From contig JARGPI010000030.1 in assembly GCA_029213005.1 (NCBI GenBank), positions 3,984-67,983 of the forward strand: a DNA stretch of 64,000 bases. The letters run 5' to 3'. The notes beneath the pieces are model-generated. The model saw only the letters and a program-made list of their open reading frames with translations, was not told the DNA's origin and did no database searches. A program made the position numbers and the translations under genes. The DNA comes from Verrucomicrobiales bacterium. GTDB lineage: Bacteria; Verrucomicrobiota; Verrucomicrobiia; Verrucomicrobiales; DEV007. This document shows, in pieces, positions 1 through 64,000 of the stretch; within the stretch, counting starts at the first letter, position 1; each line of letters begins with the position of its first letter.

Positions 1-822
1 AATGACGTCGCCGTCGAGGTAGCTGAAAATTTCCTTATCGCCCTCGGCCCGGGTCGGCTTGCTCAACTTCTCGCCCTGGTATCCCATTTGCCTGGCCCAG
101 AGAAAAATCGATTCCTCAGCATCGAGAAAAGGGAGCTTGCCGCCTTTGGCAGGGATGACTCGCGACGGGCCTCCGTTGTAGGGCACGAGGCGATCCTCAA
201 CTCCGGAGATATTCAGAATTCGTTTACCCTTTAGCGGACTGACTTTCTTCCCGTAGTCGTTTTCCGCCCCTTTGGCTTTGAAACCCGTCCCGTCGTGCTG
301 GAAACCGTTTAACTGGCTGACTGCAGTGATGTAATTTAGAATCCGGGGATTCTTACTTTCGATCGCAATCTGATTGACCAGAGCCGCGCCGTTGGAGGAT
401 CCCATCACGCTGAAATTACCGGGATCGACGTTGTCGAACGTCGCCAGGGTTTCGATAATCTCTTCGATAAACCCGAGATCATTGGCCCGGGAACGTTCCG
501 ATATGATGTTCCAGCTTTTCTGATAACCCTGAGGAAATACGAGAATGTACGACTCCGCCATCCGGGGATGTCGGCGCAGAAATCCCATCATCGCCGCTCT
601 CGCGTTGCCGCCGTTCCCATGGAGAAATAGAAATACCGGCAGTTTCTGACCCGGTTCCGCGTTTTGCGGCAAGTTCACCAACCACAACCGATCAAAATCG
701 GTTTCCTGCGACCAACTCTGCTGCGTGAAAAATTCACCGCTTTTCAGCTCATCGCCAGTTGACCAAAACGGGATCGCCACCGTCAGGGCGATCAGATAAA
801 AGTGGATTCGGAAACCTGTCAT
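1..822 (-). CDS. Alpha/beta-hydrolase, PHB-depolymerase/LpqC-like esterase (3' end truncated by window edge; start 822 or 840)
   Basis: Hand-translated, as it is absent from the ORF track because it runs off the edge: MTGFRIHFYLIALTVAIPF (signal-like) ... LPVFLFLHGNGG ... VFPQGYQKSWN ... NDLGFIEEII ... VMGSSNGAALV (GxSxG nucleophile) ... ISGVEDRLVPYNGG; frame is open to position 1. Confidence 0.8.
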   Translation of the reverse strand, partial: MTGFRIHFYLIALTVAIPFWSTGDELKSGEFFTQQSWSQETDFDRLWLVNLPQNAEPGQKLPVFLFLHGNGGNARAAMMGFLRRHPRMAESYILVFPQGYQKSWNIISERSRANDLGFIEEIIETLATFDNVDPGNFSVMGSSNGAALVNQIAIESKNPRILNYITAVSQLNGFQHDGTGFKAKGAENDYGKKVSPLKGKRILNISGVEDRLVPYNGGPSRVIPAKGGKLPFLDAEESIFLWARQMGYQGEKLSKPTRAEGDKEIFSYLDGDVI

Positions 823-1038
823 CACCACGAATACTTCCATTTTTAGCGGATGCGCAAATCTTTCCAAATTTTTCGGGTGGAGCGGAACTGTCTAAGGTAC
901 TGATTCGCAGTGAAAGCTGCATTTTTCCCGCTTTCCGGCCCCGCTTGACTCCCGATATTTGCTTGTTTTTTACGAAGGTTAGTCCATTAACTTCGCGGAG
1001 CAGGCCTCAAGGCTATCGGAGCATTATCTCTCTATTCG

Positions 1039-2472
1039 ATGAAAACCAAGTCTGTATTACTGGCTACTTTTGTGGCGCTGCAAACCGTGTTTGGAGCGCT
1101 CCCGGCACGTACGGAGGAGGATAAATCACCCCTTGGCCCCTGGACCGGCAGTCTCGATCTGGGCGGTAATTATCTGGAAGGAAACAGCGACCTGCTGCAT
1201 CTCTACGGCGGAGCCAAAGCCGAACGGAAATGGGACGAAAAGACGCTCCAGCTTGAGCTCGATGGGGCTTACGGCAAAAATAACGGCATTCAGGATAAAA
1301 AGTGGATCAGCGGATCGACTCAGTATAACTACGATTTCAACCATCCCTTCTACGGAGGTCTCTTCGCGGACGCGCTGCACGATGAAATCGCGGACCTGCG
1401 ATATCGGGTCACAGTTTCCCCGCTGCTCGGTATTTACCTCATCAAAACAGACCGCACCACCCTCGCTTTTGAAGCCGGTCCCTCCTATATTTTCGAAGAG
1501 CAGAATGACGTCACTGACGGCTACTTTGCTTACCGGTTTGCGCAGCGCTTCGAGCACTACCTGAGCGACTGCACCAAACTATGGCAAAGTCTCGAGTATC
1601 GTCCTGAAGCGAGCGATTTCGCGAACTATCAATTGATCGGCGAAGCCGGAATTCAGAGCTGGCTTTCCAATCGGATTTCGGCCAAAGCCTTTCTCCAGAA
1701 CCGGTATGACAATGAGCCGGGCGCGGGACAGGATTTGAACGATCTGGGAGTGTATTTCGCGCTCTCCTACGGCTCGACGAAATATAGACCCGGCATCGCT
1801 AAGCCCGCTCACTCACCCAAAGATTCCGGTGACTGGAAATTCACCGGAACCGCCGGAGGCTCAATCCTCAGCGGAAATACCGAATCAAGCGTGTATAATG
1901 CGGCTTTTACCGGAGCAAAACGCTCTGACCAGGTGGAGACAGGCTTCGGACTGAGCGGTGGATATGGAAAAGAAGCCACCGCCGTTACCGCCCAGCAATT
2001 CAGTTCCCATGCCTTCCAGAACTACGACCTCGCAAATCGATGGTATATCGGGGGACGCACCGACTTCTCGCACGACCGGGTCGCTCAACTCGACTACCGG
2101 GTCGCTTCGGGGGCCACCCTCGGTTATCGCCTGATCGATAAACCGGACTGCACCAGCCTCAAACTGGAAGGTGGCCCCGGCTATATTTTTGAAAAACAAA
2201 ACGGCACCAGCAGCTACGCCTCCCTCCGGTTTGGCGAATACTTCGAACACGCTCTGAGCCCCAGTGTAAAACTTTTTCAATCCACAGAGTATCAGGCCGC
2301 TCTGGAAGATTTCGAAGACTACCTCTTGATCAATAAAGGCGGGGTCGATTTCTGTATCAGCAAAAACTGGACGTGGACAAACGCGGTTGTCCATACTTAC
2401 GACAACACTCCGGCTCCGGGGCTGGAGGAAAGCGACGTCTCCGTTCTCAGCGGCATTAAGTGGACTTTTTAG
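1039..2472 (+). CDS. Outer-membrane beta-barrel protein with two tandem DUF481 (YdiY-like) domains
   Basis: Signal peptide, then two homologous halves (WTGSLDLGGNYLEGNSD ... YDNEP / WKFTGTAGGSILSGNTE ... YDNTP), both with LEAGPSY/LEGGPGY motifs; C-terminal WTF OMP signal. Confidence 0.8.
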   Translation: MKTKSVLLATFVALQTVFGALPARTEEDKSPLGPWTGSLDLGGNYLEGNSDLLHLYGGAKAERKWDEKTLQLELDGAYGKNNGIQDKKWISGSTQYNYDFNHPFYGGLFADALHDEIADLRYRVTVSPLLGIYLIKTDRTTLAFEAGPSYIFEEQNDVTDGYFAYRFAQRFEHYLSDCTKLWQSLEYRPEASDFANYQLIGEAGIQSWLSNRISAKAFLQNRYDNEPGAGQDLNDLGVYFALSYGSTKYRPGIAKPAHSPKDSGDWKFTGTAGGSILSGNTESSVYNAAFTGAKRSDQVETGFGLSGGYGKEATAVTAQQFSSHAFQNYDLANRWYIGGRTDFSHDRVAQLDYRVASGATLGYRLIDKPDCTSLKLEGGPGYIFEKQNGTSSYASLRFGEYFEHALSPSVKLFQSTEYQAALEDFEDYLLINKGGVDFCISKNWTWTNAVVHTYDNTPAPGLEESDVSVLSGIKWTF

Positions 2473-5248
2473 TCGACGCCAAAACCTCTACGTGAGCGAC
2501 AACACTCGCGGCCAGTGCCGAAGGATCGTAGCCGCCTTCCAGTAGAGAAATCAATCTCCCCTCGCAAACCCGATCGGCCACATCTCTCGCCATCTGACTC
2601 ACGGTCGCAAATCCATCCATCGTGATTTGGAGATCTGCCATCGGGTCTTCAATCGCTGCGTCGAATCCGGCTGACACGATCAGGCACTCTGGAGAAAAGG
2701 CCTCTACCTTAACGAGGGCTTTCTCCCACGCCTCAATAAAAGGGACATCACCAGCCCCCAGAGGGAGCGGTAGATTGAGAGTCGTTCCGACCCCATCACC
2801 GGCACCGGTTTCCTCAGCCAATCCGGTATAGGGAAAAATCCCCTCCTGATGAGTTGATACATAGAAAACATCCGGCGATTCATAGAAAATGTCCTGAGTC
2901 CCATTTCCATGATGGACATCCCAATCAAGAATCGCAACACGGCCTACACCGTGCTTTTTCTGAAGGTAGCGAGTCAATACCGCAACGTGATTGAAAATAC
3001 AGAATCCCATTCCGCGGTCAGCCGTGGCGTGGTGTCCCGGAGGCCGCACCGCACAGAAAGCACGATTAACGCTGCCCGACATCACTTCATCGCCGGCCTG
3101 CAACACGCCGCCGAGCGCTTCCATCACCACATCGTAGGAATCTTCGCAAACTGCGGTGTCTCCAGTTCGGAGACAATCCCGGAATTCTTCGATATCGATC
3201 CTGACCAGATCGTGGTAGTGCGCAGTGTGAACCAGCAAAACCTCATCCACAGTCGCTTTGCGATCAGGAATGCGTTTCACATTCCCTATGGATTCCAGAG
3301 CGTCCAGAACCGCGCGGTAACGCTCCGCTGATTCCGGGTGATCTTTACCTGTCTCGTGCTTCAGTAAATTTTCCGATAGATAAATACCCAGAACCGGATC
3401 CAGCCCATCGCTCTTCAAGTCGAGGAGCTTTTCGGTATCCATCCAGAATTCGTTACTGTCTTCACCGGGAAGATTCTCTTTCCGCGCCCCGAAGTTGGCA
3501 AACAGGCGCGCCATCGGCACATTTCTCTTGAGAACGCTGGCCCAGAATTGCTTGATCCCCCGCTCCCGCGCGATCACCGCCATTTCCCGAAGTAAATATT
3601 GTGCGATACCTTTCCGCCTTGTTCTCTCATGAACCAGAAATGCAATTTCCGCAGTTGTCTCCGTCGAATCGACATAGAAGCGACCAACCGCGCGCAGATC
3701 TTCGCGAAGGTGGTTCCGATAGAAAACCCCCAGCGCCAAATCCTTTGATTGATCGACCGAAGACATGCGGTACGCAGTTTGCTCATCCAGCTTCGGCATC
3801 GCATAGCCGTAGCGAAGCCGGATCGTCTCTTCGTCCTGAGCATAGAAAAATTCCTGGAGCGATCTCATGTCACTGGGGTGCAGCGGTCGAACAACATATT
3901 GGATCCCCGAAAAATTGACCTTTTTGATTTCGATCTCATCATCGTCCGCCCGCGATTTCCCGGTGGTCGCCCCGAAAGTTTTCGGTATCCATCCCTGCCC
4001 CCGGGCACCTTCCAGCAGCGCCTCCTGAAACCGGGGATGAGCAATCTCTACTAATCGAAGCACCCGTTGACGGATACTTTGACCTACCAGGTTCGCGACG
4101 CCGAACTCCGTAACAACGTAGTGAACATCGCCACGCGAGGTGCAGACCCCGCTACCCGCCGACAGACCGGGAACAATCCGCGAAGCGCGCCCTCCGTTCC
4201 GGGTCGCGGTTAGTACAATAATGGGTCGCCCCGCCTTACTCCCTGCCGCACCGCGAATAAAGTCCTGCGTTGCCCCAATGCCCCCGTAAAAGCGGTGCCC
4301 CCTTGAATCGCGGACCACCTGACCGGTCAGATCAACCTCCCGGGCTCCATTGATGGCTACCATATTCGGATGTTTCCCGATACGATGTGGGGCATTGGCC
4401 CATTCCGAGCTATGCATTTCGATCTCCCGGTTCCCGTCGACAAAATCATATAGTTCCTGAGTTCCCAGACAATGAGTTGCTACCGTGACACCGTTCTGAT
4501 ACTCCTTTTTACGATTGGTGACGACTCCCGATTTGACGAGATCCATCATCGCATCGGTAAAACAACCGGTATGGATTCCCAAATCACGATGCCCGTGCTT
4601 CAGTGCCTCCAACACCGTCTGAGGACAGTCACCCAGACTCGCCTGAATCGTGGAACCATTGTCAATCAACTGTGCGGCGTACTCCGCGATTTTGCGATGG
4701 CGTTCACTGTGGAGTTTGGGCTCCATTGTCATCAGCGGCGTATCGAGTTCCACCGAGTAATGAATCGCGTCCATCGGAATGACGGAATCCCCGAAAGTAG
4801 TGGGAATGTGTTTGTTGATCTGCGCGACCACAGTCCGGGCATTTCGAATCGCCGAACATAGCACATCGGCACTGACTCCCAGCGAAACCATACCGTTGGC
4901 ATCGGGCGGGCTCACCTGGATCAGCGCGACATCCAGCTTGATCACCCCTTTATCAAAAAGCCGGGGGATGTCCGACATCGGACAGGGCGTATAGTCCGCG
5001 TAACCTTCATTTACCGCCTCCCACATCGTCCGGGTCAGGAAAAAGGTGTTGGTCCGGAAATGCCCTCGATACCGGGGCTCCAGCCAGGGCAGCTCTCCCA
5101 GGGTATGAATATGCATCCACTCCACGTCCTGAAATGAGTCGGCCTTTTTCAACAACTGATCGACGAGGCCGTATGGGACGCTGGCTCCACCACCCAGAAA
5201 GAGGCGGCCACCGTTCGGGAGAATTTTCTGCCAGGGAATATTCATCAT
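2456..5248 (-). CDS. Triple fusion: acetyl-CoA hydrolase/transferase-like domain + GNAT acetyltransferase + histone deacetylase-family (AcuC/HDAC) domain
   Basis: aa ~1-425: ALIQVSPPDANGMVSLGVS, AINGAREVDLTGQV, TSRGDVHYVVTEFGVANL, LVEIAHPRFQ. aa ~445-610: VRPLHPSD ... AEIAFLVHERTRRKGIA ... NVPMARLF. aa ~620-925: HPESAER, RPPGHHA, GFCIFN, LDWDVHHGNGTQ, SAGFD, LEGGY. Confidence 0.9.
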   Translation of the reverse strand: MMNIPWQKILPNGGRLFLGGGASVPYGLVDQLLKKADSFQDVEWMHIHTLGELPWLEPRYRGHFRTNTFFLTRTMWEAVNEGYADYTPCPMSDIPRLFDKGVIKLDVALIQVSPPDANGMVSLGVSADVLCSAIRNARTVVAQINKHIPTTFGDSVIPMDAIHYSVELDTPLMTMEPKLHSERHRKIAEYAAQLIDNGSTIQASLGDCPQTVLEALKHGHRDLGIHTGCFTDAMMDLVKSGVVTNRKKEYQNGVTVATHCLGTQELYDFVDGNREIEMHSSEWANAPHRIGKHPNMVAINGAREVDLTGQVVRDSRGHRFYGGIGATQDFIRGAAGSKAGRPIIVLTATRNGGRASRIVPGLSAGSGVCTSRGDVHYVVTEFGVANLVGQSIRQRVLRLVEIAHPRFQEALLEGARGQGWIPKTFGATTGKSRADDDEIEIKKVNFSGIQYVVRPLHPSDMRSLQEFFYAQDEETIRLRYGYAMPKLDEQTAYRMSSVDQSKDLALGVFYRNHLREDLRAVGRFYVDSTETTAEIAFLVHERTRRKGIAQYLLREMAVIARERGIKQFWASVLKRNVPMARLFANFGARKENLPGEDSNEFWMDTEKLLDLKSDGLDPVLGIYLSENLLKHETGKDHPESAERYRAVLDALESIGNVKRIPDRKATVDEVLLVHTAHYHDLVRIDIEEFRDCLRTGDTAVCEDSYDVVMEALGGVLQAGDEVMSGSVNRAFCAVRPPGHHATADRGMGFCIFNHVAVLTRYLQKKHGVGRVAILDWDVHHGNGTQDIFYESPDVFYVSTHQEGIFPYTGLAEETGAGDGVGTTLNLPLPLGAGDVPFIEAWEKALVKVEAFSPECLIVSAGFDAAIEDPMADLQITMDGFATVSQMARDVADRVCEGRLISLLEGGYDPSALAASVVAHVEVLASTKKST

Positions 5249-5350
5249 TACCGCTACTATCGGTCGGATGCCCCTGCCTTCAAGGAAACCCCACTGAAAA
5301 AGCGCGCCATCACGAATCCCGCTCTCCCTGTAGCAGGTGAATGATAAATG

Positions 5351-5968
5351 CTACAACTTCCTCCGGATCGCTAAAAAACCAGTCACCGCTTTCAAACCCA
5401 GAAGCAAAGTCGCGCCCCAAAGCAAATAATTGATCGTCCCCGGCCATAGAAAGACCTCCACCGCAATCCAGCCGAACACAAGAAAACGTGGCCGAAACAA
5501 CCAGGAATACGGCACCTTGATCGCATTTCGAATCATAGCGAAGGTGACGACTATGGTATAGAGAAACAGATAACATCCTCCCGGCCAGGCACCAACCATT
5601 CCGGTATACACCATTGCGATCGTGACGGCGGAAACCACGACTTGATCAGACGCCGTATCGGTAAACGAACCGCGGGCTCCATCCCGGCCCAAATAGCGAG
5701 CCAACGGCCCATCCAATCCGTCGAGCAGGACATGAAGCAATAGAAAAACCAGAGCAACGACGGGATACCCCGCGATAAAGAAAGGACAGAAAACAAGGCC
5801 ACAGAGCAGCGATAGAAAGGTGACGTGGCCGGCTCTGACCCCATTTCCTCCCAGCATTTCAAGAAGTGGACCTAACATTCGCGCCCTCAGCCTCTGTCCC
5901 CATGCCATAAACGCCCCCTCCCCTTTTGAGTAGCAATTCACAGCAAGGCGAGGTTCTTTATCGATCAT
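5351..5968 (-). CDS. CDP-alcohol phosphatidyltransferase family membrane protein (start may be ATG at 5908)
   Basis: Signature DGLDGPLARYLGRDGARGSFTDTASD (DG-x2-AR-x7-8-G-x3-D-x3-D); several hydrophobic helices. Confidence 0.9.
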   Translation of the reverse strand: MIDKEPRLAVNCYSKGEGAFMAWGQRLRARMLGPLLEMLGGNGVRAGHVTFLSLLCGLVFCPFFIAGYPVVALVFLLLHVLLDGLDGPLARYLGRDGARGSFTDTASDQVVVSAVTIAMVYTGMVGAWPGGCYLFLYTIVVTFAMIRNAIKVPYSWLFRPRFLVFGWIAVEVFLWPGTINYLLWGATLLLGLKAVTGFLAIRRKL

Positions 5969-5982
5969 AACAGAGAGCAGGT

Positions 5983-6684
5983 TTAGTAGGTAAAATGGTG
6001 TGGCGTGAAATACATTCCCCGAATCGCAGATCCGGTATTAAAGAAACGAACACCGTCCTTTTCGTATCCGTGGACCGGCATATGAGTGTGACCGAAGTAA
6101 CAATGATCAATTTCATCCCGCCAACCCGGAGCAGCATCTTCGAGATGATATTCGATCCGTCGAACCGCAACATTACCCCGAAACCATAGATGGTGTGTCA
6201 ACTCACTGAGCTTCAGAGAATCTGATAAATCGTAAAGACGAGCCTGCGACTTTCGGCTCGGTCGATCATTCTCCCACGCGGCACGAAATTTTCTGAATCC
6301 ATTCTGATCCATCGGATAACTGGCCGCATCGCCATGGAGGAACAGGTTTCGTCCCAGAAAACAGAGATGAGGATGCAAGGTGATCCCGTCCAACGCTTTC
6401 ACAGCATCAACAAAAGCCGGAATACAATCGTGATTCCCCGGAATAAAATGAATCTCGAGATGCGGATGTCTGTCCCGCAGCGATTCCAGCCAGCCGATCG
6501 CTTCCGGCACGGTTTCGGAGTGCGGCCGGATCGCCCAGCGGAAGTCGAAAATATCGCCGTTTAACACCAACGCCTGAACTTCGCGAAGCTGCCCCGCGAG
6601 GTCTTCAAAATGGTCATCGCCATCCGAGCGCCACGATAATAAATGAAGATCTGAGACCACGATTCCTTGATTCATATTCACCAA
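5983..6684 (-). CDS. Calcineurin-like metallophosphoesterase (LpxH/YbbF-like)
   Basis: Motifs SDLH, GDIFD, GNHD, HGD, GHTH in canonical order. Confidence 0.85.
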   Translation of the reverse strand: MVNMNQGIVVSDLHLLSWRSDGDDHFEDLAGQLREVQALVLNGDIFDFRWAIRPHSETVPEAIGWLESLRDRHPHLEIHFIPGNHDCIPAFVDAVKALDGITLHPHLCFLGRNLFLHGDAASYPMDQNGFRKFRAAWENDRPSRKSQARLYDLSDSLKLSELTHHLWFRGNVAVRRIEYHLEDAAPGWRDEIDHCYFGHTHMPVHGYEKDGVRFFNTGSAIRGMYFTPHHFTY

Positions 6685-6879
6685 ATTGACTTCAAAAGAC
6701 TAAAACGAATCGCCGCTCACGAAAATTGAAAAAAGTGAGCCGGGCATCGATTTGAGTGATGAAGGAAATTCACATCTTGCCCGTGATTTCTTTGGGTGAA
6801 GAGGTTTATCCGCCCTTCCCGCTAAACATTGATTCGAAACCCGCTGGAAGCCTCAACCTTTATCAGCTAGACTTCGGGA

Positions 6880-9800
6880 ATGAAGCAGGTGCTTTTTGCC
6901 TTTTTTCTGATTTATTGTGTATTAGGACAGTCCGCTGAGGTGGTTACAGTGGTGCAGGAGCCGTTTCCTGTGTTCGAATCTAAGTCCGATTTCGATACCC
7001 CGGCTTTCATCGATATTTCAGAGGATGAACAGAGACTCGTTCTCGGAACTCAACGGGAATTGCACGTCTATGACTTATCATCCCGCTGTTTACTGATCCG
7101 GGTTCCCCACCCTGCCTCGAGCTTTTTCGCAGGAGCGGCTTTGGCCCCGGAGGGCCGCAATCTCATCTTTCATCGCACTGTTCCACCCAACTACCCGAAG
7201 ATTCCGTGCCTGCTCAATATCGAATCCGGCGAGATCGAGGACCTCGAATTGGAAGAACCATTTCCCACTGAAAATTGGATCATCACTGCCGGTGAAGAAA
7301 CCGTGACTTTCAAACCCGCCACTCGCGGCAAATCGATTACCCGCCCACTGAGATCTGGATCTCCCCTGCTGTATTCAGGCCTTCCGATGGCAGATGGGTC
7401 CCGGCTCGTCTGGCACGGAGGCGACCACATTCAGTTGCGAAGTAAAAACGGCAACACCACTTCGATCAATTTGATCACCAATCCGGAACTTCGTTTCACA
7501 GCCTTTCCCGAGGTTAGCTTTTCTACGAAAAATCAGCCCGTCATTGCGACACAGGAGCGCGGTCAAATTCACGTGATCGATATCGTAACTGACGACCTAA
7601 TCGCCACTTTTCCAGGCAGTCGACCTCAAATGGACGAAAAAGGCGAGACGATTGCTTTAGTTTCACCGGGGGGATCGATAGAAATATATAACATACCTTC
7701 CGCCACCCGGACAGCCACCTATACCAGTAGTGAACCCTATCCGAAATTCTCGTTAAGCGCGAACGGATTGCGTCTCGCTATCTGGCAGAAATCGACAAAA
7801 TCGGTGCAGGACATTTCACTGTCGACCCGACAATCTCAGTCATTTGATTGGCCTTTTGCACAAGACTGGGAAGCCCCGGTTCATCTGACCTATAGCCCCG
7901 ACGGTTCACAACTGGCTATCGCTCCGAGCGGAGTGATCGACGAAGAATCTCTTCGACTCGCCAACACCGCGAGCGGTCAAATCATAGAAATCCCCGGGGC
8001 TTCCAAACCCGCCTTTGACCGGACCGGCCGCCTGTTAGCCTTCACTAAGTTTCGAGGTCGAGGCACTGGCTCCGTGAGCGTCTATGATATATCGAAAGAA
8101 GCTATCGTTTACGAATCTCCCGATTTTGATCTCGCTGGGTTTGGGCCCGACAGTTTGTCTTTCTCACCTGACTCACAAAGCATCTACATCCCGAACGGAA
8201 TCGAAGGCATCCTTCAACTAAATCTGGTTCACGATGCTGAAAAGGGTCCGAACCTCGTCTGTCAGGGCGACTACACTTTCCGAACGTTCCCTCAGTCAGG
8301 CACTCATCTCTGGGCGATTCGGGCGACTGGTGAATTAGCCCTTGTCGACCTACCATCAGGAACCGAAGCCCTTCGAGTGCTTCCCTTCAGTAACGGGCAC
8401 GTCATATCTATCAAACCCGATCATCACTACTCAGGACGCCCTGAAACGCTTGATGCAATTGCCTTCAAAAAAGGACTGCACGCCTGGCCGGTTGAGCAAT
8501 TTGACCTGGCTCTGAACCGGCCTCACGAGATCCTGGAAATTCTGGATGCGCCATCGGAACAGGTCGACTTATTTCGCAGTGCCTTTGAAAGACGGCAGCG
8601 ACGTTTCGGTTACAAATCCGAACCATTCCAATTTGGCCTCCCGGAAATTGAAATCACCAACCAAAAAGATATACCGATTGCTACCGAACAGGAATCGATC
8701 AATCTAAGTTACCGGGCAACTCCGTCCGCAGCTCCGCTAAAGCAAGTTCAGCTCTACATAAACGAAGTCCCTGTCGAGACCTTTACCCCGGATAGTGGAA
8801 CCGCATCGGCTGAACTTGAGCCCGGCTCCAACAAAATCCAGCTATCCGTGATTGATACCACCGGGGCAGAGTCACTTCGCGAGACCTTGTTTGTGAATCG
8901 TCAAACCACTGAAACGCAGCTCCCGGATCTATACCTTTTCGCTGTAGGAGTATCCAAATACAAACATGCAAATGATCTGGACGTCGCAGCCAAAGACGCT
9001 ACCGATTTAGTAAACCTACTCGCCAGAGGCGAAGGTAGTCGTTTCCGGAAAGTCCATTCACAGATCCTACTGGATGAACTGGCAACCCGTGAGAACATCC
9101 TGGAAAAAGGGCGATTTCTGGAACAGAGCAAAGTGGGAGATCAAATCATCATCTTTATAGCCGGACACGGTCTGCAGGACCGGAACTACGACTATTGGTT
9201 TGCCACCCACGATATCGATCCGGAGACTCCATCGCAGCGGGGACTAAGCTATGATGAACTGGAAGGCTTATTCCCCCCCGCCCCGGCCAGAAAACGGCTT
9301 CTCATCATGGACACCTGCTTCGCCGGCGAGGTCGACCGCGAGGATCTCGCTCTCGCTGCCGGAAAAAAAGTGCTCCCGCCCGGTGTCAGAGTCCGGGTCG
9401 TAAAAAGAAGCGGCCCCTCTGCGGAAAACATACCACTCAGTGAAACCGGACGGGTCCTCACCAACCGGTTCGCCGATTTTAGAAGACGAACCGGTGCGAC
9501 GGTACTAACCGCATCCAGCGGTATGGAATTTGTTTTTGCTCTGGAGAACGAAGCGCTGGGAAACGGAGTTTTCACCCATTCCCTGATGGAAGGAATCACA
9601 ACCGGAGAGGCTGATACCAACGATGATGGGAAAATTCAGGTCTCAGAGTGGCAACGATTCGGTATCGACCGGGTGATCGCGTTAACCGGAGGAGAGCAGC
9701 GCCCCACCGGAAGGCAGCTGAATCGCGAGTTGGACTTTGATATCGCTGATGTCGGGCCGCCCCTGCTTTTTCCCAAAGAGTGGTCAATCACTGAACAAAC

Positions 9801-10119
9801 CAACGCAGCTAACGGAAACTGGAAAATCGAATGGGACTGCGCGCTCGATAAAGTCGGCAAGCGGATCTCAGGCGAAGGGAGAAAAGTCAGAGTCAACGAC
9901 AAACCGGCATCCCGCGGCGAACGGAAGACCATCTTTCGCTTCGAAGCCAACCTCAATGGAAAAAATGCATCAGGCCGGTCAGAAGAGGTCGCAGCCAACG
10001 GTAAAAGAATCCCCGGAATCGTGACTCTCTATTTCAGCAAAGACCTCCAAACCCTGAGCGGAACGCTAAACGATATGGAAGGGAATCACATCAGCGATCT
10101 ATCGGGCGTCGCGAAGTGA
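6880..10119 (+). CDS. Exported WD40/beta-propeller + Ig-like + caspase (peptidase C14) multidomain protein
   Basis: Signal peptide; repeated propeller blades (LTYSPDGSQLAI, AFDRTGRLLAF, LSFSPDSQSIYI); caspase region LYLFAVGVSKY, FIAGHG (His), IMDTCFAG (Cys), GNGVFTHSL. Confidence 0.85.
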   Translation: MKQVLFAFFLIYCVLGQSAEVVTVVQEPFPVFESKSDFDTPAFIDISEDEQRLVLGTQRELHVYDLSSRCLLIRVPHPASSFFAGAALAPEGRNLIFHRTVPPNYPKIPCLLNIESGEIEDLELEEPFPTENWIITAGEETVTFKPATRGKSITRPLRSGSPLLYSGLPMADGSRLVWHGGDHIQLRSKNGNTTSINLITNPELRFTAFPEVSFSTKNQPVIATQERGQIHVIDIVTDDLIATFPGSRPQMDEKGETIALVSPGGSIEIYNIPSATRTATYTSSEPYPKFSLSANGLRLAIWQKSTKSVQDISLSTRQSQSFDWPFAQDWEAPVHLTYSPDGSQLAIAPSGVIDEESLRLANTASGQIIEIPGASKPAFDRTGRLLAFTKFRGRGTGSVSVYDISKEAIVYESPDFDLAGFGPDSLSFSPDSQSIYIPNGIEGILQLNLVHDAEKGPNLVCQGDYTFRTFPQSGTHLWAIRATGELALVDLPSGTEALRVLPFSNGHVISIKPDHHYSGRPETLDAIAFKKGLHAWPVEQFDLALNRPHEILEILDAPSEQVDLFRSAFERRQRRFGYKSEPFQFGLPEIEITNQKDIPIATEQESINLSYRATPSAAPLKQVQLYINEVPVETFTPDSGTASAELEPGSNKIQLSVIDTTGAESLRETLFVNRQTTETQLPDLYLFAVGVSKYKHANDLDVAAKDATDLVNLLARGEGSRFRKVHSQILLDELATRENILEKGRFLEQSKVGDQIIIFIAGHGLQDRNYDYWFATHDIDPETPSQRGLSYDELEGLFPPAPARKRLLIMDTCFAGEVDREDLALAAGKKVLPPGVRVRVVKRSGPSAENIPLSETGRVLTNRFADFRRRTGATVLTASSGMEFVFALENEALGNGVFTHSLMEGITTGEADTNDDGKIQVSEWQRFGIDRVIALTGGEQRPTGRQLNRELDFDIADVGPPLLFPKEWSITEQTNAANGNWKIEWDCALDKVGKRISGEGRKVRVNDKPASRGERKTIFRFEANLNGKNASGRSEEVAANGKRIPGIVTLYFSKDLQTLSGTLNDMEGNHISDLSGVAK

Positions 10120-10141
10120 AGAACATTTTATTTTGCGGGCC

Positions 10142-10330
10142 TCACCCATCCAACCAATCTTCAAGGCGCGACTTCATCTCGCGATTGTCAATTAATCTCC
10201 CCTCTTTGATATCGTCTTCAGCTTCTGAAACAGCAGCGAGCAGCGCAATTTCTTCATTTACGTCGCGAAAATCAGCATCATCCGGCAAGCGCTGGACGAC
10301 CTGCAAAACTTGTTCTTTCACAGTCGGCAT
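10142..10330 (-). CDS. Small antitoxin-like protein (62 aa) with no intact toxin gene next to it
   Basis: MPTVKEQVLQVVQRLPDDADFRDVNEEIALLAAVSEAEDDIKEGRLIDNREMKSRL resembles the small antitoxins usually paired with RelE/ParE toxins (LPDDA ... D..EGR....EE); ATG at 10330. Confidence 0.6.
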   Translation of the reverse strand: MPTVKEQVLQVVQRLPDDADFRDVNEEIALLAAVSEAEDDIKEGRLIDNREMKSRLEDWLDG

Positions 10331-10438
10331 TAGAAGAGTATCCCCCATCAAAGGAAAGTTTACAGGTTTAGATTTGAGACTGATCCCCGCCTCGCAGCTT
10401 GCCAAATGTCACGATCGCGTGATCTTTCGCGGCGACCT

Positions 10439-11308
10439 ATGCGACTCAACCCACAACCAACTCCCGACACCAATGCCTGGCGGATCCATCACGATGCGGA
10501 TGCCGGGGTGTGGATCGATCATTTTGATGGGCGCTGGCTGGTGCAGACGCGATCGGGACGGTTTCCGGATGGGGTGGAAGCCCTCGCTGACGGAATTGCG
10601 ACTTCGATTTATTGGCGCCCACGGGATCTGGATGCCGCGACGGAACCTACCCACCGCTGGGGAGAGGTCATCACCGAGCCATTTCAGGTCGAGGAAAACG
10701 GCGCGCGTTTTGAAATCGACTTTTCGGCAGGATATTCGCCGGGGATCTTTCTCGACCAACGGGAAAACCGGCTTCTGGTCAGGGAGAAATCCCGGAGCGG
10801 AACCAAAGTGCTCAACGCCTTCGCCTACACTGGCGCCTTTTCAGTGATGGCTGCGCTCGGCGGCGCGGAAACCTCGACCCTGGATTTGTCGAAAACTTAC
10901 CTCGACTGGACCTGGCGAAACTTTGCGCTGAACCGCTTGAATCGGGAGGACCACCACGGATGCAAAGGCGATGCTTTTGAATGGCTCGCCACTTTTGCCC
11001 GGCAGGGACGGGAATTCGATGGTGTGATCCTTGATCCGCCGACCTTTTCCCGACACAAAAAGAAAACCTTTAAAACCGATCGCGATTACGCGAGCCTCGC
11101 CGAGCTGGCCGCAAAGCTGACCAAGCCCGGCGGCTGGATGCTCTGCTGCGCCAATACCCACAAACTTTACCCCGGCGAATACCAACGCCAGGTCGAAGAG
11201 GGCATCCGCGCTGCAGGTCGAAACGTTCTCAATCTCAAAAAAAAGCCGATGCCAACCGAGTTTAACGGAGACGATTATTTGAAATCGCTCTGGGTTGATG
11301 TTGGTTAG
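10439..11308 (+). CDS. Class I SAM-dependent methyltransferase, RlmI/RlmK-like but short
   Basis: GIFLDQRENR, VLNAFAYTGAFSV, LDLSKTYLDW, FDGVILDPPTF; track ORF begins at 10406, start at 10439 preferred. Confidence 0.85.
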   Translation: MRLNPQPTPDTNAWRIHHDADAGVWIDHFDGRWLVQTRSGRFPDGVEALADGIATSIYWRPRDLDAATEPTHRWGEVITEPFQVEENGARFEIDFSAGYSPGIFLDQRENRLLVREKSRSGTKVLNAFAYTGAFSVMAALGGAETSTLDLSKTYLDWTWRNFALNRLNREDHHGCKGDAFEWLATFARQGREFDGVILDPPTFSRHKKKTFKTDRDYASLAELAAKLTKPGGWMLCCANTHKLYPGEYQRQVEEGIRAAGRNVLNLKKKPMPTEFNGDDYLKSLWVDVG

Positions 11309-11320
11309 GCGCCTCATATC

Positions 11321-12613
11321 ATGCGACTCATTCGTTACACTCAGGAAAATTTCGCTTCGGCGATCAAAGAACTCGACCGCCGCTCGGCTCCGCCCGAAGG
11401 GGTCGAGAAAATTGTTAATGAGGTGATTGCTGAGGTCCATTCGCGGGGTGACGCGGCGATCCTCGAATTGTCTAAAAAATTCGACAAAGCAGATTTCGAA
11501 AACGGCGAGGCCCTCCGGGTCACGGACGCGGAACTCGCCGCTTCGGACGATCTTGTCGATCAAACCACGAAAGACGCTATCGCTGCGTCGCGGAGAAATG
11601 TGATCGATTTTGCGAAGAAAAGTCTCCGTCAGGACTGGATGGGAACCAACGAGCAGGGAGCTGAAGTCGGCGAGATTTATCAACCTTTTGAGCGGGTCGG
11701 CATTTACGTTCCGGGCGGATCAGCCCCACTGGTTTCGACCTCAAATATGACGGTTTGCCTGGCGAAAGCCGCGGGCTGTCCGGAGATCGTGGTGATGACT
11801 CCTCCGGGCCCTGATGGCACGGTAAACCCCGCTTTGCTCTATGCTTTGAAAGAGGCGGGAGCGACCGAAGTCTACAAGATCGGCGGTGCTCAAGCGGTTG
11901 CAGCGATGGCACTGGGAACCGAGACGATCCCTCCGGTTCTGAAAATTTACGGCCCGGGAAATTCCTATGTCGTCGAGGCTAAACGCCAGCTTTTCGGCGT
12001 GGTGGCCGTCGATTTGCTGCCCGGACCCAGCGAAGTCGTGGTCTTGAGCGATGAGTCAGGGAAAGCCGCCTACATTGCTGCCGATTTGCTGGCTCAGGCG
12101 GAGCACGGCGGTGACAGTGGTATGGGATTTATCACCGACTCCGAAACGCTTTTTGACGAAGTTCAGAAAGAGATCGGGGAACAGGTCAAAACCTTGAGTC
12201 GTCAGGCCCAGCTCACCAAGTCGTTGCAGGACGGTTGTTGGATGATCCTGGTCGAAAATCTCGAGGACGGCGTGAAAATCGTGAACGGCTACGCTCCCGA
12301 ACACCTTTCACTTGTGACGAGCCGGGAAAAAGAGATTTTGCCGCAGATCAAAACCTCCGGCGCGATTTTCCTCGGAAACATGTCTCCGGTGGCAGTGGGC
12401 GACTTCCTCGCCGGTCCGAGCCATGAGTTGCCGACCGGTGGAGCTGGAAAATCATTTCCGGGACTCACGGTGGATCAATTTCAGCGCCGCACCAGCATTG
12501 TCCGGCTCGATCAGGATTCGATCGCAAAATCCGCACCGATTGTGGAAGCTTTCGCGAAAGTAGAGGGCCTCGACGCCCACGGTCGATCCGCTACGATCCG
12601 AACCGAACGCTAG
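11321..12613 (+). CDS. hisD: Histidinol dehydrogenase
   Basis: GIYVPGG, GGAQAVAAMALGTE, GPGNSYV, GPSE, DLLAQAEH, APEHL, GPSHELPT. Confidence 0.97.
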   Translation: MRLIRYTQENFASAIKELDRRSAPPEGVEKIVNEVIAEVHSRGDAAILELSKKFDKADFENGEALRVTDAELAASDDLVDQTTKDAIAASRRNVIDFAKKSLRQDWMGTNEQGAEVGEIYQPFERVGIYVPGGSAPLVSTSNMTVCLAKAAGCPEIVVMTPPGPDGTVNPALLYALKEAGATEVYKIGGAQAVAAMALGTETIPPVLKIYGPGNSYVVEAKRQLFGVVAVDLLPGPSEVVVLSDESGKAAYIAADLLAQAEHGGDSGMGFITDSETLFDEVQKEIGEQVKTLSRQAQLTKSLQDGCWMILVENLEDGVKIVNGYAPEHLSLVTSREKEILPQIKTSGAIFLGNMSPVAVGDFLAGPSHELPTGGAGKSFPGLTVDQFQRRTSIVRLDQDSIAKSAPIVEAFAKVEGLDAHGRSATIRTER

Positions 12614-12633
12614 GCCCCAATCTCCCGAATCTG

Positions 12634-12742
12634 GCTCTTGTTCTCATTCCTGCTCTTGATCTTGCTCGTGCATCAGGCCCGATGAGACTGGAACAGGAAA
12701 AAGATTAAGAGCAAGAGCAAGAGCAAGAGCAAGAGCAAGGAT
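12634..12742. repeat. Inverted pair of hexamer arrays: degenerate (GCTCTT)n at 12634-12671 and (AAGAGC)x5 at 12707-12736
   Basis: Read directly in the hisD-aroC spacer; the two arrays are reverse complements and can pair as a hairpin. Confidence 0.85.
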
Positions 12743-12787
12743 GGGGACTAACGCCTCTGAGTTATATTTTTTATGAAAGTTCTGAAT

Positions 12788-12844
12788 TGTACAGGGTACA
12801 GTCTGAAAGTGTACCCTGTACAGTCGCTGATCGTACCCGGTACA
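12788..12844. repeat. TGTAC-N3-GTACA doublet repeat, locus 1 (plus a degenerate third unit)
   Basis: TGTACAGGGTACA 12788-12800, 9-nt spacer, TGTACCCTGTACA 12810-12822, then CGTACCCGGTACA 12832-12844. Confidence 0.9.
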
Positions 12845-12903
12845 ACGCAACTTTTCATTAACTCGGTTGACTCCTCGACCGTGTAGAGTAGGAAGCAGAC
12901 ATT

Positions 12904-13989
12904 ATGGGATCAATTTTCGGCGAACTTTTCCGTATCTCGACGTGGGGCGAATCTCACGGCGGTGGTGTCGGTGTGGTCGTGGACGGCTGTCCACCTCTTA
13001 TTTCGTTAACAGAGAAAGACATACAAATCGATCTGGACCGACGTCGTCCCGGTCAGAGTGAAATCACAACTCCCCGGAACGAAGCCGATCAGGCGGAGAT
13101 CCTGTCGGGCACTTTTGAGGAGCAAACGCTGGGAACTCCAATCGCGATCCTGGTGCGGAATAAAGATGCCCGCCCCGAAGCCTACTCGGAAATGTCGGAA
13201 AAATTCCGCCCCTCCCATGCTGACTACACTTATCAGGCCAAGTATGGCACCCGTAACTGGCAGGGCGGAGGTCGCTCCAGTGCCCGCGAAACGATTGGCC
13301 GGGTCGCCGCGGCAGCGATCGCAAAAAAGGTCCTGAAAGAGAAATTTGCGCCGGATCTCGAGATCATCGCCTACGTTAAATCGATTCGCGATATCGAGGC
13401 CGATGTCGATCCCAACACCGTTGATTTCGAGACGGTGGAATCAAACATCGTCCGGACAGGCGATCCCAATGCTGTGGAGCCGATGGTCAACCTGGTGAAG
13501 GAAATGCGCGGCGAAGGAAATTCCGTCGGCGGAGTCGTCGAATGCGTGATTCGCAATTGCCCGGTTGGTTTTGGAGCCCCGGTTTTTGATCGTCTCGAAG
13601 CGGATCTCGCCAAAGCGATGCTCAGTTTGCCGGCCACCAAAGGATTTGAAATCGGCTCAGGCTTCGAGGGAACCAAATTAACCGGTCGCGAACACAATGA
13701 CCCTTTCCGGATGGAAGACGGCAAAGTCCGCACCACCAGCAATCGCTCCGGCGGCGTGCAGGGCGGGATCAGCAACGGGGAAAACATCATCTTCCGCGTC
13801 GCTTTCAAACCGACGGCAACCATCATGACTTCGCAGGACACCGTAACCACGCAACTCGAAGACACTGAGCTGAAAGGGCGCGGTCGACACGATCCCTGTG
13901 TGCTGCCCCGGGCGGTTCCGATTGTTGAAGCAATGGCCGCTTTAGTTTTGTGCGATCATGGCTTGCGACAAAAAGCTCAAAATGGTTAA
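12904..13989 (+). CDS. aroC: Chorismate synthase
   Basis: [47 protein letters not shown]. Confidence 0.98.
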
Positions 13990-14024
13990 ATCCCACGTCT
14001 GAACCAAAGTATACAGTAAACTAA

Positions 14025-14882
14025 ATGGCACCGATAATTGCAGTAATTTTAATCACTCTCCTCTATTTCATCTATGCGATGAAGTGGGGTGCGGTTCGCC
14101 TTCTCTCCAGCTCGATCGCTGTCGCTATCGGGATGGCCGTATTTTTCGCCGGAGTCAATCTGGGCCCTCCCTTTGTGGAAAACATGCTCGGTCTCGATCT
14201 GACCTGGGAATTTATTCTCGCCGGATCGGGGATTTTTGCTGTTATCGCCTACTTTATCTCCTGGGCGATCTTCGGATTTATCCTGAAGTTCCTGTTTAAC
14301 CCGGACAGTTTTCTCCATCCGCTCGTCGACGGGGTCCCCGGCGGTATCCTCTCGCTTTTCGCCTCCTTTGTGATGGCCTTCGTCATTTTTACCGGAACCC
14401 GGGTCGCCGGAACCCTCTTTGAGCTCAACTACGTCGCTTCGATCGCGCAACCCGCCATCAGCGATGCCGATCTCTCGAAACTGCCGGAAATGTCGAAGTT
14501 CACCAAATGGAGAAATACCGTCGAGCAAATCCCGATGGTCGCCGATCTGCTCGACAAAATCGACCCCTTCAGCCGTCGCGAAAACCGGAATATCGGCGCT
14601 GTCACGCTTTTTGCCGCGACTCAACCCGCCCGCGAATTCTCCGAAGGCAGCCAGCAAATGGCCAGTATTTTGTCCAATCAGAGAGTCCAGGACCTCATCA
14701 ACAGTGATGAAATGGCCAATCAGTTACGGCTCAAAGATCGCGTCGGCCACATTCTGAGTCCCGATGCAATTGAAGTCGCTGCCGATCCGGAGTTGAAAAA
14801 TCGACTAAAGAACCTGAAAATCGACCGTCACGTCGATGAGTTCATTCAATGGCTCAAGACGAATAAGACACCGAATTTTTAG
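14025..14882 (+). CDS. Membrane protein, possibly CvpA-like
   Basis: Four N-terminal hydrophobic helices with a DxxxGGILSL-type motif, then a soluble C-terminal part; directly upstream of gatB. Confidence 0.5.
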   Translation: MAPIIAVILITLLYFIYAMKWGAVRLLSSSIAVAIGMAVFFAGVNLGPPFVENMLGLDLTWEFILAGSGIFAVIAYFISWAIFGFILKFLFNPDSFLHPLVDGVPGGILSLFASFVMAFVIFTGTRVAGTLFELNYVASIAQPAISDADLSKLPEMSKFTKWRNTVEQIPMVADLLDKIDPFSRRENRNIGAVTLFAATQPAREFSEGSQQMASILSNQRVQDLINSDEMANQLRLKDRVGHILSPDAIEVAADPELKNRLKNLKIDRHVDEFIQWLKTNKTPNF

Positions 14883-14891
14883 AAACTCAGG

Positions 14892-16358
14892 ATGGCCGCG
14901 CCAAAGTATATCGTCAGCATTGGACTGGAAGTACATGTCCAGCTCAAAACCAAAAGTAAAATGTTCTGCGGATGTCCCGTCGCTTTCGGGAACGATCCGA
15001 ACACTCAGACCTGCCCGACCTGTCTGGGATTGCCCGGTGCTCTGCCGGTGCTGAACAAAGGGGCCATCGAGCGCACTATTTTAGCCGGGCAACTCCTCGG
15101 CTGCACCACGCCACCTGTCGTGAAATGGGACCGGAAGAATTACTTCTATCCCGATATGCCGAAAAACTATCAGATCTCGCAGTTCGACCTGCCGCTCTGT
15201 CTCGGCGGAGGCGTTCCGCTCTATGAACTGGCCTACCCGAAAGATCATCAGAAAGATATCGTTTCACCCGGAAAAGTCGTCGGACTGACTCGGATTCACC
15301 TCGAGGAAGACGTCGCAAAATCGACCCACCATCGCGGTGGTTACACCACAATCGACTTCAACCGCGCCGGCACACCTCTAATGGAAATCGTCTCCGAGCC
15401 GGAGATCGACTCCGCAGAAGAAGCCGTCGCCTACCTCAATTCCCTGCGCCAGATCCTCGTCTACAGCGGCGTTTCCGATGCCGACATGGAGAAAGGTCAG
15501 ATGCGGTGCGATGTGAATATTTCCGTTCGTAAAAAGAAGGAAGACCCGCTCGGCACAAAGATCGAACTAAAGAATTTGAACTCCGTATCCGTAGTGCGGA
15601 AGTCTCTTCACTACGAAATCGATCGCCAGATCAGCGAGTATGAAAAGGGAAACAGCCTCATTCAGGCAACCTGGCGCTGGAACGACGAAGTCGGCCAGAC
15701 CGAGCTGATGCGGACCAAGGAAAACGCCGACGACTATCGCTATTTCCCCGACCCCGATCTCCTGCCCGTTAAGACTGAGAAAATGGTCGCGGAAGTTCAG
15801 GCGCATCTTCCGGAACTCCCGCATGAAAAAGTCGAGCGCTTCGAAACCAATTACGAAATCACTCACTACGACGCCTCCGTTCTCGCCAGTGAGATCGAGC
15901 TCGCCAACTACTTTGAGAAAGCCGCTGAAGGCGCCAAAGTGCCCAAGAAAGTCGCCAACTGGGTAATCAATAACCTGCTCGGCGAACTGAAAGAAAACGA
16001 TCTCAACATTTCGGAGTGCCCTATCGCTCCGGAGAAAATCGGTCAGCTTGTCGGCCTTGTTGAAGCGGGGACGATTTCGAATAATCAGGCGAAAGAAGTC
16101 TTCTCCGAGCTGTTTGCCAATCCAGACAAGGAGCCTGCCAAGATCGCAAAAGAGAAAGGATTTGAACCTGCTGATAACAGCGAGATCGAAGGATTTATCG
16201 ACGAAGTTATCGCTGCCAATCCCGGTCCGGCCGGAGAGGTTGCTGAAGGCAACTCGAAAGCGGCCAACTTCCTTACCGGACAGGTCATGAAGATGTCGAG
16301 AGGCAAAGCTAATCCGAAGATGGTCACCGAAACCATTATCGGAAAACTGCAAAGCTAA
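14892..16358 (+). CDS. gatB: Asp/Glu-tRNA amidotransferase subunit B
   Basis: IGLEVHVQL, RKNYFYPD, RIHLEEDVAK, DFNRAGTPLMEIVSEP, MRCDVNIS, DYRYFPDPDL, GQVMKMSRGKANP. Confidence 0.98.
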   Translation: MAAPKYIVSIGLEVHVQLKTKSKMFCGCPVAFGNDPNTQTCPTCLGLPGALPVLNKGAIERTILAGQLLGCTTPPVVKWDRKNYFYPDMPKNYQISQFDLPLCLGGGVPLYELAYPKDHQKDIVSPGKVVGLTRIHLEEDVAKSTHHRGGYTTIDFNRAGTPLMEIVSEPEIDSAEEAVAYLNSLRQILVYSGVSDADMEKGQMRCDVNISVRKKKEDPLGTKIELKNLNSVSVVRKSLHYEIDRQISEYEKGNSLIQATWRWNDEVGQTELMRTKENADDYRYFPDPDLLPVKTEKMVAEVQAHLPELPHEKVERFETNYEITHYDASVLASEIELANYFEKAAEGAKVPKKVANWVINNLLGELKENDLNISECPIAPEKIGQLVGLVEAGTISNNQAKEVFSELFANPDKEPAKIAKEKGFEPADNSEIEGFIDEVIAANPGPAGEVAEGNSKAANFLTGQVMKMSRGKANPKMVTETIIGKLQS

Positions 16359-16374
16359 CCCCGCTGGCAGTGCG

Positions 16375-17109
16375 ATGCCGGATTCACTGAAAAAACGGGG
16401 CAAACACCCACAGGATCCGGCATCATTTCACTCTGATCAAATCCCCCTGCTCCTCGCCGCATCGAAAGACCTCGCCTGGCTGAAGTCACGGGGCTATGCC
16501 GATCCCTCGTCCCTGAAACTCGTGGGTGATCGCTACCGACTGAACGCCCGGCAACGTAGCGCCGTCGCCCGGAGCACATGTAGCGACCGGGAGCTGGAGG
16601 AACGACAGTCGAGGCTCATTCCGGTTGAACAAATCGGTGGGAGAACGGTTCATATCGACGGTTTTAATCTTCTCACCAGTATCGAAGCCGCCCTCGGAGG
16701 CGGAGTCCTCCTGATCGGTCGTGATCATTGTCTCCGCGATATGTCCAGTATGCACGGGAACTACCGGATCCTAGACGATACCGATGTCGCGATCGACCTC
16801 ACTTATCAGTTCCTTGCGAACCTCGCTCCGAAAGCAATCCACTGGTTGCTCGACAAACCGGTATCAAACAGCGGCAGGTTGAAAGCGAAAATCCTCGATC
16901 TGGCCACGAAATTCGAAAACCTTTCCTGCGACGTCGAACTCGTCCCCGACCCGGATCCGGTACTGAAAGCCATCCCGATTTCCAGTGAAGATGTCATCGT
17001 CACCGCCGACAGCGATATCCTCGACCATTGCGGTCACTGGGCGAATGTCTCCAGAGAAATCATTTCCTCGATCCACACTCCCGATCAAATCCTCATCGAT
17101 TTTTCCTGA
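16375..17109 (+). CDS. DUF434 domain protein with PIN/NYN-like C-terminal domain
   Basis: DLAWLKSRGY ... LKLVGDRYRL..RQR, HIDGFNLL, LLDKPVSNSG, VTADSDILD. Confidence 0.75.
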   Translation: MPDSLKKRGKHPQDPASFHSDQIPLLLAASKDLAWLKSRGYADPSSLKLVGDRYRLNARQRSAVARSTCSDRELEERQSRLIPVEQIGGRTVHIDGFNLLTSIEAALGGGVLLIGRDHCLRDMSSMHGNYRILDDTDVAIDLTYQFLANLAPKAIHWLLDKPVSNSGRLKAKILDLATKFENLSCDVELVPDPDPVLKAIPISSEDVIVTADSDILDHCGHWANVSREIISSIHTPDQILIDFS

Positions 17110-17120
17110 GCCAAACCGGG

Positions 17121-20100
17121 CTATTCCGTGATTTTTTCGTGCGATAGATCATCGACCGTCACCGCGCATCCGGGAGGGCAGTATACCCAAGCCGAGTAAG
17201 ACGCGGCTCCTGCAGGTACTTCCCCCACCACATTGAAATAGGTATAGTCCGACGCATTTGAGAGAACAATCGCTTCATCTCCCAGCCAGGCTCCATTTGC
17301 ATCCCAGAATGAGAAACCGAGTTCCGGCTGATTCCCCGGCTCCGGATTGTCTGCTTTATAATACCCGGAAAATTCGACTAACTCTCCCTCACTTCCTCCG
17401 AAGCTTTGGACCAGAAACGACTCCGCATTCACGAGCGCCGCTCCCGACCCGCTCCTTGCATCAGTAGAATACACCGCGTTGCTACCACCATTGTCCCATC
17501 CCTGAAGATCGCCGGTTTCGAAGTCGCCATTGGAGAAAAGATTAATCCCCGGGTCACCGACCTGAATCACTTGCAAATTGTCGGCGATGAGAGATCCTGA
17601 CTCGCCACCATTCCAAATCCAGACACTGACCCGTACGGCCCCATCCGGAATCACGGTTTCCACGGTAAAATCGGTATAGTCAGTCGCAGCGTCGAACTGC
17701 AAATACCGGTCAGTGATCCAGTCTCCATTGGCATCCCAAAAGCTGAATCCTGCTTCGATATCTGTTACCGCTCCGGTAGAGAAATAATCTCCGGTAAGTC
17801 TTAAGGTCTCCCCTTCTGTCACCAGCAAATCCTGGACGGCGAAAGATTGACCTTTGACTTCAGCAGCCTGGGTCCCACTGCTGGAAGCGCTGGTGAGTAC
17901 CGTCTGGTTGACCGCATCCCAACCCGACAGACCGGCTTCAAAATCGCCGTTGGTCAACAGATTAGGTTCATCACCGCCACCTCCATCGCCGCCGTCGCCA
18001 TTGCCTCCTGCGATTAACTCCAGATCATCGACAATGATGGGACCATCGGAGGTGAAGACCCACAGCGACACCGACGCAGCGCCCAGCGGCACCGTGATTT
18101 CCATACTGAAAAGATCATAACTTTGCCCGGGAGTTATCGTGACAATCCGGTCACTGATCCAAACGCCATTGGCATCCCAAAACGTCAAGCCGGCTTCGAC
18201 CGGCAAGCCCGAACCGGCTGACGTAAATCGCCCCGAATAGATATAGTTTCCCTGTGCGGTGATCGCAAAAGACTGCACAACAAACGAATTCGCACCGATC
18301 CGAACCGCGTTACTACCGGTATAGGCATTACTACTCAGGGAAATATCGCCCTGAGCGTCCCAGTCACTCAATCCGCCTTCGAAACTGCCATTGGTTAACA
18401 GATTGTCAGAGTTCCCGTTAAACTGGTAGTCGAAAGTTAGCGGCACCGGTAGAGCCGGGTTCGCATTTCCATTTAGATCCGTCACTTTGTCCGAAGCGAA
18501 CGAAACACTACCCGAACCATTTTGCGAGGGAACCACTTCGAGAACCCAATTTTCGCCGATGCCCGAAATCGATGCTATCGTTCCGTTTTCCACCGAGACA
18601 TCGGAAAAGCTCAAACCCTCGATCGGTTCCGAAGCCGTTAGAGATACATCGAAGGAGCCGCTCACCACGGAACTGCCACTGGCGAACGAAAGTGAGATCT
18701 CCGGAGCGATATGATCCCTCGGAGCCGGACCAAAAACAGGTCCCTGAGGCGATGAATCGGGATCCAAGCTGTTAATCCAGTCCGCCAGCAGGCTTAACGC
18801 AGAGTTATCCAATCGATTTTTGGCGATCGGAGGCATCGCGACCGCTTCCTGTAGTGAGCCGACGCGATGATGGAGCAATGACAGCGAAAGATCAGCCGGC
18901 GTAATGATACGGGCATTACTGTTCCCGAAGTTGTTATTTGGAACCACATTCACAAGGTTTTGATACCAGAGCGGCACTTCCATTCGCGCATCGAAATTGG
19001 CCTGAGTCGGCGCAGCCGGTTGGTGACACTGTGAGCAGTTGATATCGATATATGACCGGGCCCGCCTTTCCAGAGTTGCAGAATTGTCTGCTATCGACTT
19101 CGCCGTCAGCATATCACCGAGGATCGATTCATCGACTGCTGGAGAAAAGAATCCCAGTTGATTTAAAGTCACGATCTGATTCGCCAGCCGCCCCGTTTCA
19201 CTATAGTTAATCGAGGAGTTCAAGTGTCTCGATTTTACGCCGAGCACGGTTCCCGCCGCCTGAGTGTGGCAGCTCGCACATTCGTTCCGACCCGGATAAT
19301 GCCAGGTAAACGTCTCTCCATCTGCCGTGATGGTTTCGTGAACCGGTTCGCCCGGCAGTAATACGGCATCGGTCCCCTGCTCATTCCATTTGTAGGAAAA
19401 TCCATACCACGCTGAATTTTCTCCCCGGACGAAAAACCGTGTCTCCAATCTCTGCCCCGGGAATTCGAAATGTTTGATCAACACGGTTCCGATCGGGAAA
19501 GACCAGTGACCTTCCTCCGACCAGCCGATTTGCTCGTCGGAAGTGTTCGGCGTTCCATCATTCGGGATAGATATCCAGCGCTGTTTGTCAGCTCCATCGG
19601 ACCAGAGCGGCTGAATCACATCGTAGGGAATTACCCCGGCGGCAGGGATCAGGTTTTCGACATCGGAGAACGCGGTCGTTTGCGAAAGCAGCTGCGGTGG
19701 CTCGGGAATCCCGACGGTCGATTTATCGAGGCGATAGATGCGCCCGCCATCGAGGTCAGTCCCCGCGAGGCTCAAAATATATATCTCACCCGAAGCATCG
19801 TAACCAAAGGCTCCCAGTCCATTTTTAGGACCGGGACCGTGCCGACTCAAAGTCAGTAACTGGTTTACCACCGCTCCACCCTGCGAATCATCGAGGCTCC
19901 AGATCCGGCTGGACCCATGGTCGCCAAATAGGTATTGCCCCTGTAACTCGGGGTGGAGACTCCCCCGATAGACAAACCCACCGATCACGCAGGTTCCGAT
20001 ACTTCTTCCATAACTGTAAGCGGGAGGCTGATCGGTCCCGATCAGGGAGGTCGGTTTCGATTTCGGGCCGTTGATCGCCCCCTCTTTGTAGGGCCATTGG

Positions 20101-21074
20101 AGATTCGCGCCTTTGACTACTGTACTGACTTCCTCCCGGGAGTTTTGCCCGACATCTCCAACCCAGATTTTGCCGGTAGGCCGGTCGATCGTCATTCGGT
20201 GAGGACTCCGCAAACCGATTGCATAGAATTCTTCGAGAGTGCTGCCCCCGCTGTTCAACCAGGGATTATCATTGGGAATGTAATAGCCCTGAGTATACGA
20301 ATCAGGCCATCCCGAGGGAGGAGTGGCGGGATTCAACGGCTGCCGCCGGATGGGATGACTCCGCGACGCATCCTGATCCACATCGATCCGCAAAACCCCG
20401 GCAAGCAGACTCTGATTGATTTCCTGACCGGAATTGTATTGATCGTTCGAGCCTCCTTCATCACCGATCGAGACGTAGAGAAATCCGTCATTTCCGAAGA
20501 AGATCCCGCCACCGTTGTGCCAGTTATGCCGGTCGTATTGGTTGATCAGGACCAACTCACTGGAGGTCGCGATCGCATCGGTCCCGGGATCCCAGGTGAA
20601 GCGGGACAACCGGCAGTATGCCTTGTTCCGCTCAGACGGGTTCGGGGTATACCGGTAGTAGATGTAAAGGTAATGGCGGTTCGGTGAATTGGGATTCCCG
20701 AATTCCGGATGAAAAGCGAGCCCCACCATCCCACTGTCGTGGGAGGACTCCACCTGGCCCCGGATATCGAAAAGGACCGTTTTTTCATCGGCCTCTTCAT
20801 TGTTCTCAAACACGGAAAGCCGCCCCACTTTCTCCAGAACCACCAGTCGATTGGAATAGGGCACCGGCTGCATTTCCACCGGATCGATGAAAGTGAGATC
20901 GGGAAAAGCATTCACCAATTGATAACTGCCCGTCGCCGGTCGCGGTTCCTGTGGCGGCAACGCACCATTCAAAAACCTCCCGATCGGAGCGGCTTCATCC
21001 AGCCCGCCCTGCCCGAAAAGTGGACTGAAACCTGAAACAATTGCCAGAACACCTGAAAAAACTGCGAATTTCAT
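17121..21074 (-). CDS. Exported PQQ-dependent sugar dehydrogenase (GSDH-type) + diheme cytochrome c region + Ig-like domain + three carbohydrate-binding-like repeats
   Basis: HNGGGIFFGNDGFLY.SIGDEG, GLRSPHR, GDVGQ, NLQWP (GSDH); CASCH and CSQCH heme motifs; three repeats NL(L/F)xNGxFE ... G(L/F)xFWDANGxW. Confidence 0.85.
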   Translation of the reverse strand: MKFAVFSGVLAIVSGFSPLFGQGGLDEAAPIGRFLNGALPPQEPRPATGSYQLVNAFPDLTFIDPVEMQPVPYSNRLVVLEKVGRLSVFENNEEADEKTVLFDIRGQVESSHDSGMVGLAFHPEFGNPNSPNRHYLYIYYRYTPNPSERNKAYCRLSRFTWDPGTDAIATSSELVLINQYDRHNWHNGGGIFFGNDGFLYVSIGDEGGSNDQYNSGQEINQSLLAGVLRIDVDQDASRSHPIRRQPLNPATPPSGWPDSYTQGYYIPNDNPWLNSGGSTLEEFYAIGLRSPHRMTIDRPTGKIWVGDVGQNSREEVSTVVKGANLQWPYKEGAINGPKSKPTSLIGTDQPPAYSYGRSIGTCVIGGFVYRGSLHPELQGQYLFGDHGSSRIWSLDDSQGGAVVNQLLTLSRHGPGPKNGLGAFGYDASGEIYILSLAGTDLDGGRIYRLDKSTVGIPEPPQLLSQTTAFSDVENLIPAAGVIPYDVIQPLWSDGADKQRWISIPNDGTPNTSDEQIGWSEEGHWSFPIGTVLIKHFEFPGQRLETRFFVRGENSAWYGFSYKWNEQGTDAVLLPGEPVHETITADGETFTWHYPGRNECASCHTQAAGTVLGVKSRHLNSSINYSETGRLANQIVTLNQLGFFSPAVDESILGDMLTAKSIADNSATLERRARSYIDINCSQCHQPAAPTQANFDARMEVPLWYQNLVNVVPNNNFGNSNARIITPADLSLSLLHHRVGSLQEAVAMPPIAKNRLDNSALSLLADWINSLDPDSSPQGPVFGPAPRDHIAPEISLSFASGSSVVSGSFDVSLTASEPIEGLSFSDVSVENGTIASISGIGENWVLEVVPSQNGSGSVSFASDKVTDLNGNANPALPVPLTFDYQFNGNSDNLLTNGSFEGGLSDWDAQGDISLSSNAYTGSNAVRIGANSFVVQSFAITAQGNYIYSGRFTSAGSGLPVEAGLTFWDANGVWISDRIVTITPGQSYDLFSMEITVPLGAASVSLWVFTSDGPIIVDDLELIAGGNGDGGDGGGGDEPNLLTNGDFEAGLSGWDAVNQTVLTSASSSGTQAAEVKGQSFAVQDLLVTEGETLRLTGDYFSTGAVTDIEAGFSFWDANGDWITDRYLQFDAATDYTDFTVETVIPDGAVRVSVWIWNGGESGSLIADNLQVIQVGDPGINLFSNGDFETGDLQGWDNGGSNAVYSTDARSGSGAALVNAESFLVQSFGGSEGELVEFSGYYKADNPEPGNQPELGFSFWDANGAWLGDEAIVLSNASDYTYFNVVGEVPAGAASYSAWVYCPPGCAVTVDDLSHEKITE

Positions 21075-21277
21075 CGAGAGCCATCCTAGAAAATATTATC
21101 CATTTTAAAAGTCATTTTTGAGATTTTTTACACCTTCCATAAAATCCATCTAGTTCAATTTGCTTAGTTTTATCAGTTTTAAGAAAAACCGGATTCAGGA
21201 GGTCGCCGTCGGTGAGGATTTTTTCACTGGCGCGAACCTCACTTGACCGGAAGGAAGTCCGCCGCTTAATTGCCGCA

Positions 21278-21850
21278 ATGATTCTGGCAAGCGCTTTGGA
21301 TGAACAGTTACTACGAAACCTTGCATGGGCTTTTACAGTCCTCTCGGCTGTCGTCAGTATCGGACTGAGTATTCACCGCTTCGGCCTGTCCCCTGCAAAA
21401 CGGATTATGGCGATTGTCGGCGTCCTCCTTCTCGGCGTCGCCGCAGCCGTTTTGTTCATCTCGGATTTATCACCTTTCAACAGCTTCGATTTCATTACCA
21501 AAGACCAGGAGGAGCAGCTTAAGACCGCTCACGGCAAAGACGGCAATCGAAGCACCGGTTACGAGATTACCAAGGACGGCGTTACCGAAAAATCAGCGAG
21601 TGATGAGGTTAACCGGGTCTCGGAATACATTTACGCCGTGATCCATCCTAACGGAAATATCACCGCAGTGTATAACGGCGGATTTTTCGAAGCGGAAGTG
21701 AAGGGTCGGAAAATCACCTGCGAATTGATCGATGTCGGTGACGGCCGGGTTCTTGTCATCAGCGGCGATAATCTGGAAACTGTCAAATTGGGTTCTGATC
21801 AGGCGGAAAACACGTTTAAAATTCAGAAAGTGCCGGTCCAGAACCCGTGA
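21278..21850 (+). CDS. Hypothetical membrane protein (two N-terminal TM helices, beta-rich C-terminal domain)
   Basis: Long ORF with two hydrophobic segments; track start is GTG 21212, ATG 21278 preferred. Confidence 0.55.
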   Translation: MILASALDEQLLRNLAWAFTVLSAVVSIGLSIHRFGLSPAKRIMAIVGVLLLGVAAAVLFISDLSPFNSFDFITKDQEEQLKTAHGKDGNRSTGYEITKDGVTEKSASDEVNRVSEYIYAVIHPNGNITAVYNGGFFEAEVKGRKITCELIDVGDGRVLVISGDNLETVKLGSDQAENTFKIQKVPVQNP

Positions 21851-21948
21851 GTCGTTCTTTCTGAATTACAAAGCCGGGCCCCGCACAACCGGAGCCGATA
21901 TAACCGGGTATTTGCTATGACTTACCCGGGCAAAGGAGTTTAAGAGGA

Positions 21949-22629
21949 ATGAAATCACTGTTTCTATACGAGGAGATTATGCTCCTGGCCCTCCGGGATG
22001 AGGAAGGGACTTTCTCCGGTGGATTTGTCGAGCTGGCCGTGGCCGGAGCGGTTATGGCTGAATTACTGCTCGAAAACCACGTCTACGTCGCTGAACCGCG
22101 CCGGAAACTGATCGACCACAACGACCCTCCCCCTACCGGCGATCCCATTATCGACGAATGTCTGGAGAAGATCACTTCGGCGAAGCGCCGGGCGGCGCTC
22201 TCCAACTGGGTGCCTCGCCTCTCCCGCATTCCGAAGCTACGGAAAAAGGTCGCCCAGCGTCTCTGCGAACGCGGCATCGTGAAATCGGACGAAGACAAGG
22301 TGTTGTTTGTGTTTCCCCGAACCATTTATCCCGAGATCGACCCCGAGCCTGAGGAGGAGATCATGTCGCGTATCAAAAGTGCCATTTTCGGTAATGACAC
22401 CGATCTCGATCCACGAACCGTGATCCTGATTTCTCTCGCGCACCGGACCGACCTGTTGAGGCACAATCTCGACGACAAAGAGCTGCGCAAACACAAAAAA
22501 CGGATCGAACAGATCATCGAAGGTGAAGCGATGGGGAAGGCCGCTCGCGACATCATCGATGCCTTCGACTCCGCGGCCACCGTAACCGCCTTAATTCCCG
22601 CTCTGATCGCCACGACCGCAGGCTCCTGA
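21949..22629 (+). CDS. GOLPH3/Vps74 (GPP34) family protein
   Basis: LYEEIMLLALRDEEG ... AGAVMAELLL ... PTGDPIIDE ... LCERGIV ... VLFVFP...YP; RBS GGAG/GAGG upstream. Confidence 0.8.
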   Translation: MKSLFLYEEIMLLALRDEEGTFSGGFVELAVAGAVMAELLLENHVYVAEPRRKLIDHNDPPPTGDPIIDECLEKITSAKRRAALSNWVPRLSRIPKLRKKVAQRLCERGIVKSDEDKVLFVFPRTIYPEIDPEPEEEIMSRIKSAIFGNDTDLDPRTVILISLAHRTDLLRHNLDDKELRKHKKRIEQIIEGEAMGKAARDIIDAFDSAATVTALIPALIATTAGS

Positions 22630-22637
22630 TTTCAGAT

Positions 22638-22672
22638 TGTACAGGGTACAATCCGGGACTGTACCCTGTACA
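22638..22672. repeat. TGTAC-N3-GTACA doublet repeat, locus 2
   Basis: TGTACAGGGTACA-atccgggac-TGTACCCTGTACA between two convergent genes. Confidence 0.92.
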
Positions 22673-22753
22673 GAAAAGCGGGAGAAATGATAACCATTCC
22701 TCCCGCTGATGTTGCTGGACTTTAAATTAACCAGCTAGCTCTGCCAATATCAC

Positions 22754-23566
22754 TTACTGGGTAGATGCGGTTTTCGTTGCATTGTTAAGTTCAGCTTCGG
22801 TTTTACTGAGTTCACCAGTCCAGAAAGAATTGGTCTCATTCAGTGAAGCGTCATTGTTCCGGAGGAAAGTGGTTCCCGAATCAAAAGCGGGAGCTTTCTC
22901 CAAACGTTCCTTGTTAACGTCGAGGTAGATTCTCAGGGCAAACTGATCATCGGCATCAACTTCGTTTCTGGCATAAGCATCGGTCTTGTCAGCCTCTTCA
23001 GCATCGATGTCAGATTCCTTCGGCTCAGTTACCTGATTTTTCGTAGCAGCCTCTGCTTCAGCACCAGCTTCGGCGAGTTCTGCATCCGTGTCGTCAACGA
23101 TTGCTTTGGCTTCAGATTCCTCTGCTACCAAGTCAGCATCCTCGTTTTCGGCATCGGTAACTTCATTCTCGATGTCGGTTTCAGTCCGGGTTTCCATAAC
23201 AGGATCAGGCTGATTGTTTTCCTTAACCTTTTTCACTTCGAACTGCTCCCATGGCACTGCCACGTGGCGATCTCCGATTCCAAGGAATCCTCCAACACTT
23301 ACGATGGTGTATTTCACCTGGCCGGTTGCCGGATCAAGCAGTAAGCGATCGACATTCCCGACCTTTTCTTCCGCTTTGTTGTAAACATCGGCCGAGAGCA
23401 GTTTGTTCGAATTGATCATTCCATCAACTGGAGCTCTCACCATTTCGGCGACTGCTTTTTTGTCGGCTTCATACTGTTCAGCATTCTCAGCGGCATCTTG
23501 TCCCTGGACGCTCAATGCGAGTCCGCCCAGTGCTATCATTGTTGTAATGTACTTGTTCATTTTCAT
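22754..23566 (-). CDS. Exported PRC-barrel domain protein with a long acidic insertion
   Basis: Signal peptide; LLSADVYNKAEEKVGNVDRLLLD ... VSVGGFLGIGDRHVAVPW ... LDVNKERLEKAPAF. Confidence 0.85.
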   Translation of the reverse strand: MKMNKYITTMIALGGLALSVQGQDAAENAEQYEADKKAVAEMVRAPVDGMINSNKLLSADVYNKAEEKVGNVDRLLLDPATGQVKYTIVSVGGFLGIGDRHVAVPWEQFEVKKVKENNQPDPVMETRTETDIENEVTDAENEDADLVAEESEAKAIVDDTDAELAEAGAEAEAATKNQVTEPKESDIDAEEADKTDAYARNEVDADDQFALRIYLDVNKERLEKAPAFDSGTTFLRNNDASLNETNSFWTGELSKTEAELNNATKTASTQ

Positions 23567-24025
23567 AATTTAATTGGGTTTTTGTTTCCTCTTTATAATG
23601 GAGCAGCCCTGATACCAAGGGGTATAAAAGCACGTAACCATCTCATTATGAACCAACTAACATTTTCACCCCATTTAAATTAGGCGATGTAGTGTTGCAG
23701 AATGGAGAACTGAACTTGCAGGACGCAAAGCCAATGAAAAGTATGGCATCGGCGATATCGATAAAGTGTCCCGAAAAGGCCCAGAGGATCGACACTCAGA
23801 TCATCGTCCCGAAAAAGAATGACGTTTTCTGGATCGGGACCTGATCCGGACGAGGCTCGTTCTTCTCTTCAAATCATGCCCCAAGTTCCAACGTTGGACA
23901 CCGTAATTGCGCGCCGTGAACAGCCTCGAAGCCGGAACGCGTAAACCTCCCGAAACGCGACATTTTACGGACTTTCGTGCTGTCCCATTTGGAAGATTTG
24001 TGGAATTGTCAGAGTCTCCTTCTCT

Positions 24026-25597
24026 ATGAATCACGCCGAAACGTCAGCCCATTCAGACTCGACCTTATGGATACCCACCTCTAACTGGTGTGGACGGCTT
24101 ATACTTCCGGAAGAATCGGACCGGAAAGACGATGGGAGTATCTTTGTTGAGTTACTTCAAGTTCCCGGGACTCACCATTCACTCAAGGGTGAGACTTTTC
24201 GGCTCAGGCTTGACGCCGAGTGGACGGATCGGGTTTCGGTTTCGATAAAATTTGGCCCAATCACAAGGAGCAGCATGAAAACGGGAACCGTTCACCCTGA
24301 GCGGCTGGATGGTTGGGATCGAGTTTCCCCTCTCGAATCACTTATCGGGGCGCATCCGGAGAATGACGTCCTCGTTGAGTTGGTCGATCCTGTCGAAGAA
24401 GGCGATTACCTGGTGATTCAGAAAGAGCCGGTCCAAATATCCGGGAGCCAGAGAACTCTCGCCCGGTTTGTGAATCAAAATCCGGATGGAAAATGGACGA
24501 TCCAACACTGGAACCGGAACGAAAATGAGTTCACAGGCCCTACGGAAATTGTTGCCGTCACAGGTCGGGAAACCCTCGATCCGACCGGAGGAGAAAAATT
24601 AAACGCTGAGGGTTGGTATCTCTATTCCGACACCGATGAATCCGGCACCCGGGTGGTTCGCGGAATCGAACCCCGGAGCCTCTTTCGGATCAAACCGGAT
24701 CTCCTCTTTGTTGACGAAGACACCTCCCTGGGATTTCTCAAGTATCGCAACTGGAGAAAAGACAAATCGATCAAAGGGGAAACCAGTCAAATTCATCTTT
24801 ACCCATCTGAGAGGGCCAACAACTTTCAACCTAAACCGGGAGACAAAGCGCTGCTACTTCATCTGTTTGGCGGAGTTGCCGGCAAGATAGGGCGAAAGGG
24901 TGGTCACTTCTCTTTCGGAATGGCAGAAGTCGTTACCGATCCATTCACCGGCGAACTACGACTACAGATTGAATACAAACAAATCTACGTTAACAACGTG
25001 GACGGACTCATCCCCGGGAGTTCACAATGGCATTGTTATATGGGCGATACCACAATCGGTAAATTGGAGATTCGTCCCGTTTGTGACTATCTCATATTTA
25101 TTCCCGAATTATTCGATGAAACACTCGGCGAATCCGCCTACACCATATTGGAGAGGAAACTCGCCGAAATGACAGCACGCTACCGAACCGGAGAAGGTGA
25201 CGGTCTCTCCCTGGTAAGCTCCGCCCAGAACTGTAGTCAGGATTCCAGCCAGGCATTGTATGCAGCGATTCGTGATTGGGAAGTTGCCTTAAAAGCCGGC
25301 GAACTTCCATCAGAGATCAAACCACTCTGTGTCAGATTGAGAGAGCACATCACCCCACTTTTCGGGTTGGTCCCCTGGGCGTGGAAACGAACCGCCAAAC
25401 GTCAACCGGCGCGCCCCCCGTTTTTCCGAATTCTTCCAGCTATCAAATCCTGGAAGACGATTGTTCCCAGATCCAATTCCGACGGACTGGCTGAAACCTT
25501 TGTCAGGTCCGGCCGACCCATGATTCTCCTGAGAAGCGAAATGGTCGGCTCCACCGACAAAGACCTCAATCCCGCGCCACCGATGCGCCCCTGGTAG
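24026..25597 (+). CDS. Hypothetical protein resembling, from memory, the soluble domain of cyanobacterial CAAX/'Abi' proteins
   Basis: WCGRLILP, HPERLDGWDRVSPLESLIG, LLHLFGGVAG, GHFSFGMAEVVTDPFTGEL, YRTGEGDG, NCSQDSSQALY; no CAAX membrane domain present. Confidence 0.55.
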   Translation: MNHAETSAHSDSTLWIPTSNWCGRLILPEESDRKDDGSIFVELLQVPGTHHSLKGETFRLRLDAEWTDRVSVSIKFGPITRSSMKTGTVHPERLDGWDRVSPLESLIGAHPENDVLVELVDPVEEGDYLVIQKEPVQISGSQRTLARFVNQNPDGKWTIQHWNRNENEFTGPTEIVAVTGRETLDPTGGEKLNAEGWYLYSDTDESGTRVVRGIEPRSLFRIKPDLLFVDEDTSLGFLKYRNWRKDKSIKGETSQIHLYPSERANNFQPKPGDKALLLHLFGGVAGKIGRKGGHFSFGMAEVVTDPFTGELRLQIEYKQIYVNNVDGLIPGSSQWHCYMGDTTIGKLEIRPVCDYLIFIPELFDETLGESAYTILERKLAEMTARYRTGEGDGLSLVSSAQNCSQDSSQALYAAIRDWEVALKAGELPSEIKPLCVRLREHITPLFGLVPWAWKRTAKRQPARPPFFRILPAIKSWKTIVPRSNSDGLAETFVRSGRPMILLRSEMVGSTDKDLNPAPPMRPW

Positions 25598-25652
25598 AAG
25601 GAATCTAAGTTGCCATTTTTCGAAGTTCTAATTTTTCTGACAACACTAATAC

Positions 25653-27494
25653 TTATCTCAAACCGTCTCCTAGAGTTTTTATCATTCGGCCAAGAATAAT
25701 TTCAGTCTCTTCATGAGACACCAATACATTTGATTCAGATAGAAGGTTCCGATGGTAGAATGACCAATTACTAAATTCTTGAGCAGCCCTAAGATCCGAC
25801 ATTTGTTGCCGGGTCGACACCAAAAACCGTCCATAAGTCCGCATTGCTTCTCTACCGCCGTTAGCAGAACCTGAATCCTTCAGCATTTTATTCAGTTTGA
25901 AAATATTTTTGACAATTATGTGCTCTTTGTATTCATCCAAAATATCCCCTACTACGTATTCTCCCTTAACCGAAAGGTCTCTATCAAAGTAAACCCCATC
26001 TATTTTTACTTCCAAAAACTTCATGAGGTGAATTAACCTAACGTTTGCCTTCATATCTCTGAAAACCTCTGCTTCTGCCATAAAGTTGCGAACATCGATT
26101 CGATCCCAATTCCGAATTGCTCTGGGCCGCAAACCAAACCGTCTCACTTTGTCAAAGCCAGTTCCTTTCGACCAGATATCATCCCTGCCTCGCTTCGCAA
26201 ACGTTGACACGCCAACGACCGTAAAAGTTTCGGCATGGACTATAGGCCCTCCACTGTTGCCTTGAACAATTCCCGACGAAATCTCTAACCGATCTGGACC
26301 CAAACCCGTTACCTCCCCATCGAGGATCTTAATTACCCCTGCTCCATGACTGTTTCCGATGGCTGAAATTTTTTCGCCGTCTGCTATATTAATCGTTCCT
26401 TCGTCCAAGATGAGTCCTTTTTTACGCCTATGCTTGAGCTTAAATCTAAGGATGTCACCATCAGCAAATCCTTCACCAGCTAATTCGGTGGTTTCGACGT
26501 CAAAAAATTCGTCGCCATGCCGGTTTACCATCTTCAATTGTTTGTTTCCCGCCACCACATGCGCATTTGTATAAATATACGATTTATCTGAACTTGAAAC
26601 GAGAAATCCCGTCCCACTCCCAGCGTCGCCTTCTATTAAAACTACACAATCAGCGGCGTCATCCATAGAAGAAGGCTTCCACACCGTATCTCCCTCAACA
26701 AATTTCGATGAAATCACGTTTTTATCATGAGCAAGAAAAACGCCGTCCTGATTGACCGAAATCACAGCATTGCTCTGACTGAGAATTGGAGCAGTGCTAC
26801 CACGCGCGGGTGAACTCGGAGCCATTATCTGATATTTGGTTCTCAAGTTTTGATCCAACTCGGTGAATGGTATCGTCCTTACACCAGAAGAATATCGAAT
26901 GACAATTCCGTTGTGAACAACATTAACAACCTTAGCTTTCGGATACAAGTTGCCTTTCAAATCAACAATATCAGTCCCCTCTACACCAGTAGATTCAGTC
27001 TTCGAAAGCAGATCAAAATCGGTTTTAGGAATCCACTGAGAGTTATAACGAACATATCCGTTAGCCAACATCTGGCTTGCTGATAAATATTTTCCCTTGA
27101 TTGATTCCAGATTAGTTTTTGCTCCGGGATATTTGTCTATCAAGCTCTGAAGATTCCTCAGTTCCGTTTTGAGAACCTCGTGATCTCTCTGGCTTGCCAG
27201 ATCTCCATGAGGAGCGGCAAAATATTGCACAGCCTTCACAAGATTAGATTTTATGACTCGGCTGCCACCTGTATTGGGGAAAACAGTGACCGTAACACTG
27301 AACTTCTGAAGATTTCGAAACGGAATAGCTTCGGCGAATTGGTCACTTAGGTTACCTGGAACAAAGATCAACACCCCCTTAGGGAATTCTTCTGCTCTCC
27401 CTAATTCCAACAGGAAAAAGAGCCACACAAAAACTAACCATTTATTTCTAAGGACGAAACACTCATAACGATCCAACAACCGTAACACTCTCAT
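25653..27494 (-). CDS. Exported trypsin-like (S1) serine protease
   Basis: GSGTGFL, YTNAHVV (His), GDIL (Asp), GNSGGP (Ser); N-terminal hydrophobic segment; visibly AT-richer than neighbours. Confidence 0.85.
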   Translation of the reverse strand: MRVLRLLDRYECFVLRNKWLVFVWLFFLLELGRAEEFPKGVLIFVPGNLSDQFAEAIPFRNLQKFSVTVTVFPNTGGSRVIKSNLVKAVQYFAAPHGDLASQRDHEVLKTELRNLQSLIDKYPGAKTNLESIKGKYLSASQMLANGYVRYNSQWIPKTDFDLLSKTESTGVEGTDIVDLKGNLYPKAKVVNVVHNGIVIRYSSGVRTIPFTELDQNLRTKYQIMAPSSPARGSTAPILSQSNAVISVNQDGVFLAHDKNVISSKFVEGDTVWKPSSMDDAADCVVLIEGDAGSGTGFLVSSSDKSYIYTNAHVVAGNKQLKMVNRHGDEFFDVETTELAGEGFADGDILRFKLKHRRKKGLILDEGTINIADGEKISAIGNSHGAGVIKILDGEVTGLGPDRLEISSGIVQGNSGGPIVHAETFTVVGVSTFAKRGRDDIWSKGTGFDKVRRFGLRPRAIRNWDRIDVRNFMAEAEVFRDMKANVRLIHLMKFLEVKIDGVYFDRDLSVKGEYVVGDILDEYKEHIIVKNIFKLNKMLKDSGSANGGREAMRTYGRFLVSTRQQMSDLRAAQEFSNWSFYHRNLLSESNVLVSHEETEIILGRMIKTLGDGLR

Positions 27495-27711
27495 TGTAAG
27501 CTTGTATAATACTGTTCAACAAAATATCAAATTAATTTGACCACCTGTTGACTAAATTCCTCCTCCCCCGGAATTGACCAAGTGACAATTCCTCAAACAG
27601 ATCATCCGTGTCAATTCATCGACAAAATACTATCACTGATTTGTAAAAGTTCGGCATGATGCGAACGAAGGAATCCCTTTAAATCATTACCGTTTCATCT
27701 AGCTTCCGGTC

Positions 27712-28383
27712 ATGGATTTATTGGAAGCGATCAAGGGCCGGGCTTCGACTCGGGCTTTCTTAGACAGGCCGGTAGCGAAAGAAACGATTCACGAGGTGTT
27801 AGAGGCGGCCCGGTGGGCCCCTTCAGGAACGAATACTCAGCCCTGGCAGGTTGCTGTTGTTGCCGGGGAAATTAAAGAGCAGATTTCCAACAAGATCGTA
27901 GAAAAGTTTACTGCCGGAGAGGAATCTGCAAAAGACTATCAATACTACCCGGAAACGTTCACCGAGCCCTACCGCTCCCGGCGTGTCGCCTGTGGAAAAG
28001 CGCTCTACGGTGCCCTTGGCATCGAACGAAAAGATCGCGAACGCAGAAAGCAGCAGTGGGTAGCGAATTATCACGGGTTCGGCGCTCCCGTTGAATTGTT
28101 TATCTTTATCGATGGCGGACTCGAAAAGGGATCCTGGGTCGATATGGGTATGTTTATTCAGAACATCATGCTGGCAGCCCGGGCCTTCGATCTCGAAACC
28201 TGCGCTCAGGCGGCGATGGCCGAGTATCCTGACATTGTTCGAAACGCACTGGACATTCCCGATTCCCTGAAACTGATCTGTGGAATCGCGATAGGCTATC
28301 CCGACCGGGACGATCCGGTTAACCAATACCGCACCGAGCGCGAAGAGGTGGATCGCTTCACAAACTGGTACGGATTGGAGTAG
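27712..28383 (+). CDS. Nitroreductase family protein
   Basis: AIKGRASTRAF, ARWAPSGTNTQPW, DMGMFIQNIMLAA, IAIGYPD. Confidence 0.93.
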   Translation: MDLLEAIKGRASTRAFLDRPVAKETIHEVLEAARWAPSGTNTQPWQVAVVAGEIKEQISNKIVEKFTAGEESAKDYQYYPETFTEPYRSRRVACGKALYGALGIERKDRERRKQQWVANYHGFGAPVELFIFIDGGLEKGSWVDMGMFIQNIMLAARAFDLETCAQAAMAEYPDIVRNALDIPDSLKLICGIAIGYPDRDDPVNQYRTEREEVDRFTNWYGLE

Positions 28384-28415
28384 CGCTTTCAGACAAAACA
28401 GAGTATCAGCGTTGA

Positions 28416-29405
28416 ATGAACGACCGCTCGCTAGGCAATTCAGGACTGAACGTAACGCCCATCGGCCTCGGGCTCGCCGCTCTGGGGCGGCCCGGATATA
28501 TCAATCTGGGCCACGGGGATGATTTGGAATCTGACTACCAACTGGATTCCATGGAGGCGAGAGCTCACCGGGTTCTCGATGCGGCATGGGAAACGGGAAT
28601 TCGCTACTTCGACGCAGCCCGGTCCTATGGCCGTGCCGAGGCGTTTCTTTCCAGCTGGTTACAAACCCGCCAACACCCTGACCTCACCATCAGTTCAAAA
28701 TGGGGCTACACCTACACTGCCGACTGGCAAATCGAAGCGGAAGCCCACGAAGTGAAAGAGCATTCGCTGAAAGTTCTCAACGAACAAATCAAACAAAGTA
28801 GGGAACAACTCGGCGAACAGCTCCATCTCTATCAAATTCACTCCGCAACGCTGGAAAGTGGCGTGCTCGATAACCAACCGGTGTTGGAACGGCTTGGCGA
28901 ATTAAAATCGGAAGGCCTCCGGATCGGTTTATCAGTCAGCGGCGCCGGACAATCCGATGTGATTCGAAAAGCTCTCTCCACCCTGATCAACGGAAGCCCT
29001 CTCTTCGACACCTGTCAGGCGACCTGGAATCTCCTCGAAACGTCGGCAACGGCCGCCCTGTCGGAAGCCCGTCAGAGTGGGATGGGAATCATCATCAAAG
29101 AAGGCCTCGCCAACGGGCGCCTCACCTGTAGAAATACCACGGAATCCTTTCGGAGAAAAAGGGAAGTGCTGGAGACATTGGCGAAACGGTGCGACACCAC
29201 GATCGATGCCCTGTGTTTGGCTGCGGTTCTCGCCCAACCCTGGGTCGATACGGTCCTCAGTGGAGCCGCGACCCCGGAGCACCTCCAGTCAAATCAACTC
29301 GCCGTTTCCCTGCAAATCCCCGACGATGTCCTCTCGACACTAAGCTCCTTGACCGAAGCTCCCGAAACTTATTGGAAAACCCGGTCGGCACTGGCCTGGA
29401 ATTAA
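28416..29405 (+). CDS. Aldo/keto reductase
   Basis: IGLGLAALGRP, YFDAARSYG, SSKWGY, LYQIHS, KEGLANG, VLSGAAT..HL. Confidence 0.9.
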   Translation: MNDRSLGNSGLNVTPIGLGLAALGRPGYINLGHGDDLESDYQLDSMEARAHRVLDAAWETGIRYFDAARSYGRAEAFLSSWLQTRQHPDLTISSKWGYTYTADWQIEAEAHEVKEHSLKVLNEQIKQSREQLGEQLHLYQIHSATLESGVLDNQPVLERLGELKSEGLRIGLSVSGAGQSDVIRKALSTLINGSPLFDTCQATWNLLETSATAALSEARQSGMGIIIKEGLANGRLTCRNTTESFRRKREVLETLAKRCDTTIDALCLAAVLAQPWVDTVLSGAATPEHLQSNQLAVSLQIPDDVLSTLSSLTEAPETYWKTRSALAWN

Positions 29406-29485
29406 CCCGCGAAAATGACTAGGAAGCCTGCCGGAACCGTCCATATTATTTAAGGTTTCACCTCATTCTACGACTGAATCCTCCC

Positions 29486-31348
29486 ATGAAAATTACCAAA
29501 GAACACATCGAACACGTCGCCGGAGACATGGAAGTCTCCTACGAGGAACTGGAGAAATTTGCTGCTTTGGGAGAAGAAAAAGTTTTCGCGAAAGGTGACT
29601 ATCTGTTTCACGAATCCGCTCCGCGGAAATGGTTCGGTATTGTTCTGATCGGTAAAATCAATCTGCAGCGGGGACTCGCGGGACGCAGCGTTACGATCGC
29701 CTGCCTTGGCGAAGGCGCGGTCATCGGGGAATCCCTTTTCATCGATGATTTGGACCACAGCGTTTCGGGCCTCGCTCTGGAGGAATCTCATATCTGGACG
29801 ATTTCGAAAGAGAATATCGAGAACTTCCGCCGCGAAAAACCGGAAATTTACTATCATATCGTGCGTCGGGCCGCCCGGCGAACCAGCGCCCGGCTCAGAG
29901 AGACCACTGAGATGTTGCTTCATTCTGAGCATCAGAGAAGTGACATCACCGACTACCGGCGGGAACACGATTCCCTTGGCGATCGCGAAGTTTCGAACGC
30001 TCACTACTACGGGGTGCAGACCACCCGGGCGATGGAGAACTTCACTTTCTCCGGAGTGAAACTCTCTCATTTCCAACATCTTGTGAACGCCTTCGCCTAC
30101 GTCAAAAAGGGCGCGGCGATTGCGAACTCCATCCTCGGGGTTCTCGACCCGAAAATATCCGATGCGATTTGCGCTGCCTGCGACCGGATTCTCGCCGGGG
30201 AATTTCATGAACATTTTGCGGTCGATATGGTGCAGGGCGGAGCCGGAACCTCGTCGAACATGAATGCGAATGAGGTCATCGCCAATATCGCACTCGAGAT
30301 CATGGGGCACCGGAAGGGGGAATACCGCTACTGCCACCCGAATGACCACGTCAATTGTTCACAGTCAACCAACGACGCTTATCCCACCGCCGTAAAAATA
30401 GCGGTAGTCGCTTCGACTCACGAAACGGTTTCGGCGTTGAAAGTCCTCCGAAAATCATTTCAGGCAAAAGCCGAGGAATTTTCCGACGTCATCAAAATGG
30501 GACGGACCGAGAACCAGGACGCCGTCCCGATGACTCTGGGACAGGAATTTGCCGCTTACGGCGTGATGGTAAATGATGGAATTCGTCGTCTCGAACGGAT
30601 CTCCGAAGAATTGCTCATCGTGAATATGGGCGCAACCGCGATCGGGACCGGCCTTAACAGTCCGCAGGGATACGCCGCGCTCTGCACCCGGAAAATCAAT
30701 GAACTGAGCGGGCTTCACGTCAAACTCGCCCATGACCTGGTCGAAGCGACCCAGGATGCCGGGGACTTTGCGGAAATGAGCAGTGCTCTAAAGGTCACGG
30801 CGATTCAGATTTCAAAAATCTGCAATGACCTCCGCTGGGGATCTTCCGGCCCCCGATGTGGACTGGGCGAGATCAATCTCCCGCCGATGCAACCGGGCTC
30901 CTCGATCATGCCCGGGAAAGTGAATCCAGTGATCCCCGAGGTGGTGAACCAGATTTGTTATCAGATCATCGGGTCTGACCTGACCGTATCGATGGCCGCC
31001 GAAGCCAGTGAGTTCGAATTGAACATGGCCGAGCCAATCATGACCTACAATTTGCTGAGCAGTCTCATGCTTTTGAAAAACGCGGCGATCGTTCTCTCGA
31101 CCCGCTGCGTCAACGGGATCACTGCGAACCGGGAAAAGTGCGCCAACTACGTCAAGAACTCGATTGGGATCGTGACCGCGCTCAATCCGGTTCTGGGTTA
31201 CGAGAAGTCCGCATCGATCGCCAAAGAAGCGCTCGCCACCGACCGCAGCGTCTATGAACTGGTTCTGGAAAAAGGCTGGATCACCAAGAAGCGTCTCGAT
31301 GAACTGCTCAAGCCCGAGAAGATGGCGAATCCATTGCTCAGCGAGTGA
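29486..31348 (+). CDS. aspA: Aspartate ammonia-lyase with an N-terminal cyclic-nucleotide-binding-like domain
   Basis: AspA part from ~aa 150: REHDSLG, YYGVQT.RA.ENF, QGGAGTSSNMNANEVIAN, HPNDHVN, GSSIMPGKVNPV; aa 1-145 CAP/cNMP fold (FAKGDYLFHE, GEGAVIGE). Confidence 0.9.
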   Translation: MKITKEHIEHVAGDMEVSYEELEKFAALGEEKVFAKGDYLFHESAPRKWFGIVLIGKINLQRGLAGRSVTIACLGEGAVIGESLFIDDLDHSVSGLALEESHIWTISKENIENFRREKPEIYYHIVRRAARRTSARLRETTEMLLHSEHQRSDITDYRREHDSLGDREVSNAHYYGVQTTRAMENFTFSGVKLSHFQHLVNAFAYVKKGAAIANSILGVLDPKISDAICAACDRILAGEFHEHFAVDMVQGGAGTSSNMNANEVIANIALEIMGHRKGEYRYCHPNDHVNCSQSTNDAYPTAVKIAVVASTHETVSALKVLRKSFQAKAEEFSDVIKMGRTENQDAVPMTLGQEFAAYGVMVNDGIRRLERISEELLIVNMGATAIGTGLNSPQGYAALCTRKINELSGLHVKLAHDLVEATQDAGDFAEMSSALKVTAIQISKICNDLRWGSSGPRCGLGEINLPPMQPGSSIMPGKVNPVIPEVVNQICYQIIGSDLTVSMAAEASEFELNMAEPIMTYNLLSSLMLLKNAAIVLSTRCVNGITANREKCANYVKNSIGIVTALNPVLGYEKSASIAKEALATDRSVYELVLEKGWITKKRLDELLKPEKMANPLLSE

Positions 31349-31366
31349 TTTCAGCGAGCGTCGTAA

Positions 31367-31494
31367 TCGTAGACACGTCCTTTGGACGTTTGCGATGCGG
31401 GAGCCCGGGGCTTGATGGGAACCTCCAAAGGAGGTTGCTACTGGCTTCGCAAACCTCGTAGACACGTCCTTTGGACGTTTACGATGCAGGAGCC
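31367..31494. repeat. BIME-like cluster of three GTAG-tagged REP-type palindromes
   Basis: 39-bp direct repeats at 31367-31405 and 31456-31494 (2 mismatches), each GTAG-AC-ACGTCC-TTT-GGACGT; inverted variant GTAG-C-AACCTCC-TTT-GGAGGTT at 31420-31441 on the minus strand; between convergent genes. Confidence 0.85.
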
Positions 31495-31560
31495 ACATAT
31501 CTCCCGTCGCATGCCCACCTGGCAACTCCCTCCCAACCGCGAGGGCGCGCTCCCCCCGCA

Positions 31561-32790
31561 CTACGCCTCTACGGTTTCCTTCAACACATCCATCATCCGC
31601 TTCATCCGGGCGTCGGCTACCGCTTTGCCTGCTGCGGCTTTGGCACGGGCGGCCTTCTGATCGGTAGCAATGGCGAGAACTGCAGGGGTGAGCCCTTTCT
31701 CCGCCTCGTCAAAATCGTGATTGAAGAGCCACTCGGAGAGTCCGATATCTTTCCACATAAACCCTTTACTGGTCTGCTCTTTGTAGCGACACACGATGGC
31801 CGGAATCCCATGTCCGATACAGAGAATCGGGCTGTGTTGCTCGTTACCAAAAAGACCGGCACTGCGAGTGTAAACACTGGTCGCAAAATCGGTGAGCCAG
31901 TAGTCCTCGCGCCACACCACTTTCTCTTTCACATCGGCAGGGAGCTTGTCGTAGATCATCTCCTTGTTCAATTTCATCTGGGTCGCATCTTCAGGACAAA
32001 GAAGGACTTTCATGTCGGTTTCTTTTACGAGAGCGATCACCGCGTCTCGCAGCGGGCTGATGTCGTGCTCTTTCATCTCCTCATTCCGGGCGTGCTTTTT
32101 CTCGTCGAATTTGTAGCCCTTTTTGACTTCCCAGTACGGAGTGTTTCTCAGCTTCGGGATACAACACATGAATTTACCTTCCTCGAGCCCCACCTCTTTA
32201 AGCCAGGCTTCAGCCGCCGCATCGGCAGTTAAATCACAGGCGAAAGTAGCGTCGGGTCCAAATTCCATAATTGGACAGGTGGCCCCTTTGTCTTTGGCAA
32301 GCTGCAGGGAAACGGAATCCCGGAAAAAGGTGAAATCAGCGCCGTTGATAACTTTGAGCCCTTCATCGGAGTAACTCCAGGTAACGCCGCCAATGCCGTA
32401 GGGCTTGCCGGTTTTCTCCGACCATTCGATGATCGACTTCTGGGCGACGATGCCGGGACCGGAACCGTGCAGGAGGAAATCGCAGTTTTCAAAAGCCTCC
32501 TTTTTAGCCTCACCGGTCCGCTCCATGATAGTGAGTTTCGGGAAACGCTTCCGAAGCATATCTTCAACCCCGTTTCCGACGTGGCTCGGCCAGAGTGTGA
32601 TGTCATACTCCGGCAGATGCCTTTCGAGCAATGTCAGCATTCCCGGGGTGTGGGCGATATCCCCGATGTTAACCGTCTGCCAGGATGAACGAAGCAGGAT
32701 TTTCTTTCGGGGACCGGCAGCCCGGACCGGAGTTAAGGCAGCCGCGGTGGTCGCAGCAAGAGTGGTTTCCAAAAAATGACGGCGTTGCAT
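31561..32790 (-). CDS. Tat-exported polysaccharide pyruvyl transferase family protein
   Basis: MQRRHFLE Tat signal (ATG 32790); SSWQTVNIGDIAH, HGSGP, FFRDSVS, FGPDATF. Confidence 0.8.
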   Translation of the reverse strand: MQRRHFLETTLAATTAAALTPVRAAGPRKKILLRSSWQTVNIGDIAHTPGMLTLLERHLPEYDITLWPSHVGNGVEDMLRKRFPKLTIMERTGEAKKEAFENCDFLLHGSGPGIVAQKSIIEWSEKTGKPYGIGGVTWSYSDEGLKVINGADFTFFRDSVSLQLAKDKGATCPIMEFGPDATFACDLTADAAAEAWLKEVGLEEGKFMCCIPKLRNTPYWEVKKGYKFDEKKHARNEEMKEHDISPLRDAVIALVKETDMKVLLCPEDATQMKLNKEMIYDKLPADVKEKVVWREDYWLTDFATSVYTRSAGLFGNEQHSPILCIGHGIPAIVCRYKEQTSKGFMWKDIGLSEWLFNHDFDEAEKGLTPAVLAIATDQKAARAKAAAGKAVADARMKRMMDVLKETVEA

Positions 32791-32895
32791 AGGCGGGACC
32801 CTATTTGCAGGCCTATGGCTTCGCAACCAGTTCCAAATCAGAACCACGTGCCTTTTCTCCAGATGGAAGGGAGCTAAAAAAGCGGTTTCGCTTTC

Positions 32896-33627
32896 CTATG
32901 CCTCCGGTGTTCTCTCTCTTCGGCGCGGGCCGCCTTCCGGACGACGTCTCCGGGTTTCTTGTTCCTCGGGAGTCGAGCCGATCACGATATCAAACTTCGC
33001 CGACAATTCTCCGGTTTCTGAGTTGGGGACCGGTTTGAAATCAGCCATCAGCAATCCGGCGGCTTCCCCGAGCCTGCGAATCAATCCGTCGGTTTCATTC
33101 TGCTTTTCCCCTTTGACGAAAGTTTGCGTGGTCAACATCCGTTCATTCCCCCGGTAAACCGCGACATGGATATGGGGAGTCCGTCCCGGATAGCGCACCG
33201 GCTTGATGGTTCGGAAATAATACTCACCGGAACGCGATGTCACAAAGCGCCCGAATCCCTGAAAATTATTGTCCCGCTTCGGACCGGTCAGGCCTCCGTC
33301 ACGACTGTGGATATAGGCGCCTTTTCCGTCGACCTGCCAGATCTCAACCCGGGCATTGGGAACCGGATTCCCTTTCAAATCGGTCACGGTGCCGTGCAGA
33401 TGGGTGATTTCTCCGATCGCGGGCGTGATACCGTCGTTAATCACCAACAGGTCGTTATCCGTATCGAGAGGCAAGTGATCGGGATAAAAGGGCCCTTCCG
33501 TCATCCGGGGGGTTTTGCTGAGCGCTTCCGCAAAGGCTCCGCCAGTCGTGAAAAAAGCAGCAGACCCGGCCGCAGCCTTCAAAAGAAAATCGCGCCGATG
33601 ACATTCCGGACAAAAGTAGGGCTTCAT
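32896..33627 (-). CDS. Tat-exported intradiol ring-cleavage dioxygenase-like protein
   Basis: RRDFL Tat motif; EGPFYP, VEIWQVDGKGAY, YPGRTPHIHV (Tyr/Tyr/His/His iron ligands), LTTQ. Confidence 0.88.
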   Translation of the reverse strand: MKPYFCPECHRRDFLLKAAAGSAAFFTTGGAFAEALSKTPRMTEGPFYPDHLPLDTDNDLLVINDGITPAIGEITHLHGTVTDLKGNPVPNARVEIWQVDGKGAYIHSRDGGLTGPKRDNNFQGFGRFVTSRSGEYYFRTIKPVRYPGRTPHIHVAVYRGNERMLTTQTFVKGEKQNETDGLIRRLGEAAGLLMADFKPVPNSETGELSAKFDIVIGSTPEEQETRRRRPEGGPRRRERTPEA

Positions 33628-33685
33628 AAGTAATTTAAACCACCCGGACCGGAAATAGTTACGGAGGAACCACCGAAATACCGGT

Positions 33686-34678
33686 TCAACTTCGCAGCGA
33701 AATCAGCACCCGGGTTCCGGACTCGGTCGGGAATGCCTCCACGTCATCAACGTATTTCAGCAACCATTCTCTGCCGACGCTTTCGGTAAGCGTCGTGTCC
33801 GCCGGTTTGGGCTGGAGATGCTCGCAGATGTTAAAATCCTCCCTCGGGATGTCGAAAGCGACGCGAAATCCCGGGCTGAGGCTGTCGATCTCCATCGCGA
33901 AGCTCTCGTCCGCCCCCAGTTCCTTGACCATCGTTCGGCACAACTCCTGAACCGCGACATTCAGCTTCACGAGGCCTTCCGACGGAAACTCCACGAGGGC
34001 ACCGATCGTTCCGAGCAGCTGAGACAAATTCTGAAACTGCTCGGCATCCGGCTGGATCGTCATTTTCACTGGCTCGAAGGCAACCCGGGCCGGCATGGGC
34101 TCACCCGTTTCCGGCGGACGTTCTTCGGCCGGAGCAGGCGACTTAAAGATCACCGTTTCCTGGAGAGAGGAATCTTTCTTAAAAATCTGGGTGCGCAGAA
34201 GCGTCGAATCCGGCTTTCTCGATTCCGGCGCTTTCTCTTCGGGCTCCGGTTCGCGCCCGAAACCGATAATGCGGCGCAACGCATTCAACCCCGAACCGCC
34301 CTCTCGAGACGTTCCCCCGGCCTGATTCCCATCACGGGAAAAACCGGTAACCGCTTCCTCCCGTGTGCCGAAGACACCACAGTCTTTGGCAAAACCGACC
34401 GTGGTGAACAGACGGCCAACCTCGGGAGTGAGACGGCAGAATTTCAAATCCCCATCCTGCTCCCGGGCAAATTTCATGATTCGCTGAAACGCCTTGAAAC
34501 CCGAGCTGGAGACAAATTCCACGCCCGATAGATCGCAAATCAACCGCGACGAACCGATCCGGATCAAAGAATTCAATTCCTCCTCAACACGATCCACCGT
34601 GTAGGAGTCGATCCGACCGTCAACCGCCACGCAGGTGACGTTGGAATTGCCAGGTAGAGGTTGAACGTCAATTTCCAT
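33686..34678 (-). CDS. STAS (anti-sigma antagonist) domain fused to a degenerate RsbW-like HATPase domain
   Basis: N-terminal VDGRIDSYT ... DLSGVEFVSSSG ... L...LFTTVGF; Pro/Glu-rich linker; C-terminal KLNVAVQELC ... GREWLLKYVDDVEAF..ESGTRV with N- and G-boxes eroded. Confidence 0.75.
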   Translation of the reverse strand: MEIDVQPLPGNSNVTCVAVDGRIDSYTVDRVEEELNSLIRIGSSRLICDLSGVEFVSSSGFKAFQRIMKFAREQDGDLKFCRLTPEVGRLFTTVGFAKDCGVFGTREEAVTGFSRDGNQAGGTSREGGSGLNALRRIIGFGREPEPEEKAPESRKPDSTLLRTQIFKKDSSLQETVIFKSPAPAEERPPETGEPMPARVAFEPVKMTIQPDAEQFQNLSQLLGTIGALVEFPSEGLVKLNVAVQELCRTMVKELGADESFAMEIDSLSPGFRVAFDIPREDFNICEHLQPKPADTTLTESVGREWLLKYVDDVEAFPTESGTRVLISLRS

Positions 34679-34725
34679 AGTTCGTTTCTCAGGTTAATCA
34701 AAGGGCGTCCTGACATCAAACAAAA

Positions 34726-37700
34726 TCAGCGTCTCCCCCTGTTCCAGCCCAGCGTGGAAATCCGGAAGGAGATCAGACCGAACAAATCGGTGAGATCATC
34801 CAGAAAACAATAAATCGCGGGGATAAAAACCAGGGTCAGAACCGTGGAAAAGGAAAGTCCGCATACCACCACCACTGCGAGCGGTCGATACAACTCGGCG
34901 CCGGTTCCGTATCCGAGAGCCAGAGGAAACATTCCCAGAACGGTGGTCAAAGTCGTCATCAAAATCGGCCTCAGCCGAGTCAACCCGGCATTGATGATTG
35001 CCTCGTTCCTCGGTTGGCCCCGCGCCCGGAGTATATTGATGTAGTCGATCAAAATAATCGCATTGTTTACCACGATCCCCGCCAGCATAATGATACCGAT
35101 CATCGCTGTCAGCGAAATCAACTCCCCACTTAAATTCAAGCCCAGCACCGCTCCGATCAGTGACAACGGAACGGAAAACATAATCGTAAAAGGATGTATC
35201 AAACTCTCAAACTGACTCGCCATAATCATATAGACCAAAACGATCGCGACAATGAAGGCGTACACGAGATACCCGAGCGATTCGTGCATCGCTGCGGAGG
35301 AACCACCGAGCACCGCGCGATAGCCGGATTCCCGATAGGGAGCCACAGCCCGGGCGACCGGTTCCGCGAGCCGAGCCTCCACTTCCTCCAGCGAAAGGTT
35401 GTCTTTATCAATAAAAATCGGCACCGTCATAATCCGCTCCCGTTCCTCACGGTTAATCAGTCCGGGGCCGGCCTGCGATTCCACCGTCGCGACATCTCTC
35501 AATTTCCAGACCTGCCCGGTTACCGGCGAAATGATATCGAGATTAAGTAGATCATTCTCGCTATTCACCTTCGCTGCTGAAGAGAGCATAATATCATAGG
35601 AGGTATTGTTGATTTCTATATCAGTCACCTGATTCCCTGCTACTGCAGCTTCAACCTGATCCGCAATATCACTTAACGTCAGTCCGCGATCCGCGGCTGC
35701 CTCCCGTTTCACTTTCAGGACCCGCTCCGGCATCCCTTTTGGAATTTGCCCCAAACTGGTGATTCCATAGTTAGCTCGTTTTTCCGAAAGCTCCCCCAAG
35801 AGCCCACCTTCCCCATCGGCTCCAGTCAGAATTTCCCGAATCGTTACCAGATCCGGGCCGGTTAATTTTAAAAGGATATCTCCCTGACTGGTTCCGAGCA
35901 GGTTCTGAATCGGGTTAAGGCTCTGAAGCTGGAAATCGAGAAACGTATCGCGCAACCCGGGATCGTTGGCGAGTGCATCCATCACCGGCGCCAGTTCTTT
36001 GACCGGCTGAACCTGACCATCCATCACCTCCGCTTTATCAAAACTGGCGATCACCCTGACCTCACGGGGCGACACCGAGACGCTGTAGTGACTTAAGGTC
36101 CCGATCCCCCCCAGTTTCGTTTCAATAGCGCGGGCCGAAAGATCTACGGCATCGAGAGTCTGCCCCGCCCTCGCCCGCAACGCCAACTGATAGCTCTCCA
36201 CTTTCGTCTCAGGGAAAAACTCAGCGGAGGGAAGCTGGTAGATCGTTACCACAAACGCGAGTGCCATAATCAGGATCAAAAGCACCCGCACTGCTACCGA
36301 TTCGATCACCGTTTTCAGAATGAGTCGATACCCGTTCGATACCGCTTTTGCGAACTGAACGAGGGGCCACAGCACAAATTGAATGGCGCGGTTGAGCCAA
36401 TCGAAGACCGCGAATTTCATACCCATCACTTTGAAAGTGAGCATTGGTATCAAGGTGAAAGCCACTACCATCGAAAAGATCAAAGTGTAGGTAATCACCC
36501 AGGAAAGATCGCGAAAAATCTGTCCGGCAATCCCGGGAACAAACACCACCGGCAAAAATACCGCGATCGTTGTCAGGGTGCTCGCCCAGACCGCAGGACC
36601 GATCTCTGCAATTGCCTCCATCACCGCTTTTTTGAACCTCCGTTCGTGCGACATCTTCTGGAAGATCGCTTCGGTCACCACAATCGCATTATCGACCACC
36701 ATGCCGACAGCGAGGGTCAAACCGGCCATCGAGAAAATATTGATACTGATCTTCCCCGCATAAAACAGGGAAAACGTCGCGATCACCGACACCGGCATCG
36801 CCAACACCACGATAAAGGTCGACTGGAACCGGCCCAGAAACACCAGTAGAATGATGCTGGCTAAAATCAGCCCCATCAATCCATTGGACCGCACCATATC
36901 GAGCGATTCCTTGATGAAAACCGACTCGTCGTAGGCAATGGTGATTTGCAGAGGTGGTGCCAGCTTGGTCAGCTCCTCTGCCGAAACATTCGGCGCATCG
37001 CGCCGGGTCAGATCAACGAGGACTTCGGCCTGCACCTCACGGGCGGAACTACAGATTTCAACCGAGTTTCCCCCACCCTTTTTATAAATCGAAACCTCGA
37101 CTGATGACGTCGCAAGGTCTGCGGCACGGGTCTTCAACCGGGCGTAACTCGCCGCACTTTTTTCAACCTCGCGGGAGCTAACCTGCGCCACCTCGCCAAG
37201 CCGCCGAATTTCACTACCCGGCGGACTGACAATAAGCAGGGACAGATTCTCGATCGATACTGCGCCCACAGTCCGAATGAGAAAAAGACTGTCACCTTCC
37301 TGTAGTTTCCCGCCCCGTTGAGACAGGTTTTCCCGTCCCAGCGCATCCCGCACCGCAAGTATAGAAAGACCCACAGCGCGTAACTTATCAGGATCGGCCC
37401 GGACCTGAACTTCATATTCTTTCCCGCCCTGCACCTCAACCGCCGCCACTCCGTTGAGCCGTTCCAGGCGGGGCTTAATGGTACGCAGTACGACATCTCT
37501 CAATTCATCGGGATGAACCGGATTCGACGCAGCGGGGTTCGATGCGATATTTAACACCATCACCGCACCGGAGGAGGAGGCACCTTTGAGAACGATCGGC
37601 TCCTCAGCTTCCTCCGGCAGATCGCTTCGAACCTCATCCAGCTTGGCCCTCACATCCATCGCGGCGAGATCCATATTGGTTCCCCATTGAAACGTCAGAT

Positions 37701-37968
37701 TGATCCGGCTGCGCTCATCTCCCGATGTCGAAACCATCGAAGTCGCCCCCTTCACCGTGCCCAGCTTTTCTTCAATCTTCCGGGTCACATTTTGTTCGAT
37801 TTCACTACTGGCCGCGCCCTCGTATTGTGTTTCGATCATCAGCTCCGGCTGGCTGACATCGGGGAACAAATCCTGAGGAAGTCGCTGATAGGCCGCTCCG
37901 CCAAACAATATCATCAGAAGCGTCAACATAAGGACGCTTACCGGACGATTGACGGAAAATTCTTTCAT
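34726..37968 (-). CDS. RND efflux permease (AcrB/MdtB-like), subunit B
   Basis: FSVNRPV, DLFPDVSQP, GMVVDNAIVV, GIVVNNAIILID, RLRPILMTTLTT; ATG at 37968 preferred over track start 38055. Confidence 0.95.
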   Translation of the reverse strand: MKEFSVNRPVSVLMLTLLMILFGGAAYQRLPQDLFPDVSQPELMIETQYEGAASSEIEQNVTRKIEEKLGTVKGATSMVSTSGDERSRINLTFQWGTNMDLAAMDVRAKLDEVRSDLPEEAEEPIVLKGASSSGAVMVLNIASNPAASNPVHPDELRDVVLRTIKPRLERLNGVAAVEVQGGKEYEVQVRADPDKLRAVGLSILAVRDALGRENLSQRGGKLQEGDSLFLIRTVGAVSIENLSLLIVSPPGSEIRRLGEVAQVSSREVEKSAASYARLKTRAADLATSSVEVSIYKKGGGNSVEICSSAREVQAEVLVDLTRRDAPNVSAEELTKLAPPLQITIAYDESVFIKESLDMVRSNGLMGLILASIILLVFLGRFQSTFIVVLAMPVSVIATFSLFYAGKISINIFSMAGLTLAVGMVVDNAIVVTEAIFQKMSHERRFKKAVMEAIAEIGPAVWASTLTTIAVFLPVVFVPGIAGQIFRDLSWVITYTLIFSMVVAFTLIPMLTFKVMGMKFAVFDWLNRAIQFVLWPLVQFAKAVSNGYRLILKTVIESVAVRVLLILIMALAFVVTIYQLPSAEFFPETKVESYQLALRARAGQTLDAVDLSARAIETKLGGIGTLSHYSVSVSPREVRVIASFDKAEVMDGQVQPVKELAPVMDALANDPGLRDTFLDFQLQSLNPIQNLLGTSQGDILLKLTGPDLVTIREILTGADGEGGLLGELSEKRANYGITSLGQIPKGMPERVLKVKREAAADRGLTLSDIADQVEAAVAGNQVTDIEINNTSYDIMLSSAAKVNSENDLLNLDIISPVTGQVWKLRDVATVESQAGPGLINREERERIMTVPIFIDKDNLSLEEVEARLAEPVARAVAPYRESGYRAVLGGSSAAMHESLGYLVYAFIVAIVLVYMIMASQFESLIHPFTIMFSVPLSLIGAVLGLNLSGELISLTAMIGIIMLAGIVVNNAIILIDYINILRARGQPRNEAIINAGLTRLRPILMTTLTTVLGMFPLALGYGTGAELYRPLAVVVVCGLSFSTVLTLVFIPAIYCFLDDLTDLFGLISFRISTLGWNRGRR

Positions 37969-37989
37969 AAAATCAGCGAGATAAAGGGA

Positions 37990-38335
37990 CGAAAGTTCGA
38001 GACGGTACAGGGTCAAACATTTCGCACCTGTGATTCCAGAGATCAAAAAGCCCAAAGGGCTGATTCAGTCTAGCCCGGGGCAGCGCCCCGGGTTTGGATA
38101 CTAATAAATTTTCAGCGCTGAAGGCGCGATTCAAGCTGGCCACCACGATGGGGCGTACAAACAAATTTGGATTTCGTATCACCCTCTTTACCGCTGTTTG
38201 AATCGCACTTTCAGCGCTTTTTCTGAGGGGCGTCCGAATTCCCGGGGCGCTGCCCCGGGCTGGTTTGAATCGCGCCTTTAGCGCTGCGAAAGTTCGAGAC
38301 TGTACAGGGTACAGTCCAAAAGTGTACAGGGTACA
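37990..38335. repeat. Composite palindromic element (A-B-A ... A'-B'-A', 38049-38285) bracketed by 24-bp direct repeats, followed by TGTAC-N3-GTACA doublet locus 3
   Basis: B unit AGCCCGGGGCAGCGCCCCGGG at 38072-38092 and its exact inverse at 38241-38261; A units AGCGCTGAAGGCGCGATTCAA-like at 38049, 38114, 38198(-), 38265(-); CGAAAGTTCGAGAC(G/T)GTACAGGGT at 37990-38013 and 38287-38310; TGTACAGGGTACA at 38301 and 38323. Confidence 0.88.
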
Positions 38336-38352
38336 ATCGGTAAAACTCATCA

Positions 38353-38652
38353 CTAAAAGAAGTCGTCGACCTGCGATACCACGCAGCGCGTTGCCGGATC
38401 CCGCCCCATCCGTTTGGTTACATCCTGAAACCGTCGTACGGCGGCGACGACCCGCCCGGCAGCCTCTTCATCGATAATTGTAACAATCACATTATTGATC
38501 CCCGGCCCGATAGCATTGTTCAGCTTTTCACCGGATTCACCTTTTCCGGTGACGCCGTGAAAGCGGGTGTAGTTATCTACCTTGGCCTGTCGGAGAATCA
38601 TCATGATCTCATTCTCATTTGATTCCTCGAATATTATTTCCACACGCTTCAT
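38353..38652 (-). CDS. PII-like protein (PG0541-type, transporter-associated)
   Basis: MKRVEII ... YTRFHGVTGKGESG ... GPGINNVIVTII ... V.AVRRF; PII-like size (99 aa); start overlaps the RND-A stop (ATGA). Confidence 0.75.
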   Translation of the reverse strand: MKRVEIIFEESNENEIMMILRQAKVDNYTRFHGVTGKGESGEKLNNAIGPGINNVIVTIIDEEAAGRVVAAVRRFQDVTKRMGRDPATRCVVSQVDDFF

Positions 38653-41600
38653 ATATTTCCCCCCAGCATTCGATCTTTAGCGACTGAAAAACGAAATCCC
38701 AGTGACGATGAAAATTCGGCCAACTCATCCAGCAATGAATAGAGAATCGGCAAGGCGAGCAGCGTCAATGGAGTCGACGCGATAAGACCGCCCACCACAA
38801 CCGCCGCCACACCCCGGTAAAGTTCCGTTCCTTCGCCCACTCCGAAAATCAAGGGCACCATCCCGAGAATCGATGTCGTGCTGGTAATCAGAATGCTGCG
38901 CAGCTTCCGTACCGAACCCTGGATAATGGCATCGTCCCGCTCCACACCACGCTGCCGGAGAATATTGATATATTCGACGAGGATAATTCCGTTATTCACC
39001 ACCACCCCGCAAAGAATTACCGCCCCCACGAAGGCCCCGAGGCTGAAAAGTTCGCCGGTGAGATTCAGCATCAAAACCGAACCCGCCGCGGCCAGTGGAA
39101 CCGTTACCATGATCGCGAGCGGATCGAGAAATTTTTCGAACTGGCTGCACATAATCATATAGATCAAAGCCACCGAAATCAAAAAGGCGAAAAACGCATC
39201 TGAAAATGATTCTTTAGTATCTTTGGCCTCACTTTCGATTTGATAGCCAAAGGAATCGTTAAATCCGGGGATGAGTGAAAGCGCCTTTTCAATTTGGGCG
39301 GTCACATCCCCAATTGTCTCACCCGTAACATCATAGGGCGCATAGTGACATTCCAGATTAACGGTCGGTTTCCGGTTGGTCCGCTCCAAAACAATACTGC
39401 CCTCTCCCGGTGAGGGATTCACCACCGCAACTTCCCTGATTTCGTGAAGCAAACCGGTGGAAGCGGAGCGAACCCGGAGGCTCTCCAGCGATTCCGGGGT
39501 GAAATTGCCTTTCGACTCTCCATTACTGTCCTCCAGAAACACCGTGACATCCGTCTCGCCCCCGTTCTCCAAAACCGTTGCGGCCTTCACTCCATAAACC
39601 GACGCTCTGACCGTGTCTGATATTTGCCGGGTGGTTAACCCTTTCTCATTCAGCTCCACCCGTTTCGGCAGTGTAGAGATTTCGATCTCTTTTGGCGTTT
39701 CGTTGATCCGGATTCGCTGATAGATCGCACTGGGTATCGTTTTGAAGACAGGTAGAATCCGTTCCTCCACCTCGGTCTGGAGCGCTTTGAGCTGGCTCGA
39801 TTCATCAAGATCCGACCACGGTTTCCGGGAATACACTTTAAACACAATCGGAGCTGTGGTACCTCCGCGAATTTTGTCTACCAGCGAGACGAAGTTTTTG
39901 CCTTTCAAATCCGGTGTAGAATCGCAACCCTCGCGAATCTGCTGTACACATCTTGATAGAGAGGACCATTGCTGAGGGCGCATTTTCGGTCCTCCTTCAA
40001 TTTCCCGGTTAGGGTAAAGCCTCACGAATAATTTACCTTCGTCATTTCGAATATCTGCTGAGATCGATTTTACAAAATCACGATAGGGAGCGGTTTGCAG
40101 TAATTCTTCGACGCGCTTTAAGCGTTCATCCACGTAGTCGAGCGTCACTCCTGCCGGGGCCTCAAACCGGATCCACAGTTCATCGACATTACCCTGAGGA
40201 AGAAAGCCCCGACCGGGCAAAAATTTCAATGAGAGCAAGGATATCCCGATGAGAAAAACCAATATACCGATTTTGAGAGGCCGCCCCCGAAGCAAAAGCT
40301 TCAAAAGATCGGAGAGTGAATTCTCACTGAATCGATCCCATCGGCACATCGCTTTCTCTATTTTCTGAAAAGGTCGCAACACCACTCCGAGCCATCCGGT
40401 CGCCACCTTTTGGTCCGCCGACTTGGGAGAAAGAATCCGGGCACTGACCATGGGGATAAAGACAATTCCCACTACCATACTCATCAAAACCGACCAGATA
40501 ATGGCGTGGGCGAGACTTTTGAATACCTCCTGCATCAACCCCGGTATAAACAGGATCGGCAGAAACACCGCGACGCTCGTCATTGTCGAGCTGAAGATCC
40601 CCATCGCCACTTCCGAAGCTCCCCGGATCGCCGCCTCTTTCGGGTTTTGACCGAGGCTCAGTTGTTTATAGATCGATTCGATTAACACGATGGAACTGTC
40701 GAGCGTTAAACCGACAGCCAGCCCCAGCCCGCCAAGGGTCAGAATATTCCGACTGATATCAAATCCGTTCAAAAAGATCGCGGCAGACATCATACTAATC
40801 GGCGTTGCCAGCACAACGATAACCGCCGCCCGGAGATCGCGAAGGAACAGAAACAACAGCAACCCTGCGAGGCCGCCCCCCTGCACGATCGAACTGATCA
40901 CAAGTGACTGGGAACTGATCACATACTCGGAATCGTCCTGAGCGATCTGGACTTTGATACCACGTTTTTCCAATACGGGGCTCAATCGTTCCAACTCTTT
41001 CTTAATGCGTTCAACTACCGTAACGACCGACGCGTCCGACGATTTCTTTATCGATAAACCAACCGAAGGCGCGCCATCGATCCGGGCATAGCTCCGTGTT
41101 TCTTTATTAGTCCGGATTACCTCTGCCACATCGCGAATCCTGATTGGACTTTGACCCGGAGGATTTGCCACAATCAAATTTTCGAGATCAGCTTCGGTAT
41201 TGGCTTTCCCCAGAATCCGAAGGGACGCCACCTTTCCATCTTCGATCTCTATTGTGCCACCTTTCCGGTTTTTCGATTCGATCGAGACGGCGCGGATCAA
41301 ACTGAGAACGGTTAATTGATACTGAGCGAGTTTATCCCGGTCACCGACTACCCGGTATTCCGGATCGGTTCCCCCGACGACTTCGACTTCGCCAACCCCG
41401 GCGAGTCTTTCCAGCCCGGGTTTTATCATATCATCAGCCAGCCCCCGCAGGTCCTCAGTCGATAGACCACCACCGACGATATCGAACCGGAAAACCGGAG
41501 CACTCGACGGATCGAACTTCTTGATTAAGGGGCGTGACGCGGCATCGGGGAGATTCAGAGCATTCACCAGCTCCCTCACTTCGATCTCTGCGGCCCGGAC

Positions 41601-41900
41601 ATCGGTTCCCCAATCCAACTGTAGAATGAGGCGGCTCTCCCCCTCCAGCGAAATCGAATTCAATGAGACCAGATTACTGACTCCATTGAGACTTTCCTCG
41701 AGAGGCAGGGTCACTTCTTTATGAACCTTTTCGGGTGAGGTCTTCGGAACTTCCGTTAGCACTACGAGAGTCGGTATAGAAATACTGGGAAGTAACTCCA
41801 CTTCCATCCGGTTGAGTGAAAAGATCCCTCCCATGACCAGAGCCAGCATCAACATGCAGGTCGTCACCGGATGATTAACACTGAACCGAATGATATTCAT
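38649..41900 (-). CDS. RND efflux permease (AcrB/MdtC-like), subunit A
   Basis: FSVNHPV, ELLPSISIP, GLTLDSSIVLIE, GVVVNNGIILVE, KLRSILITSTT. Confidence 0.95.
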   Translation of the reverse strand: MNIIRFSVNHPVTTCMLMLALVMGGIFSLNRMEVELLPSISIPTLVVLTEVPKTSPEKVHKEVTLPLEESLNGVSNLVSLNSISLEGESRLILQLDWGTDVRAAEIEVRELVNALNLPDAASRPLIKKFDPSSAPVFRFDIVGGGLSTEDLRGLADDMIKPGLERLAGVGEVEVVGGTDPEYRVVGDRDKLAQYQLTVLSLIRAVSIESKNRKGGTIEIEDGKVASLRILGKANTEADLENLIVANPPGQSPIRIRDVAEVIRTNKETRSYARIDGAPSVGLSIKKSSDASVVTVVERIKKELERLSPVLEKRGIKVQIAQDDSEYVISSQSLVISSIVQGGGLAGLLLFLFLRDLRAAVIVVLATPISMMSAAIFLNGFDISRNILTLGGLGLAVGLTLDSSIVLIESIYKQLSLGQNPKEAAIRGASEVAMGIFSSTMTSVAVFLPILFIPGLMQEVFKSLAHAIIWSVLMSMVVGIVFIPMVSARILSPKSADQKVATGWLGVVLRPFQKIEKAMCRWDRFSENSLSDLLKLLLRGRPLKIGILVFLIGISLLSLKFLPGRGFLPQGNVDELWIRFEAPAGVTLDYVDERLKRVEELLQTAPYRDFVKSISADIRNDEGKLFVRLYPNREIEGGPKMRPQQWSSLSRCVQQIREGCDSTPDLKGKNFVSLVDKIRGGTTAPIVFKVYSRKPWSDLDESSQLKALQTEVEERILPVFKTIPSAIYQRIRINETPKEIEISTLPKRVELNEKGLTTRQISDTVRASVYGVKAATVLENGGETDVTVFLEDSNGESKGNFTPESLESLRVRSASTGLLHEIREVAVVNPSPGEGSIVLERTNRKPTVNLECHYAPYDVTGETIGDVTAQIEKALSLIPGFNDSFGYQIESEAKDTKESFSDAFFAFLISVALIYMIMCSQFEKFLDPLAIMVTVPLAAAGSVLMLNLTGELFSLGAFVGAVILCGVVVNNGIILVEYINILRQRGVERDDAIIQGSVRKLRSILITSTTSILGMVPLIFGVGEGTELYRGVAAVVVGGLIASTPLTLLALPILYSLLDELAEFSSSLGFRFSVAKDRMLGGNI

Positions 41901-43879
41901 TCCGGAAGCCCGACTGACTCATCCGGATTCAGGATCACCACTTTCAGTCCGTGCTTCACCGCCTTATTCCCTTTAATTACAATCAGATCGTCAGCCGAGA
42001 GCTTTTTCGAATCTTCAATCGGCAACGTCTCAATATACTTTTTGCCGAGATGCTCTACCTCCTGACCGCGCCGGACCGGCACCAGATTAGCGACACTTTC
42101 CCCCGGATCGATCGTAAAAACATGATAGCCAGACTGGTTGTTGGTGTCGAGAGCGGAAAGCGGGATCAGCACAGAGCCCTCGCGAGTCCGGGTAATAAAC
42201 CGTACCGAAACCTGCTGCCCGGGCCGAAAATGATAGTCCCGGTTCGGCACTGAAATCTCTACATCATAAGTCCGGTTCAAAGCGGTGGGAGGGATGTAGC
42301 TTACCTTTCCCCGAAAGACCTGCTCCGGAGCCCGCGACAGCCAGACCTCCGCCTCCATATTTTTACGGATTGATATGATATCGTCCTCCGATACCGAAAC
42401 GGTCACTTTCACCTCGCTCTCATACTCGATCAACTCCATCGAGGAATTGATAGCGGTCACTGTATACCCCTCTTTCAAATCGAGCCGGTTCACGACGCCT
42501 GCGGAATTGGCGGTGATCGTCAGATCATCGATCATCACATCGACATCACCGAGCTCGGTTTGGACCTGAAAGACCTTCTCTTTCGCCTGCACAATGGTTC
42601 GCTCCGCCTGCTCTTTCTCCTCTGCCCGCAACTTCACCGCCGTGCGAGCCTCAGCCAGCTTCACGAGGATTTCGTCCCATTCTTTTTGAAGTAGATTTCC
42701 ATTCCGGTAAACGCGGTAGCTGCGGTCGTGTGTATTCTGGATGATGGAGAGATTTTCGCGGGCATTCCCCAGGACCGCGATGGCTTTGGCCACTTCCGAT
42801 TCCGTTTTCGCGACATCTTCCCGGGCCTGATTCAACCCCGCCACCGCCTGTTTCCGGGCGGAACGCAACTCTTCGGTCAATTCAAACGTGACCAGAGGCT
42901 CACCCTTCCGGACCCGGTCGCCGTTTTTGACATGCACCGTCTCGACTTTCCGCCCCGGCGGGAATGGAATGATATCCTGCCGCGCCAGCTGAACATTTCC
43001 GGTTTTCTCCAGCGTCACCGGAACATCCGCCACGACAGGATGCCCGACCAGCACCGGCACCACTTCCTGAGCCCCGGGCTGAGTCGCCTCCGAAGCGACA
43101 GATTCGGGATTATCTCCCCGCCCCGACATATAGAGAAATACCAATACTCCCGAAATGATCGCCGAAATCAGCCCAAAGGCAGCCGTGTTGCACCCCGAAG
43201 CAAAGCGGGATTCTTTTTCATCCGTCATCTGAGCTGCCGCAGCCTCTTCATCAACCTCGGCAAAAGAAAACATGAAGCGATGCGTTCCTACTTGTATTAC
43301 ATCGCCGGATCGCAATACTTCTTTCTTTACCGGCCGATTGTTTAGCAGCGTCCCGTTTGAAGAACCCAGATCCCTGAGAAAATACCGGGAATTTTCCAAG
43401 ACGATTTCGGTATTGATGCGACTCGAACCGGGGTCATCGATCTGAATCCGACAGATGGGCAGCCGACCTATCAACGTCGGCTCCTCACCAAGTATAAAAA
43501 CCGAGCCCTGACCTGCGCCGGATTTCTGAGTGAGAACACCGCTCTTCCCACCCGGGGCCAAATCGGTAAGGATTTCCGAGGCACTACCGGTTTTGGCTAG
43601 CTGAAGTTGATACTCCCCGATCTCAATGACATCGCCTTCCTTGATTTCCACCCTGGTTTTCGGCGGAATCGAGACACTGCTGATTACCGTGCCATTACCC
43701 GTCCCCAGATCTTCGAAAAAGAATAGTCCATCCCTTGCCGTGAGGCGACCATGACGGCGCGAAGCTTTAGGGTCATCAATAGAAATATCGCTGTCCGGAT
43801 GCCTTCCAACGCTCCAGTTCCCCGCCGATTTCAGAGGGAAATGAGTGGTCGACGATTTTGAGAGTATCACTAATTCCAT
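41897..43879 (-). CDS. RND periplasmic adaptor (MFP) with two N-terminal FHA domains
   Basis: FHA1 WSVGRHPDSDI.IDDPKASRRH ... DLGTGNGT; FHA2 LIGRLPICRI.IDDPGSSRIN ... DLGSSNGT; one TM helix; then lipoyl/hairpin/beta-barrel MFP (VHVKNGDRVRKGEPL, ITANSAGVV, FRGKVSYI, FRPGQ, LIPLSAL). Confidence 0.9.
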   Translation of the reverse strand: MELVILSKSSTTHFPLKSAGNWSVGRHPDSDISIDDPKASRRHGRLTARDGLFFFEDLGTGNGTVISSVSIPPKTRVEIKEGDVIEIGEYQLQLAKTGSASEILTDLAPGGKSGVLTQKSGAGQGSVFILGEEPTLIGRLPICRIQIDDPGSSRINTEIVLENSRYFLRDLGSSNGTLLNNRPVKKEVLRSGDVIQVGTHRFMFSFAEVDEEAAAAQMTDEKESRFASGCNTAAFGLISAIISGVLVFLYMSGRGDNPESVASEATQPGAQEVVPVLVGHPVVADVPVTLEKTGNVQLARQDIIPFPPGRKVETVHVKNGDRVRKGEPLVTFELTEELRSARKQAVAGLNQAREDVAKTESEVAKAIAVLGNARENLSIIQNTHDRSYRVYRNGNLLQKEWDEILVKLAEARTAVKLRAEEKEQAERTIVQAKEKVFQVQTELGDVDVMIDDLTITANSAGVVNRLDLKEGYTVTAINSSMELIEYESEVKVTVSVSEDDIISIRKNMEAEVWLSRAPEQVFRGKVSYIPPTALNRTYDVEISVPNRDYHFRPGQQVSVRFITRTREGSVLIPLSALDTNNQSGYHVFTIDPGESVANLVPVRRGQEVEHLGKKYIETLPIEDSKKLSADDLIVIKGNKAVKHGLKVVILNPDESVGLPE

Positions 43880-43912
43880 AGCTCCCTCCGGGCCACGAGC
43901 AGACCGTATTAA

Positions 43913-45445
43913 CTACGGATTAATCATCCCCGCTTCCCGGTCGAGATGGGCCTGAGCCTCTTTCACGTCATACATAGCCTTGAGAACTCCGACTTTCGCT
44001 TCGTTGAATTCATTCTCAGCTTTGGCTACATCTGCCCGGGTTGCGTTTTTGATCAATGCCAGTTCCTTTCTTAACTTTAGATTTTCAGTAGCAGCTGCTG
44101 CATTCTTCTTTGCTACAGTAACACTATTAAGAGCTTCTTCGACTCTATTTTGTGCCTCTTTAATCCTCAGTTGTAGAGAACCGTTCAGAGTCGCCGCATC
44201 AGCAGCGAGCTGGATCTGCCTGGCATAGGCTTCATTCAACTTGGCATTTGCCGCGACTCGCTGACGTCCGACCGGCACACTGACATAGGCACCGACCTGA
44301 TAGTTTGATCCATCGGGCAATAGATTCGTCGTCCCGATAGTCTCCTGCGAATTCGATTCCTCGACATGCCCCCGCAACACCACTTTAGGGAGTCGTCCCG
44401 CCCGGGCGGCCCGCTCCGCTGAAGAGGCCGCCATTTCCGCCGCCCGCACCCGCTGCATTTCAGGGTGACATTCCACATCCACCAGATCGATGCCGGGGCG
44501 TCTTGATACCGATAAACGCTCATTCACCGTAACGCAGTCATTTCGATCCCGACCTATATAGAACAACAACTGCGCCGCGGAGAGATCGTAGCCATTTTTC
44601 GCCTTCAACAGTTCCTGCTCTGCCTGAGCCACGCCGGCATCTACCAGAAGCAACTCAGCATTCCGGGCCTCGCGGGCCTTGACCCGATCCAGCACCGCTG
44701 CCTTTTCTCTCCGTTTTGCGGCAAGTGCCGATTCCCGCAGAGCGACCACTTCTTTGAAAAAGACCAATCTCCAATAGACCTCCGTCACGTGATAAACTGT
44801 CTCCAATTCTTTGACCTTCGCGTGCCAGAAATGCGACTTGGCCTGCGACCTTTCCATTTGAATCTTCCCCCGGGTTTCCCCCCAGTCGAGCAGAGCCTGC
44901 TCGGCCATCAGGCCATAGGCATCCCGCTTGCTTTCACCTCCGCCAATCCGACCGGGCACCCCGAATGTTGCCCCGGGCTGCGAATCGTGAGTGCCATAAG
45001 CGGCGATCAGGGGAAAAGCGTCTTTACCCGTAAATTCACTCTGTGCCAGCTTGATAATTTGATCCTGGCGAACGGAAAGCAGCTCTGGATTGCGCTGCAG
45101 AGCTTCCTCAATCAAACTCGACAAAGCGTCCGATCGGCTCTTTTTCGCAACGGGGATCTCCTGCGGTGCTACCGGAACCGCCACATATCGCGGTTTTTCT
45201 TCGGGTGGTGCCGGTTCCTTCTTTTCAGGCCCTTTCAGCCTTTTGAACAAACCGGGGCCTTTCCGAAATTTCTTCGCTTTCACCTCGGCCTCCACCGGTG
45301 TCGCGATCAATGGCTCATCGGCCCTTGAATCGATCATGAAAAGCATCAAAACGAGTAACACACCACAGCAAAACGCCCCGTGAACGCTTCTCAAAGAAGC
45401 CCGCCCACTTTTCGTTGTTCTGGTTTCCTGCTCTCTCATGACCAC
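43913..45445 (-). CDS. TolC-family outer-membrane efflux protein
   Basis: LIEEALQRNPEL, LLDWGETRG, YHVTEVYWRL, RAARAGRLPKV, GAYVSVPV; helical-barrel repeats. Confidence 0.9.
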   Translation of the reverse strand: MVMREQETRTTKSGRASLRSVHGAFCCGVLLVLMLFMIDSRADEPLIATPVEAEVKAKKFRKGPGLFKRLKGPEKKEPAPPEEKPRYVAVPVAPQEIPVAKKSRSDALSSLIEEALQRNPELLSVRQDQIIKLAQSEFTGKDAFPLIAAYGTHDSQPGATFGVPGRIGGGESKRDAYGLMAEQALLDWGETRGKIQMERSQAKSHFWHAKVKELETVYHVTEVYWRLVFFKEVVALRESALAAKRREKAAVLDRVKAREARNAELLLVDAGVAQAEQELLKAKNGYDLSAAQLLFYIGRDRNDCVTVNERLSVSRRPGIDLVDVECHPEMQRVRAAEMAASSAERAARAGRLPKVVLRGHVEESNSQETIGTTNLLPDGSNYQVGAYVSVPVGRQRVAANAKLNEAYARQIQLAADAATLNGSLQLRIKEAQNRVEEALNSVTVAKKNAAAATENLKLRKELALIKNATRADVAKAENEFNEAKVGVLKAMYDVKEAQAHLDREAGMINP

Positions 45446-45619
45446 GCGCTATCCCCCAACCGAACCCTAGAAAGGGAAAGCAGAAAGTCAAAGCAATCTT
45501 AATATCTAAGAAACCTTAATAATTGGGTGATTCGACCCGTTTCCAGCGCGAAAATTCGGGACGCCGGGGCTTGAAAATCGAGTCAGGAAGCCTATTGAGT
45601 CGGAACGACATCTAGTTTC

Positions 45620-46129
45620 ATGGTTCACTCAGAATTATTTTCATCGGTAAAAGCCGCTTTTGATCGCGAAGGCTGGGCCTTCACGGAGGTCGAGGGACGG
45701 GAGGTTCTGACCTGTGGTTTCGAAGCTCATCACACCCGGGTGAACCTGCATGTCCAGACTTTCCAGCAAATGAGAGCGGTTTCCGTGGTTTCAGAATCCG
45801 CCCTCCGGACTTCCAACCCGCTGCAGCGGGACCGCCTCGCCGAATTGGTGATGCGAGTCAATCACACCCTCACGGTCGGAGCGTTTGAATTGCAATGGGA
45901 TATCGGCCAGATCATCTTCCGGATCACTAATCTGTTCCCGACTCCGCAGGGCGATATCGATATCATCGCTGGACTGGTTCACAATGTCGTCGCCGAGATG
46001 GACAGAATCAGCCCGATGGAAACCTTGCTCCACCGGGCTGAGGGTCCGGAACTGGCCGGAATTGACATTCTGGAATTAATCAACCGTGAAGACCTCCTGC
46101 CAGAGGTCCCGGTTCCTCAGGGAGAGTGA
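45620..46129 (+). CDS. YbjN / type III chaperone-like domain protein
   Basis: FDREGW.F ... LAELVMRVNHTLTVGAFELQWDIGQIIFR, typical of the YbjN family. Confidence 0.75.
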   Translation: MVHSELFSSVKAAFDREGWAFTEVEGREVLTCGFEAHHTRVNLHVQTFQQMRAVSVVSESALRTSNPLQRDRLAELVMRVNHTLTVGAFELQWDIGQIIFRITNLFPTPQGDIDIIAGLVHNVVAEMDRISPMETLLHRAEGPELAGIDILELINREDLLPEVPVPQGE

Positions 46130-46130
46130 A

Positions 46131-48092
46131 TCAGTCCCGGATCCGGCGAAAGCCGGCGTCGACGATTCGTTTCAGCATTCCCTGGTAATCACAATTTTCC
46201 ATTGCTGCCATTTTGGCCAGATGCCCGTCCCAACACCACCCCGGATTGGGGTTGGCTTCAAGGAGGCGGGGCGTTCCGTTTGAGTCAAGACGCCAGTCAA
46301 AGCGGGCATAATCCCGACATTCGAGGCGCTCGAACAATCGACGACACGAGGAGATCAAAAAGCTTTCCACTTCGACGTCCAAATCAGCCGGAATCGCCTT
46401 TAAATTCCAGTATGGCGATGTCGGATCCCACTTTGCCTCATATCCGCAGATTTTAGGCAGGTCATCAGGCAGGCAACTGTAGTCTTCCTGAATAATCGGT
46501 AGTGGAATCAAATCGTTCGGCATATTGCCGATAAATCCGACACTAATATCTTTACCAGTCAAAAATTCCTCAACCAGAATGGTCTGATTGTAGCCGAATT
46601 TTTCCCGGATTTCGCTGATCGCTTTTTCCAGCTCAAGAATATCGCGACAAACTGAATTTTGGGTGATCCCCACGCTGGAATCGCCAAAGTTCGGCTTAAC
46701 CATCACCGGAAAGGCAATCGTCAACTCATGGAAAGTCGTCGCATCCGGTTCGATCACAAATGCCTCAGGCACAGGGATTTCCATTTCTTTGGCAATTCCC
46801 CGGACCAGTGATTTGTCGAAACAGAAAGCGAGGCACTGAGGTGTACCGCCAGTGTATTCCACGCCCATGATCTCGAAAAGCGCCGGGACATGCAATTCGT
46901 AGCGGGCCCGGTTATCAAAACCCTCGTCGCACAAGTTGAATACCAGGTCACTATTTGCGTTTATCTCCGCGAGATCCGCAATAAGAGTGTCGTGGTTATC
47001 GTAGTAGGTAAATTGATAGCCCTCGAGCTCGTCGATCGCTTCACGCAGTTTATTTAATACCGCAAAATCATCCTCATCAAAAGAACCGTTCGGCTTTACG
47101 GTGTCGGTCCGTCGAGGATCTCCGAGGACAACGGCTACCTTCCGAACCGCTTCACTGGTTTTATCCTGAAGCGCCCATTCTTTATCGGGAGTTCCGATAT
47201 AGAGAATTCGCTGGGCCATCATCCCAAGGTCCTGATTTCTCTGGCTCACGGTAACAAACGGCTCGTGAGCGTTAACATCTTTAAAACCCTGATCCGTTAA
47301 AAACTGAATCATCTGCGGCTCGGAGTAAAGTCGCTCAGCATAGAACTGGTCCGATACCACACCCTTCCGGGTATGAGTGATCACTTCGCGGGAAATCAAA
47401 CGGCTCCCATCATCCGAGAGGCAACGCTCCCGGCAAACCAGGTAGTTTTTATCAATCCATTCCCAACTTCTCGGTTCATACTTCGAGCGCATATACTCGC
47501 CGTCGGTCAGATCAAGGAGCACTTTTCCATCCGGTTTCAGAATGCGATGAATCTCGCTGAGCACCGCCTCGTCTTCCTGAGACGAATCGAAATACCCGAA
47601 ACTGTTTCCGGGAACCATCACAAAGTCGAAAGTGTCATCAGGGAACGGAAGGGTCCGCGCATCACCTTCACGGAAAGTGATACTGAGCCCTTCACGCTTC
47701 GAAGTGATCCGCGCACGGGAAATCAAATAGTGAGACCGGTCGAGACCCGTAACGTTCGCAAAACCCCGTCTCGCGAGAGCGATTGAGTGACGTCCCTGAC
47801 CACAGCAGAGATCGAGGAATTTTGCGTCGGGAGCCGGATTGAGCACATTGAGAAAAGCCGAGATTTCACTCTCGGTAATTTCCGGATCGTTTACGACATC
47901 CCCGTCAGTTCTGAGGTAGTTGGCGTTGAACACATCTCTCCACCAGTCCGCTTTGACATAGCTTTGTAAGTCATCAACCGGGCCGAGAATTTCCGGCTTC
48001 CGATTGTTCTTTTTTGGTTTCGATGGCTTACGCCGGGTGGTTTTGGGGGCCTTGGCCCGCTTAGGTGACTTTTCAGTTGTCGATATCTTCAT
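46131..48092 (-). CDS. SAM-dependent methyltransferase fused to a D-Ala-D-Ala-ligase-like ATP-grasp domain
   Basis: FLDLCCGQGRH, EGDARTLPF, GNSFGYF, LKPDGKVLLD; then VFNLCDEG, EYTGG, VKPNFGDSSVGI, EEFLTG, RDYARFDWR, LEANPNPG. Confidence 0.88.
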   Translation of the reverse strand: MKISTTEKSPKRAKAPKTTRRKPSKPKKNNRKPEILGPVDDLQSYVKADWWRDVFNANYLRTDGDVVNDPEITESEISAFLNVLNPAPDAKFLDLCCGQGRHSIALARRGFANVTGLDRSHYLISRARITSKREGLSITFREGDARTLPFPDDTFDFVMVPGNSFGYFDSSQEDEAVLSEIHRILKPDGKVLLDLTDGEYMRSKYEPRSWEWIDKNYLVCRERCLSDDGSRLISREVITHTRKGVVSDQFYAERLYSEPQMIQFLTDQGFKDVNAHEPFVTVSQRNQDLGMMAQRILYIGTPDKEWALQDKTSEAVRKVAVVLGDPRRTDTVKPNGSFDEDDFAVLNKLREAIDELEGYQFTYYDNHDTLIADLAEINANSDLVFNLCDEGFDNRARYELHVPALFEIMGVEYTGGTPQCLAFCFDKSLVRGIAKEMEIPVPEAFVIEPDATTFHELTIAFPVMVKPNFGDSSVGITQNSVCRDILELEKAISEIREKFGYNQTILVEEFLTGKDISVGFIGNMPNDLIPLPIIQEDYSCLPDDLPKICGYEAKWDPTSPYWNLKAIPADLDVEVESFLISSCRRLFERLECRDYARFDWRLDSNGTPRLLEANPNPGWCWDGHLAKMAAMENCDYQGMLKRIVDAGFRRIRD

Positions 48093-48385
48093 TGTATCAA
48101 AGGAAGAATCTCGACCGTTTTCGACATGACTTAGCGGGGATTCAACCTTCAGGGCGAGAGCGTAACAAGGTTTATTTTGATGTCAAACCATTTGATGTAA
48201 AAATAAATTCCCTTCGCTTCAATTTTCCGCTTGTTAGCGATTTAAAATCGATGAGATTCGGTTCGTTGCGCATCACGTCCGATGTCCCGTAAAACTGGTT
48301 TCCGAAGCTGAAAAGACCTCGCTCTGAAACTTCGCTATCCTGGATCCGTAGAAAACGCCGGTGGGATTGCCAACCCTTCTCCTTA

Positions 48386-48853
48386 TTGAAAATGAAACTG
48401 CTTTACTCTACTATTATTATGGCTTGTGCCCTGAACTTTTCGGCGGCGCAATCTCAGAAAAATGCGGCCATGGAAGAATACCGGACCGCTCAACGCAATG
48501 GCGAAATGATCCGCGAAATCCAGTGGGGCGGAAGTCCCGGGCCGACTCCTACGGCAGAGACCGGAGGCAAGGTTCAAGTCGACCTCAGCGAGACGAATAC
48601 GGAGTATCAAATCTCGATCGACCTGGAAGAAGGAAAGACCGAAAAAGACTATAAGATTTCCTGCAACGAGTGCTACGTCAACGTGAGGCGGATCGACCGC
48701 TCCGCCACCGCTGTCGAGAGCGTCGACATCGCCAGCTTAAAACTGCCTTCGCCACCGGCGACCGGGGCGGTCTCTCAGGTCATGCGGGATGGAAAATTAG
48801 TCTTCAGCCTGCCGAAAACCGCCTTTAAGCCGCTAGTGGTGTCCAGTCAGTAA
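48386..48853 (+). CDS. Signal-peptide-bearing protein with a divergent Hsp20/alpha-crystallin-like domain
   Basis: MKMKLLYSTIIMACALNFSAA signal; VDLSETNTEYQISIDLE.GKTEKDYKIS ... LKLP ... MRDGKLVFSLPK follows the alpha-crystallin strand pattern. Confidence 0.6.
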   Translation: MKMKLLYSTIIMACALNFSAAQSQKNAAMEEYRTAQRNGEMIREIQWGGSPGPTPTAETGGKVQVDLSETNTEYQISIDLEEGKTEKDYKISCNECYVNVRRIDRSATAVESVDIASLKLPSPPATGAVSQVMRDGKLVFSLPKTAFKPLVVSSQ

Positions 48854-48882
48854 AATTGCGAGCCGGCAACGGGTAAAACTTT

Positions 48883-48965
48883 GTGCGACAGGTTCTCTCA
48901 GGAAATACAAAAATACCCCGTGTTTCTACTATCAAAGGCGGAGATTGAGAGGATCTGTCTCGCAC
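48883..48965 (+). promoter_or_regulatory. Putative structured leader RNA upstream of the Ca2+/Na+ antiporter
   Basis: GTGCGACAGGTTCTCTCA (48883-48900) pairs with TGAGAGGATCTGTCTCGCAC (48946-48965), using G-U pairs and a 2-nt bulge; inner GAAATAC/GTGTTTC stem; ends 7 nt before the ATG. Confidence 0.4.
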
Positions 48966-48972
48966 TCACTTA

Positions 48973-49899
48973 ATGATCGAAAGTTTCCTTTTAGTTCTCG
49001 GACTTATCGTCCTGACCCTGGGTGCCGACCTGCTGGTCCGGGGCGCCTCAAATATCGCTTTACGCCTTGGTCTCAGCGCCCTGCTGGTGGGCCTGACGGT
49101 GGTCGCTTTTGGAACCAGCGCTCCGGAGCTGGCCGTGTCGCTGAAAGCCGCTCTCAATGGAAATGGTGGCATCGCGGTCGGAAATATCGTCGGTTCGAAT
49201 ATCTTCAACGTGGCCGCCATCCTCGGTATATCAGCCCTGATCTGCCCGCTCGTGGTAAACCCGAATATCGTGCGCCGCGATATGCCGGTAATGTTGGGAG
49301 CCTCGCTGCTTTTTGTGATCTTTCTCAGCACCGGAAGCGGGATTTCCCGAATCGAAGGTATCCTCCTTTTCGCCTGCCTGATTATTTACATGGCATTGTC
49401 AGTCCGGGACGGGATTAAAAATCAGGAAGAGAGTGCCGAGTCCTCGACCAAACCCACTCCACTTTACCTAAATATAGGTTTTGTCGTGATCGGGCTAACT
49501 ATGTTGATTTTCGGAGCCGGCATGTTTGTCGACAACGCCGTCCTTATCGCGCGCGCTCTCGGCTTGAGTGAAGCCCTGATCGGTTTGACGATCGTCGCCG
49601 CCGGCACCTCCCTACCCGAGCTGGCCACTTCGGTAGTCGCAGCCCTGCGGCGCCAGACGGACATCGCTGTGGGTAACATCGTTGGTTCCAATATATTCAA
49701 CCTTCTCTGTATCGGCGGATTAACCGCTTCGGTACACCCTCTGAACCCTTCGGGTATCTCTTTACTGGAATTTGGTATTATGCTGGGAACCAGCCTGATT
49801 TTGCTTCCCCTGATGAGAACCGGCTTCCGCCTCACCAGACCCGAAGGCGGCATACTCTTCGCCTCGTTTTTACTATACCTCTGGATGATTCAACCGTGA
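48973..49899 (+). CDS. Calcium/sodium antiporter (YrbG / CaCA family)
   Basis: Alpha repeats VAFGTSAPE ... GNIVGSNIFN and VAAGTSLPE ... GNIVGSNIFN. Confidence 0.95.
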   Translation: MIESFLLVLGLIVLTLGADLLVRGASNIALRLGLSALLVGLTVVAFGTSAPELAVSLKAALNGNGGIAVGNIVGSNIFNVAAILGISALICPLVVNPNIVRRDMPVMLGASLLFVIFLSTGSGISRIEGILLFACLIIYMALSVRDGIKNQEESAESSTKPTPLYLNIGFVVIGLTMLIFGAGMFVDNAVLIARALGLSEALIGLTIVAAGTSLPELATSVVAALRRQTDIAVGNIVGSNIFNLLCIGGLTASVHPLNPSGISLLEFGIMLGTSLILLPLMRTGFRLTRPEGGILFASFLLYLWMIQP

Positions 49900-49921
49900 C
49901 CCGAATCAAAATAACGACCCA

Positions 49922-50881
49922 TTGAAACCAGCTAAAATACACCGTGGATTTGTTCCAATTTTAACAGGCTGCGACCTTTCCCGCCGTCGCATCCCCCGTC
50001 TTGAAATTGACGCTGGTGACGGGCCCTGCGTGTGGTTAACCGCCTGTGCCCACGGCGATGAAGTCGGCGGAATCGTCGCAGTGCATGATTTGTTTCATCA
50101 GCTTCGAAAATCGGGTTTAAAGAAAGGCCGGGTCTGCGCATTTCCTTTGATGAACCCTATCGGGTTCGATGTTTGCTCCCGTCATATCACGATCAGTGAG
50201 GAAGACTTGAACCGCTCTTTTCCGGGGAATCCGGAAGGCAGCCTCGCCGAAAGAATTGCCGACACTATTTTTCAGGCCATCCTGAAAACCAAACCCACAC
50301 TAGTGCTCGATCTCCACAACGACTGGACCCGCACAATTCCCTATACCCTGCTCGATACCAATTCGAAAAATCTCAATCCGTCTCATCCCGGGATGCGGAA
50401 GAAACTTCTCAAACTGGCAGCAGCGACCGACTTCCCTCTGATTGAGGAACCGGATCCGCTCCGGCGCACCCTCTCCCACACCTTGATTCAGTTTGGAATC
50501 CCTTCGCTCACAATCGAACTCGGTGAATCCCGAGTCGTGAACGAAACCAATGTCGCCCTCGGAGTCAAAGCGATCTGGGAAATGCTCGCAACTCTCGATA
50601 TGGTCGATTCGGCCCGGACGACGGAGCGGGGCAAAGTCACACCACCACTCATCTACTCTAGCGATCCTCTCTGCTCGACGAGTGGTATTTTGCGGTTTTT
50701 ATGTGAGCCCGGGCAGATTGTTAAACAGGGCCAGCCCCTCGCGCGGGTTCACGATGCCTTCGGCCGGATACTCGAAACGCTGAAAGCGGAATCCGACGCT
50801 CTGGTCCTCGGCATCGCCGATTCCTCAGCCACCTTCCCCGGTTCTCACGCTGTCGCTCTGGGACTCCTCCCCGAAAAGTAA
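49922..50881 (+). CDS. Succinylglutamate desuccinylase/aspartoacylase family (M14) metallo-amidohydrolase
   Basis: ACAHGDEVGG (H, E), DLNRSFPG, LDLHND (H), TIELG (catalytic E), C-terminal lipoyl-like hairpin. Confidence 0.9.
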   Translation: MKPAKIHRGFVPILTGCDLSRRRIPRLEIDAGDGPCVWLTACAHGDEVGGIVAVHDLFHQLRKSGLKKGRVCAFPLMNPIGFDVCSRHITISEEDLNRSFPGNPEGSLAERIADTIFQAILKTKPTLVLDLHNDWTRTIPYTLLDTNSKNLNPSHPGMRKKLLKLAAATDFPLIEEPDPLRRTLSHTLIQFGIPSLTIELGESRVVNETNVALGVKAIWEMLATLDMVDSARTTERGKVTPPLIYSSDPLCSTSGILRFLCEPGQIVKQGQPLARVHDAFGRILETLKAESDALVLGIADSSATFPGSHAVALGLLPEK

Positions 50882-52261
50882 CGACTCCAGCTTCGTCAGC
50901 GATGCGTGATCCGCGCCAATACCCTCACCGGGATTGTCCGCAGCCCCCCACTGCGAACCCTTTTCGCTGCGGGTATAGTTTTGAAAATTGGAAAAGGTGT
51001 CCGGAGTATAACTTGTCTGATCGACCCGGAGACTTTCCAGATCATAAATATTGCCAGCCCCCTGCCACATCGTATTAGCGAACAACAAAATCCCGGGCTC
51101 AAAATCCCCTTTACGAAAAAGGCACCTTTGGAAATTGATTGATCCCATCGGCGTTAACATGACACTGAGACCGTCGAAGCTACAGTTTTCGGCATAGAGA
51201 TATCCTCCTCTTCCAACGCGCAATTCCCCGGCCGGTTCCCCGTGACGTGTGATCGATACGTTCTTCATCATCAGTTGACAGATTTGCCCCTCACTCAAGC
51301 GTCCCCCATCGAGGAGAAATGATTTTGCAGCCCGACTTTCAATCACCGCATTTTCCAGTGAATGCTCTAATCCGATAAAATACAGATCAACGCCGACACA
51401 GTCCTTGATCCATACATTTCTATAGTAGGTCCGGCACGTTCCGGTATCGCATATTCCGGTGCCGTTTCCGATACTGACAAATCCGTCGATATGACAGTCG
51501 CCATCTTCGTGGGCGCTGAAACCGTCGTCTCCGCACTCGATGGCCGCTATATTTTCGAAGACCAAATTTCGCTGGGCACCGTGGATGTTGTATCCGTCGT
51601 TGTAGACGTGAGTCCCGGTTACATTCCTCACCGTCACCCACGAACCGGAGCCGCCAAAGGCCACTGCATTACTTCGCGCCGGATAGCGTATCTTCGCCTC
51701 GTCCAGTTTTTGGCCCGGATTCAATTTCAGATAAAAAGCATCGCCATCCTCCCGGACAAAGGTCCATTCCCCCGGTTCTAATTCCTCCGGCTTTTTGAGA
51801 GGCACATTGGAGCCTTTCAAACAACGGTTCATCCGTTGCATCTTCCCGTCCCAGAGAAGAAACCACCGACCTACAATGGCATCATCGGTATTGGGATAGA
51901 GCTTTTTCCGGCAATACAGATCCGGCCCTACCAAATCCCACTCCGCTTCGGTAACCGGCTCACTCCCGTCGAGAGTCGCGCCGTGCCCATCGAGAACAAT
52001 CGGCTTATCCACCTCACCATGTTTGCCATGGAAAATCGCGCTCTCATAGTAAACCGCTGGTTTCAGGCTGATCGTGTCCCCGGGCTGAGCGAGTTTGATA
52101 CCGCGGGCGATCGTTTTCACAGGAGCCGCCCTACCATCATTGGCATCGTCGCCGAGTTGCGGATCGACCTGAATATCAGTCAATTCCTCTGCAACGCTTA
52201 GCCCGCCAACAGAAATGAACATAGCAAAAAGCACTGCCAAAATACCTCGAACTGGAATCAT
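50825..52261 (-). CDS. Exported right-handed beta-helix protein (DUF1565 / pectin-lyase-like)
   Basis: Signal peptide; GDDANDG..APVKTIARG..LAQPGDTI.L..AVYYE; NDGYNIHG, CGDDGFSAHE turns; 3' end overlaps the convergent M14 gene by 57 nt. Confidence 0.75.
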   Translation of the reverse strand: MIPVRGILAVLFAMFISVGGLSVAEELTDIQVDPQLGDDANDGRAAPVKTIARGIKLAQPGDTISLKPAVYYESAIFHGKHGEVDKPIVLDGHGATLDGSEPVTEAEWDLVGPDLYCRKKLYPNTDDAIVGRWFLLWDGKMQRMNRCLKGSNVPLKKPEELEPGEWTFVREDGDAFYLKLNPGQKLDEAKIRYPARSNAVAFGGSGSWVTVRNVTGTHVYNDGYNIHGAQRNLVFENIAAIECGDDGFSAHEDGDCHIDGFVSIGNGTGICDTGTCRTYYRNVWIKDCVGVDLYFIGLEHSLENAVIESRAAKSFLLDGGRLSEGQICQLMMKNVSITRHGEPAGELRVGRGGYLYAENCSFDGLSVMLTPMGSINFQRCLFRKGDFEPGILLFANTMWQGAGNIYDLESLRVDQTSYTPDTFSNFQNYTRSEKGSQWGAADNPGEGIGADHASLTKLESLLFGEESQSDSVRTGEGG

Positions 52262-52398
52262 CCGGGGACCCTCACCCTGTCAGAGCTTTTTTCAAGATAC
52301 TCAAAGGGTCTCGACGAATTCAGGTAAGCCCACCGCAGTTCCTTGATTCCGCGTTTGCGGGAACTTGCCAGCCCCCGCTTTTCCTGTCTAGTGCACGG

Positions 52399-53346
52399 GT
52401 GAAATCCTTACTTTTCAATCTCACTCTCGGCACCTTCCTAACTTTAAGCCTGTTCTGCAGTAGCATCTGCGCCGGGGAATCGAAAACGGTTCGACTCCTC
52501 ACGATCGGCAACAGTTTCGCCGACAATGCGCTCACTTACCTCCCTGCCATCATCGAGTCCGATGGTCAGACCCTAATCGTTTCAAGAGCCAATCTGGGAG
52601 GCTGCACCATGGAACGACACTGGAAACATGTCGCGGCGTTCAAGGAAGACCCCGGGAGTAAAAATGGATCACCCTATCAAAACGGCAAAATCTCGCTCGA
52701 TTCTCTACTTCGGAAGGAACCCTGGGATTTCATCACGATCCAGCAAGTCAGCACAAAAAGTCATGACCTGGCCACCTACCGGCCTTTTGCCGACGACCTA
52801 CATCAGTATATCAAGGAGCGGGCACCCGACTCCCAAATCATGCTTCACCAGATTTGGGCCTACCGTGTCGATGACCCGAGGTTTGTCGCAAAGAATGAAG
52901 GCAAACTCCCTCATACCCACGAGATCATGTATCAGCAGGTGAGAAAAGCCTATCACACCCTCGCCGAAGAACTGAATACCGGCATCATACCCAGTGGAGA
53001 CGCGATGTATCTCGCCGATATTGATCCCAAGTGGGGATACCGCCCCGATACCGAATACGATTTTGCAAATCCGGTCTTCCCCAATTTGCCGAAGCAAACC
53101 CACTCGCTTCACACCGGTTGGCACTGGAGAAAGTCAGGCGAAAAAGCGCCCGTGCTGCGCATCGATGGCCACCACGCGAGCAACGCCGGCAAATACCTGC
53201 TCGGCTGCCTCTGGTACGAAATGCTTTTCGATCGAGACGTCACTGCCGTGGACTACATCCCCGAAGGTATCGACAAAGACTACGCCGCTCATCTCCGCAA
53301 AATCGCCCATCAGGCCGCGGAACCCTTCCGGAAAGCCGGAGAGTAG
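52399..53346 (+). CDS. Exported SGNH/GDSL-like protein (DUF4886)
   Basis: Signal peptide; LTIGNSFA, LGGCTMERH, WDFITIQQVS, IWAY, IIPSG, DGHHAS..GKYL. Confidence 0.8.
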   Translation: MKSLLFNLTLGTFLTLSLFCSSICAGESKTVRLLTIGNSFADNALTYLPAIIESDGQTLIVSRANLGGCTMERHWKHVAAFKEDPGSKNGSPYQNGKISLDSLLRKEPWDFITIQQVSTKSHDLATYRPFADDLHQYIKERAPDSQIMLHQIWAYRVDDPRFVAKNEGKLPHTHEIMYQQVRKAYHTLAEELNTGIIPSGDAMYLADIDPKWGYRPDTEYDFANPVFPNLPKQTHSLHTGWHWRKSGEKAPVLRIDGHHASNAGKYLLGCLWYEMLFDRDVTAVDYIPEGIDKDYAAHLRKIAHQAAEPFRKAGE

Positions 53347-53426
53347 CTATCGAAAAACCCGATTCCCTAAGTCTATTTAAATTATGACAATTATAACACT
53401 GCGTGGTATCGTGCCCGAGTTGATTT

Positions 53427-54206
53427 TTGCGCATGACCAAAGACACCTCACCATCCCGGCAAAACCCGATCGTGAATCTGGTTGGGTTTGCGATGATTCT
53501 ACTGTTCGCCTGGTTTCTGAAATGGGAATCGGCTGACTTGATCTGGAGTCTCTGGCTGGGCAGTCTGCTGATCGGATATTTCACCATCGTGGGGGCAGTC
53601 CTGTCCGGCCTCATTGTGGTCGGCAAAATCATTACCACCGATGCCGGGGAGGGGCTCGCGACGGGAAAGCAGCGGGCCCTTCTGGGGATTGGAGCGATTG
53701 GAGTCGGCCTGTTCTTTCTTGCCTTCTTCTCCTTTCACTTCTGTGCGTTTCACGCGGGTCACGCTATGTTTCTCAAGGAGTTTTTCCCTATCGATGGCAT
53801 CGATTTGGATTCGTCAGGTTTATCGAATGCCTTCATGAATCCGTTACTACTTTTGAAAATTGCGATTACCAAGATCGCTCCTTTCTATATCTGGTTTCTG
53901 ATTCCCGCCCTACTGCTCGATTGGAAAAAGGTAGCAGGACCGATATTAATCGCCACCAATTTTAAACCCGACGAATCCGGTAAAAAGATGGATCTGTCAG
54001 GGATGCCATCCGATCCGTTTTTCGGTCCCTACAAGAATGTGATCAAAATGCATATCCTGATCTTCTTTTTCGCCGGAGCCCTTTTCCTCAAACTGGATAA
54101 CTTCTTTGTCTACGCCATTGTTTATGCCGTTTATTTCTTTCCGTGGTCGACGCTGAAGCTTAAGAAGTCGAATAATACAGCCCCGACCGCCGAAGTTACG
54201 TCGTAG
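53427..54206 (+). CDS. Membrane protein, DUF6498-like
   Basis: W...DLIWSLW ... FFSFHFCAFHAGH ... PYKNVIKMHILIFF. Confidence 0.65.
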   Translation: MRMTKDTSPSRQNPIVNLVGFAMILLFAWFLKWESADLIWSLWLGSLLIGYFTIVGAVLSGLIVVGKIITTDAGEGLATGKQRALLGIGAIGVGLFFLAFFSFHFCAFHAGHAMFLKEFFPIDGIDLDSSGLSNAFMNPLLLLKIAITKIAPFYIWFLIPALLLDWKKVAGPILIATNFKPDESGKKMDLSGMPSDPFFGPYKNVIKMHILIFFFAGALFLKLDNFFVYAIVYAVYFFPWSTLKLKKSNNTAPTAEVTS

Positions 54207-54246
54207 CACCGCTTTTTCGGTTCAAACCGCGACGCCCAAACACGAC

Positions 54247-54281
54247 TGTACCCTGTACAATCCGGGACTGTACAGGGTACA
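54247..54281. repeat. TGTAC-N3-GTACA doublet repeat, locus 4
   Basis: TGTACCCTGTACA-atccgggac-TGTACAGGGTACA between convergent genes; spacer identical to locus 2 but both cores flipped. Confidence 0.92.
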
Positions 54282-54315
54282 AAATGGTATCGTTGACTGA
54301 ATTGACTACCTGAAA

Positions 54316-56730
<2,415 letters not shown>

Positions 56731-57147
56731 CTATTCCTCACGAAGACAATCCGGGCAGGTTCCCCAGTAGATCACTTCCGCTTCATCGATTCGATACCCC
56801 GAGTTATCCGCTGCGGTGAGACATGGTTTCTCGCCAACGGCACAATCAATATCGACCGTACTTCCGCAGCTTCGACAGATCAGGTGATGGTGATTATCCC
56901 CCACTCTATCTTCATACAGAGCTGGTGAGCCGGCGGGTTGAATACGCCGAATCAGCCCCTTCTCTACGAGTAACCCGAGCGAATCGTAAACCGCCTGTCG
57001 CGAGATTGTCCCAATTTCAGAGCGGACGACATCAGCAATCACCTCAGCTCTGGAATGGGGCCGGTTCGCGACGGCACGAAGCACGGCCAGACGCTGCGCT
57101 GTCACAGCAACCCCCAGTTTACGAAGCTTCTCGATTGGATCAGACAT
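56731..57147 (-). CDS. furA: Fur-family regulator, FurA-type
   Basis: [52 protein letters not shown]; directly upstream of katG; ATG at 57147. Confidence 0.9.
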
Positions 57148-57162
57148 AAGGCCAGACTTAAA

Positions 57163-57189
57163 CAAGTTTTGGACTCAGTCAAGAACTTG
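57163..57189 (-). promoter_or_regulatory. Putative FurA operator overlapping a TTGACT -35 element
   Basis: 27-bp imperfect palindrome CAAGTTTTGGACTCAGTCAAGAACTTG ending 15 bp upstream of the furA ATG; minus strand reads TCTTGACTGAGTCCAAA. Confidence 0.6.
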
Positions 57190-57396
57190 CACCAGTCTGA
57201 ACATCATTGCGTGATGCTTCAGCGGAAGCTTCAGAAAAGGGATCGCCGTCGGGAAAAGGCACATGATGAGAGGTAACTGTCTCACCCTTAGCCGCCCTCT
57301 ATCCGGATAAATCACTCAAGCTGAATAAAATTGACTTAGCTTCTGCCCCGAGGATAAAACCTGCGGAGTGTTGCACCCTTTACCCAAAACAAAAAC

Positions 57397-59175
57397 TTAG
57401 AGCCGGGTCCATTGTCTGGAATTCAAATCGAGTTGGTAGGAATACCGGTTAGTCGGCAACGAATCCTCCGCCTCGCAGGCGGGGTCATAGAGAGCGCCCC
57501 CGTCAATCTGAATGGTATCCGCTGAGATCAGAGTTGCGCGATGTTTTGATATCCAACCGGGCGGCTCGCCGCCGGTCTCAATCTTTTCTATTCGTAGGCT
57601 CGTGGTATCGAGCTGATAAACAGGCGTCACTCCGGGTTGTCGCTGATGAGGATACCCCAGACAACCGATCAGATAGATCGAACTACCGACTAAGGTGGCA
57701 CTATGGAAATCAGTAGGAGGAAAAACCGATTCCGGGTAGCCATAAATCGTAAAGCGGCCATCCCCCTGATGAACAACCACATCGTTATAGATACAAAAGT
57801 CGGGGTCGTAGCTGTCTTCATGCTCCCCGCCGATTTCGAAAACACGCCCGTCTGCGAGCTCGGTAAACGAATGACCGAATCTGGAGAAACACCAAACCGG
57901 CTCACCTTTTTCGAAACTGGAATCCCCAAATTTGGAGGAAGCAAAATAACCACTCTCCCCTGTGCGGACCATCTCCTTCCAGAAGGGGCGATCCATCACC
58001 TCAGGATTTTGTTTACCAAAGTGGCGGGTCCGGTCCTTCAGGAACTCCTTTTTGCTGCAATCGATTGTGTCGGTTTTCTGAAGGTTCACATATTGATGTC
58101 TCAGCTCCCGGGGCATCTCCCCGCCATCAAGCCCGGAGGCCAACAGTGCTTTGGCAACAGGTAGAGAATCGGCCGCCCAGAAGAGGCCTAAGTCGTATTT
58201 GTCCTTTTCGAAAATGTCTGCTCCAGCTTCCACCAATATCGAAATACATCGATCAGCCCCGATCTGCACCGCATGATGGATCGGACGATGATCAAACTCA
58301 TCTTTTTGGTCGATCCTCACCCCTTGTTCAATCAACCACTGGCAAAGTGATTCAGAATTTGGATTAATCGCACTGAACAAGATATTCTGTCCGAACCGTC
58401 CAGTCTCATGAAGATCTGCTCCCAATTCCACCACCACTTTCACCTTTTCAAGATCTCCGGTTGAAGCGGCGAAAAATAAGGGTGAGACCCCACGGAAATC
58501 ACAGGTTTTCAAAAAGCCGGAGTCCGATTGAGCCGCAGCCCGAACCTCACCGGAGTCACCGAATGCCAGTGCATGAAACAGAGCATTCCATTGCAACGGC
58601 CCAGGGTTCGCTCCCAACTCCAGCAGGAGCCCGGCTAATTTCCAATTCTCCTGTCGCACCGCAGTCGTGAGTGGCGTTTCTTTATAATCGGAAGCCACTT
58701 CCATATCCGCCCCGTACTGAATCAACAACTCGAAACGCTCTTTCGCTTTATCAAAAGGTAGAGATAAAGCCCCGTAGGTCGCATCGAGAAAACAGGAGTA
58801 GTTGGAAGACGAGGTAGCGGAAACGTCGGCCCCGCTTTCCAGAAGGATTCGAAGTTTTTCGTTCATCCCGCTCCGGCACGCAAAATGTAAGGGCGTGTGG
58901 AAGGACTTTCCCATCATCTCTGAATACTGTGTCATTTCAGGGGGGATCTCGATATCGAGTTCCTTCATTGCCTCAAGATGAACATCCCCCGATCTGTCCG
59001 GCCCAGTCGGCTGATTGATATCCGCCCCGAGTTTGATCAATTCCCGAACCGTTCCCGCAGGAATATCATCATTTTCCAAAGCTCGATGGAGAAGATTCTT
59101 TCCTTCATCATTACAGAGATTGATATCACTGAGTTCAGCTTCCGAAAAATAGGGAGACAGCAGATCCGATTGCAT
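57397..59175 (-). CDS. Ankyrin-repeat protein with a C-terminal kelch-like region
   Basis: Repeats GKNLLHRA, TPLHFAC, TPLTTAV, SPLFFAA, RPIHHAV; C-terminal RFGHSFTELADGR.F.IGGEHED, TDFHSATLVG; ATG 59175 preferred. Confidence 0.88.
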   Translation of the reverse strand: MQSDLLSPYFSEAELSDINLCNDEGKNLLHRALENDDIPAGTVRELIKLGADINQPTGPDRSGDVHLEAMKELDIEIPPEMTQYSEMMGKSFHTPLHFACRSGMNEKLRILLESGADVSATSSSNYSCFLDATYGALSLPFDKAKERFELLIQYGADMEVASDYKETPLTTAVRQENWKLAGLLLELGANPGPLQWNALFHALAFGDSGEVRAAAQSDSGFLKTCDFRGVSPLFFAASTGDLEKVKVVVELGADLHETGRFGQNILFSAINPNSESLCQWLIEQGVRIDQKDEFDHRPIHHAVQIGADRCISILVEAGADIFEKDKYDLGLFWAADSLPVAKALLASGLDGGEMPRELRHQYVNLQKTDTIDCSKKEFLKDRTRHFGKQNPEVMDRPFWKEMVRTGESGYFASSKFGDSSFEKGEPVWCFSRFGHSFTELADGRVFEIGGEHEDSYDPDFCIYNDVVVHQGDGRFTIYGYPESVFPPTDFHSATLVGSSIYLIGCLGYPHQRQPGVTPVYQLDTTSLRIEKIETGGEPPGWISKHRATLISADTIQIDGGALYDPACEAEDSLPTNRYSYQLDLNSRQWTRL

Positions 59176-59329
59176 ACCGCTATACTGATAGTTTTTTGAG
59201 AGGCTGTAAAGAAGCAGAGGTTCTCCCCTGACAAAACTTAACCCTTCATCCCGCGATCCCGTAGATCGCAAATTTTTGGGCCGATTTGGATGAAACCGGA
59301 GGTTAGAGTGTGTCCCTGAGCTATTTTTC

Positions 59330-59863
59330 ATGCCTCAATTTCTATCTAAATCAGATTTTGACCGGCTTTTCGTCCTGAACGAGAAGGCTTTCCGCTATTA
59401 TGCGCGGACTTTGCTTCCGCACTGGGATGCCGTTGATGAGGTGCTTCAGCTCTCAAGCCTCATCATGTGGAAAAAGATCGAACAGGTTGATTCGGATGAC
59501 GGATTCCGGGCCTGGGGTAAGTGTATCGTAAGGTTCGAAGCGCAGAAATACTGCCGGACCCGGGCTCGCGATCTCCATGTCTTCGACCCCGATTTGCTCG
59601 CGCTTCTGGAGAAACATCAAGATGAGGATTCACAGGAGCCGGACCTCGACCGGGATCTGGCGGCCCTCGAATCCTGCATGAAACGCCTCGGTGAAGCCAA
59701 TCGAAAATTGGTCCTCGCACCCTATCGCGGCCATGGTGTGCTCACCCAACTCGCGGAGGCCTCAGGCCGAACCCGTAACAGTCTCTACAAACAAATTCGC
59801 CGACTCAGAACCAAGCTGGAGTCGTGTGTCACAGTGGAATTATCAAGGACGAAAAAAAGTTAG
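59330..59863 (+). CDS. ECF sigma-70 factor (Rhodopirellula/Verrucomicrobia type)
   Basis: YARTLLP.WDAVDEVLQ ... MWKK ... FRAWGKCIVRF ... LYKQIRRLR..L..CV. Confidence 0.9.
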   Translation: MPQFLSKSDFDRLFVLNEKAFRYYARTLLPHWDAVDEVLQLSSLIMWKKIEQVDSDDGFRAWGKCIVRFEAQKYCRTRARDLHVFDPDLLALLEKHQDEDSQEPDLDRDLAALESCMKRLGEANRKLVLAPYRGHGVLTQLAEASGRTRNSLYKQIRRLRTKLESCVTVELSRTKKS

Positions 59864-59901
59864 GCCGATATTATTTCTTCCGGGAGTAAAGCTCAAAATC
59901 A

Positions 59902-61260
59902 ATGGAAAACGAATCTGACAGAAACGAGGAACTCATCTCAAAACATCTTGAGGAGACGATTTCTGATGACGAGTTTACGGAATTGAAAGGCGCGCTTCGC
60001 AACAGCGCCGCGACGCGCTCCCGGTATTTGGAACTGGTGAAGTGCGACACCCTGCTTCGGGAAATTGCCGGCACGCAAAGCGATGCTCCACTACCGAAAA
60101 AAAAGCGAAACCGCACTCCCTTACTGTTACTTTCCACTCTGGTTCCGGCGGTTGCCCTACTGCTGGTTTTTCTATTTGGAAAAAGCAAAGTTGCCGAGCT
60201 GAGCCTGGTTTCCTCCAATGCGCACTGGATCACTTCGCCCCTGATTGCGGGAGACGGACTTTTCAAAGGACAGAAACTGCAACTTGCCGCCGGATCGGCA
60301 GAAATCCTTTTCTCTACCGGGGCAACCACCCGGCTCCGGGCCCCGGCGCTGCTGGAAATCGTATCCAGCAATATGGCTCTGCTGCACCATGGCGAAGCCG
60401 TCAGCCGCGCCGATACCGAAACCTCGCGAGGGTTCACGATCCAGACCCATGCCGGAAATTTTGTCGACCGGGGAACCGAGTTTTTCACTTCGGCAAACAC
60501 CGATGGGTTCAGCCAGATGCACGTCGCTTCCGGATCGGTTGATGTCGTTGTGGATGGATTTGAACTACAGCGACTGAATCAGGGAAGCGGTCTCGGCATT
60601 GAGCCGGGAACCGCTCCGATCTGCATTCGCATCGAGCCGGGAGAAGCGACTCGCGATTTCATTTTCCCGACGATCCCACAACCTTCAGCCGTCGACTTCG
60701 CCACCAAAGCGGCCGTGCGGATCTATAAGAGTGGCAGTCGATGGGAGGAAATCAGCCCCCACGTCGAAAGCGGCAGCTCGAACCTCGTAACTGACGGCAA
60801 GGGCCAATCCGCTCAGGATCGTCCCGAGCAATCGCTCTTCCTTCCGAATGGTGCGGAGGGCTCCATTTTTATGGATCTCGGAACCGAGGTTTCGATCGAC
60901 CGAATCTATACCTACTCCTGGCACCTCAGCGAAGTCGACAAAGGAAAACGGCGCCGCGCCGTGCAGCGCTACACCCTCTGGGGATGTGGAGAAAACAAGC
61001 CGGACACACTACCCGGCAGTGGTAACCACCAGGGATGGACGAGGATCGCGCGCGTCGATACCGATACCTTTTTCGAAGTGGAATCCGATCCCGACCGCCC
61101 GGCCCAGCAAGCCTGCGCCCTTTTTGCTGGTGAGGAGCAGACCCTCGGCACCTACCGATTCCTCCTTTTCGACCTCGTGCCGACCCCCATGCAGAACGGC
61201 ACTCCGCCCCGCCATACCTTTTTCGGGGAAATCGACGTGTTCACCACTCCTCAAAACTGA
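59902..61260 (+). CDS. FecR-like anti-sigma / transmembrane sensor with a C-terminal beta-sandwich domain
   Basis: N-terminal LISKHLEE..SDDEF..L anti-sigma helix; TM segment; FecR region GF.IQTHAG.FVDRGTEF ... V.SGSV; C-terminal MDLG..VSIDRI.TYSWH (discoidin-like). Confidence 0.8.
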   Translation: MENESDRNEELISKHLEETISDDEFTELKGALRNSAATRSRYLELVKCDTLLREIAGTQSDAPLPKKKRNRTPLLLLSTLVPAVALLLVFLFGKSKVAELSLVSSNAHWITSPLIAGDGLFKGQKLQLAAGSAEILFSTGATTRLRAPALLEIVSSNMALLHHGEAVSRADTETSRGFTIQTHAGNFVDRGTEFFTSANTDGFSQMHVASGSVDVVVDGFELQRLNQGSGLGIEPGTAPICIRIEPGEATRDFIFPTIPQPSAVDFATKAAVRIYKSGSRWEEISPHVESGSSNLVTDGKGQSAQDRPEQSLFLPNGAEGSIFMDLGTEVSIDRIYTYSWHLSEVDKGKRRRAVQRYTLWGCGENKPDTLPGSGNHQGWTRIARVDTDTFFEVESDPDRPAQQACALFAGEEQTLGTYRFLLFDLVPTPMQNGTPPRHTFFGEIDVFTTPQN

Positions 61261-61275
61261 TTTTTCTAATTTTCT

Positions 61276-63075
61276 ATGCCTACTATTTCTATATCTGAAG
61301 CAAAGGACGACTACGATGTCGTCATCGTTGGGTCGGGCGCAGGCGGGGGCCAGATGGCCTATTCGCTGACACTGGCCGGATTAAAATGCGTCATGCTGGA
61401 GGCGGGACGTTCCTACAATCCCCAGACTGAAACACCCATGTTTCAGCGGGGCGATCAGGCGCCGCTGGGAGGTGCATCAACTCCCGACAAACCGTTTGGA
61501 TTCTTCGACGCCACGATCGACGGAGGTTGGCAGGTTCCCAACGAACCCTACACTCAGGCCAGTGACAAACCGGAAGAGCAGTTCATGTGGTGGAGAGCCC
61601 GCATGCTGGGCGGCCGAACCAACCATTGGGGGCGAATCTCCCTGCGAAATGGTCCCTACGATTTCAAACCCTATAGTCGAGACGGGCTCGGCTTCGACTG
61701 GCCGGTTTCCTACAATGACATCGCTCCATACTATACCAAAGTCGAACAATTGATCGGCGTTTACGGAACCAACGAAGGTATGGAAAATACACCGGATTCG
61801 CCCCCCGGAGTGCTGCAACCGCCTCCCAAAGGACGAATTGGAGACCTACTCACTCAGAAAGCCGGTAAAAAAGTCGGGGTTCCCGTGGTGCCGATTCACC
61901 GCGCGGTATTGACCAAACAGCAGGACGCTGATTCTCTCCCGGCGAAACTTCACCCTGGGAACAAAAAGGCTCAGAAAATCGTCGGCGACTCGATGCGCTC
62001 CCGCGCTGCCTGTTTCTGGGCAACGCCCTGTGGACGGGGTTGTAGCATCCGGGCCAATTACCAGAGCACCACGGTTCACCTACCACCGGCGCTCGCGACA
62101 GGGAATCTCGACATCATTCCCGATGCGCATGCCAGAGAGGTCATTATCGATAAAAACGGCAAAGCGAGCGGAGTCCTGTTTATCGACAAAACCACCGGTC
62201 AAGAAGAGCGGATCAAAGGGAAAGCGGTGATTCTTGCAGCCAGCAGCGGCGAGACGGTTCGGATTCTCCTGAACTCTAAAAACGGCCAATTCCCCGACGG
62301 GGTGGCCAATCGAAGCGGCCTCGTGGGAAAATATATCATGGACACAGTCGGGTCGGATATGAGAGGCCAGATCCCGGCGCTCGAAAATCTACCGCCGCAC
62401 AATGATGACGGTGCCGGAGGCAGTCATTTCTATAGTCCCTGGTGGCTCTACGGAGACCAGAAAGCAGGTAAAATGGATTTTGCCCGCGGGTATCATATCG
62501 AGATCGGAGGAACCCGGTCTATGCCGCGGGGTAACAGCCCGATTCCCGGCAAATACGTAAAAGGACTCTTTGGAACCAAATTAAAAGAGGAGGCAAGACG
62601 ATACTACGGCTCCTTCATTTCTTTGGCCTGTCGGGGTGAAATGATACCGAACGAAGATTCCTTCGCTGAACTGGATCCCGATGTGAAAGACAAATGGGGA
62701 ATCCCCGTTATGAAATGGCACTGGAAATGGAGTGACCACGAAATCAATATGTCGAACCACGCTCAACGAACTTTCGAAGAAATGATCGGTGCGATGGGCG
62801 GAACTCCGATTAACGGAGGTAACAAAACCGGGCGGGAAACGATTTTAAAAGGCGGTCAGGTCATTCACGAAGTGGGCGGCGCCATCATGGGAACCGATCC
62901 CGAAAAATCGGTCTGTAATCAATGGAACCAAACCTGGGATGTCGATAACCTGTTTCTTTGCGACGGCTCACCGTTCGCCTCAAACGCCGATAAGAACCCA
63001 ACCGAAACCATCATGGCTCTAGCGTGGCGCTGTGCCGATCACATCATCGCAGAAAGCAAGAAAGGAAATCTCTAG
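61276..63075 (+). CDS. GMC family oxidoreductase
   Basis: DVVIVGSGAGG FAD motif, RMLGGRTNHWG, IHEVGGAIMG, WDVDNLFLCDGS, NPTETIMALAWR. Confidence 0.93.
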   Translation: MPTISISEAKDDYDVVIVGSGAGGGQMAYSLTLAGLKCVMLEAGRSYNPQTETPMFQRGDQAPLGGASTPDKPFGFFDATIDGGWQVPNEPYTQASDKPEEQFMWWRARMLGGRTNHWGRISLRNGPYDFKPYSRDGLGFDWPVSYNDIAPYYTKVEQLIGVYGTNEGMENTPDSPPGVLQPPPKGRIGDLLTQKAGKKVGVPVVPIHRAVLTKQQDADSLPAKLHPGNKKAQKIVGDSMRSRAACFWATPCGRGCSIRANYQSTTVHLPPALATGNLDIIPDAHAREVIIDKNGKASGVLFIDKTTGQEERIKGKAVILAASSGETVRILLNSKNGQFPDGVANRSGLVGKYIMDTVGSDMRGQIPALENLPPHNDDGAGGSHFYSPWWLYGDQKAGKMDFARGYHIEIGGTRSMPRGNSPIPGKYVKGLFGTKLKEEARRYYGSFISLACRGEMIPNEDSFAELDPDVKDKWGIPVMKWHWKWSDHEINMSNHAQRTFEEMIGAMGGTPINGGNKTGRETILKGGQVIHEVGGAIMGTDPEKSVCNQWNQTWDVDNLFLCDGSPFASNADKNPTETIMALAWRCADHIIAESKKGNL

Positions 63076-63077
63076 TC

Positions 63078-63728
63078 ATGAACTCAACTGAAAACAAAAA
63101 CCGTCTTCCCCGCCGCCAGGTATTGCAGTGGATCGCCGCTGCTACCGCTACCGGAACCGTGGGAATCCCGGGCTTACCAGCTCTCGGCCAGACTCCCGGA
63201 ACCGAAGGCTACGGAACCGATCCCAACCTCGTCGCACCTCACGAGCCGGGCGGCTATTGGCCCCTGACCTTCTCTGAGCCGGATCAAAAAGCGGTAGCTG
63301 CACTGGCCGATGTGATTCTCCCCGCCGACGATCTGGGACCTGCCGCAAGCGCGGTCCGGGTGCCGGAATACATCGACGAATGGGTCAGCGCTCCCTATCC
63401 CGCTCAGAAAAATGATCGCAAAGTGTTTATCCCCGGGCTGGAAGCTCTTCACGCCTACACCGGAAAGAAATTTGGAAAGCGGTTTGAGGAATTGTCCGAC
63501 GCTGAAAAAATTGAGGTCTGCGAAAGTATCACAAAGCCCGAGCCGGATGCCAAAGCTCTGTCCGGTTTCTTCCACAAATTCACCAGTATTGCCATGGGCG
63601 CCTATTACTCCACTCAGGAAGGCTGGAAAGCGATCGGCTATCACGGGAATATACCTACGGTCACCTTCGACGGCCCACCACCTGAAGTTCTTGATCGAGT
63701 TGGAGTTGAGCAGACAGTTAACGACTAA
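63078..63728 (+). CDS. Gluconate 2-dehydrogenase subunit 3 family, Tat-exported partner of the GMC enzyme
   Basis: PRRQVL Tat-like motif; LADVILP, AVRVPEYIDEW, FEEL, AYYSTQEGW..IGY; ATG 63078. Confidence 0.88.
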   Translation: MNSTENKNRLPRRQVLQWIAAATATGTVGIPGLPALGQTPGTEGYGTDPNLVAPHEPGGYWPLTFSEPDQKAVAALADVILPADDLGPAASAVRVPEYIDEWVSAPYPAQKNDRKVFIPGLEALHAYTGKKFGKRFEELSDAEKIEVCESITKPEPDAKALSGFFHKFTSIAMGAYYSTQEGWKAIGYHGNIPTVTFDGPPPEVLDRVGVEQTVND

Positions 63729-63906
63729 AATAAGACAGCGGAATGACATTAAGCGGCGTCCCCGGTAGCAAATGACCGGGGATTCGCCCGTTTGATGCTG
63801 CAAACTGGATCGACACGTTTCTGCGCGTCTTGAAGAACTCCAATCCGCCCTTACAGAGTGGCCCGGCAGAGCATCCGGGAAGCGATAACCACACAAAAAC
63901 CGAAAT

Positions 63907-63941
63907 CGTACAGGGTACAAAGCGAAACGGTACCCTGTACA
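63907..63941. repeat. TGTAC-N3-GTACA doublet repeat, locus 5
   Basis: CGTACAGGGTACA-aagcgaaac-GGTACCCTGTACA. Confidence 0.85.
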
Positions 63942-63973
63942 ATCTAACTTTTTTATCTATTAACAGGCAAATT

Positions 63974-64000
63974 ATGAAAATCCATCTCACCCTCCTGCGA
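63974..64000 (+). CDS. Possible start of the next gene (MKIHLTLLR, truncated)
   Basis: ATG followed by signal-peptide-like MK plus hydrophobic residues at the window edge; only 9 codons visible. Confidence 0.4.

What the first reader, a model, noticed from the sequence alone, without database searches (positions are those of the whole stretch)
2456..5248. Acetylation writer, eraser and acyl-CoA module in one protein
Seen: one uninterrupted 930-aa ORF with CoA-transferase-like, GNAT and HDAC-family domains. The HDAC keeps the His pair (PGHH), the Zn ligands (D-V-H; GFD) and the EGGY Tyr. The GNAT keeps the acetyl-CoA-binding R-x-x-G-x-A (RRKGIA). Known: CoA-transferase+GNAT fusions exist, and AcuA/AcuC or Pat/CobB pairs reversibly acetylate acyl-CoA synthetases, but as separate proteins. 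Inference: a bifunctional acetylation switch whose direction is set by acyl-CoA level. The substrate could instead be a small molecule such as a polyamine.
Basis: partly seen in the sequence, partly recalled or inferred. Interest (0 to 1): 0.85.

Follow-up and report, generated by a model that had tools for sequence, protein, structure and literature searches.

The report
Fused lysine acetyltransferase–deacetylase with dead CoA-transferase
One 930-residue bacterial protein joins an enzyme predicted to add acetyl groups to proteins, an enzyme predicted to remove them, and a disabled CoA-transferase that probably acts as a sensor; the same design arose twice in different phyla and has not been studied, so it could show how the two opposing activities are coordinated.

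Summary
Window 2456-5248 holds one 930-aa ORF, on the minus strand, with three domains: a 4-hydroxybutyrate-CoA-transferase-like domain, a GNAT and a Zn-dependent HDAC.

It is not an assembly artefact. Full-length homologues occur in about 72 protein clusters, including Rubritalea, Coraliomargarita and Thalassobacterium isolates. In 53 of 76 informative Verrucomicrobiota genomes the same HDAC is a separate gene immediately downstream, usually with an ATGA overlap.

- **The CoA-transferase domain lacks its catalytic Glu.** Gly228 is invariant in the clade and the GGQ motif is altered, so this is a conserved pseudo-enzyme: a likely sensor or scaffold, not an acyl-CoA enzyme.
- **The GNAT is Pat-type.** Its closest solved relatives are the protein lysine acetyltransferases that acetylate acyl-CoA synthetases.
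- **The HDAC is class II (HdaH/HDAC6-like), not AcuC.** Its gatekeeper residue is hydrophobic, which argues against a polyamine substrate.

A second clade in Myxococcota-like MAGs fused a class I HDAC to the same scaffold, which is convergent evolution. No paper in the held library describes either architecture.

Best reading: a self-contained reversible lysine-acetylation module, in which ligand control through the dead CoA-transferase domain is inferred. It is a new variant of a known kind. The biochemistry is untested.

The parts
2456..5248 (-). Complete 930-aa ORF: pseudo-CoA-transferase, Pat-type GNAT and class II HDAC
   Evidence: ORF listing and translation. Pfam domains. Full-length homologues. 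AlphaFold2 model with mean pLDDT 86.8 and pTM 0.63.
3971..5221 (-). 4-hydroxybutyrate-CoA-transferase-like domain (aa 10-426), predicted to be catalytically dead
   Evidence: Sequence match to PDB 9vag at E 6e-108, and to 3eh7, 2oas, 3d3u and 3gk7. Foldseek match to 2oas with TM 0.92 and rmsd 1.9 A. Mean identity within the family is 0.64, as high as for the GNAT.
4565..4567 (-). Gly228 codon, at the position of the catalytic Glu nucleophile (E238 of C. aminobutyricum AbfT)
   Evidence: Alignments to five solved enzymes all show H-[ST]-E-M against H-T-G-C here. Gly is found in 72/72 fused and 46/46 two-domain relatives. In the clade it is Gly in 119/120, against Glu in 28/28 stand-alone transferases.
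4259..4282 (-). GIGATQDF (aa 323-330), an altered form of the GxGGQxDF signature
   Evidence: The preceding loop, residues 315-324, is the lowest-confidence segment of the model.
3416..3907 (-). Pat-type GNAT domain (aa 448-611)
   Evidence: A profile of the domain hits SlPatA 4nxy (E 1.9e-17), EcPatZ 9isq (3.7e-14), MtPat 4ava (1.1e-10) and MsPat 4orf (2.6e-9) over the whole domain. Other GNATs match only the acetyl-CoA core. The best NCBIfam GNAT hit is mycobacterial Pat.
3647..3649 (-). Glu534 codon (in AEIAF), aligned with the Glu of the AE[IV]AF segment in MtPat and SlPatA
   Evidence: Alignment. Invariant in 72 fused and 47 two-domain relatives. Its role as general base comes from my knowledge of Pat enzymes and was not tested.
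3602..3619 (-). RRKGIA (aa 544-549), the acetyl-CoA pyrophosphate-binding motif R/Q-x-x-G-x-G/A
   Evidence: R544 and G547 are invariant, and position 549 is Ala or Gly.
2474..3400 (-). Class II (HdaH/HDAC6-like) Zn-dependent deacetylase domain (aa 617-925)
   Evidence: Sequence matches to HDAC6 at E 2e-106 (both catalytic domains of HDAC6 match) and to HDAH 1zz0 at 4e-59. Foldseek matches to HdaH, 5ji5 and Kdac1 8szt. The stand-alone partner genes of relatives are 53-59% identical.
3029..3034 (-). His739-His740 catalytic dyad
   Evidence: Invariant in 72/72. Aligned to HDAC6 and HDAH.
2912..2920 (-). Asp777-Val-His779 Zn ligands
   Evidence: D777 and H779 are invariant in 72/72.
2660..2662 (-). 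Asp863, the third Zn ligand
   Evidence: Invariant in 72/72.
2639..2641 (-). Met870, the substrate 'gatekeeper' position (Lys330 in zHDAC6 CD1, Leu in CD2, Glu274 in HDAC10)
   Evidence: Alignment to HDAC6 CD1 (GDPKGG) and CD2 (GDPLGG). The family shows L50, M11, I7, V4 and never Glu or Lys. The rule comes from PMC5454378.
2528..2530 (-). Tyr907 (LEGGY), the transition-state-stabilising Tyr
   Evidence: Present in 71/71 aligned sequences.

Best explanation
The gene encodes a self-contained reversible lysine-acetylation module.

- **Writer.** The central Pat-type GNAT domain uses acetyl-CoA (or another short acyl-CoA) to acylate a lysine on target proteins. By analogy with every characterised Pat-type enzyme, the most likely targets are AMP-forming acyl-CoA synthetases such as Acs.
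- **Eraser.** The C-terminal class II Zn-dependent deacetylase hydrolyses the same modification.
- **Regulator.** The N-terminal domain is a 4-hydroxybutyrate-CoA-transferase fold that has lost its glutamate nucleophile. It therefore cannot run the covalent ping-pong CoA-transfer reaction. It is retained under strong constraint as a non-catalytic module that most likely binds CoA or an acyl-CoA and/or drives oligomerisation. This parallels the dead NDP-forming acyl-CoA-synthetase-like domain of PatZ.

A Zn deacetylase needs no cosubstrate. An unregulated pair would therefore simply hydrolyse acetyl-CoA through a protein intermediate, so ligand binding at the pseudo-enzyme domain is proposed to bias the balance between writing and erasing.

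Shown here: the domain identities, the state of every catalytic residue, conservation, the alternation between fused and adjacent genes, and convergent fusion in a second phylum.

Inferred: both enzymatic activities, the protein substrate, ligand binding by the dead domain, and reciprocal control.
For: 1. All three domains are real and fold confidently.
2. GNAT Glu534 and R544-x-x-G547-x-A549 are invariant. HDAC His739/His740, Asp777, His779, Asp863 and Tyr907 are invariant in about 72 fused homologues.
3. The closest solved relatives of the GNAT, over its full length, are only Pat-family protein acetyltransferases.
4. The HDAC gatekeeper is hydrophobic, as in lysine deacetylases, not Glu as in the polyamine deacetylase HDAC10.
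5. Gly replaces the CoA-transferase nucleophile in 119/120 clade members, against Glu in 28/28 stand-alone enzymes. Even so, the domain is as conserved as the GNAT (0.64 mean identity, against 0.29 for the linkers).
6. Of 76 informative GTDB loci, 16 are fused, 53 have the orthologous HDAC gene immediately downstream (48 of these with a 4-nt ATGA overlap), and 2 have it within 2-3.4 kb. No third gene is conserved nearby.
7. A second clade of at least 113 triple fusions in Myxococcota-like MAGs carries a class I-type HDAC. It is only 27-32% identical to this HDAC domain, whereas unrelated stand-alone HDACs are 41-49% identical. That indicates independent recruitment of a deacetylase to the same scaffold.
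8. Precedents in the literature:
   - Acetyl-CoA binding to PatZ's non-catalytic regulatory domain activates its GNAT (PMC12184503).
   - RpPat and the Zn deacetylase LdaA act on the same acyl-CoA synthetases (PMC6640162).
   - AcuA and AcuC need a sensor, AcuB (PMC13121692).
Against: - No activity has been measured for any member.
- No acyl-CoA synthetase gene lies in the window or next to any of the 80 related loci, so the substrate rests on family analogy only.
- Ligand binding by the dead domain is inferred from conservation alone.
- Other CoA-transferase-GNAT proteins keep the Glu (39 of 71 representatives) and have no adjacent HDAC. The N-terminal domain's role may therefore differ between lineages.
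- Bacterial cluster 1b HdaH enzymes failed to deacetylate B. subtilis AcsA in vitro (PMC11532494).
- pTM 0.63 gives no reliable inter-domain geometry.
Confidence: 0.55

Rival explanations
1. The protein is a small-molecule acetylation/deacetylation enzyme. GNAT and HDAC act on a polyamine, amino sugar, amino acid or xenobiotic amide rather than on proteins. Examples of such chemistry are HDAC10 and APAH with acetylpolyamines, and DmhA and PrpH with amide xenobiotics.
For: Bacterial cluster 1 HDAC homologues include dimethoate and propanil hydrolases, and some show little peptide deacetylase activity (PMC11532494; PDB hits 9gkw and 9gku). The substrate was not tested here.
Against: The gatekeeper is Leu, Met, Ile or Val and never Glu. 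The GNAT groups with Pat-family protein acetyltransferases over its whole length, including the N-terminal RP-x-x-P-x-D segment. No transporter or biosynthetic genes are conserved nearby.
Confidence: 0.12
2. The deacetylase mainly resets the enzyme itself. The Pat-type GNAT auto-acetylates, as reported for PatZ, and the tethered HDAC removes those marks. The fusion would then tune the acetyltransferase's own oligomeric or active state rather than erase marks on substrates.
For: PatZ autoacetylation controls its oligomeric state (PMC6456759). The GNAT-HDAC linker is very short, with only residues 612-616 at low confidence, which would favour action in cis or within an oligomer.
Against: The split form, with a free 314-aa HDAC, is the commoner state at 53 of 76 loci, so tethering is not required. 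Known Zn deacetylases paired with Pat or AcuA act on the substrate synthetases.
Confidence: 0.1
3. The N-terminal domain is still an enzyme with non-canonical chemistry, for example an acyl-CoA thioesterase or a supplier of acyl-CoA to the GNAT. The protein would then be a trifunctional metabolic enzyme, not a regulated switch.
For: Only four positions differ systematically from active transferases (E228G, F259H, S301G, S322G), so the pocket is largely preserved. From my own knowledge, changing the nucleophile Glu to Asp in glutaconate CoA-transferase yields a hydrolase. The second clade carries Asp at this site. Many CoA-transferase-GNAT relatives keep Glu and GGQ.
Against: Gly cannot form the acyl-enzyme anhydride or the enzyme-CoA thioester. 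The GGQ signature is also altered. No compensating invariant acidic residue specific to the clade was found.
Confidence: 0.1
4. The long ORF is an assembly chimera or a stop-codon-loss artefact that joins two neighbouring genes.
For: In most relatives the two genes are separate and overlap by ATGA, so a single indel could fuse them.
Against: The identical 930-aa protein is found on an independent Logan contig. Fused forms occur in about 72 clusters at 47-100% identity, including isolate genomes of four Rubritalea species, Coraliomargarita sp. W4R53 and Thalassobacterium maritimum. The linker region is in frame and modelled without a break.
Confidence: 0.01

Closest known systems
Pat/PatZ (YfiQ) with a deacetylase (CobB), Salmonella and E. 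coli; class I-alpha, type I bacterial lysine acetyltransferases
   Same: A C-terminal Pat-type GNAT domain follows a large N-terminal domain derived from a CoA-metabolising enzyme that no longer performs its ancestral catalysis. In PatZ that domain binds acetyl-CoA and allosterically activates the GNAT.
   Different: The regulatory domain here is a 4-hydroxybutyrate-CoA-transferase fold, not an NDP-forming acyl-CoA-synthetase fold. The eraser is a Zn-dependent HDAC fused in cis, not a separate NAD-dependent sirtuin. The current five-type classification lists no such architecture.
RpPat with LdaA of Rhodopseudomonas palustris
   Same: A Pat-type acetyltransferase and a Zn-dependent HDAC-family deacetylase act on the same AMP-forming acyl-CoA synthetases (PMC6640162). 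This is the nearest functional precedent for the writer/eraser pair proposed here.
   Different: They are separate proteins, and RpPat has the usual synthetase-like regulatory domain.
AcuA/AcuB/AcuC of Bacillus subtilis
   Same: One locus encodes three functions: a GNAT writer (AcuA), a Zn-dependent eraser (AcuC) and a metabolite sensor (AcuB) that coordinates them (PMC13121692). The three-domain protein has the same logical composition.
   Different: AcuA is a single-domain GNAT. AcuC is class I-like (cluster 2c), whereas this domain is class II-like. The sensor there is a Bateman+ACT protein that binds adenine nucleotides, not a CoA-transferase fold. All three are separate polypeptides next to acsA, and no acs gene is linked here.
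4-hydroxybutyrate CoA-transferase (AbfT; PDB 3gk7, 2oas, 9vag) and butyryl-CoA transferase RipA
   Same: The fold and sequence match: 30-40% identity over about 410-435 aligned columns, TM up to 0.92.
   Different: The nucleophile Glu is replaced by Gly228 and GGQ has become GAT. The domain is not a member of the family in the catalytic sense.
Bifunctional antagonistic regulators such as isocitrate dehydrogenase kinase/phosphatase AceK and glutamine synthetase adenylyltransferase GlnE (from my own knowledge)
   Same: One polypeptide both installs and removes a covalent regulatory mark, with the direction set by metabolites.
   Different: Those enzymes use phosphorylation or adenylylation. No equivalent has been described for lysine acetylation, and reciprocal control here is only hypothesised.

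Membership tests
Family I CoA-transferase, AcetylCoA_hydro / 4-hydroxybutyrate CoA-transferase subfamily | Two-lobed CoA-transferase fold with significant sequence similarity | tested here: met
   Pfam PF02550 and PF13336. PDB 9vag at E 6e-108. Foldseek TM 0.92 to 2oas.
Family I CoA-transferase, AcetylCoA_hydro / 4-hydroxybutyrate CoA-transferase subfamily | Catalytic glutamate nucleophile (E238 in AbfT 3gk7; E249 in RipA) | tested here: not met
   Gly228 aligns with the Glu of all five solved enzymes shown. Gly is present in 119/120 clade members, against Glu in 28/28 stand-alone representatives.
Family I CoA-transferase, AcetylCoA_hydro / 4-hydroxybutyrate CoA-transferase subfamily | GxGGQxDF signature | tested here: not met
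   The motif is GIGATQDF here. In the clade it reads G-[IVM]-G-[AS]-[TLQ..]-[QLI]-D-F.
Family I CoA-transferase, AcetylCoA_hydro / 4-hydroxybutyrate CoA-transferase subfamily | CoA-transfer activity, or binding of CoA esters | not testable with these tools
   Needs an enzyme assay, ITC or a ligand-bound structure.
Pat-type (class I) bacterial protein lysine acetyltransferase | GNAT domain whose closest relatives over its full length are Pat enzymes | tested here: met
   The eight best PDB sequences in the profile search are SlPatA, EcPatZ, MtPat and MsPat, covering profile positions 4-152. Other GNATs cover only positions 83-149 or so.
Pat-type (class I) bacterial protein lysine acetyltransferase | Acetyl-CoA motif R/Q-x-x-G-x-G/A and the conserved Glu on the preceding strand | tested here: met
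   R544, G547, A/G549 and E534 are invariant or near-invariant in 119 relatives.
Pat-type (class I) bacterial protein lysine acetyltransferase | Regulatory domain of a described type (NDP-forming acyl-CoA-synthetase-like, cAMP-binding, ACT or NADP-binding) | tested here: not met
   The N-terminal domain is CoA-transferase-like. The classification is taken from PMC6456759 and PMC12184503.
Pat-type (class I) bacterial protein lysine acetyltransferase | Acetylates the active-site lysine of AMP-forming acyl-CoA synthetases | not testable with these tools
   No acs gene lies in the window or in the flanks of 80 related loci. Needs biochemistry.
Class II / cluster 1 Zn-dependent deacylase (HdaH, HDAC6-like) | His-His dyad, Asp-His-Asp metal ligands and catalytic Tyr | tested here: met
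   H739, H740, D777, H779, D863 and Y907 are invariant.
Class II / cluster 1 Zn-dependent deacylase (HdaH, HDAC6-like) | Closest relatives are class II enzymes rather than class I or IV | tested here: met
   The best PDB hits are HDAC6, HDAH, PA3774 HdaH, Kdac1 and DmhA. No class I HDAC appears among the best 60. Cluster assignment follows PMC11532494.
AcuC (cluster 2c, class I-like), the name some sources give this protein | Class I-like deacetylase encoded in an acuABC-type locus next to acsA | tested here: not met
   The domain is class II-like. There are no acuA, acuB or acsA neighbours. No AcuC crystal structure exists for a direct comparison.
Polyamine deacetylase (HDAC10 type) | Glutamate gatekeeper after the D-P of the (S/A)GFDA..DP segment | tested here: not met
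   The residue is Met870 here and L, M, I or V in 72/72 relatives. The rule comes from PMC5454378. The second determinant, the L1-loop 3-10 helix, was not examined.
Reversible lysine acetylation gene pair (writer plus eraser acting on one target) | Conserved genetic linkage of the two genes | tested here: met
   Of 76 informative loci, 16 are fused, 53 have the gene adjacent and 2 have it nearby. An independent fusion with a class I HDAC exists in a second clade.

The most novel reading that the evidence does not exclude
The protein is a true 'paradoxical' bifunctional regulator for lysine acetylation. The dead CoA-transferase domain reads the acyl-CoA/CoA state and reciprocally switches the tethered acetyltransferase and deacetylase. 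One polypeptide would then set the acetylation level of acyl-CoA synthetases independently of its own abundance. This would be the acetylation counterpart of AceK or GlnE, and it has been invented twice with different HDAC classes.
Probability: 0.3. Interest if true: 0.85.

Novelty: new variant of a known kind. Interest (0 to 1): 0.68.

Why it matters
How bacteria stop a lysine acetyltransferase and a cosubstrate-independent Zn deacetylase from running a futile, acetyl-CoA-wasting cycle is an open question. For Bacillus it was answered only in 2026, with the separate sensor AcuB (PMC13121692).

Here nature has placed writer, eraser and a candidate sensor in one chain, or in two overlapping genes. 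It has done so twice, in two phyla and with two different HDAC classes.

This gives three things:
- a compact and tractable system for biochemistry and cryo-EM, to ask how the opposing activities are coordinated;
- a new regulatory-domain type (a pseudo-CoA-transferase) for the classification of bacterial acetyltransferases;
- a well-supported example of a metabolic enzyme fold reused as a non-catalytic module.

It also corrects database names such as 'AcuC', 'acyl-CoA hydrolase' and 'butyrate:acetyl-CoA CoA-transferase', which would mislead metabolic reconstructions of Verrucomicrobiota.

Tried and rejected
- **Acyl-CoA synthetase or other candidate substrate in the window.** None was found among the ORFs of 500 aa or more.
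- **Third conserved neighbour across 80 related loci.** All-against-all clustering of flanking ORFs found nothing shared by more than 6 loci apart from shadow ORFs. Neighbourhoods differ between the window, Rubritalea and Luteolibacter.
- **Promoter and terminator scans around the gene.** The counts were no better than in shuffled sequence, and no clear Shine-Dalgarno sequence was seen.
- **Does loss of the catalytic Glu track HDAC linkage in the wider CoA-transferase-GNAT family?** It does not do so cleanly. Six two-domain representatives with Glu, Gln or Asp all lack an adjacent HDAC.
- **Full-length fold search.** It returned only per-domain matches and no solved multi-domain relative.
- **Neighbour-joining tree of the CoA-transferase-GNAT region.** Fused and split forms are interleaved, with at least two transitions once P0118, a truncated fused protein, is discounted. 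The tree has no support values, so I do not claim which state is ancestral.
- **Literature.** Searches for the architecture, for its Pfam names and for 'acetyltransferase-deacetylase' fusions found nothing relevant. The library lacks most subscription journals, so absence is not proof.
- **PDB 5zmp and 5ji5** (short HDAC homologues of about 310 aa). I could not trace them to a paper describing their function.

Full report
**Observation.** Window 2456..5248 contains one uninterrupted ORF of 930 codons. It lies on the minus strand, with ATG at 5248 and the stop at 2458-2456. Its 3' end overlaps a convergent DUF481 outer-membrane gene by 17 nt. Pfam finds AcetylCoA_hydro (13-169), AcetylCoA_hyd_C (262-414, E 7e-54), GNAT models (453-588, E about 1e-7) and Hist_deacetyl (637-923, E 7e-90). 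An AlphaFold2 model built on 46 homologues folds all three domains confidently, with mean pLDDT 86.8. Only a loop at 315-324 and a very short GNAT-HDAC linker (612-616) score poorly. The pTM of 0.63 does not fix the inter-domain geometry. Foldseek gives per-domain matches only: TM 0.92 to the CoA-bound 4-hydroxybutyrate CoA-transferase 2oas, and TM 0.73-0.88 to bacterial HdaH-type deacetylases.

**Not an artefact.** A search of 5.8 billion proteins returns the identical protein plus about 72 full-length three-domain clusters at 47-100% identity. All are Verrucomicrobiota. They include isolate genomes of Rubritalea squalenifaciens, R. tangerina, R. spongiae and R. marina, Coraliomargarita sp. 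W4R53 and Haloferula sargassicola. The same 930-aa protein with the same neighbours sits on an independent Logan contig. The closest genome is a Verrucomicrobiales MAG, 91% identical over the first 600 residues.

**The CoA-transferase domain is a conserved pseudo-enzyme.**
- Residue-level alignments to five solved 4-hydroxybutyrate CoA-transferases show H-[ST]-E-M in all of them. By the numbering printed in the alignment, this Glu is E238 in C. aminobutyricum AbfT (3gk7). The window protein has H-T-G-C, which puts Gly228 at that position.
- The GxGGQxDF signature reads GIGATQDF.
- Gly228 is present in 72/72 fused and 46/46 two-domain relatives. In a wider comparison it is 119/120 in the clade, against Glu in 28/28 stand-alone transferases.
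- Only three other positions differ systematically: F259H, S301G and S322G.
- The domain is nevertheless as conserved as the GNAT, at 0.64 mean identity against 0.29 for the linkers.
- Family I CoA-transferases work through a covalent glutamyl intermediate (established knowledge), so this domain cannot be a canonical transferase. Its conservation points to a retained non-catalytic role.

**The GNAT is Pat-type.**
- Alone, the domain best matches the GNAT domains of Streptomyces lividans PatA (4nxy), M. tuberculosis Pat (4ava) and E. coli PatZ (9isq).
- A 10-sequence profile sharpens this. The eight best PDB sequences are all Pat enzymes aligned over the whole domain (E 2e-17 to 3e-8). Other GNATs match only the acetyl-CoA core.
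- The best NCBIfam GNAT hit is mycobacterial Pat.
- Glu534 and R544-x-x-G547-x-A549 are invariant.

**The HDAC is class II-like with a complete active site.**
- The best PDB matches are HDAC6 (both of its catalytic domains), Alcaligenes/Bordetella HDAH, P. aeruginosa HdaH, A. baumannii Kdac1 and DmhA. No class I enzyme is in the top 60.
- In the scheme of Graf et al. 2024 this is cluster 1, not the AcuC cluster 2c. The 'AcuC' names in databases are therefore misleading.
- His739/His740, Asp777, His779, Asp863 and Tyr907 are invariant in the fused family.
- The 'gatekeeper' residue is Lys in HDAC6 CD1, Glu in the polyamine deacetylase HDAC10, and Leu or Met in lysine deacetylases (PMC5454378). 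Here it is Met870, and it is Leu, Met, Ile or Val in 72/72 relatives.

**Fused versus split.** A pattern scan of one genome per GTDB species found 119 loci, and the best 80 were examined. The scan patterns were clade-specific, so the restriction to Verrucomicrobiota is partly by construction. The 80 loci break down as follows:

| State | Loci |
|---|---|
| Fused | 16 |
| Separate ~314-aa HDAC gene immediately downstream, same strand | 53 |
| HDAC 2-3.4 kb downstream | 2 |
| No HDAC within 4 kb | 5 |
| Contig ends too soon to tell | 4 |

- In 48 of the 53 split loci the stop and start codons overlap as ATGA (example L004).
- These stand-alone HDACs are the closest relatives of the fused HDAC domain, at 53-59% identity.
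- A neighbour-joining tree interleaves fused and split forms, implying at least two transitions. It has no support values, so the direction is left open.
- No third gene is conserved nearby.

**Wider family and a convergent second fusion.**
- An exhaustive HMMER search of 1.84 billion representatives shows that CoA-transferase-GNAT two-domain proteins are widespread: 68 clusters at 50% identity among the top 150 hits. They occur in Magnetococcales, Desulfobacterales, Myxococcales and others, and some carry an extra N-terminal Fe-S domain.
- In this wider family the nucleophile is Glu in 39/71, Asp in 14/71 and another residue in the rest.
- Six sampled members have no adjacent HDAC.
- One distant representative, P0127, is also a three-domain fusion. 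Searching with it reveals at least 113 further fused clusters of about 1000-1040 aa in Myxococcota or 'Deltaproteobacteria' MAGs.
- In that clade the Glu site is Asp in 101/113 and the GGQ motif is degenerate, while the GNAT and HDAC catalytic residues are conserved.
- Its HDAC domain is only 27-32% identical to the window's, whereas unrelated stand-alone HDACs reach 41-49%. Its best solved relatives are class I enzymes: HDAC1/2/3, Rpd3, HDLP and HDAC8.
- Two different HDAC classes have therefore been joined independently to the C-terminus of a CoA-transferase-like Pat-type acetyltransferase. This is the strongest evidence here that the two activities belong to one process.

**Mechanism proposed.**
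- *Shown:* domain identities, residue states, linkage and convergence.
- *Inferred:*
  - The GNAT acylates protein lysines. Acyl-CoA synthetases are the likeliest targets, because every characterised Pat-type enzyme has them as substrates.
  - The HDAC reverses this modification.
  - The dead transferase domain plays the part that the dead synthetase-like domain plays in PatZ, where acetyl-CoA binding activates the GNAT and shapes the substrate pocket (PMC12184503).
- A Zn deacetylase needs no cosubstrate, so an uncontrolled pair would amount to acetyl-CoA hydrolysis. In Bacillus this problem is solved by a separate sensor, AcuB, which inhibits AcuC (PMC13121692). I propose that the pseudo-transferase domain supplies the equivalent control in cis, responding to CoA esters. 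That step is hypothesis.

**Comparison with what is known.** Reviews and the 2025 PatZ paper list five types of bacterial GNAT acetyltransferase. Their regulatory domains are of synthetase-like, cAMP-binding, ACT or NADP-binding kind. None is CoA-transferase-like and none carries a deacetylase. The 2024 survey of bacterial classical deacylases does not mention GNAT fusions. Targeted searches found no description of the architecture. The library is incomplete, so this is absence of evidence only. The nearest functional precedents are RpPat/LdaA, AcuABC and Pat/CobB. The nearest conceptual precedents are bifunctional antagonistic regulators such as AceK and GlnE (my own knowledge).

**Verdict.** This is a new variant of a known kind of system, reversible lysine acetylation. 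It is conserved and has evolved twice, and the biochemistry is entirely untested.

Noticed in passing
window 29486-31348 (+): A 620-aa protein fuses an N-terminal cyclic-nucleotide-binding domain (32-116) to a class II fumarase/aspartase (Lyase_1 plus FumaraseC_C). It may be a cNMP-regulated TCA or aspartate enzyme.
   Followed up: no
window 46131-48092 (-): A 653-aa protein combines a SAM-dependent methyltransferase domain (about 79-200) with a D-Ala-D-Ala-ligase-type ATP-grasp domain (453-644).
   Followed up: no
window 34726-45445 (-): An RND efflux cluster holds two AcrB-type pumps (34726-38055 and 38649-41900), an outer-membrane factor (43913-45445) and an unusual adaptor (41897-43879) with two N-terminal FHA-type domains in front of the HlyD membrane-fusion region.
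   Followed up: no
window 6880-10119 (+): A 1079-aa protein has no real Pfam hit, only weak beta-propeller and EF-hand signals. By eye its C-terminal part carries caspase-like His/Cys dyad motifs ('IFIAGHG' ... 'MDTCFAGE'). This was not tested.
   Followed up: no
window 57397-59331 (-): A 644-aa protein carries ankyrin repeats followed by a Kelch-type propeller, a eukaryote-like repeat combination.
   Followed up: no
window 26001-28000: G+C drops to 0.446 against about 0.53 elsewhere, over a trypsin-like peptidase gene (25653-27494, minus strand). This may be recently acquired DNA.
   Followed up: no
P0010 (homologue list): A 75%-identical three-domain homologue is deposited as a protein of the isopod Idotea baltica ('UNVERIFIED_CONTAM') on a 914-kb contig. 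This is evidently a verrucomicrobial contaminant in an animal assembly.
   Followed up: no
L007 8001-11042 (P0127) and P0417-P0535: A second large clade of three-domain fusions (about 1000-1040 aa, at least 113 clusters) occurs in Myxococcota or 'Deltaproteobacteria' MAGs. It carries a class I-type HDAC, and Asp at the transferase nucleophile site.
   Followed up: yes
P0134, P0144 (Myxococcales MAG and a Logan contig): These CoA-transferase-GNAT proteins have an extra N-terminal region of about 350 aa containing 4Fe-4S dicluster motifs. The transferase nucleophile is Gln or Val.
   Followed up: partly
P0121, P0122, P0124, P0128 and others: About 39 of 71 two-domain CoA-transferase-GNAT representatives keep the catalytic Glu, many of them together with an intact GGQ motif. 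In those lineages a possibly active CoA-transferase is fused to a Pat-type acetyltransferase. This is also uncharacterised, and no adjacent HDAC was found in the cases checked.
   Followed up: partly
P0200, P0202, P0204, P0238, P0257, P0259: Six stand-alone CoA-transferase-family representatives of about 420-436 aa also have Gly at the nucleophile position. Five of them keep GGQ intact (P0204 reads GGG), which suggests further pseudo-enzyme lineages in this family.
   Followed up: no

Follow-up and report, generated by a model that had tools for sequence, protein, structure and literature searches.

A REP-like family of helically phased palindromic doublets in a Verrucomicrobiales genome, probably spread by templated conversion

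The palindromic doublets described here probably constitute an atypical REP/BIME-like family that is restricted to three sister species and is kept and spread by templated conversion. We prefer to regard them as an unusual dispersed repeat family of the REP/BIME type in which new arrays are generated mainly by templated patch conversion, and give this interpretation about an even chance of being correct. Of the proposals in the earlier note, a REP-like family is the best supported: about 500 lineage-specific arrays were found, they are intergenic with a bias for the 3' ends of genes and occupy sites between convergent genes, a clostridial relative flanks a RayT gene, and elements of the IS200 type target the units. 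The even spacing of the arrays and their origin in place, however, would not be expected from a simple model of selfish REPINs, and molecular drive or selection at the chromosome level is a serious rival to this classification.

Units, period and the arrays of the window

Five intergenic loci had been described in the window (the whole 64-kb stretch of DNA that was analysed), and doublets are indeed present at all of them:

12785..12847, no strand: array 1, triplet with 22-bp period; units 12788-12800 (core AGG), 12810-12822 (CCT) and 12832-12844 (CCG); neighbours are the co-directional plus-strand ORFs 11321-12613 and 12904-13989
12832-12844, no strand: third unit of array 1, CGTACCCGGTACA, degenerate, core CCG
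22635..22675, no strand: array 2, doublet AGG/CCT, spacer ATCCGGGAC; convergent neighbours, plus-strand ORF 21949-22629 (stop 9 nt before the array) and minus-strand ORF 22754-23566
38298..38338, no strand: array 3, doublet AGG/AGG; in a minus-strand RND operon, between ORFs 38649-41900 and 34726-38055
54244..54284, no strand: array 4, doublet CCT/AGG, spacer ATCCGGGAC; convergent neighbours, plus-strand ORF 53427-54206 and minus-strand ORF 54316-56700
63904..63944, no strand: array 5, doublet AGG/CCT, units CGTACAGGGTACA and GGTACCCTGTACA; co-directional neighbours, a plus-strand ORF ending at 63728 or 63768 and then an ATG at about 63975

The core configurations agree with those noted earlier (loci 1, 2 and 5 have AGG/CCT, locus 3 has AGG/AGG and locus 4 has CCT/AGG), and the spacer shared by loci 2 and 4 as well as the location of these two loci between convergent genes were confirmed. 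Locus 1 contains the expected doublet but is actually a triplet, and at locus 5 the doublet is present with one mismatch in the outer T/A of each unit. The intervals between the arrays are 9.9, 15.7, 15.9 and 9.7 kb. Within the window, TGTACNNNGTACA has eight exact matches versus none in 100 shuffles, and the GTAC-N3-GTAC pair phased at 22 bp has six matches versus zero expected. No Rfam family matched in the 64-kb window, and a literature search with the exact unit sequences returned nothing relevant.

The genome-wide count and spacing histogram, run as the preset refutation test, revealed many copies and a sharp peak at 22 bp. GTACNNNGTAC occurs at 864 sites, 800 of them with the core AGG or CCT, and 392 pairs are exactly 22 bp apart while other spacings are nearly empty. 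The 7.35-Mb genome (assembled in 83 contigs, 96% complete) contains 994 units versus 44 for a reversed-pattern control. These are grouped in 509 arrays of one to four units, mostly doublets (373 arrays), and all close spacings between neighbouring units, 485 in number, are exactly 22 bp. The 13-bp palindromic unit of the earlier note is present, but the true unit is longer, with a 19-bp palindrome as consensus, GAyTGTAC-(AGG or CCT)-GTACArTC, to which three variable nucleotides are added to give the 22-bp period. Sorted into mismatch classes from 0 to 8, the doublets amount to 219, 150, 91, 42, 47, 24, 36, 69 and 180 sites, compared to 2 and 44 control sites in classes 7 and 8 and none in the lower classes; the tail of degenerate doublet sites is long and lies above the control. 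The spacer has the symmetric form RTC-nnn-GAY in all four core configurations, which rules out a directional spacer like that of the clostridial 22-mers described below. ATCCGGGAC is the most frequent spacer genome-wide (six copies). Direct reading of the units in six frames gave no stop codon in any frame.

The family shares several features with REP/BIME sequences and REPIN-RAYT systems (E. coli PU/REP, Pseudomonas fluorescens; PMC3116915, PMC5581495), since it consists of short, high-copy palindromes, mainly doublets, which are intergenic with 3'-end bias and no target-site duplication, and which are specific to a lineage and persist vertically over long times at orthologous sites. In contrast to REP/REPIN sequences, the 19-bp unit is fully palindromic except for its asymmetric 3-bp core, and the period is rigid (22 bp here, 12 bp in Clostridia) instead of being governed by variable 20-100-bp spacers. 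GAyTGTAC-N3-GTACArTC also lacks the GTAG or CGTC tag of REPs (tag definition in PMC3733652).

Core orientation and conservation among sister species

All four core configurations occur (126, 65, 64 and 94), and inverted doublets (191) are barely more common than direct ones (158), without a clear preference. The calculated folding energy is -5.5 kcal/mol for the 19-bp consensus and -1.5 kcal/mol for the 13-mer alone; inverted doublets fold into a 13-bp stem with -12.9 kcal/mol, as does array 2 as single-stranded DNA. The hairpin comprises just 5 bp for most units, and stem position +/-1 is Watson-Crick in 226 of 629 units versus 267 expected. The absence of covariation at this position and the 5-bp hairpin argue for double-stranded half-sites over a hairpin substrate, and an extended hairpin as a selected structure was rejected, the stem extension being without covariation. 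This, together with the nearly equal numbers of direct and inverted doublets, also distinguishes the family from REP/REPIN sequences. The two half-sites of a unit vary independently of each other, which is the behaviour expected of a dimer-binding site in double-stranded DNA. Each double-stranded unit is probably bound by a dimeric protein, and two such dimers would be located on one face of the helix.

Since the arms are self-complementary, the orientation of the core alone marks the direction of a unit. The same property may allow a unit to be templated or paired either way, so that cores would flip without a recombinase. The earlier note had likened the units to recombination sites with invertible cores, a comparison that was not supported. 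Site-specific recombination sites, in which a recombinase inverts the 3-bp core, would account for the inverted arms around an asymmetric core, for the presence of all four configurations and for cores that differ between orthologous sites of sister species. However, no tyrosine or serine recombinase and no RayT flanked by arrays was found in this genome, in which 17 distinct Y1-domain hits were checked for units nearby, and no recombinase gene is associated with the arrays. Sites of tyrosine recombinases have a spacer of 6-8 bp, and those of serine recombinases are likewise unlike the 3-bp core between 8-bp arms found here. About 1000 sites would in addition confer a huge potential for rearrangement, it is not evident how an inversion of 3 bp would be read out, and the orientation of the core is independent of gene direction (among the genome-wide arrays, no link to the direction of transcription was found). 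An enzyme would also be unnecessary, because self-complementary arms explain the flips. Thus, we consider recombination sites extremely improbable.

In plastids, small hairpin-loop inversions between short inverted repeats are known as 'flip-flop'. As in that case, close relatives differ here in the direction of a few bases enclosed by perfect inverted arms, with no dedicated recombinase; the plastid context differs in consisting of organelle non-coding hairpins, and the resemblance is one of pattern.

The family is carried by three sister species only, with about 430, 50 and 12 arrays. Sister species G453 (a genome identical with G434) has 50 doublets, and G437, a MAG labelled Verrucomicrobiales that is probably the sister species G461, has 12; the 40 relatives searched contained 0 copies, and the family was not found in 55 congeners. 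Two look-alikes elsewhere are unrelated coincidences: the doublet on a Nibrella contig consists of plasmid iteron-like direct repeats, and the palindrome on a Dermatophilaceae contig adjoins a TetR gene.

Comparison with the G453 orthologues revealed identical units with diverged spacers and flanks on C55 and C8, and a concerted change from CCG/CGG to CCT/AGG at one site on C57. Cores are flipped relative to G453 at three sites (C21, C13 and position 38301 of the window); the G453 orthologue of array 3 is a doublet at the same spot in opposite orientation (TGTACCCTGTTA twice), without the MITE described below. These orthologous core differences show what appear to be flips over evolutionary time and not a switch.

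Placement on the chromosome and origin in place

The arrays are mostly intergenic and biased towards the 3' ends of genes, with a median position 25 nt past the stop codon. For arrays with at least two units (n=428), 156 flanking-gene arrangements are co-directional, 72 convergent and 45 divergent, compared to background gene-pair counts of 1719, 408 and 815, respectively; convergent regions are thus enriched for arrays and divergent ones depleted. Since arrays occur between convergent genes, they are not simple operators. A large regulon with the doublets as transcription-factor operators would fit the palindrome and the two helically phased sites, which are typical operator architecture, and the single Dermatophilaceae look-alike is located between the TetR gene and a divergent gene. 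Yet the convergent share far above background, the depletion of divergent regions, the position past stop codons, the number of arrays (about 500, 35 of them within long ORFs) and the absence of the family from 55 congeners all speak against operators, leaving this explanation with hardly any probability.

The distance between arrays has a mean of 15.5 kb and a median of 13.8 kb with a CV of 0.48, no pair being less than 500 bp apart, which is far more even than expected by chance. This regular spacing of about 15 kb is unlike REP/REPIN sequences and suggests a role for the arrays in the host at the scale of the chromosome; the evenly placed arrays may serve topology, domains or the insulation of 3' ends.

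Long ORFs (>=300 aa) make up 73% of the genome and yet hold only about 8% of the arrays (35 of the 428 with two or more units). Some genes contain in-frame arrays, in which a chance look-alike has been altered toward the consensus. Four intragenic arrays were examined, and three of them show no net insertion, their orthologues being of equal length. At the array in a DUF1553 gene, the length difference from five orthologues is 0 nt. The PBP1C-like gene likewise shows a length difference of 0 nt and has seven substitutions, all toward the consensus, which are clustered and multi-nucleotide (CA to GT, TTG to ACA), and the array in an oxoprolinase-like loop was changed in place. In the fourth array examined, 21 nt were added within a linker of variable length. 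Flanking direct repeats at arrays are at chance level, so that there is no target-site duplication. In-frame units encode peptides such as VQGT and CTGY in large proteins, some of them PKS-like. As a source of the look-alikes, a CAAC-N3-GTTG sister family of repeat-free congeners was rejected (0 matches in 113 loci).

Base-for-base replacement inside conserved genes points to templated conversion and not to transposition. Other copies would serve as templates for patch conversion, and this concerted evolution would be the main process that generates new arrays and homogenises old ones, instead of cut-and-paste insertion. Such an origin in place without added length is a further difference from REP/REPIN sequences. 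Intragenic REPs and REP dimers have been observed in the verrucomicrobium Opitutus terrae, and the GTAG-REPs of Opitutus as well as the Rickettsia palindromic elements have many in-frame intragenic copies, which add 20-30 residues (PMC3733652). Close dimers and in-frame copies in genes are shared with these elements from the same phylum and from Rickettsia. However, the Opitutus and Rickettsia copies are insertions that interrupt or extend ORFs, whereas three of the four arrays examined here add no residues, and the family belongs to a different sequence class than the O. terrae REPs, without the GTAG tag.

It might also be possible, though we consider it somewhat doubtful, that the array is not a mobile element but a binding site gathered by molecular drive or chromosome-scale selection. 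With drive, the motif would resemble an uptake signal: motif-bearing DNA would be preferentially taken up or recombined, and mutations toward the motif would spread. With selection, a nucleoid, topology or condensin-type protein would use it as a site placed at regular intervals. Chance look-alikes would then give rise to arrays in place, and the link to a transposase would be secondary. The regular spacing with no pair closer than 500 bp, the origin in coding look-alikes without length change and the lack of target-site duplication all agree with this, as do the confinement of the motif to close relatives with very uneven copy number, an orientation neutral to transcription, units free of stop codons in six frames and a tail of degenerate sites above the control. 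Half-sites that are independent, as for a dimer on double-stranded DNA, and the phasing over two helical turns fit as well. These two features and the regularity of about 15 kb likewise favour an array for a DNA-binding protein, such as the nucleoid protein suggested in the earlier note, but no candidate binding protein has been identified. A binding site also leaves the RayT-flanking clostridial arrays unexplained, the small share of arrays within long ORFs (about 8%) speaks against it, and the clustered multi-base changes of the PBP1C-like kind look like one templated event and not like stepwise mutation.

The closest parallels for such a site are Neisseria DUS and Pasteurellaceae USS, which occur as species-specific dialects with hundreds to thousands of copies in both orientations. 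The doublets resemble them in being an over-represented motif spaced more evenly than random, in pairs that are often located past genes, and in an origin by substitution without indels, also inside genes. DUS and USS comprise 9-12 bp, however, compared to 41 bp and at least 26 specified bases here, and a far larger share of them is located in coding DNA. Their function requires a competence receptor, and no HUH transposase is associated with them. To our knowledge, natural competence with sequence-specific uptake has not been reported for Verrucomicrobia.

Y1 enzymes and insertion elements associated with the units

A related family, GTACCNGGTAC, with 12- and 22-bp periods is found in Clostridia, where each of four genomes contains 142-255 GTRCCNGGYAC units versus 0-3 in controls. 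Arrays are located directly upstream of the single Y1 gene in three of the four genomes and also directly downstream of it in two (Herbinix and a Clostridiales MAG); in the remaining genome no array adjoins the gene. The clostridial Y1 gene scores 87.4 bits (cut-off 80) with the NCBIfam model for REP-associated tyrosine transposases, and such a single-copy RayT-type gene adjoining arrays is reminiscent of REP-RAYT systems, in which abundant REPs have previously been tied to RAYT groups 2 and 3 only (PMC5581495). The locus is syntenic across genomes, and the association is thus essentially one evolutionary observation. Solely from motif and period, we infer that the clostridial and verrucomicrobial families are homologous. 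Given the clostridial RayT gene flanked by related units, we propose that the patch conversion is probably assisted by a Y1 enzyme of the HUH type from the RayT/IS200 class.

A PF01797 search of the genome yielded 18 matches, of which 17 distinct hits were checked for adjacent units. Unlike in REP/REPIN systems, none of these 17 hits in the 83 contigs is a RayT flanked by arrays, and the sole Y1 gene that adjoins a unit is of the IS200 type (C56:31953-32297). In the sister species G453 and G461, 24 Y1 loci were inspected, and none of these adjoins units. Several Y1 genes were rejected as the cognate enzyme, being flanked by different palindromes of their own: those on C54 (MPQSL type), on C82 and C41 (NLPHW type) and on C36 and C67 (about 350 aa), a truncated gene on C1, and the Y1 gene of a 1.63-kb multi-copy element.

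The units themselves are targets of insertion, as seen next to array 3:

38014..38286, plus strand: non-autonomous MITE of 273 bp, left terminus CAAACATTTCGCACC, interrupting a unit
37990..38013 (left) and 38287-38310 (right), plus strand: 24-bp direct repeat bracketing the MITE, CGAAAGTTCGAGAC(G/T)GTACAGGGT

The remnant of the split unit, GGTACAGGGT, is preserved on the left side (38004-38013), and the MITE is missing from the orthologous G453 site. It is a deletion derivative of a 724-bp IS200-type element (C56:31705-32428). The ends of these elements share an 11-13-bp inverted terminus, AACATTTCGCA, and 47 of 62 RACATTTCGCA termini abut a unit. All eight complete copies are flanked by a 7-bp direct repeat of the unit centre (ACAGGGT or ACCCTGT), a pattern expected from a genuine duplication but equally from a right end with a target copy of its own. 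The 24-bp repeat of the window MITE is far longer than that at the other copies. The C56 ORF, the only complete member, passes the family model with 67.1 bits on NF033573 (cut-off 55) and has 88 bits on PF01797; it is an IS200/IS605 transposase with a Y1 HUH TnpA. At least two further elements have the same terminus. Insertion sequences with unassembled interiors are also found at contig ends adjoining units, and metagenome scans for the interiors of two contig-breaking ones recovered nothing. In a phylum-wide scan, the element terminus was found in this genome only.

A fixed position inside the repeat unit is also typical for the REP-targeting elements IS1397, ISKpn1, ISPpu9 and ISPpu10 (PMC8450116). 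Unlike those elements, the one found here is of the IS200 type (Y1 HUH), with MITE derivatives and a 7-bp flanking repeat. A TA-duplicating (IS630/Tc1-like) MITE or an excision footprint was rejected as well, the cores flanking the elements being direct and not inverted, and the doublets lacking duplications.

It is very unlikely that the doublets themselves are MITEs of the ordinary kind, which a DDE transposase moves in a cut-or-copy-and-paste manner. High copy number, intergenic location and the insertion sequences beside units at contig ends would be expected, but flanking duplications and terminal inverted repeats beyond the palindrome are absent, and intragenic arrays add no length. G453 contains its 50 doublets and none of the AACATTTCGCA elements, and the only complete member of the AACATTTCGCA family encodes an IS200-type Y1 enzyme and not a DDE transposase.

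Insertion sequences that target the units result in assemblies broken at units. The clostridial family, with hundreds of units and a RayT-type gene, extends REP-RayT biology beyond Proteobacteria. For the question of how REP-type repeats spread, the comparison with repeat-free congeners is unusually clean here. More tentatively still than the binding site, we suggest that the 41-bp doublet might be written and not inserted, with conversion or drive overwriting look-alikes even in essential genes and thereby generating a lattice of two-dimer sites about every 15 kb. If true, this lattice would be an uptake-signal-like or chromosome-domain system, neither of which is known from Verrucomicrobia, and RayT/IS200-type enzymes would be the writers or mere exploiters of the sites.

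Copy number, anatomy and placement of the units

The five loci of the window described in the earlier note as palindromic doublets were borne out, with 8 exact matches to TGTACNNNGTACA against 0 in 100 shuffles and 6 matches to the 22-bp-phased pair against 0 expected. Two of them indeed lie between convergent genes, which that note had held against simple promoter operators; operators are a poorly supported explanation for the family.

Array loci in the window
12788 (locus 1): triplet of units, between co-directional genes
22638 (locus 2): between convergent genes
38301 (locus 3): inside an RND operon
54247 (locus 4): between convergent genes
63907 (locus 5): between co-directional genes, one outer mismatch in each of both units

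At 12630-12745 of the window we also observed an AAGAGC hexamer tract (aagagcaagagcaagagc...) whose imperfect inverse (ctcttgttctc...ctgctcttgatcttgctc) lies upstream, facing it. Comparable tracts recur on further contigs and in a number of congeners (G017, G447, G467), and a 24-bp-period tandem of this kind lies at C6:449875-449993 (C plus number, contig of this genome).

The fragmented 7.35-Mb assembly (83 contigs, 52% G+C), in which the window occupies C35:3984-67983, contains 864 GTACNNNGTAC sites, 800 of them with the core AGG or CCT. The proposed 22-bp period was clearly visible in the neighbour spacings of exact sites, 392 of which are exactly 22 bp, four 44 bp and three of other lengths. 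Allowing up to 2 mismatches, 994 units were found versus 44 for the reversed-pattern control, and the units form 509 arrays (81 singles, 373 doublets, 53 triplets and 2 quadruplets).

Units share the 19-bp palindromic consensus GAyTGTAC-(AGG or CCT)-GTACArTC, followed by 3 variable bases. The spacer reads as a symmetric RTC-nnn-GAY whichever core configuration is present (CCT/AGG in 126 doublets, CCT/CCT in 94, AGG/CCT in 65, AGG/AGG in 64). Core orientation showed no relation to the direction of transcription. Stem-like covariation at +/-1 of the 13-mer was absent (226 Watson-Crick pairs versus 267 expected), thus most units are limited to a 5-bp hairpin (-1.5 kcal/mol); doublets with inverted cores can fold into a 13-bp stem (-12.9 kcal/mol). 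Inspection of the sequence shows all six reading frames of the units to be free of stop codons.

Positions were classified for the 428 arrays with at least two units on a crude longest-ORF map (5480 ORFs, 92% of the genome).

Position classes of arrays (background gaps in brackets where available)
Co-directional gene gaps: 156 arrays (1719)
Convergent gene gaps: 72 arrays (408)
Divergent gene gaps: 45 arrays (815)
5' extensions of ORFs, probably upstream intergenic: 75 arrays
Inside ORFs: 61 arrays

In co-directional gaps the upstream stop codon is closer for 100 arrays and the downstream start for 56, the median position being 25 nt after the stop. The arrays are regularly spaced along the 83-contig assembly: 379 intervals have a mean of 15.5 kb, a median of 13.8 kb and a CV of 0.48 (random placement, near 1), and none is shorter than 500 bp, where about 12 would be expected at random. 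Intervals in the window are 9.9, 15.7, 15.9 and 9.7 kb. If contigs broke at random, we reason, an exponential distribution would become shorter but its CV would not fall.

Species distribution and origin of the arrays

No copies were found in 40 relatives, 24 of the same genus, and the other 55 congeners, which align at about 72-74%, contain no family-type matches. The sister genomes, all MAGs, comprise G453, with DNA about 82% identical to this genome and 50 doublets, and the sister species G461, which is probably the same genome as the Verrucomicrobiales MAG G437 (12 doublets). Orthologues were compared at four intragenic and about ten intergenic sites.

Array sites compared with G453
C8, C55: units perfectly conserved; spacer and flanks of C55 scarcely alignable
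C57: CCG/CGG in G453, CCT/AGG here, a concerted, symmetric change
C21: AGG/CCG in G453, CCT/AGG here, both cores flipped and the spacer still similar
C13 and window 38301: orientation likewise different
C67: array degenerate in this genome

The arrays are thus older than the split of the two species, and the aligned sites indicate that units are kept constant or homogenised again and again, and that core orientation changes over evolutionary time. The earlier suggestion of independently flipped cores holds in so far as orientation varies, also between orthologous sites; a recombinase would be unnecessary, since the self-complementary arms would allow a unit to be templated in either orientation. 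Invertible recombination sites are a poorly supported reading. Templated patch conversion from the approximately 500 existing copies probably both homogenises the units and turns look-alike sequences into units.

In-frame arrays were found 35 times in ORFs of at least 300 aa, 13 of these being in ORFs of at least 1000 aa, PKS-like giants included.

Intragenic sites compared with other genomes
C82:20960, DUF1553 protein: exactly equal length over 215 nt in five repeat-free orthologues; tttcaacagggggcagccgttgacccgggcctcctggaacgtgat in the repeat-free G464, ttTGTACAGGGTACAgtcgtggacCGTACCCTGTACAatcgcgat here
C28:8440, PBP1C-like protein: length unchanged versus G453 and G461; tCAACAGGGTACAgtcgatgatCGTACCCTGTTTG in G461, CAACAGGGTTCAgtgtccgacTCAACCCTGTTTG in the repeat-free G020, TGTACAGGGTACAgtcgaagacCGTACCCTGTACA here
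C43:198532, oxoprolinase-like loop: four units in G453, look-alike CAACAGGGTCAAgtgatcggctTAACCCTGTTGA in G020, no net gain
C57:38140, variable proline-rich linker: +21 nt versus G461 and the repeat-free G462

At the PBP1C-like site there are seven substitutions, some of them in neighbouring bases (CA to GT, TTG to ACA), and every one brings the sequence closer to the consensus; in the protein they replace Q by V, F by Y and G by S. A CAAC-N3-GTTG family was not found in the congeners (113 loci), so the look-alikes represent chance or codon-driven similarity. Judged from these alignments, arrays within genes appear to be written over existing similar sequence and not inserted. The flanks of intergenic sites are strongly diverged. 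Flanking direct repeats did not exceed chance at any array boundary, and DDE-type MITEs are poorly supported as an explanation. PKS-like and giant (13,586-aa) proteins also have in-frame doublets in the linkers between domains (C68:91698, C10:15720, C20:83449), adding peptides such as TVPCTIEKCTGYS directly after the KS motif GGTNVHLILEEAP.

Y1 genes and insertion elements

This genome has several classes of Y1 (HUH tyrosine transposase) genes, each flanked by different palindromes of its own. The REP-associated tyrosine transposase (RAYT) flanked by the motif that the earlier note had proposed to look for did not turn up: among the 17 distinct Y1-domain hits checked, the only gene adjoining units, C56:31953-32297, encodes an IS200/IS605-type TnpA (67 bits, cut-off 55) and not a cognate RAYT. 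Its host element measures 724 bp, with the ends AACATTTCGCA...TGCGAAATGTT, and shares its terminus with deletion derivatives of about 280 bp (MITEs), a second MITE family and two contig-breaking elements whose interiors are absent from the assembly. Units adjoin 47 of 62 such termini. On both sides of every complete copy (8/8) the unit centre recurs in direct orientation (TGTACAGGGT, element, ACAGGGTACA), which fits either a 7-bp duplication or an IS200-style event that places the element 3' of ACAGGGT, its right end having a target copy of its own. A hand tally for one MITE family showed the core pointing the same way with respect to the element in about 14 of 19 termini, as would suit a single-stranded target recognised in a strand-specific manner. 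The MITE at 38014-38286 of the window belongs to this group, and the orthologous site in G453 has the doublet without the MITE. Since no element with this terminus is present in G453, the elements exploit the units secondarily and did not give rise to the repeat family.

Whereas the unit-centre repeat at other copies measures only 7 bp, the window MITE, in the RND operon, is bracketed by a direct repeat of 24 bp (37990-38013 and 38287-38310), which contains the MITE-end-like sequence CGAAAGTT. Thirteen contig ends break about 45-50 nt into two repeat elements with the terminus GTCA(G/A)ACATTTCGCA, placed in a unit; the same approximately 45 nt at every contig end points to long terminal inverted repeats or symmetric elements.

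Contig-end elements
Type A: C6:1-75, C15, C24, C28, C37, C42, C72
Type B: C9, C10, C19, C41, C54, C78

A 1.63-kb element with at least 7 copies, 94-96% identical (C61:60310-61943; C11, C8, C77, C12, C75, C37), encodes a product of 350-395 aa in which part of a Y1_Tnp domain is recognised. The ends of the element read AAAAAGCGAGGCTCATAATAAGAAAAGA, with short tandem duplications, and the element has no relation to the TGTAC units. Further REP-RAYT-like pairs are located at C82:21675-22373 and C54:31533-31877, each with flanks. An NLPHW-type Y1 gene lies between GCGGACAGGAGTGTCCGC palindromes, and an MPQSL-type IS200-like gene between CCCGGGGTAGCC...GGCAACCCCGGG and AATCCCTTTGGGAT palindromes, which are conserved in G453.

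A similar clostridial family and the place of the repeats

A similar family was found in Herbinix and related Clostridiales MAGs, with the unit GTACC(G/C)GGTAC (GTRCCWGGYAC in one lineage), periods of 12 and 22 bp and 142-255 units per genome in four genomes versus 0-3 in controls. Three of these four carry one Y1 gene with arrays just upstream, in the syntenic locus purC, Y1, HTH/Uma2, and in two of the three (Herbinix and a Clostridiales MAG) arrays also lie directly downstream. The protein scores above the NCBIfam curated cut-off for REP-associated tyrosine transposases (87.4 versus 80 bits), and its relatives are called RayT in several sources. Given the synteny of the locus, the association counts as one evolutionary observation. 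The proposed homology between the clostridial and verrucomicrobial families is based solely on a shared motif, TGTACm-s-kGTACA, a common 22-bp period and the resemblance of their spacers. Only RAYT groups 2 and 3 had previously been linked to abundant REPs (PMC5581495), which makes the clostridial family itself noteworthy. Two look-alike doublets proved unrelated: a 22-bp direct-repeat pair at 2068-2102 of a small plasmid-like 3.1-kb contig of Nibrella saemangeumensis (L021), between Rep-like and Mob-like genes, and a perfect 35-bp palindrome at 5023-5057 in a Dermatophilaceae MAG (L013), in the gap separating a TetR gene from a divergent one.

A serious alternative, though less probable than the REP-like reading, is that the arrays are binding sites for a protein and have built up through molecular drive, as uptake sequences do, or through selection acting at the scale of the chromosome. 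Regular spacing and in-place origin typify such a system; the RayT link, the long motif and its scarcity in coding DNA speak against it. The family also departs from described REPs in having no GTAG or CGTC tag, and from simple REP membership in its lack of a cognate RayT in this genome, its weak hairpin, rigid phasing, regular spacing and in-place origin. The REP-like family proposed earlier is nevertheless the best filing: on account of their copy number, location, lineage specificity, doublet organisation, persistence at orthologous sites and lack of duplications, together with the clostridial RayT association, the targeting of units by insertion sequences and the published intragenic REPs of Opitutus terrae (PMC3733652), the doublets are best filed as an atypical REP/BIME-like family.

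What the first reader, a model, noticed from the sequence alone, without database searches (positions are those of the whole stretch)
33686..45445. Signalling-coupled heteromeric RND export operon: TolC, FHA2-MFP, RND-A, PII-like, RND-B, STAS/pseudo-RsbW
Seen: six co-oriented genes. MFP/RND-A and RND-A/PII overlap by 4 nt, TolC-MFP is separated by 33 nt and RND-B-STAS by 47 nt. Known: tripartite RND pumps are normally controlled at transcription; FHA domains bind phosphothreonine, PII folds sense nucleotides or metabolites, and STAS/RsbW modules do partner switching. Inference: three cytoplasmic signalling modules sit in one pump operon, so export may be gated post-translationally by Ser/Thr phosphorylation and metabolic state. 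No kinase is encoded in the window. I do not know of a characterised system with this architecture.
Basis: partly seen in the sequence, partly recalled or inferred. Interest (0 to 1): 0.88.

Follow-up and report, generated by a model that had tools for sequence, protein, structure and literature searches.

The report
RND efflux operon with phosphothreonine-signalling parts
A rare gene cluster, conserved in a few uncultured Verrucomicrobia, couples a two-permease RND efflux pump to a phosphothreonine-reading adaptor, a PII-like protein and a fused STAS/dead-RsbW protein, which suggests the pump is controlled after translation and not only at transcription.

Summary
Six co-oriented minus-strand genes encode TolC/OEP, a FHA-FHA-TM-MFP adaptor, RND-A, a 99-aa PII-like protein, RND-B and a STAS protein.

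- RND-B starts at ATG 37968.
- That leaves a 384-nt gap after the PII gene, holding a roughly 297-nt repeat insertion that relatives lack.
- The PII-like gene belongs to a curated family (NCBIfam PG0541, "transporter-associated protein") that commonly follows RND genes.

The "pseudo-RsbW" call holds. The C-terminal domain matches SpoIIAB/RsbW by fold and M. tuberculosis UsfX by sequence (E 2e-5).

All six genes are syntenic in six other loci (adaptor 43-63% identical) with unrelated flanks, and three partial loci agree. In two relatives a Hanks-type Ser/Thr kinase (six TM segments plus HAMP) directly follows the STAS gene. The window encodes no kinase.

The pThr-binding residues of the FHA domains are conserved. 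The disordered linker of the STAS protein carries two invariant Thr motifs, one resembling the kinase activation loop.

Best reading: a pThr-controlled RND exporter, analogous to Rv1747/PknF. Gating, heterotrimer formation and substrate are untested. I rate it a new variant of a known kind.

The parts
43913..45445 (-). Outer-membrane factor (TolC/OEP family), 510 aa, GTG start, N-terminal hydrophobic signal-like segment at residues 20-38
   Evidence: Pfam OEP E 4.7e-26. Orthologues are 35-65% identical at the same position in 8 loci. Hydropathy.
41897..43879 (-). FHA-FHA-TM-MFP: periplasmic adaptor (HlyD/RND_mfp) with two N-terminal cytoplasmic FHA domains, 660 aa
   Evidence: Pfam FHA x2 plus HlyD_D23 and HlyD_3. 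NCBIfam RND_mfp scores 98.7 bits against a cut-off of 94.9. There is a single TM segment at residues 233-251. Only about 10 full-length cluster representatives exist among 1.84e9 proteins.
43616..43816 (-). FHA1 (residues 22-88), with canonical G25-R26, S40-R41, N62-G63
   Evidence: These residues are invariant in 8 homologues. FHA1 is degenerate only in the distant P0049 and P0054.
43265..43522 (-). FHA2 (residues ~120-205), with G138-R139, S153-R154, N175-G176-T177
   Evidence: These residues are invariant in all 13 FHA-MFP proteins, down to 26% identity.
43127..43183 (-). Single transmembrane helix of the adaptor (residues 233-251). It places the FHA domains in the cytoplasm and the MFP in the periplasm.
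   Evidence: Kyte-Doolittle scan, mean hydropathy 2.24.
38649..41900 (-). RND-A permease, 1083 aa. It overlaps the MFP stop and the PII start by 4 nt each.
   Evidence: Pfam ACR_tran E 2.2e-199. Orthologues are 57-69% identical. The TM4 motif is 'LDSS' and the TM10 motif is 'VVNNG'.
38353..38652 (-). PII-like protein, PG0541 family ('transporter-associated protein'), 99 aa. It is the best-conserved product of the cluster.
   Evidence: Pfam P-II 33.8 bits against a cut-off of 25. NCBIfam NF045581 58.6 bits against 45. AF2 model plus Foldseek hit CPII, PotN, SbtB and PII at E ~1e-4. It is 75-83% identical in close relatives.
38014..38310 (.). Roughly 297-nt repeat-rich insertion in the PII/RND-B spacer. 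It has 24-nt direct repeats at 37990-38013 and 38287-38310, inverted two-hairpin units, and an Acido-Lenti-1-like motif at 38241-38285 (+).
   Evidence: Rfam RF01687 scores 34.1 bits (gathering score 37), E 3.9e-6. The insertion is absent from relatives.
34726..37968 (-). RND-B permease, 1080 aa, counted from ATG 37968
   Evidence: Pfam ACR_tran E 4.1e-196, starting at ORF residue 30. Orthologue N-termini agree. It is 59-76% identical to orthologues but only about 30-38% identical to RND-A. Best PDB match is MdtB 9lyq_B, E 4e-83.
33686..34678 (-). STAS - disordered linker - RsbW/UsfX-like pseudo-kinase domain, 330 aa
   Evidence: Pfam STAS. AF2 model: both domains have pLDDT 70-89, and the linker (residues 116-197) is below 50. 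Foldseek matches SpoIIAA/RsbV and also SpoIIAB/RsbW/UsfX chains. A profile of the C-terminal domain hits UsfX at E 2.2e-5.
34154..34192 (-). Two invariant threonines in the otherwise variable linker: T163 ('T-Q-I-F') and T175 ('T-V-I-F'). They are candidate pThr ligands for the two FHA domains.
   Evidence: Both are invariant in 9 orthologues, including the distant L101 clade. Motif 1 resembles the kinase activation loop 'NTQ[IV]G'.

Best explanation
This is a conserved, lineage-restricted (Verrucomicrobiales-like) tripartite RND export system with built-in phosphothreonine signalling parts.

Shown:
- The core resembles the known four-gene unit OMF / adaptor / RND / PG0541-type PII-like protein. 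A second module is appended: a paralogous RND-B, a STAS-linker-dead-RsbW protein and, in some genomes, a membrane Hanks-type Ser/Thr kinase with six TM segments and a HAMP domain.
- The adaptor carries two cytoplasmic FHA domains with intact pThr-binding residues.
- The STAS protein has a disordered linker with two invariant Thr-hydrophobic motifs.

Inferred mechanism:
1. The kinase, which is encoded elsewhere in this genome if it is present at all, phosphorylates these two threonines and/or itself.
2. The tandem FHA domains of the adaptor dock on the pThr sites. This recruits or releases the STAS/RsbW-like module at the cytoplasmic face of the pump and changes pump assembly or activity.
3. 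The PII-like trimer binds the cytoplasmic face of an RND permease through its highly conserved T-loop-like segment, as GlnK does with AmtB and SbtB with SbtA. This adds a second, ligand-dependent input.

RND-A and RND-B are ancient paralogues that are both always kept, so they probably work together, either as a heterotrimer or as two trimers sharing one adaptor and one channel. The substrate is unknown.
For: - Domain content.
- Six-gene synteny with unrelated flanks in L001, L002, L003, L085, L096 and L101, plus partial agreement in L004, L098 and L100.
- Conserved 4-nt overlaps at MFP/RND-A and RND-A/PII.
- A kinase directly after STAS in L002 (9-nt gap) and L003 (1-nt overlap).
- FHA GR/SR/NG(T) residues invariant.
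- T163 and T175 invariant in a linker that is otherwise full of indels.
- The kinase activation loop 'NTQI/V' resembles linker motif 1.
- STAS plus RsbW-like fold and UsfX sequence similarity.
- Similar rarity of the three unusual proteins in a database of 5.8e9 proteins: about 10 FHA-MFP, 7 STAS-RsbW-like and 6 kinase homologues.
- Independent domain fusions that join the same parts: Pkinase+MFP (P0272), Pkinase+RND porter fragment (P0261) and STAS+FHA (P0036).
- The PII-like model matches transporter-bound PII-likes, namely CPII, PotN and SbtB, and its T-loop-like stretch is its most conserved part.
- Precedent: Rv1747, an FHA-FHA ABC exporter in an operon with pknF that is positively regulated by phosphorylation of two Thr in a disordered linker (PMC3138270, PMC8339232).
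Against: - No kinase or PP2C phosphatase lies in the 64-kb window.
- The kinase is adjacent in only 2 of 5 relatives where the downstream gene is visible. Its orthologues also occur away from any pump (L102, L104).
- No phosphorylation, binding or transport was tested.
- The canonical STAS phospho-Ser position is not conserved (SSS / SSA / TGS / AGP). The RsbW-like domain lacks the N-box Asn in the aligned stretch, so classical partner switching by phosphorylation of STAS is unlikely.
- In this window a 384-nt gap with hairpins and one terminator-like site (38061-38049) separates PII from RND-B.
- All relatives are metagenomic contigs or MAGs, and there are few of them.
- The AF2 models are of moderate quality (pLDDT 69 and 72), built from 6 and 1 sequences.
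Confidence: 0.5

Rival explanations
1. The pump is the sensor and the signalling parts are the output. The conformation or load of the RND complex is relayed through the FHA adaptor to the STAS/RsbW-like protein. Its anti-sigma-like domain then holds or releases a sigma factor or another partner, so the module controls transcription rather than gating export.
For: The C-terminal domain is most similar to true anti-sigma factors, SpoIIAB, RsbW and M. tuberculosis UsfX. It is fused to its own antagonist-type STAS domain, which suits a self-inhibited switch. In the aligned stretch it lacks the N-box Asn, and the G1 and G2 boxes also look lost by eye. Binding would therefore be its likely role, not catalysis.
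Against: No sigma factor gene is conserved in or next to the cluster in any of the loci. The nearest sigma factor in the window is an ECF sigma/FecR pair 14 kb away with its own anti-sigma gene.
Confidence: 0.2
2. The FHA domains act mainly as a clustering or assembly scaffold. They would do this by pThr-dependent multivalent self-association (as proposed for Rv1747) or without pThr (as for YscD/PrgH-type FHA-like domains). The STAS and PII proteins would then be independent regulators that merely share the operon.
For: Six adaptors per pump would display twelve FHA domains, which is a multivalent array. Pfam also scores the domains as Yop-YscD_cpl, E 8e-27. Rv1747 is a precedent.
Against: Canonical pThr-binding residues are strictly kept, especially in FHA2, unlike T3SS FHA-like domains. 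No invariant Thr was seen in the adaptor's own linkers. The two invariant Thr lie in the co-conserved STAS protein.
Confidence: 0.15
3. This is an ordinary RND multidrug or metal efflux operon. The signalling genes are neighbours by chance or are non-functional remnants.
For: The RND, MFP and OMF parts are standard. The kinase is absent here. In one relative (L085) the STAS gene is truncated by an IS3 insertion, and in L101 RND-B is split into two ORFs.
Against: The gene order is kept across loci whose adaptors are 43-63% identical while the flanks differ completely. The PII-like protein is the most conserved product, at 75-83%. The FHA fusion itself lies inside the adaptor gene. Invariant functional residues argue for selection.
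Confidence: 0.08

Closest known systems
Mycobacterium tuberculosis Rv1747 / PknF (FHA-FHA ABC exporter with cognate Ser/Thr kinase)
   Same: An exporter component carries two cytoplasmic FHA domains. A Hanks-type kinase lies in the same operon in two relatives here. Two Thr sites sit in a disordered linker. The regulation is post-translational (PMC3138270, PMC8339232).
   Different: The transporter class is different: a proton-driven RND tripartite pump rather than an ABC exporter. The FHA domains sit on the periplasmic adaptor, not on the permease. The candidate pThr sites lie on a separate STAS/RsbW-like protein. A PII-like protein and a second permease are additional. There is no sequence orthology beyond the FHA domains.
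PG0541-type RND operons (P. gingivalis PG0538-PG0541) and PII-NG / CzcABC clusters
   Same: The order OMF, adaptor, RND, then a small PII-like 'transporter-associated protein' is the same. Distant PII-like homologues (31-35% identical) also lie directly after an RND gene in 7 of 7 metagenomic loci. PII-NG clusters with czcABC.
   Different: Those operons have one RND gene, a plain adaptor without FHA domains, and no STAS/RsbW or kinase genes. The function of the PII-like protein is uncharacterised there too.
MdtABC / MuxABC heteromultimeric RND pumps
   Same: Two paralogous RND permeases share one operon with a single adaptor. MdtB is the best PDB match of RND-B.
   Different: Scores are far below the MdtB and MdtC equivalog cut-offs (339-353 bits against 1584-1774). 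A PII-like gene separates the two permeases. Both permeases lack the AcrB D408 and K940 equivalents. Heteromer formation is untested.
SpoIIAA-SpoIIAB / RsbV-RsbW / RsfA,B-UsfX partner-switching modules
   Same: The STAS fold and the anti-sigma (GHKL-like) fold are both present.
   Different: Both are fused into one polypeptide by an approximately 85-residue disordered linker. The ATP-binding motifs appear lost. The STAS phospho-Ser is not conserved. There is no sigma factor partner in the cluster.
GlnK-AmtB, SbtB-SbtA, PotN-PotABCD (PII-like proteins that plug or regulate the transporter encoded next to them)
   Same: A small PII-fold protein is encoded beside a transporter. It has a flexible T-loop-like segment that is its most conserved part.
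   Different: The partner would be an RND permease. Ligand binding and the complex are untested. Identity to these proteins is only 13-23%.

Membership tests
Tripartite RND efflux system | OMF (OEP), periplasmic adaptor (MFP) and a 12-TM RND permease encoded together | tested here: met
   Pfam OEP, HlyD_D23/HlyD_3 and ACR_tran are all above gathering scores. NCBIfam RND_mfp scores 98.7 against a cut-off of 94.9.
Tripartite RND efflux system | Assignment to a curated RND subfamily (HAE1 TIGR00915, HME TIGR00914, RND_permease_1 or _2) | tested here: not met
   The best hit, RND_permease_2, scores 557-560 bits against a cut-off of 1250. HAE1 and HME models score about equally, 332-356 bits, and both are below their cut-offs.
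Tripartite RND efflux system | HAE1 proton-relay residues (AcrB D407, D408, K940, R971) | tested here: not met
   The D407 and R971 equivalents are present. The D408 equivalent is S in RND-A and N in RND-B, and the K940 equivalent is N in both. This comes from alignments to CmeB, MdtB and MdtF. The AcrB residue numbering is from memory.
Heteromultimeric RND pump (MdtBC/MuxBC type) | Two distinct RND paralogues co-encoded with one adaptor | tested here: met
   RND-A and RND-B are 29-38% identical to each other. Both are retained in every locus that is visible.
Heteromultimeric RND pump (MdtBC/MuxBC type) | Orthology to MdtB or MdtC | tested here: not met
   The proteins score 315-353 bits against equivalog cut-offs of 1584 and 1774.
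Heteromultimeric RND pump (MdtBC/MuxBC type) | Physical heterotrimer | not testable with these tools
   This needs co-purification or cryo-EM.
PG0541 family transporter-associated protein (NF045581) | Score above the curated cut-off | tested here: met
   58.6 bits against a cut-off of 45, E 4.6e-16.
PG0541 family transporter-associated protein (NF045581) | Encoded directly downstream of an RND permease gene | tested here: met
   There is a 4-nt overlap with RND-A here. The position is the same in all relatives, and in 7 of 7 distant homologues.
PII (GlnB/GlnK) superfamily | PII ferredoxin-like fold with a T-loop | tested here: met
   Pfam P-II 33.8 bits against 25. The single-sequence AF2 model (pLDDT 72) has a beta-alpha-beta-beta-alpha-beta order with residues 38-50 disordered. 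Foldseek hits CPII, PotN, SbtB and PII at E ~1e-4 with TM ~0.5.
PII (GlnB/GlnK) superfamily | Nucleotide / 2-oxoglutarate binding and trimer formation | not testable with these tools
   No ligand or oligomer prediction was available.
FHA phosphothreonine-binding domain | Conserved Gly-Arg, Ser-x-x-His/Ser-Arg and Asn-Gly loops that contact pThr | tested here: met
   G25 R26 S40 R41 N62 G63 and G138 R139 S153 R154 N175 G176 T177 are invariant. The FHA2 set is invariant in 13 proteins down to 26% identity.
FHA phosphothreonine-binding domain | Actual pThr peptide binding | not testable with these tools
   This needs ITC, SPR or pull-down experiments.
STAS anti-sigma-factor antagonist (SpoIIAA/RsbV) | STAS fold | tested here: met
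   Pfam STAS E 3.6e-18. Foldseek 1th8_B and 6m36_H, E ~1e-7, TMt 0.83-0.89.
STAS anti-sigma-factor antagonist (SpoIIAA/RsbV) | Conserved phosphorylatable Ser at the start of helix 2; score above the TIGR00377 cut-off | tested here: not met
   The position reads SSS, SSA, TGS, AGP or SSP among orthologues. TIGR00377 scores 47.7 bits against a cut-off of 53.45. Placement of the phospho-Ser is by my own alignment to the SpoIIAA 'DSSG' motif, recalled from memory.
RsbW/SpoIIAB anti-sigma Ser kinase (HATPase_c_2) | GHKL/Bergerat-type fold of anti-sigma kinases | tested here: met
   Foldseek hits SpoIIAB (1thn_A, 1l0o_A, 1th8_A), RsbW (6m36_A, C) and UsfX (8ih8_C, 8jzt_B) at E 2e-7 to 3e-5 with TMt 0.65-0.84. 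A profile of the domain hits UsfX at E 2.2e-5.
RsbW/SpoIIAB anti-sigma Ser kinase (HATPase_c_2) | ATP-binding N-box Asn and G1 (DxGxG) / G2 boxes; Pfam HATPase_c_2 hit | tested here: not met
   There is no Pfam hit for the window protein, and only 1 of 7 orthologues reaches E 0.0024. In the aligned N-box region 'AVqELCRtmV' there is no Asn. Loss of G1 and G2 was judged by eye against SpoIIAB motifs recalled from memory.
Rv1747/PknF-type FHA-regulated exporter | Tandem FHA domains on an exporter component plus a cognate Hanks kinase in the operon | tested here: inconclusive
   The tandem FHA domains are present. The kinase is in the operon in L002 and L003. It is absent from the window, L001 and L101.

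The most novel reading that the evidence does not exclude
This would be the first RND-type efflux pump whose activity or assembly is switched post-translationally by Hanks-kinase phosphothreonine signalling. An intramembrane-sensing kinase (6 TM plus HAMP) phosphorylates two invariant Thr in the linker of a STAS/dead-RsbW scaffold. The tandem FHA domains on the hexameric adaptor read these marks. A PG0541 PII-like trimer plugs or tunes the permeases. This would also give the widespread but uncharacterised PG0541 / PII-NG 'transporter-associated' proteins their first mechanistic context.
Probability: 0.3. Interest if true: 0.8.

Novelty: new variant of a known kind. Interest (0 to 1): 0.62.

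Why it matters
RND pumps are central to bacterial drug and metal resistance, and their control is understood almost entirely at the level of transcription.

A conserved operon in which the adaptor itself carries pThr readers, next to a PII-like protein and a partner-switch-like protein, would be a natural test case for direct, fast control of an RND pump. It would also be a handle on the unknown role of PG0541 and PII-NG proteins, which follow RND genes in many phyla.

The system is rare and is known only from uncultured Verrucomicrobia. Its immediate value is therefore conceptual, plus a set of concrete biochemical tests, rather than clinical.

Tried and rejected
1. The genome-contig scan with the FHA-MFP alignment chose generic FHA motifs as patterns. 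All 80 loci match only the FHA region, and none has the MFP part, the PII gene or the STAS gene.
2. The metagenome scan with the PII-like alignment found only one close locus, the same contig as L085, plus 7 distant single-RND loci.
3. Riboswitch or known RNA in the 384-nt gap: only a sub-threshold Acido-Lenti-1-like hit, antisense to the operon. I rejected it as a regulator of the operon because relatives lack the whole insertion.
4. Internal promoters and terminators: the counts are not above the shuffled expectation, 11 against 8.1 and 19 against 15.4, so no conclusion can be drawn on transcription units.
5. ORF 37973-38353 (126 aa) in the gap has no Pfam hit and lies over the repeat element. 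I rejected it as a gene.
The single-sequence model is only moderate.
7. A PDB sequence search with the PII-like protein found nothing meaningful.
8. Literature searches for an FHA-bearing adaptor or a STAS protein with RND pumps found no relevant paper. The library does not include most subscription-journal papers.
9. Heavy-metal (HME) identity of the pump was considered because of the PII-NG/Czc link. It is not supported, because the HME and HAE1 models score equally and both fall below their cut-offs.
10. I looked for the kinase in the window's own genome. Only the 64-kb window is available, so presence elsewhere cannot be checked.


Full report
**Observation**

The six genes exist as described, all on the minus strand:

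| Gene | Coordinates |
|---|---|
| OEP/TolC | 43913-45445 |
| FHA-FHA-MFP | 41897-43879 |
| RND-A | 38649-41900 |
| PII-like | 38353-38652 |
| RND-B | ORF 34726-38055 |
| STAS protein | 33686-34678 |

Pfam confirms OEP, two FHA domains plus HlyD barrel-sandwich domains, ACR_tran twice, P-II and STAS, all above gathering scores.

Two points were missed.
- The ACR_tran match in RND-B begins at ORF residue 30, and every orthologue starts M[KR][ED]F.VNRPVSV. RND-B therefore starts at ATG 37968.
- This leaves 384 nt between the PII stop and the RND-B start, against 6-103 nt in relatives. The extra DNA is a roughly 297-nt insertion bounded by 24-nt direct repeats, 96% identical. It carries inverted copies of a two-hairpin unit. 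One copy scores just below threshold as Rfam Acido-Lenti-1 on the antisense strand: 34.1 bits against a gathering score of 37, E 3.9e-6.

The 126-aa ORF in this gap has no family match, and I regard it as spurious.

**Anatomy of the unusual proteins**

*The adaptor.* It has FHA1 at residues 22-88, FHA2 at about 120-205, one TM helix at 233-251, and a periplasmic MFP. This places both FHA domains in the cytoplasm. The residues that contact phosphothreonine in FHA domains are the Gly-Arg, Ser-Arg and Asn-Gly loops (established knowledge of the fold). These are invariant in eight homologues. For FHA2 they are invariant in all 13 FHA-MFP proteins I could collect, down to 26% identity.

*The STAS protein.* It has three parts: a STAS domain (residues 1-113), a linker predicted as disordered (residues 116-197, pLDDT below 50), and a folded C-terminal domain (about 200-330, pLDDT 70-88).
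- Foldseek with the model returns both halves of partner-switching complexes. These are SpoIIAA and RsbV chains for the STAS domain, and SpoIIAB, RsbW and UsfX chains for the C-terminal domain, at E 2e-7 to 3e-5 and TMt 0.65-0.84.
- A sequence profile of the C-terminal domain alone hits M. tuberculosis anti-sigma-F RsbW/UsfX at E 2.2e-5.
- The window protein has no HATPase_c_2 hit, and the aligned N-box region has no Asn.

The canonical STAS phospho-serine position varies among orthologues (SSS, SSA, TGS, AGP). Classical RsbW-type phosphorylation of STAS is therefore unlikely.

In contrast, two threonines in the linker are invariant in all nine orthologues, although the surrounding linker is full of substitutions and indels. 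They are T163, in 'T-Q-I-F', and T175, in 'T-V-I-F'.

*The PII-like protein.* It passes the Pfam P-II threshold. It also passes the curated cut-off of NCBIfam NF045581, 'PG0541 family transporter-associated protein', at 58.6 bits against 45. A single-sequence model (pLDDT 72) has the PII topology with a disordered T-loop-like segment at residues 38-50. It matches the transporter-linked PII-likes CPII, PotN and SbtB, as well as canonical PII, at E ~1e-4. The T-loop-like stretch (residues 36-53) is the most conserved part of the protein.

**Comparative evidence**

The adaptor has only about ten full-length homologues among 5.8e9 clustered proteins. It has about ten full-length cluster representatives among 1.84e9 proteins scanned exhaustively.

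I fetched the contigs of these homologues. The complete order OEP / FHA-MFP / RND-A / PII / RND-B / STAS is present in six loci:
- L001, a Verrucomicrobiales MAG
- L002
- L003
- L085, where the STAS gene is truncated by an IS3 insertion
- L096, where the STAS gene is cut by the contig end
- L101

In these loci the adaptor is 43-63% identical to the window's (full-length alignments; tblastn of its two halves gives 38-68%).

Three partial loci agree as far as they reach: L004, L098 and L100.

The flanking genes differ in every locus, so the conserved unit is the six genes themselves. The 4-nt overlaps at MFP/RND-A and RND-A/PII recur in the close relatives.

The PII-like product is the best conserved, at 75-83% identity in close relatives. 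It is followed by RND-B (69-76%) and RND-A (62-69%). The STAS protein is the least conserved, at 45-56%.

RND-A and RND-B are only 29-38% identical to each other. The duplication is therefore older than the clade, and both copies have been retained.

That is not the case.

**The kinase**

In L002 and L003 a gene of 613 and 607 aa follows the STAS gene, after a 9-nt gap in L002 and with a 1-nt overlap in L003. It encodes a Hanks-type kinase domain, about six TM segments and a C-terminal HAMP domain. With an even number of TM segments, both the kinase and HAMP domains would be cytoplasmic, which suggests sensing within the membrane.

The activation loop reads 'FNTQ[IV]GFGTPGY', which resembles linker motif 1 of the STAS protein.

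This kinase type is as rare as the pump, with six full-length homologues. It is not always linked to the pump, because two orthologues lie elsewhere (L102, L104). The window, L001 and L101 have no kinase beside the cluster.

The window encodes no Pkinase or PP2C at all. A kinase elsewhere in this genome is therefore plausible but unverified.

Independent domain fusions tie the same parts together:
- P0272: Pkinase plus an HlyD-type MFP
- P0261: Pkinase plus an RND porter fragment
- P0036: STAS plus FHA

**The permeases**

Both score best with the generic RND_permease_2 model, but far below its cut-off. The HAE1 and HME models score equally. MdtB, a subunit of a known heteromeric pump, is the best PDB match of RND-B.

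Both permeases keep the first TM4 Asp. Both replace the second Asp (AcrB D408 equivalent) with Ser in RND-A and Asn in RND-B. Both replace the TM10 Lys (K940 equivalent) with Asn (the AcrB numbering is from memory). They thus form a divergent RND branch with an atypical relay.

Neither the substrate nor the oligomeric state can be inferred from these data.

**Mechanism**

Shown:
- The parts, their topology and their co-conservation.
- The intact pThr-binding residues.
- The two invariant Thr.
- The kinase adjacency in two genomes.

Inferred:
- The kinase phosphorylates the two linker threonines and/or itself.
- The two FHA domains of each adaptor dock on these sites. This brings the STAS/RsbW-like module to the cytoplasmic face of the pump, or releases it.
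- The PII-like trimer binds a permease through its T-loop-like segment, by analogy with GlnK-AmtB and SbtB-SbtA. This part rests on my own knowledge of those systems plus the fold match.

The main rival reverses the direction of signalling. The pump reports its state through the anti-sigma-like domain to a transcription partner. The UsfX-like fold is compatible with that, but no sigma factor gene is conserved nearby.

**Comparison with known systems and novelty**

The first four genes copy a known arrangement. P. gingivalis PG0538-PG0541 is TolC, adaptor, RND and 'transporter-associated protein'. PII-NG genes cluster with czcABC. Seven distant PII-like homologues all follow a single RND gene, with no FHA, STAS or second RND. 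The PII/RND link is therefore not new, although its function remains uncharacterised.

The closest functional analogue is Rv1747/PknF of M. tuberculosis. It is an ABC exporter with two FHA domains, in an operon with a Hanks kinase, regulated through two Thr in a disordered linker.

What I could not find described, in three full-text searches, is:
- an RND adaptor carrying FHA domains;
- a STAS/dead-RsbW fusion in a pump operon;
- the combination of the two.

I therefore rate this a new variant of a known kind. It is a real, selected architecture with a testable mechanism, but it is rare, known only from uncultured Verrucomicrobia, and has no functional data.

**Caveats**

- All relatives are MAG or metagenome contigs, and the sample is small.
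- Both AF2 models are moderate, built from alignments of 6 and 1 sequences.
- The genome-contig scan was uninformative.
- In this particular window the repeat insertion, with GC hairpins and one terminator-like site at 38061-38049, may uncouple RND-B and STAS from the upstream genes.

Noticed in passing
window 38014-38310 (gap 37969-38352): A roughly 297-nt repeat-rich insertion lies between the PII-like gene and RND-B. It is bounded by 24-nt direct repeats and carries inverted two-hairpin units. One unit (38241-38285, + strand) scores 34.1 bits against Rfam Acido-Lenti-1 (gathering score 37). Relatives lack the insertion. It looks like a small mobile or MITE-like element.
   Followed up: partly
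window 12788-12822, 22641-22669, 38304-38335, 54247-54281, 63910-63938: A REP-like element. The 10-mer TGTACCCTGT occurs 10 times against 1.2 expected, always as pairs 19-25 nt apart in intergenic DNA. Most pairs are inverted and would form hairpins at gene ends. The PII/RND-B spacer of L001 carries the same 10-mer twice.
   Followed up: partly
L002 19959-21800; L003 17760-19583: A Hanks-type Ser/Thr kinase with about six TM segments and a C-terminal HAMP domain lies directly after the STAS gene. This is an unusual kinase architecture, with only six full-length homologues found.
   Followed up: yes
database proteins P0272, P0261, P0036: Three domain fusions link the same signalling parts: Pkinase plus an HlyD-type adaptor (P0272), Pkinase plus an RND porter-domain fragment (P0261), and STAS plus FHA (P0036, from a 1-kb contig).
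   Followed up: partly
window 29486-31348 (+): A class II fumarase (Lyase_1 plus FumaraseC_C) carries an N-terminal cyclic-nucleotide-binding domain. This is an unusual fusion that suggests cNMP-regulated fumarase.
   Followed up: no
window 2456-5248 (-): A 930-aa protein combines acetyl-CoA hydrolase/transferase domains, a GNAT acetyltransferase and a histone-deacetylase-type domain.
   Followed up: no
window 46131-48092 (-): A SAM-methyltransferase domain is fused to a D-Ala-D-Ala-ligase-type ATP-grasp domain. The gene lies just upstream of the pump cluster and is not conserved beside the cluster in relatives.
   Followed up: no
window 54316-57165 (-): A Fur-family regulator plus catalase-peroxidase pair lies about 9-11 kb upstream of the cluster. 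The same pair lies immediately upstream of the OEP gene in L003, in divergent orientation. This is a possible remnant of shared context, or a hint of a link to metal or oxidative stress.
   Followed up: no
window 21949-22629 (+); 57397-59331 (-); 25653-27494 (-): Three other features: a bacterial GPP34 (Golgi phosphoprotein 3) homologue; an ankyrin plus Kelch repeat protein; and a trypsin-like peptidase inside a low-GC stretch (0.446 at 26-28 kb, against about 0.53 elsewhere).
   Followed up: no
L085 10001-12226; L101 9257-12579: There are signs of decay in some relatives. In L085 the STAS gene is truncated after residue 255 by an IS3-family insertion (HTH_Tnp_1 plus rve). In L101 RND-B is split into two ORFs of 722 and 386 aa, from a frameshift or an assembly error.
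   Followed up: partly
window RND-A 38649-41900 and RND-B 34726-37968: Both permeases lack the second TM4 Asp (Ser in RND-A, Asn in RND-B) and the TM10 Lys (Asn in both) of the AcrB-type proton relay. This suggests a divergent coupling mechanism.
   Followed up: partly
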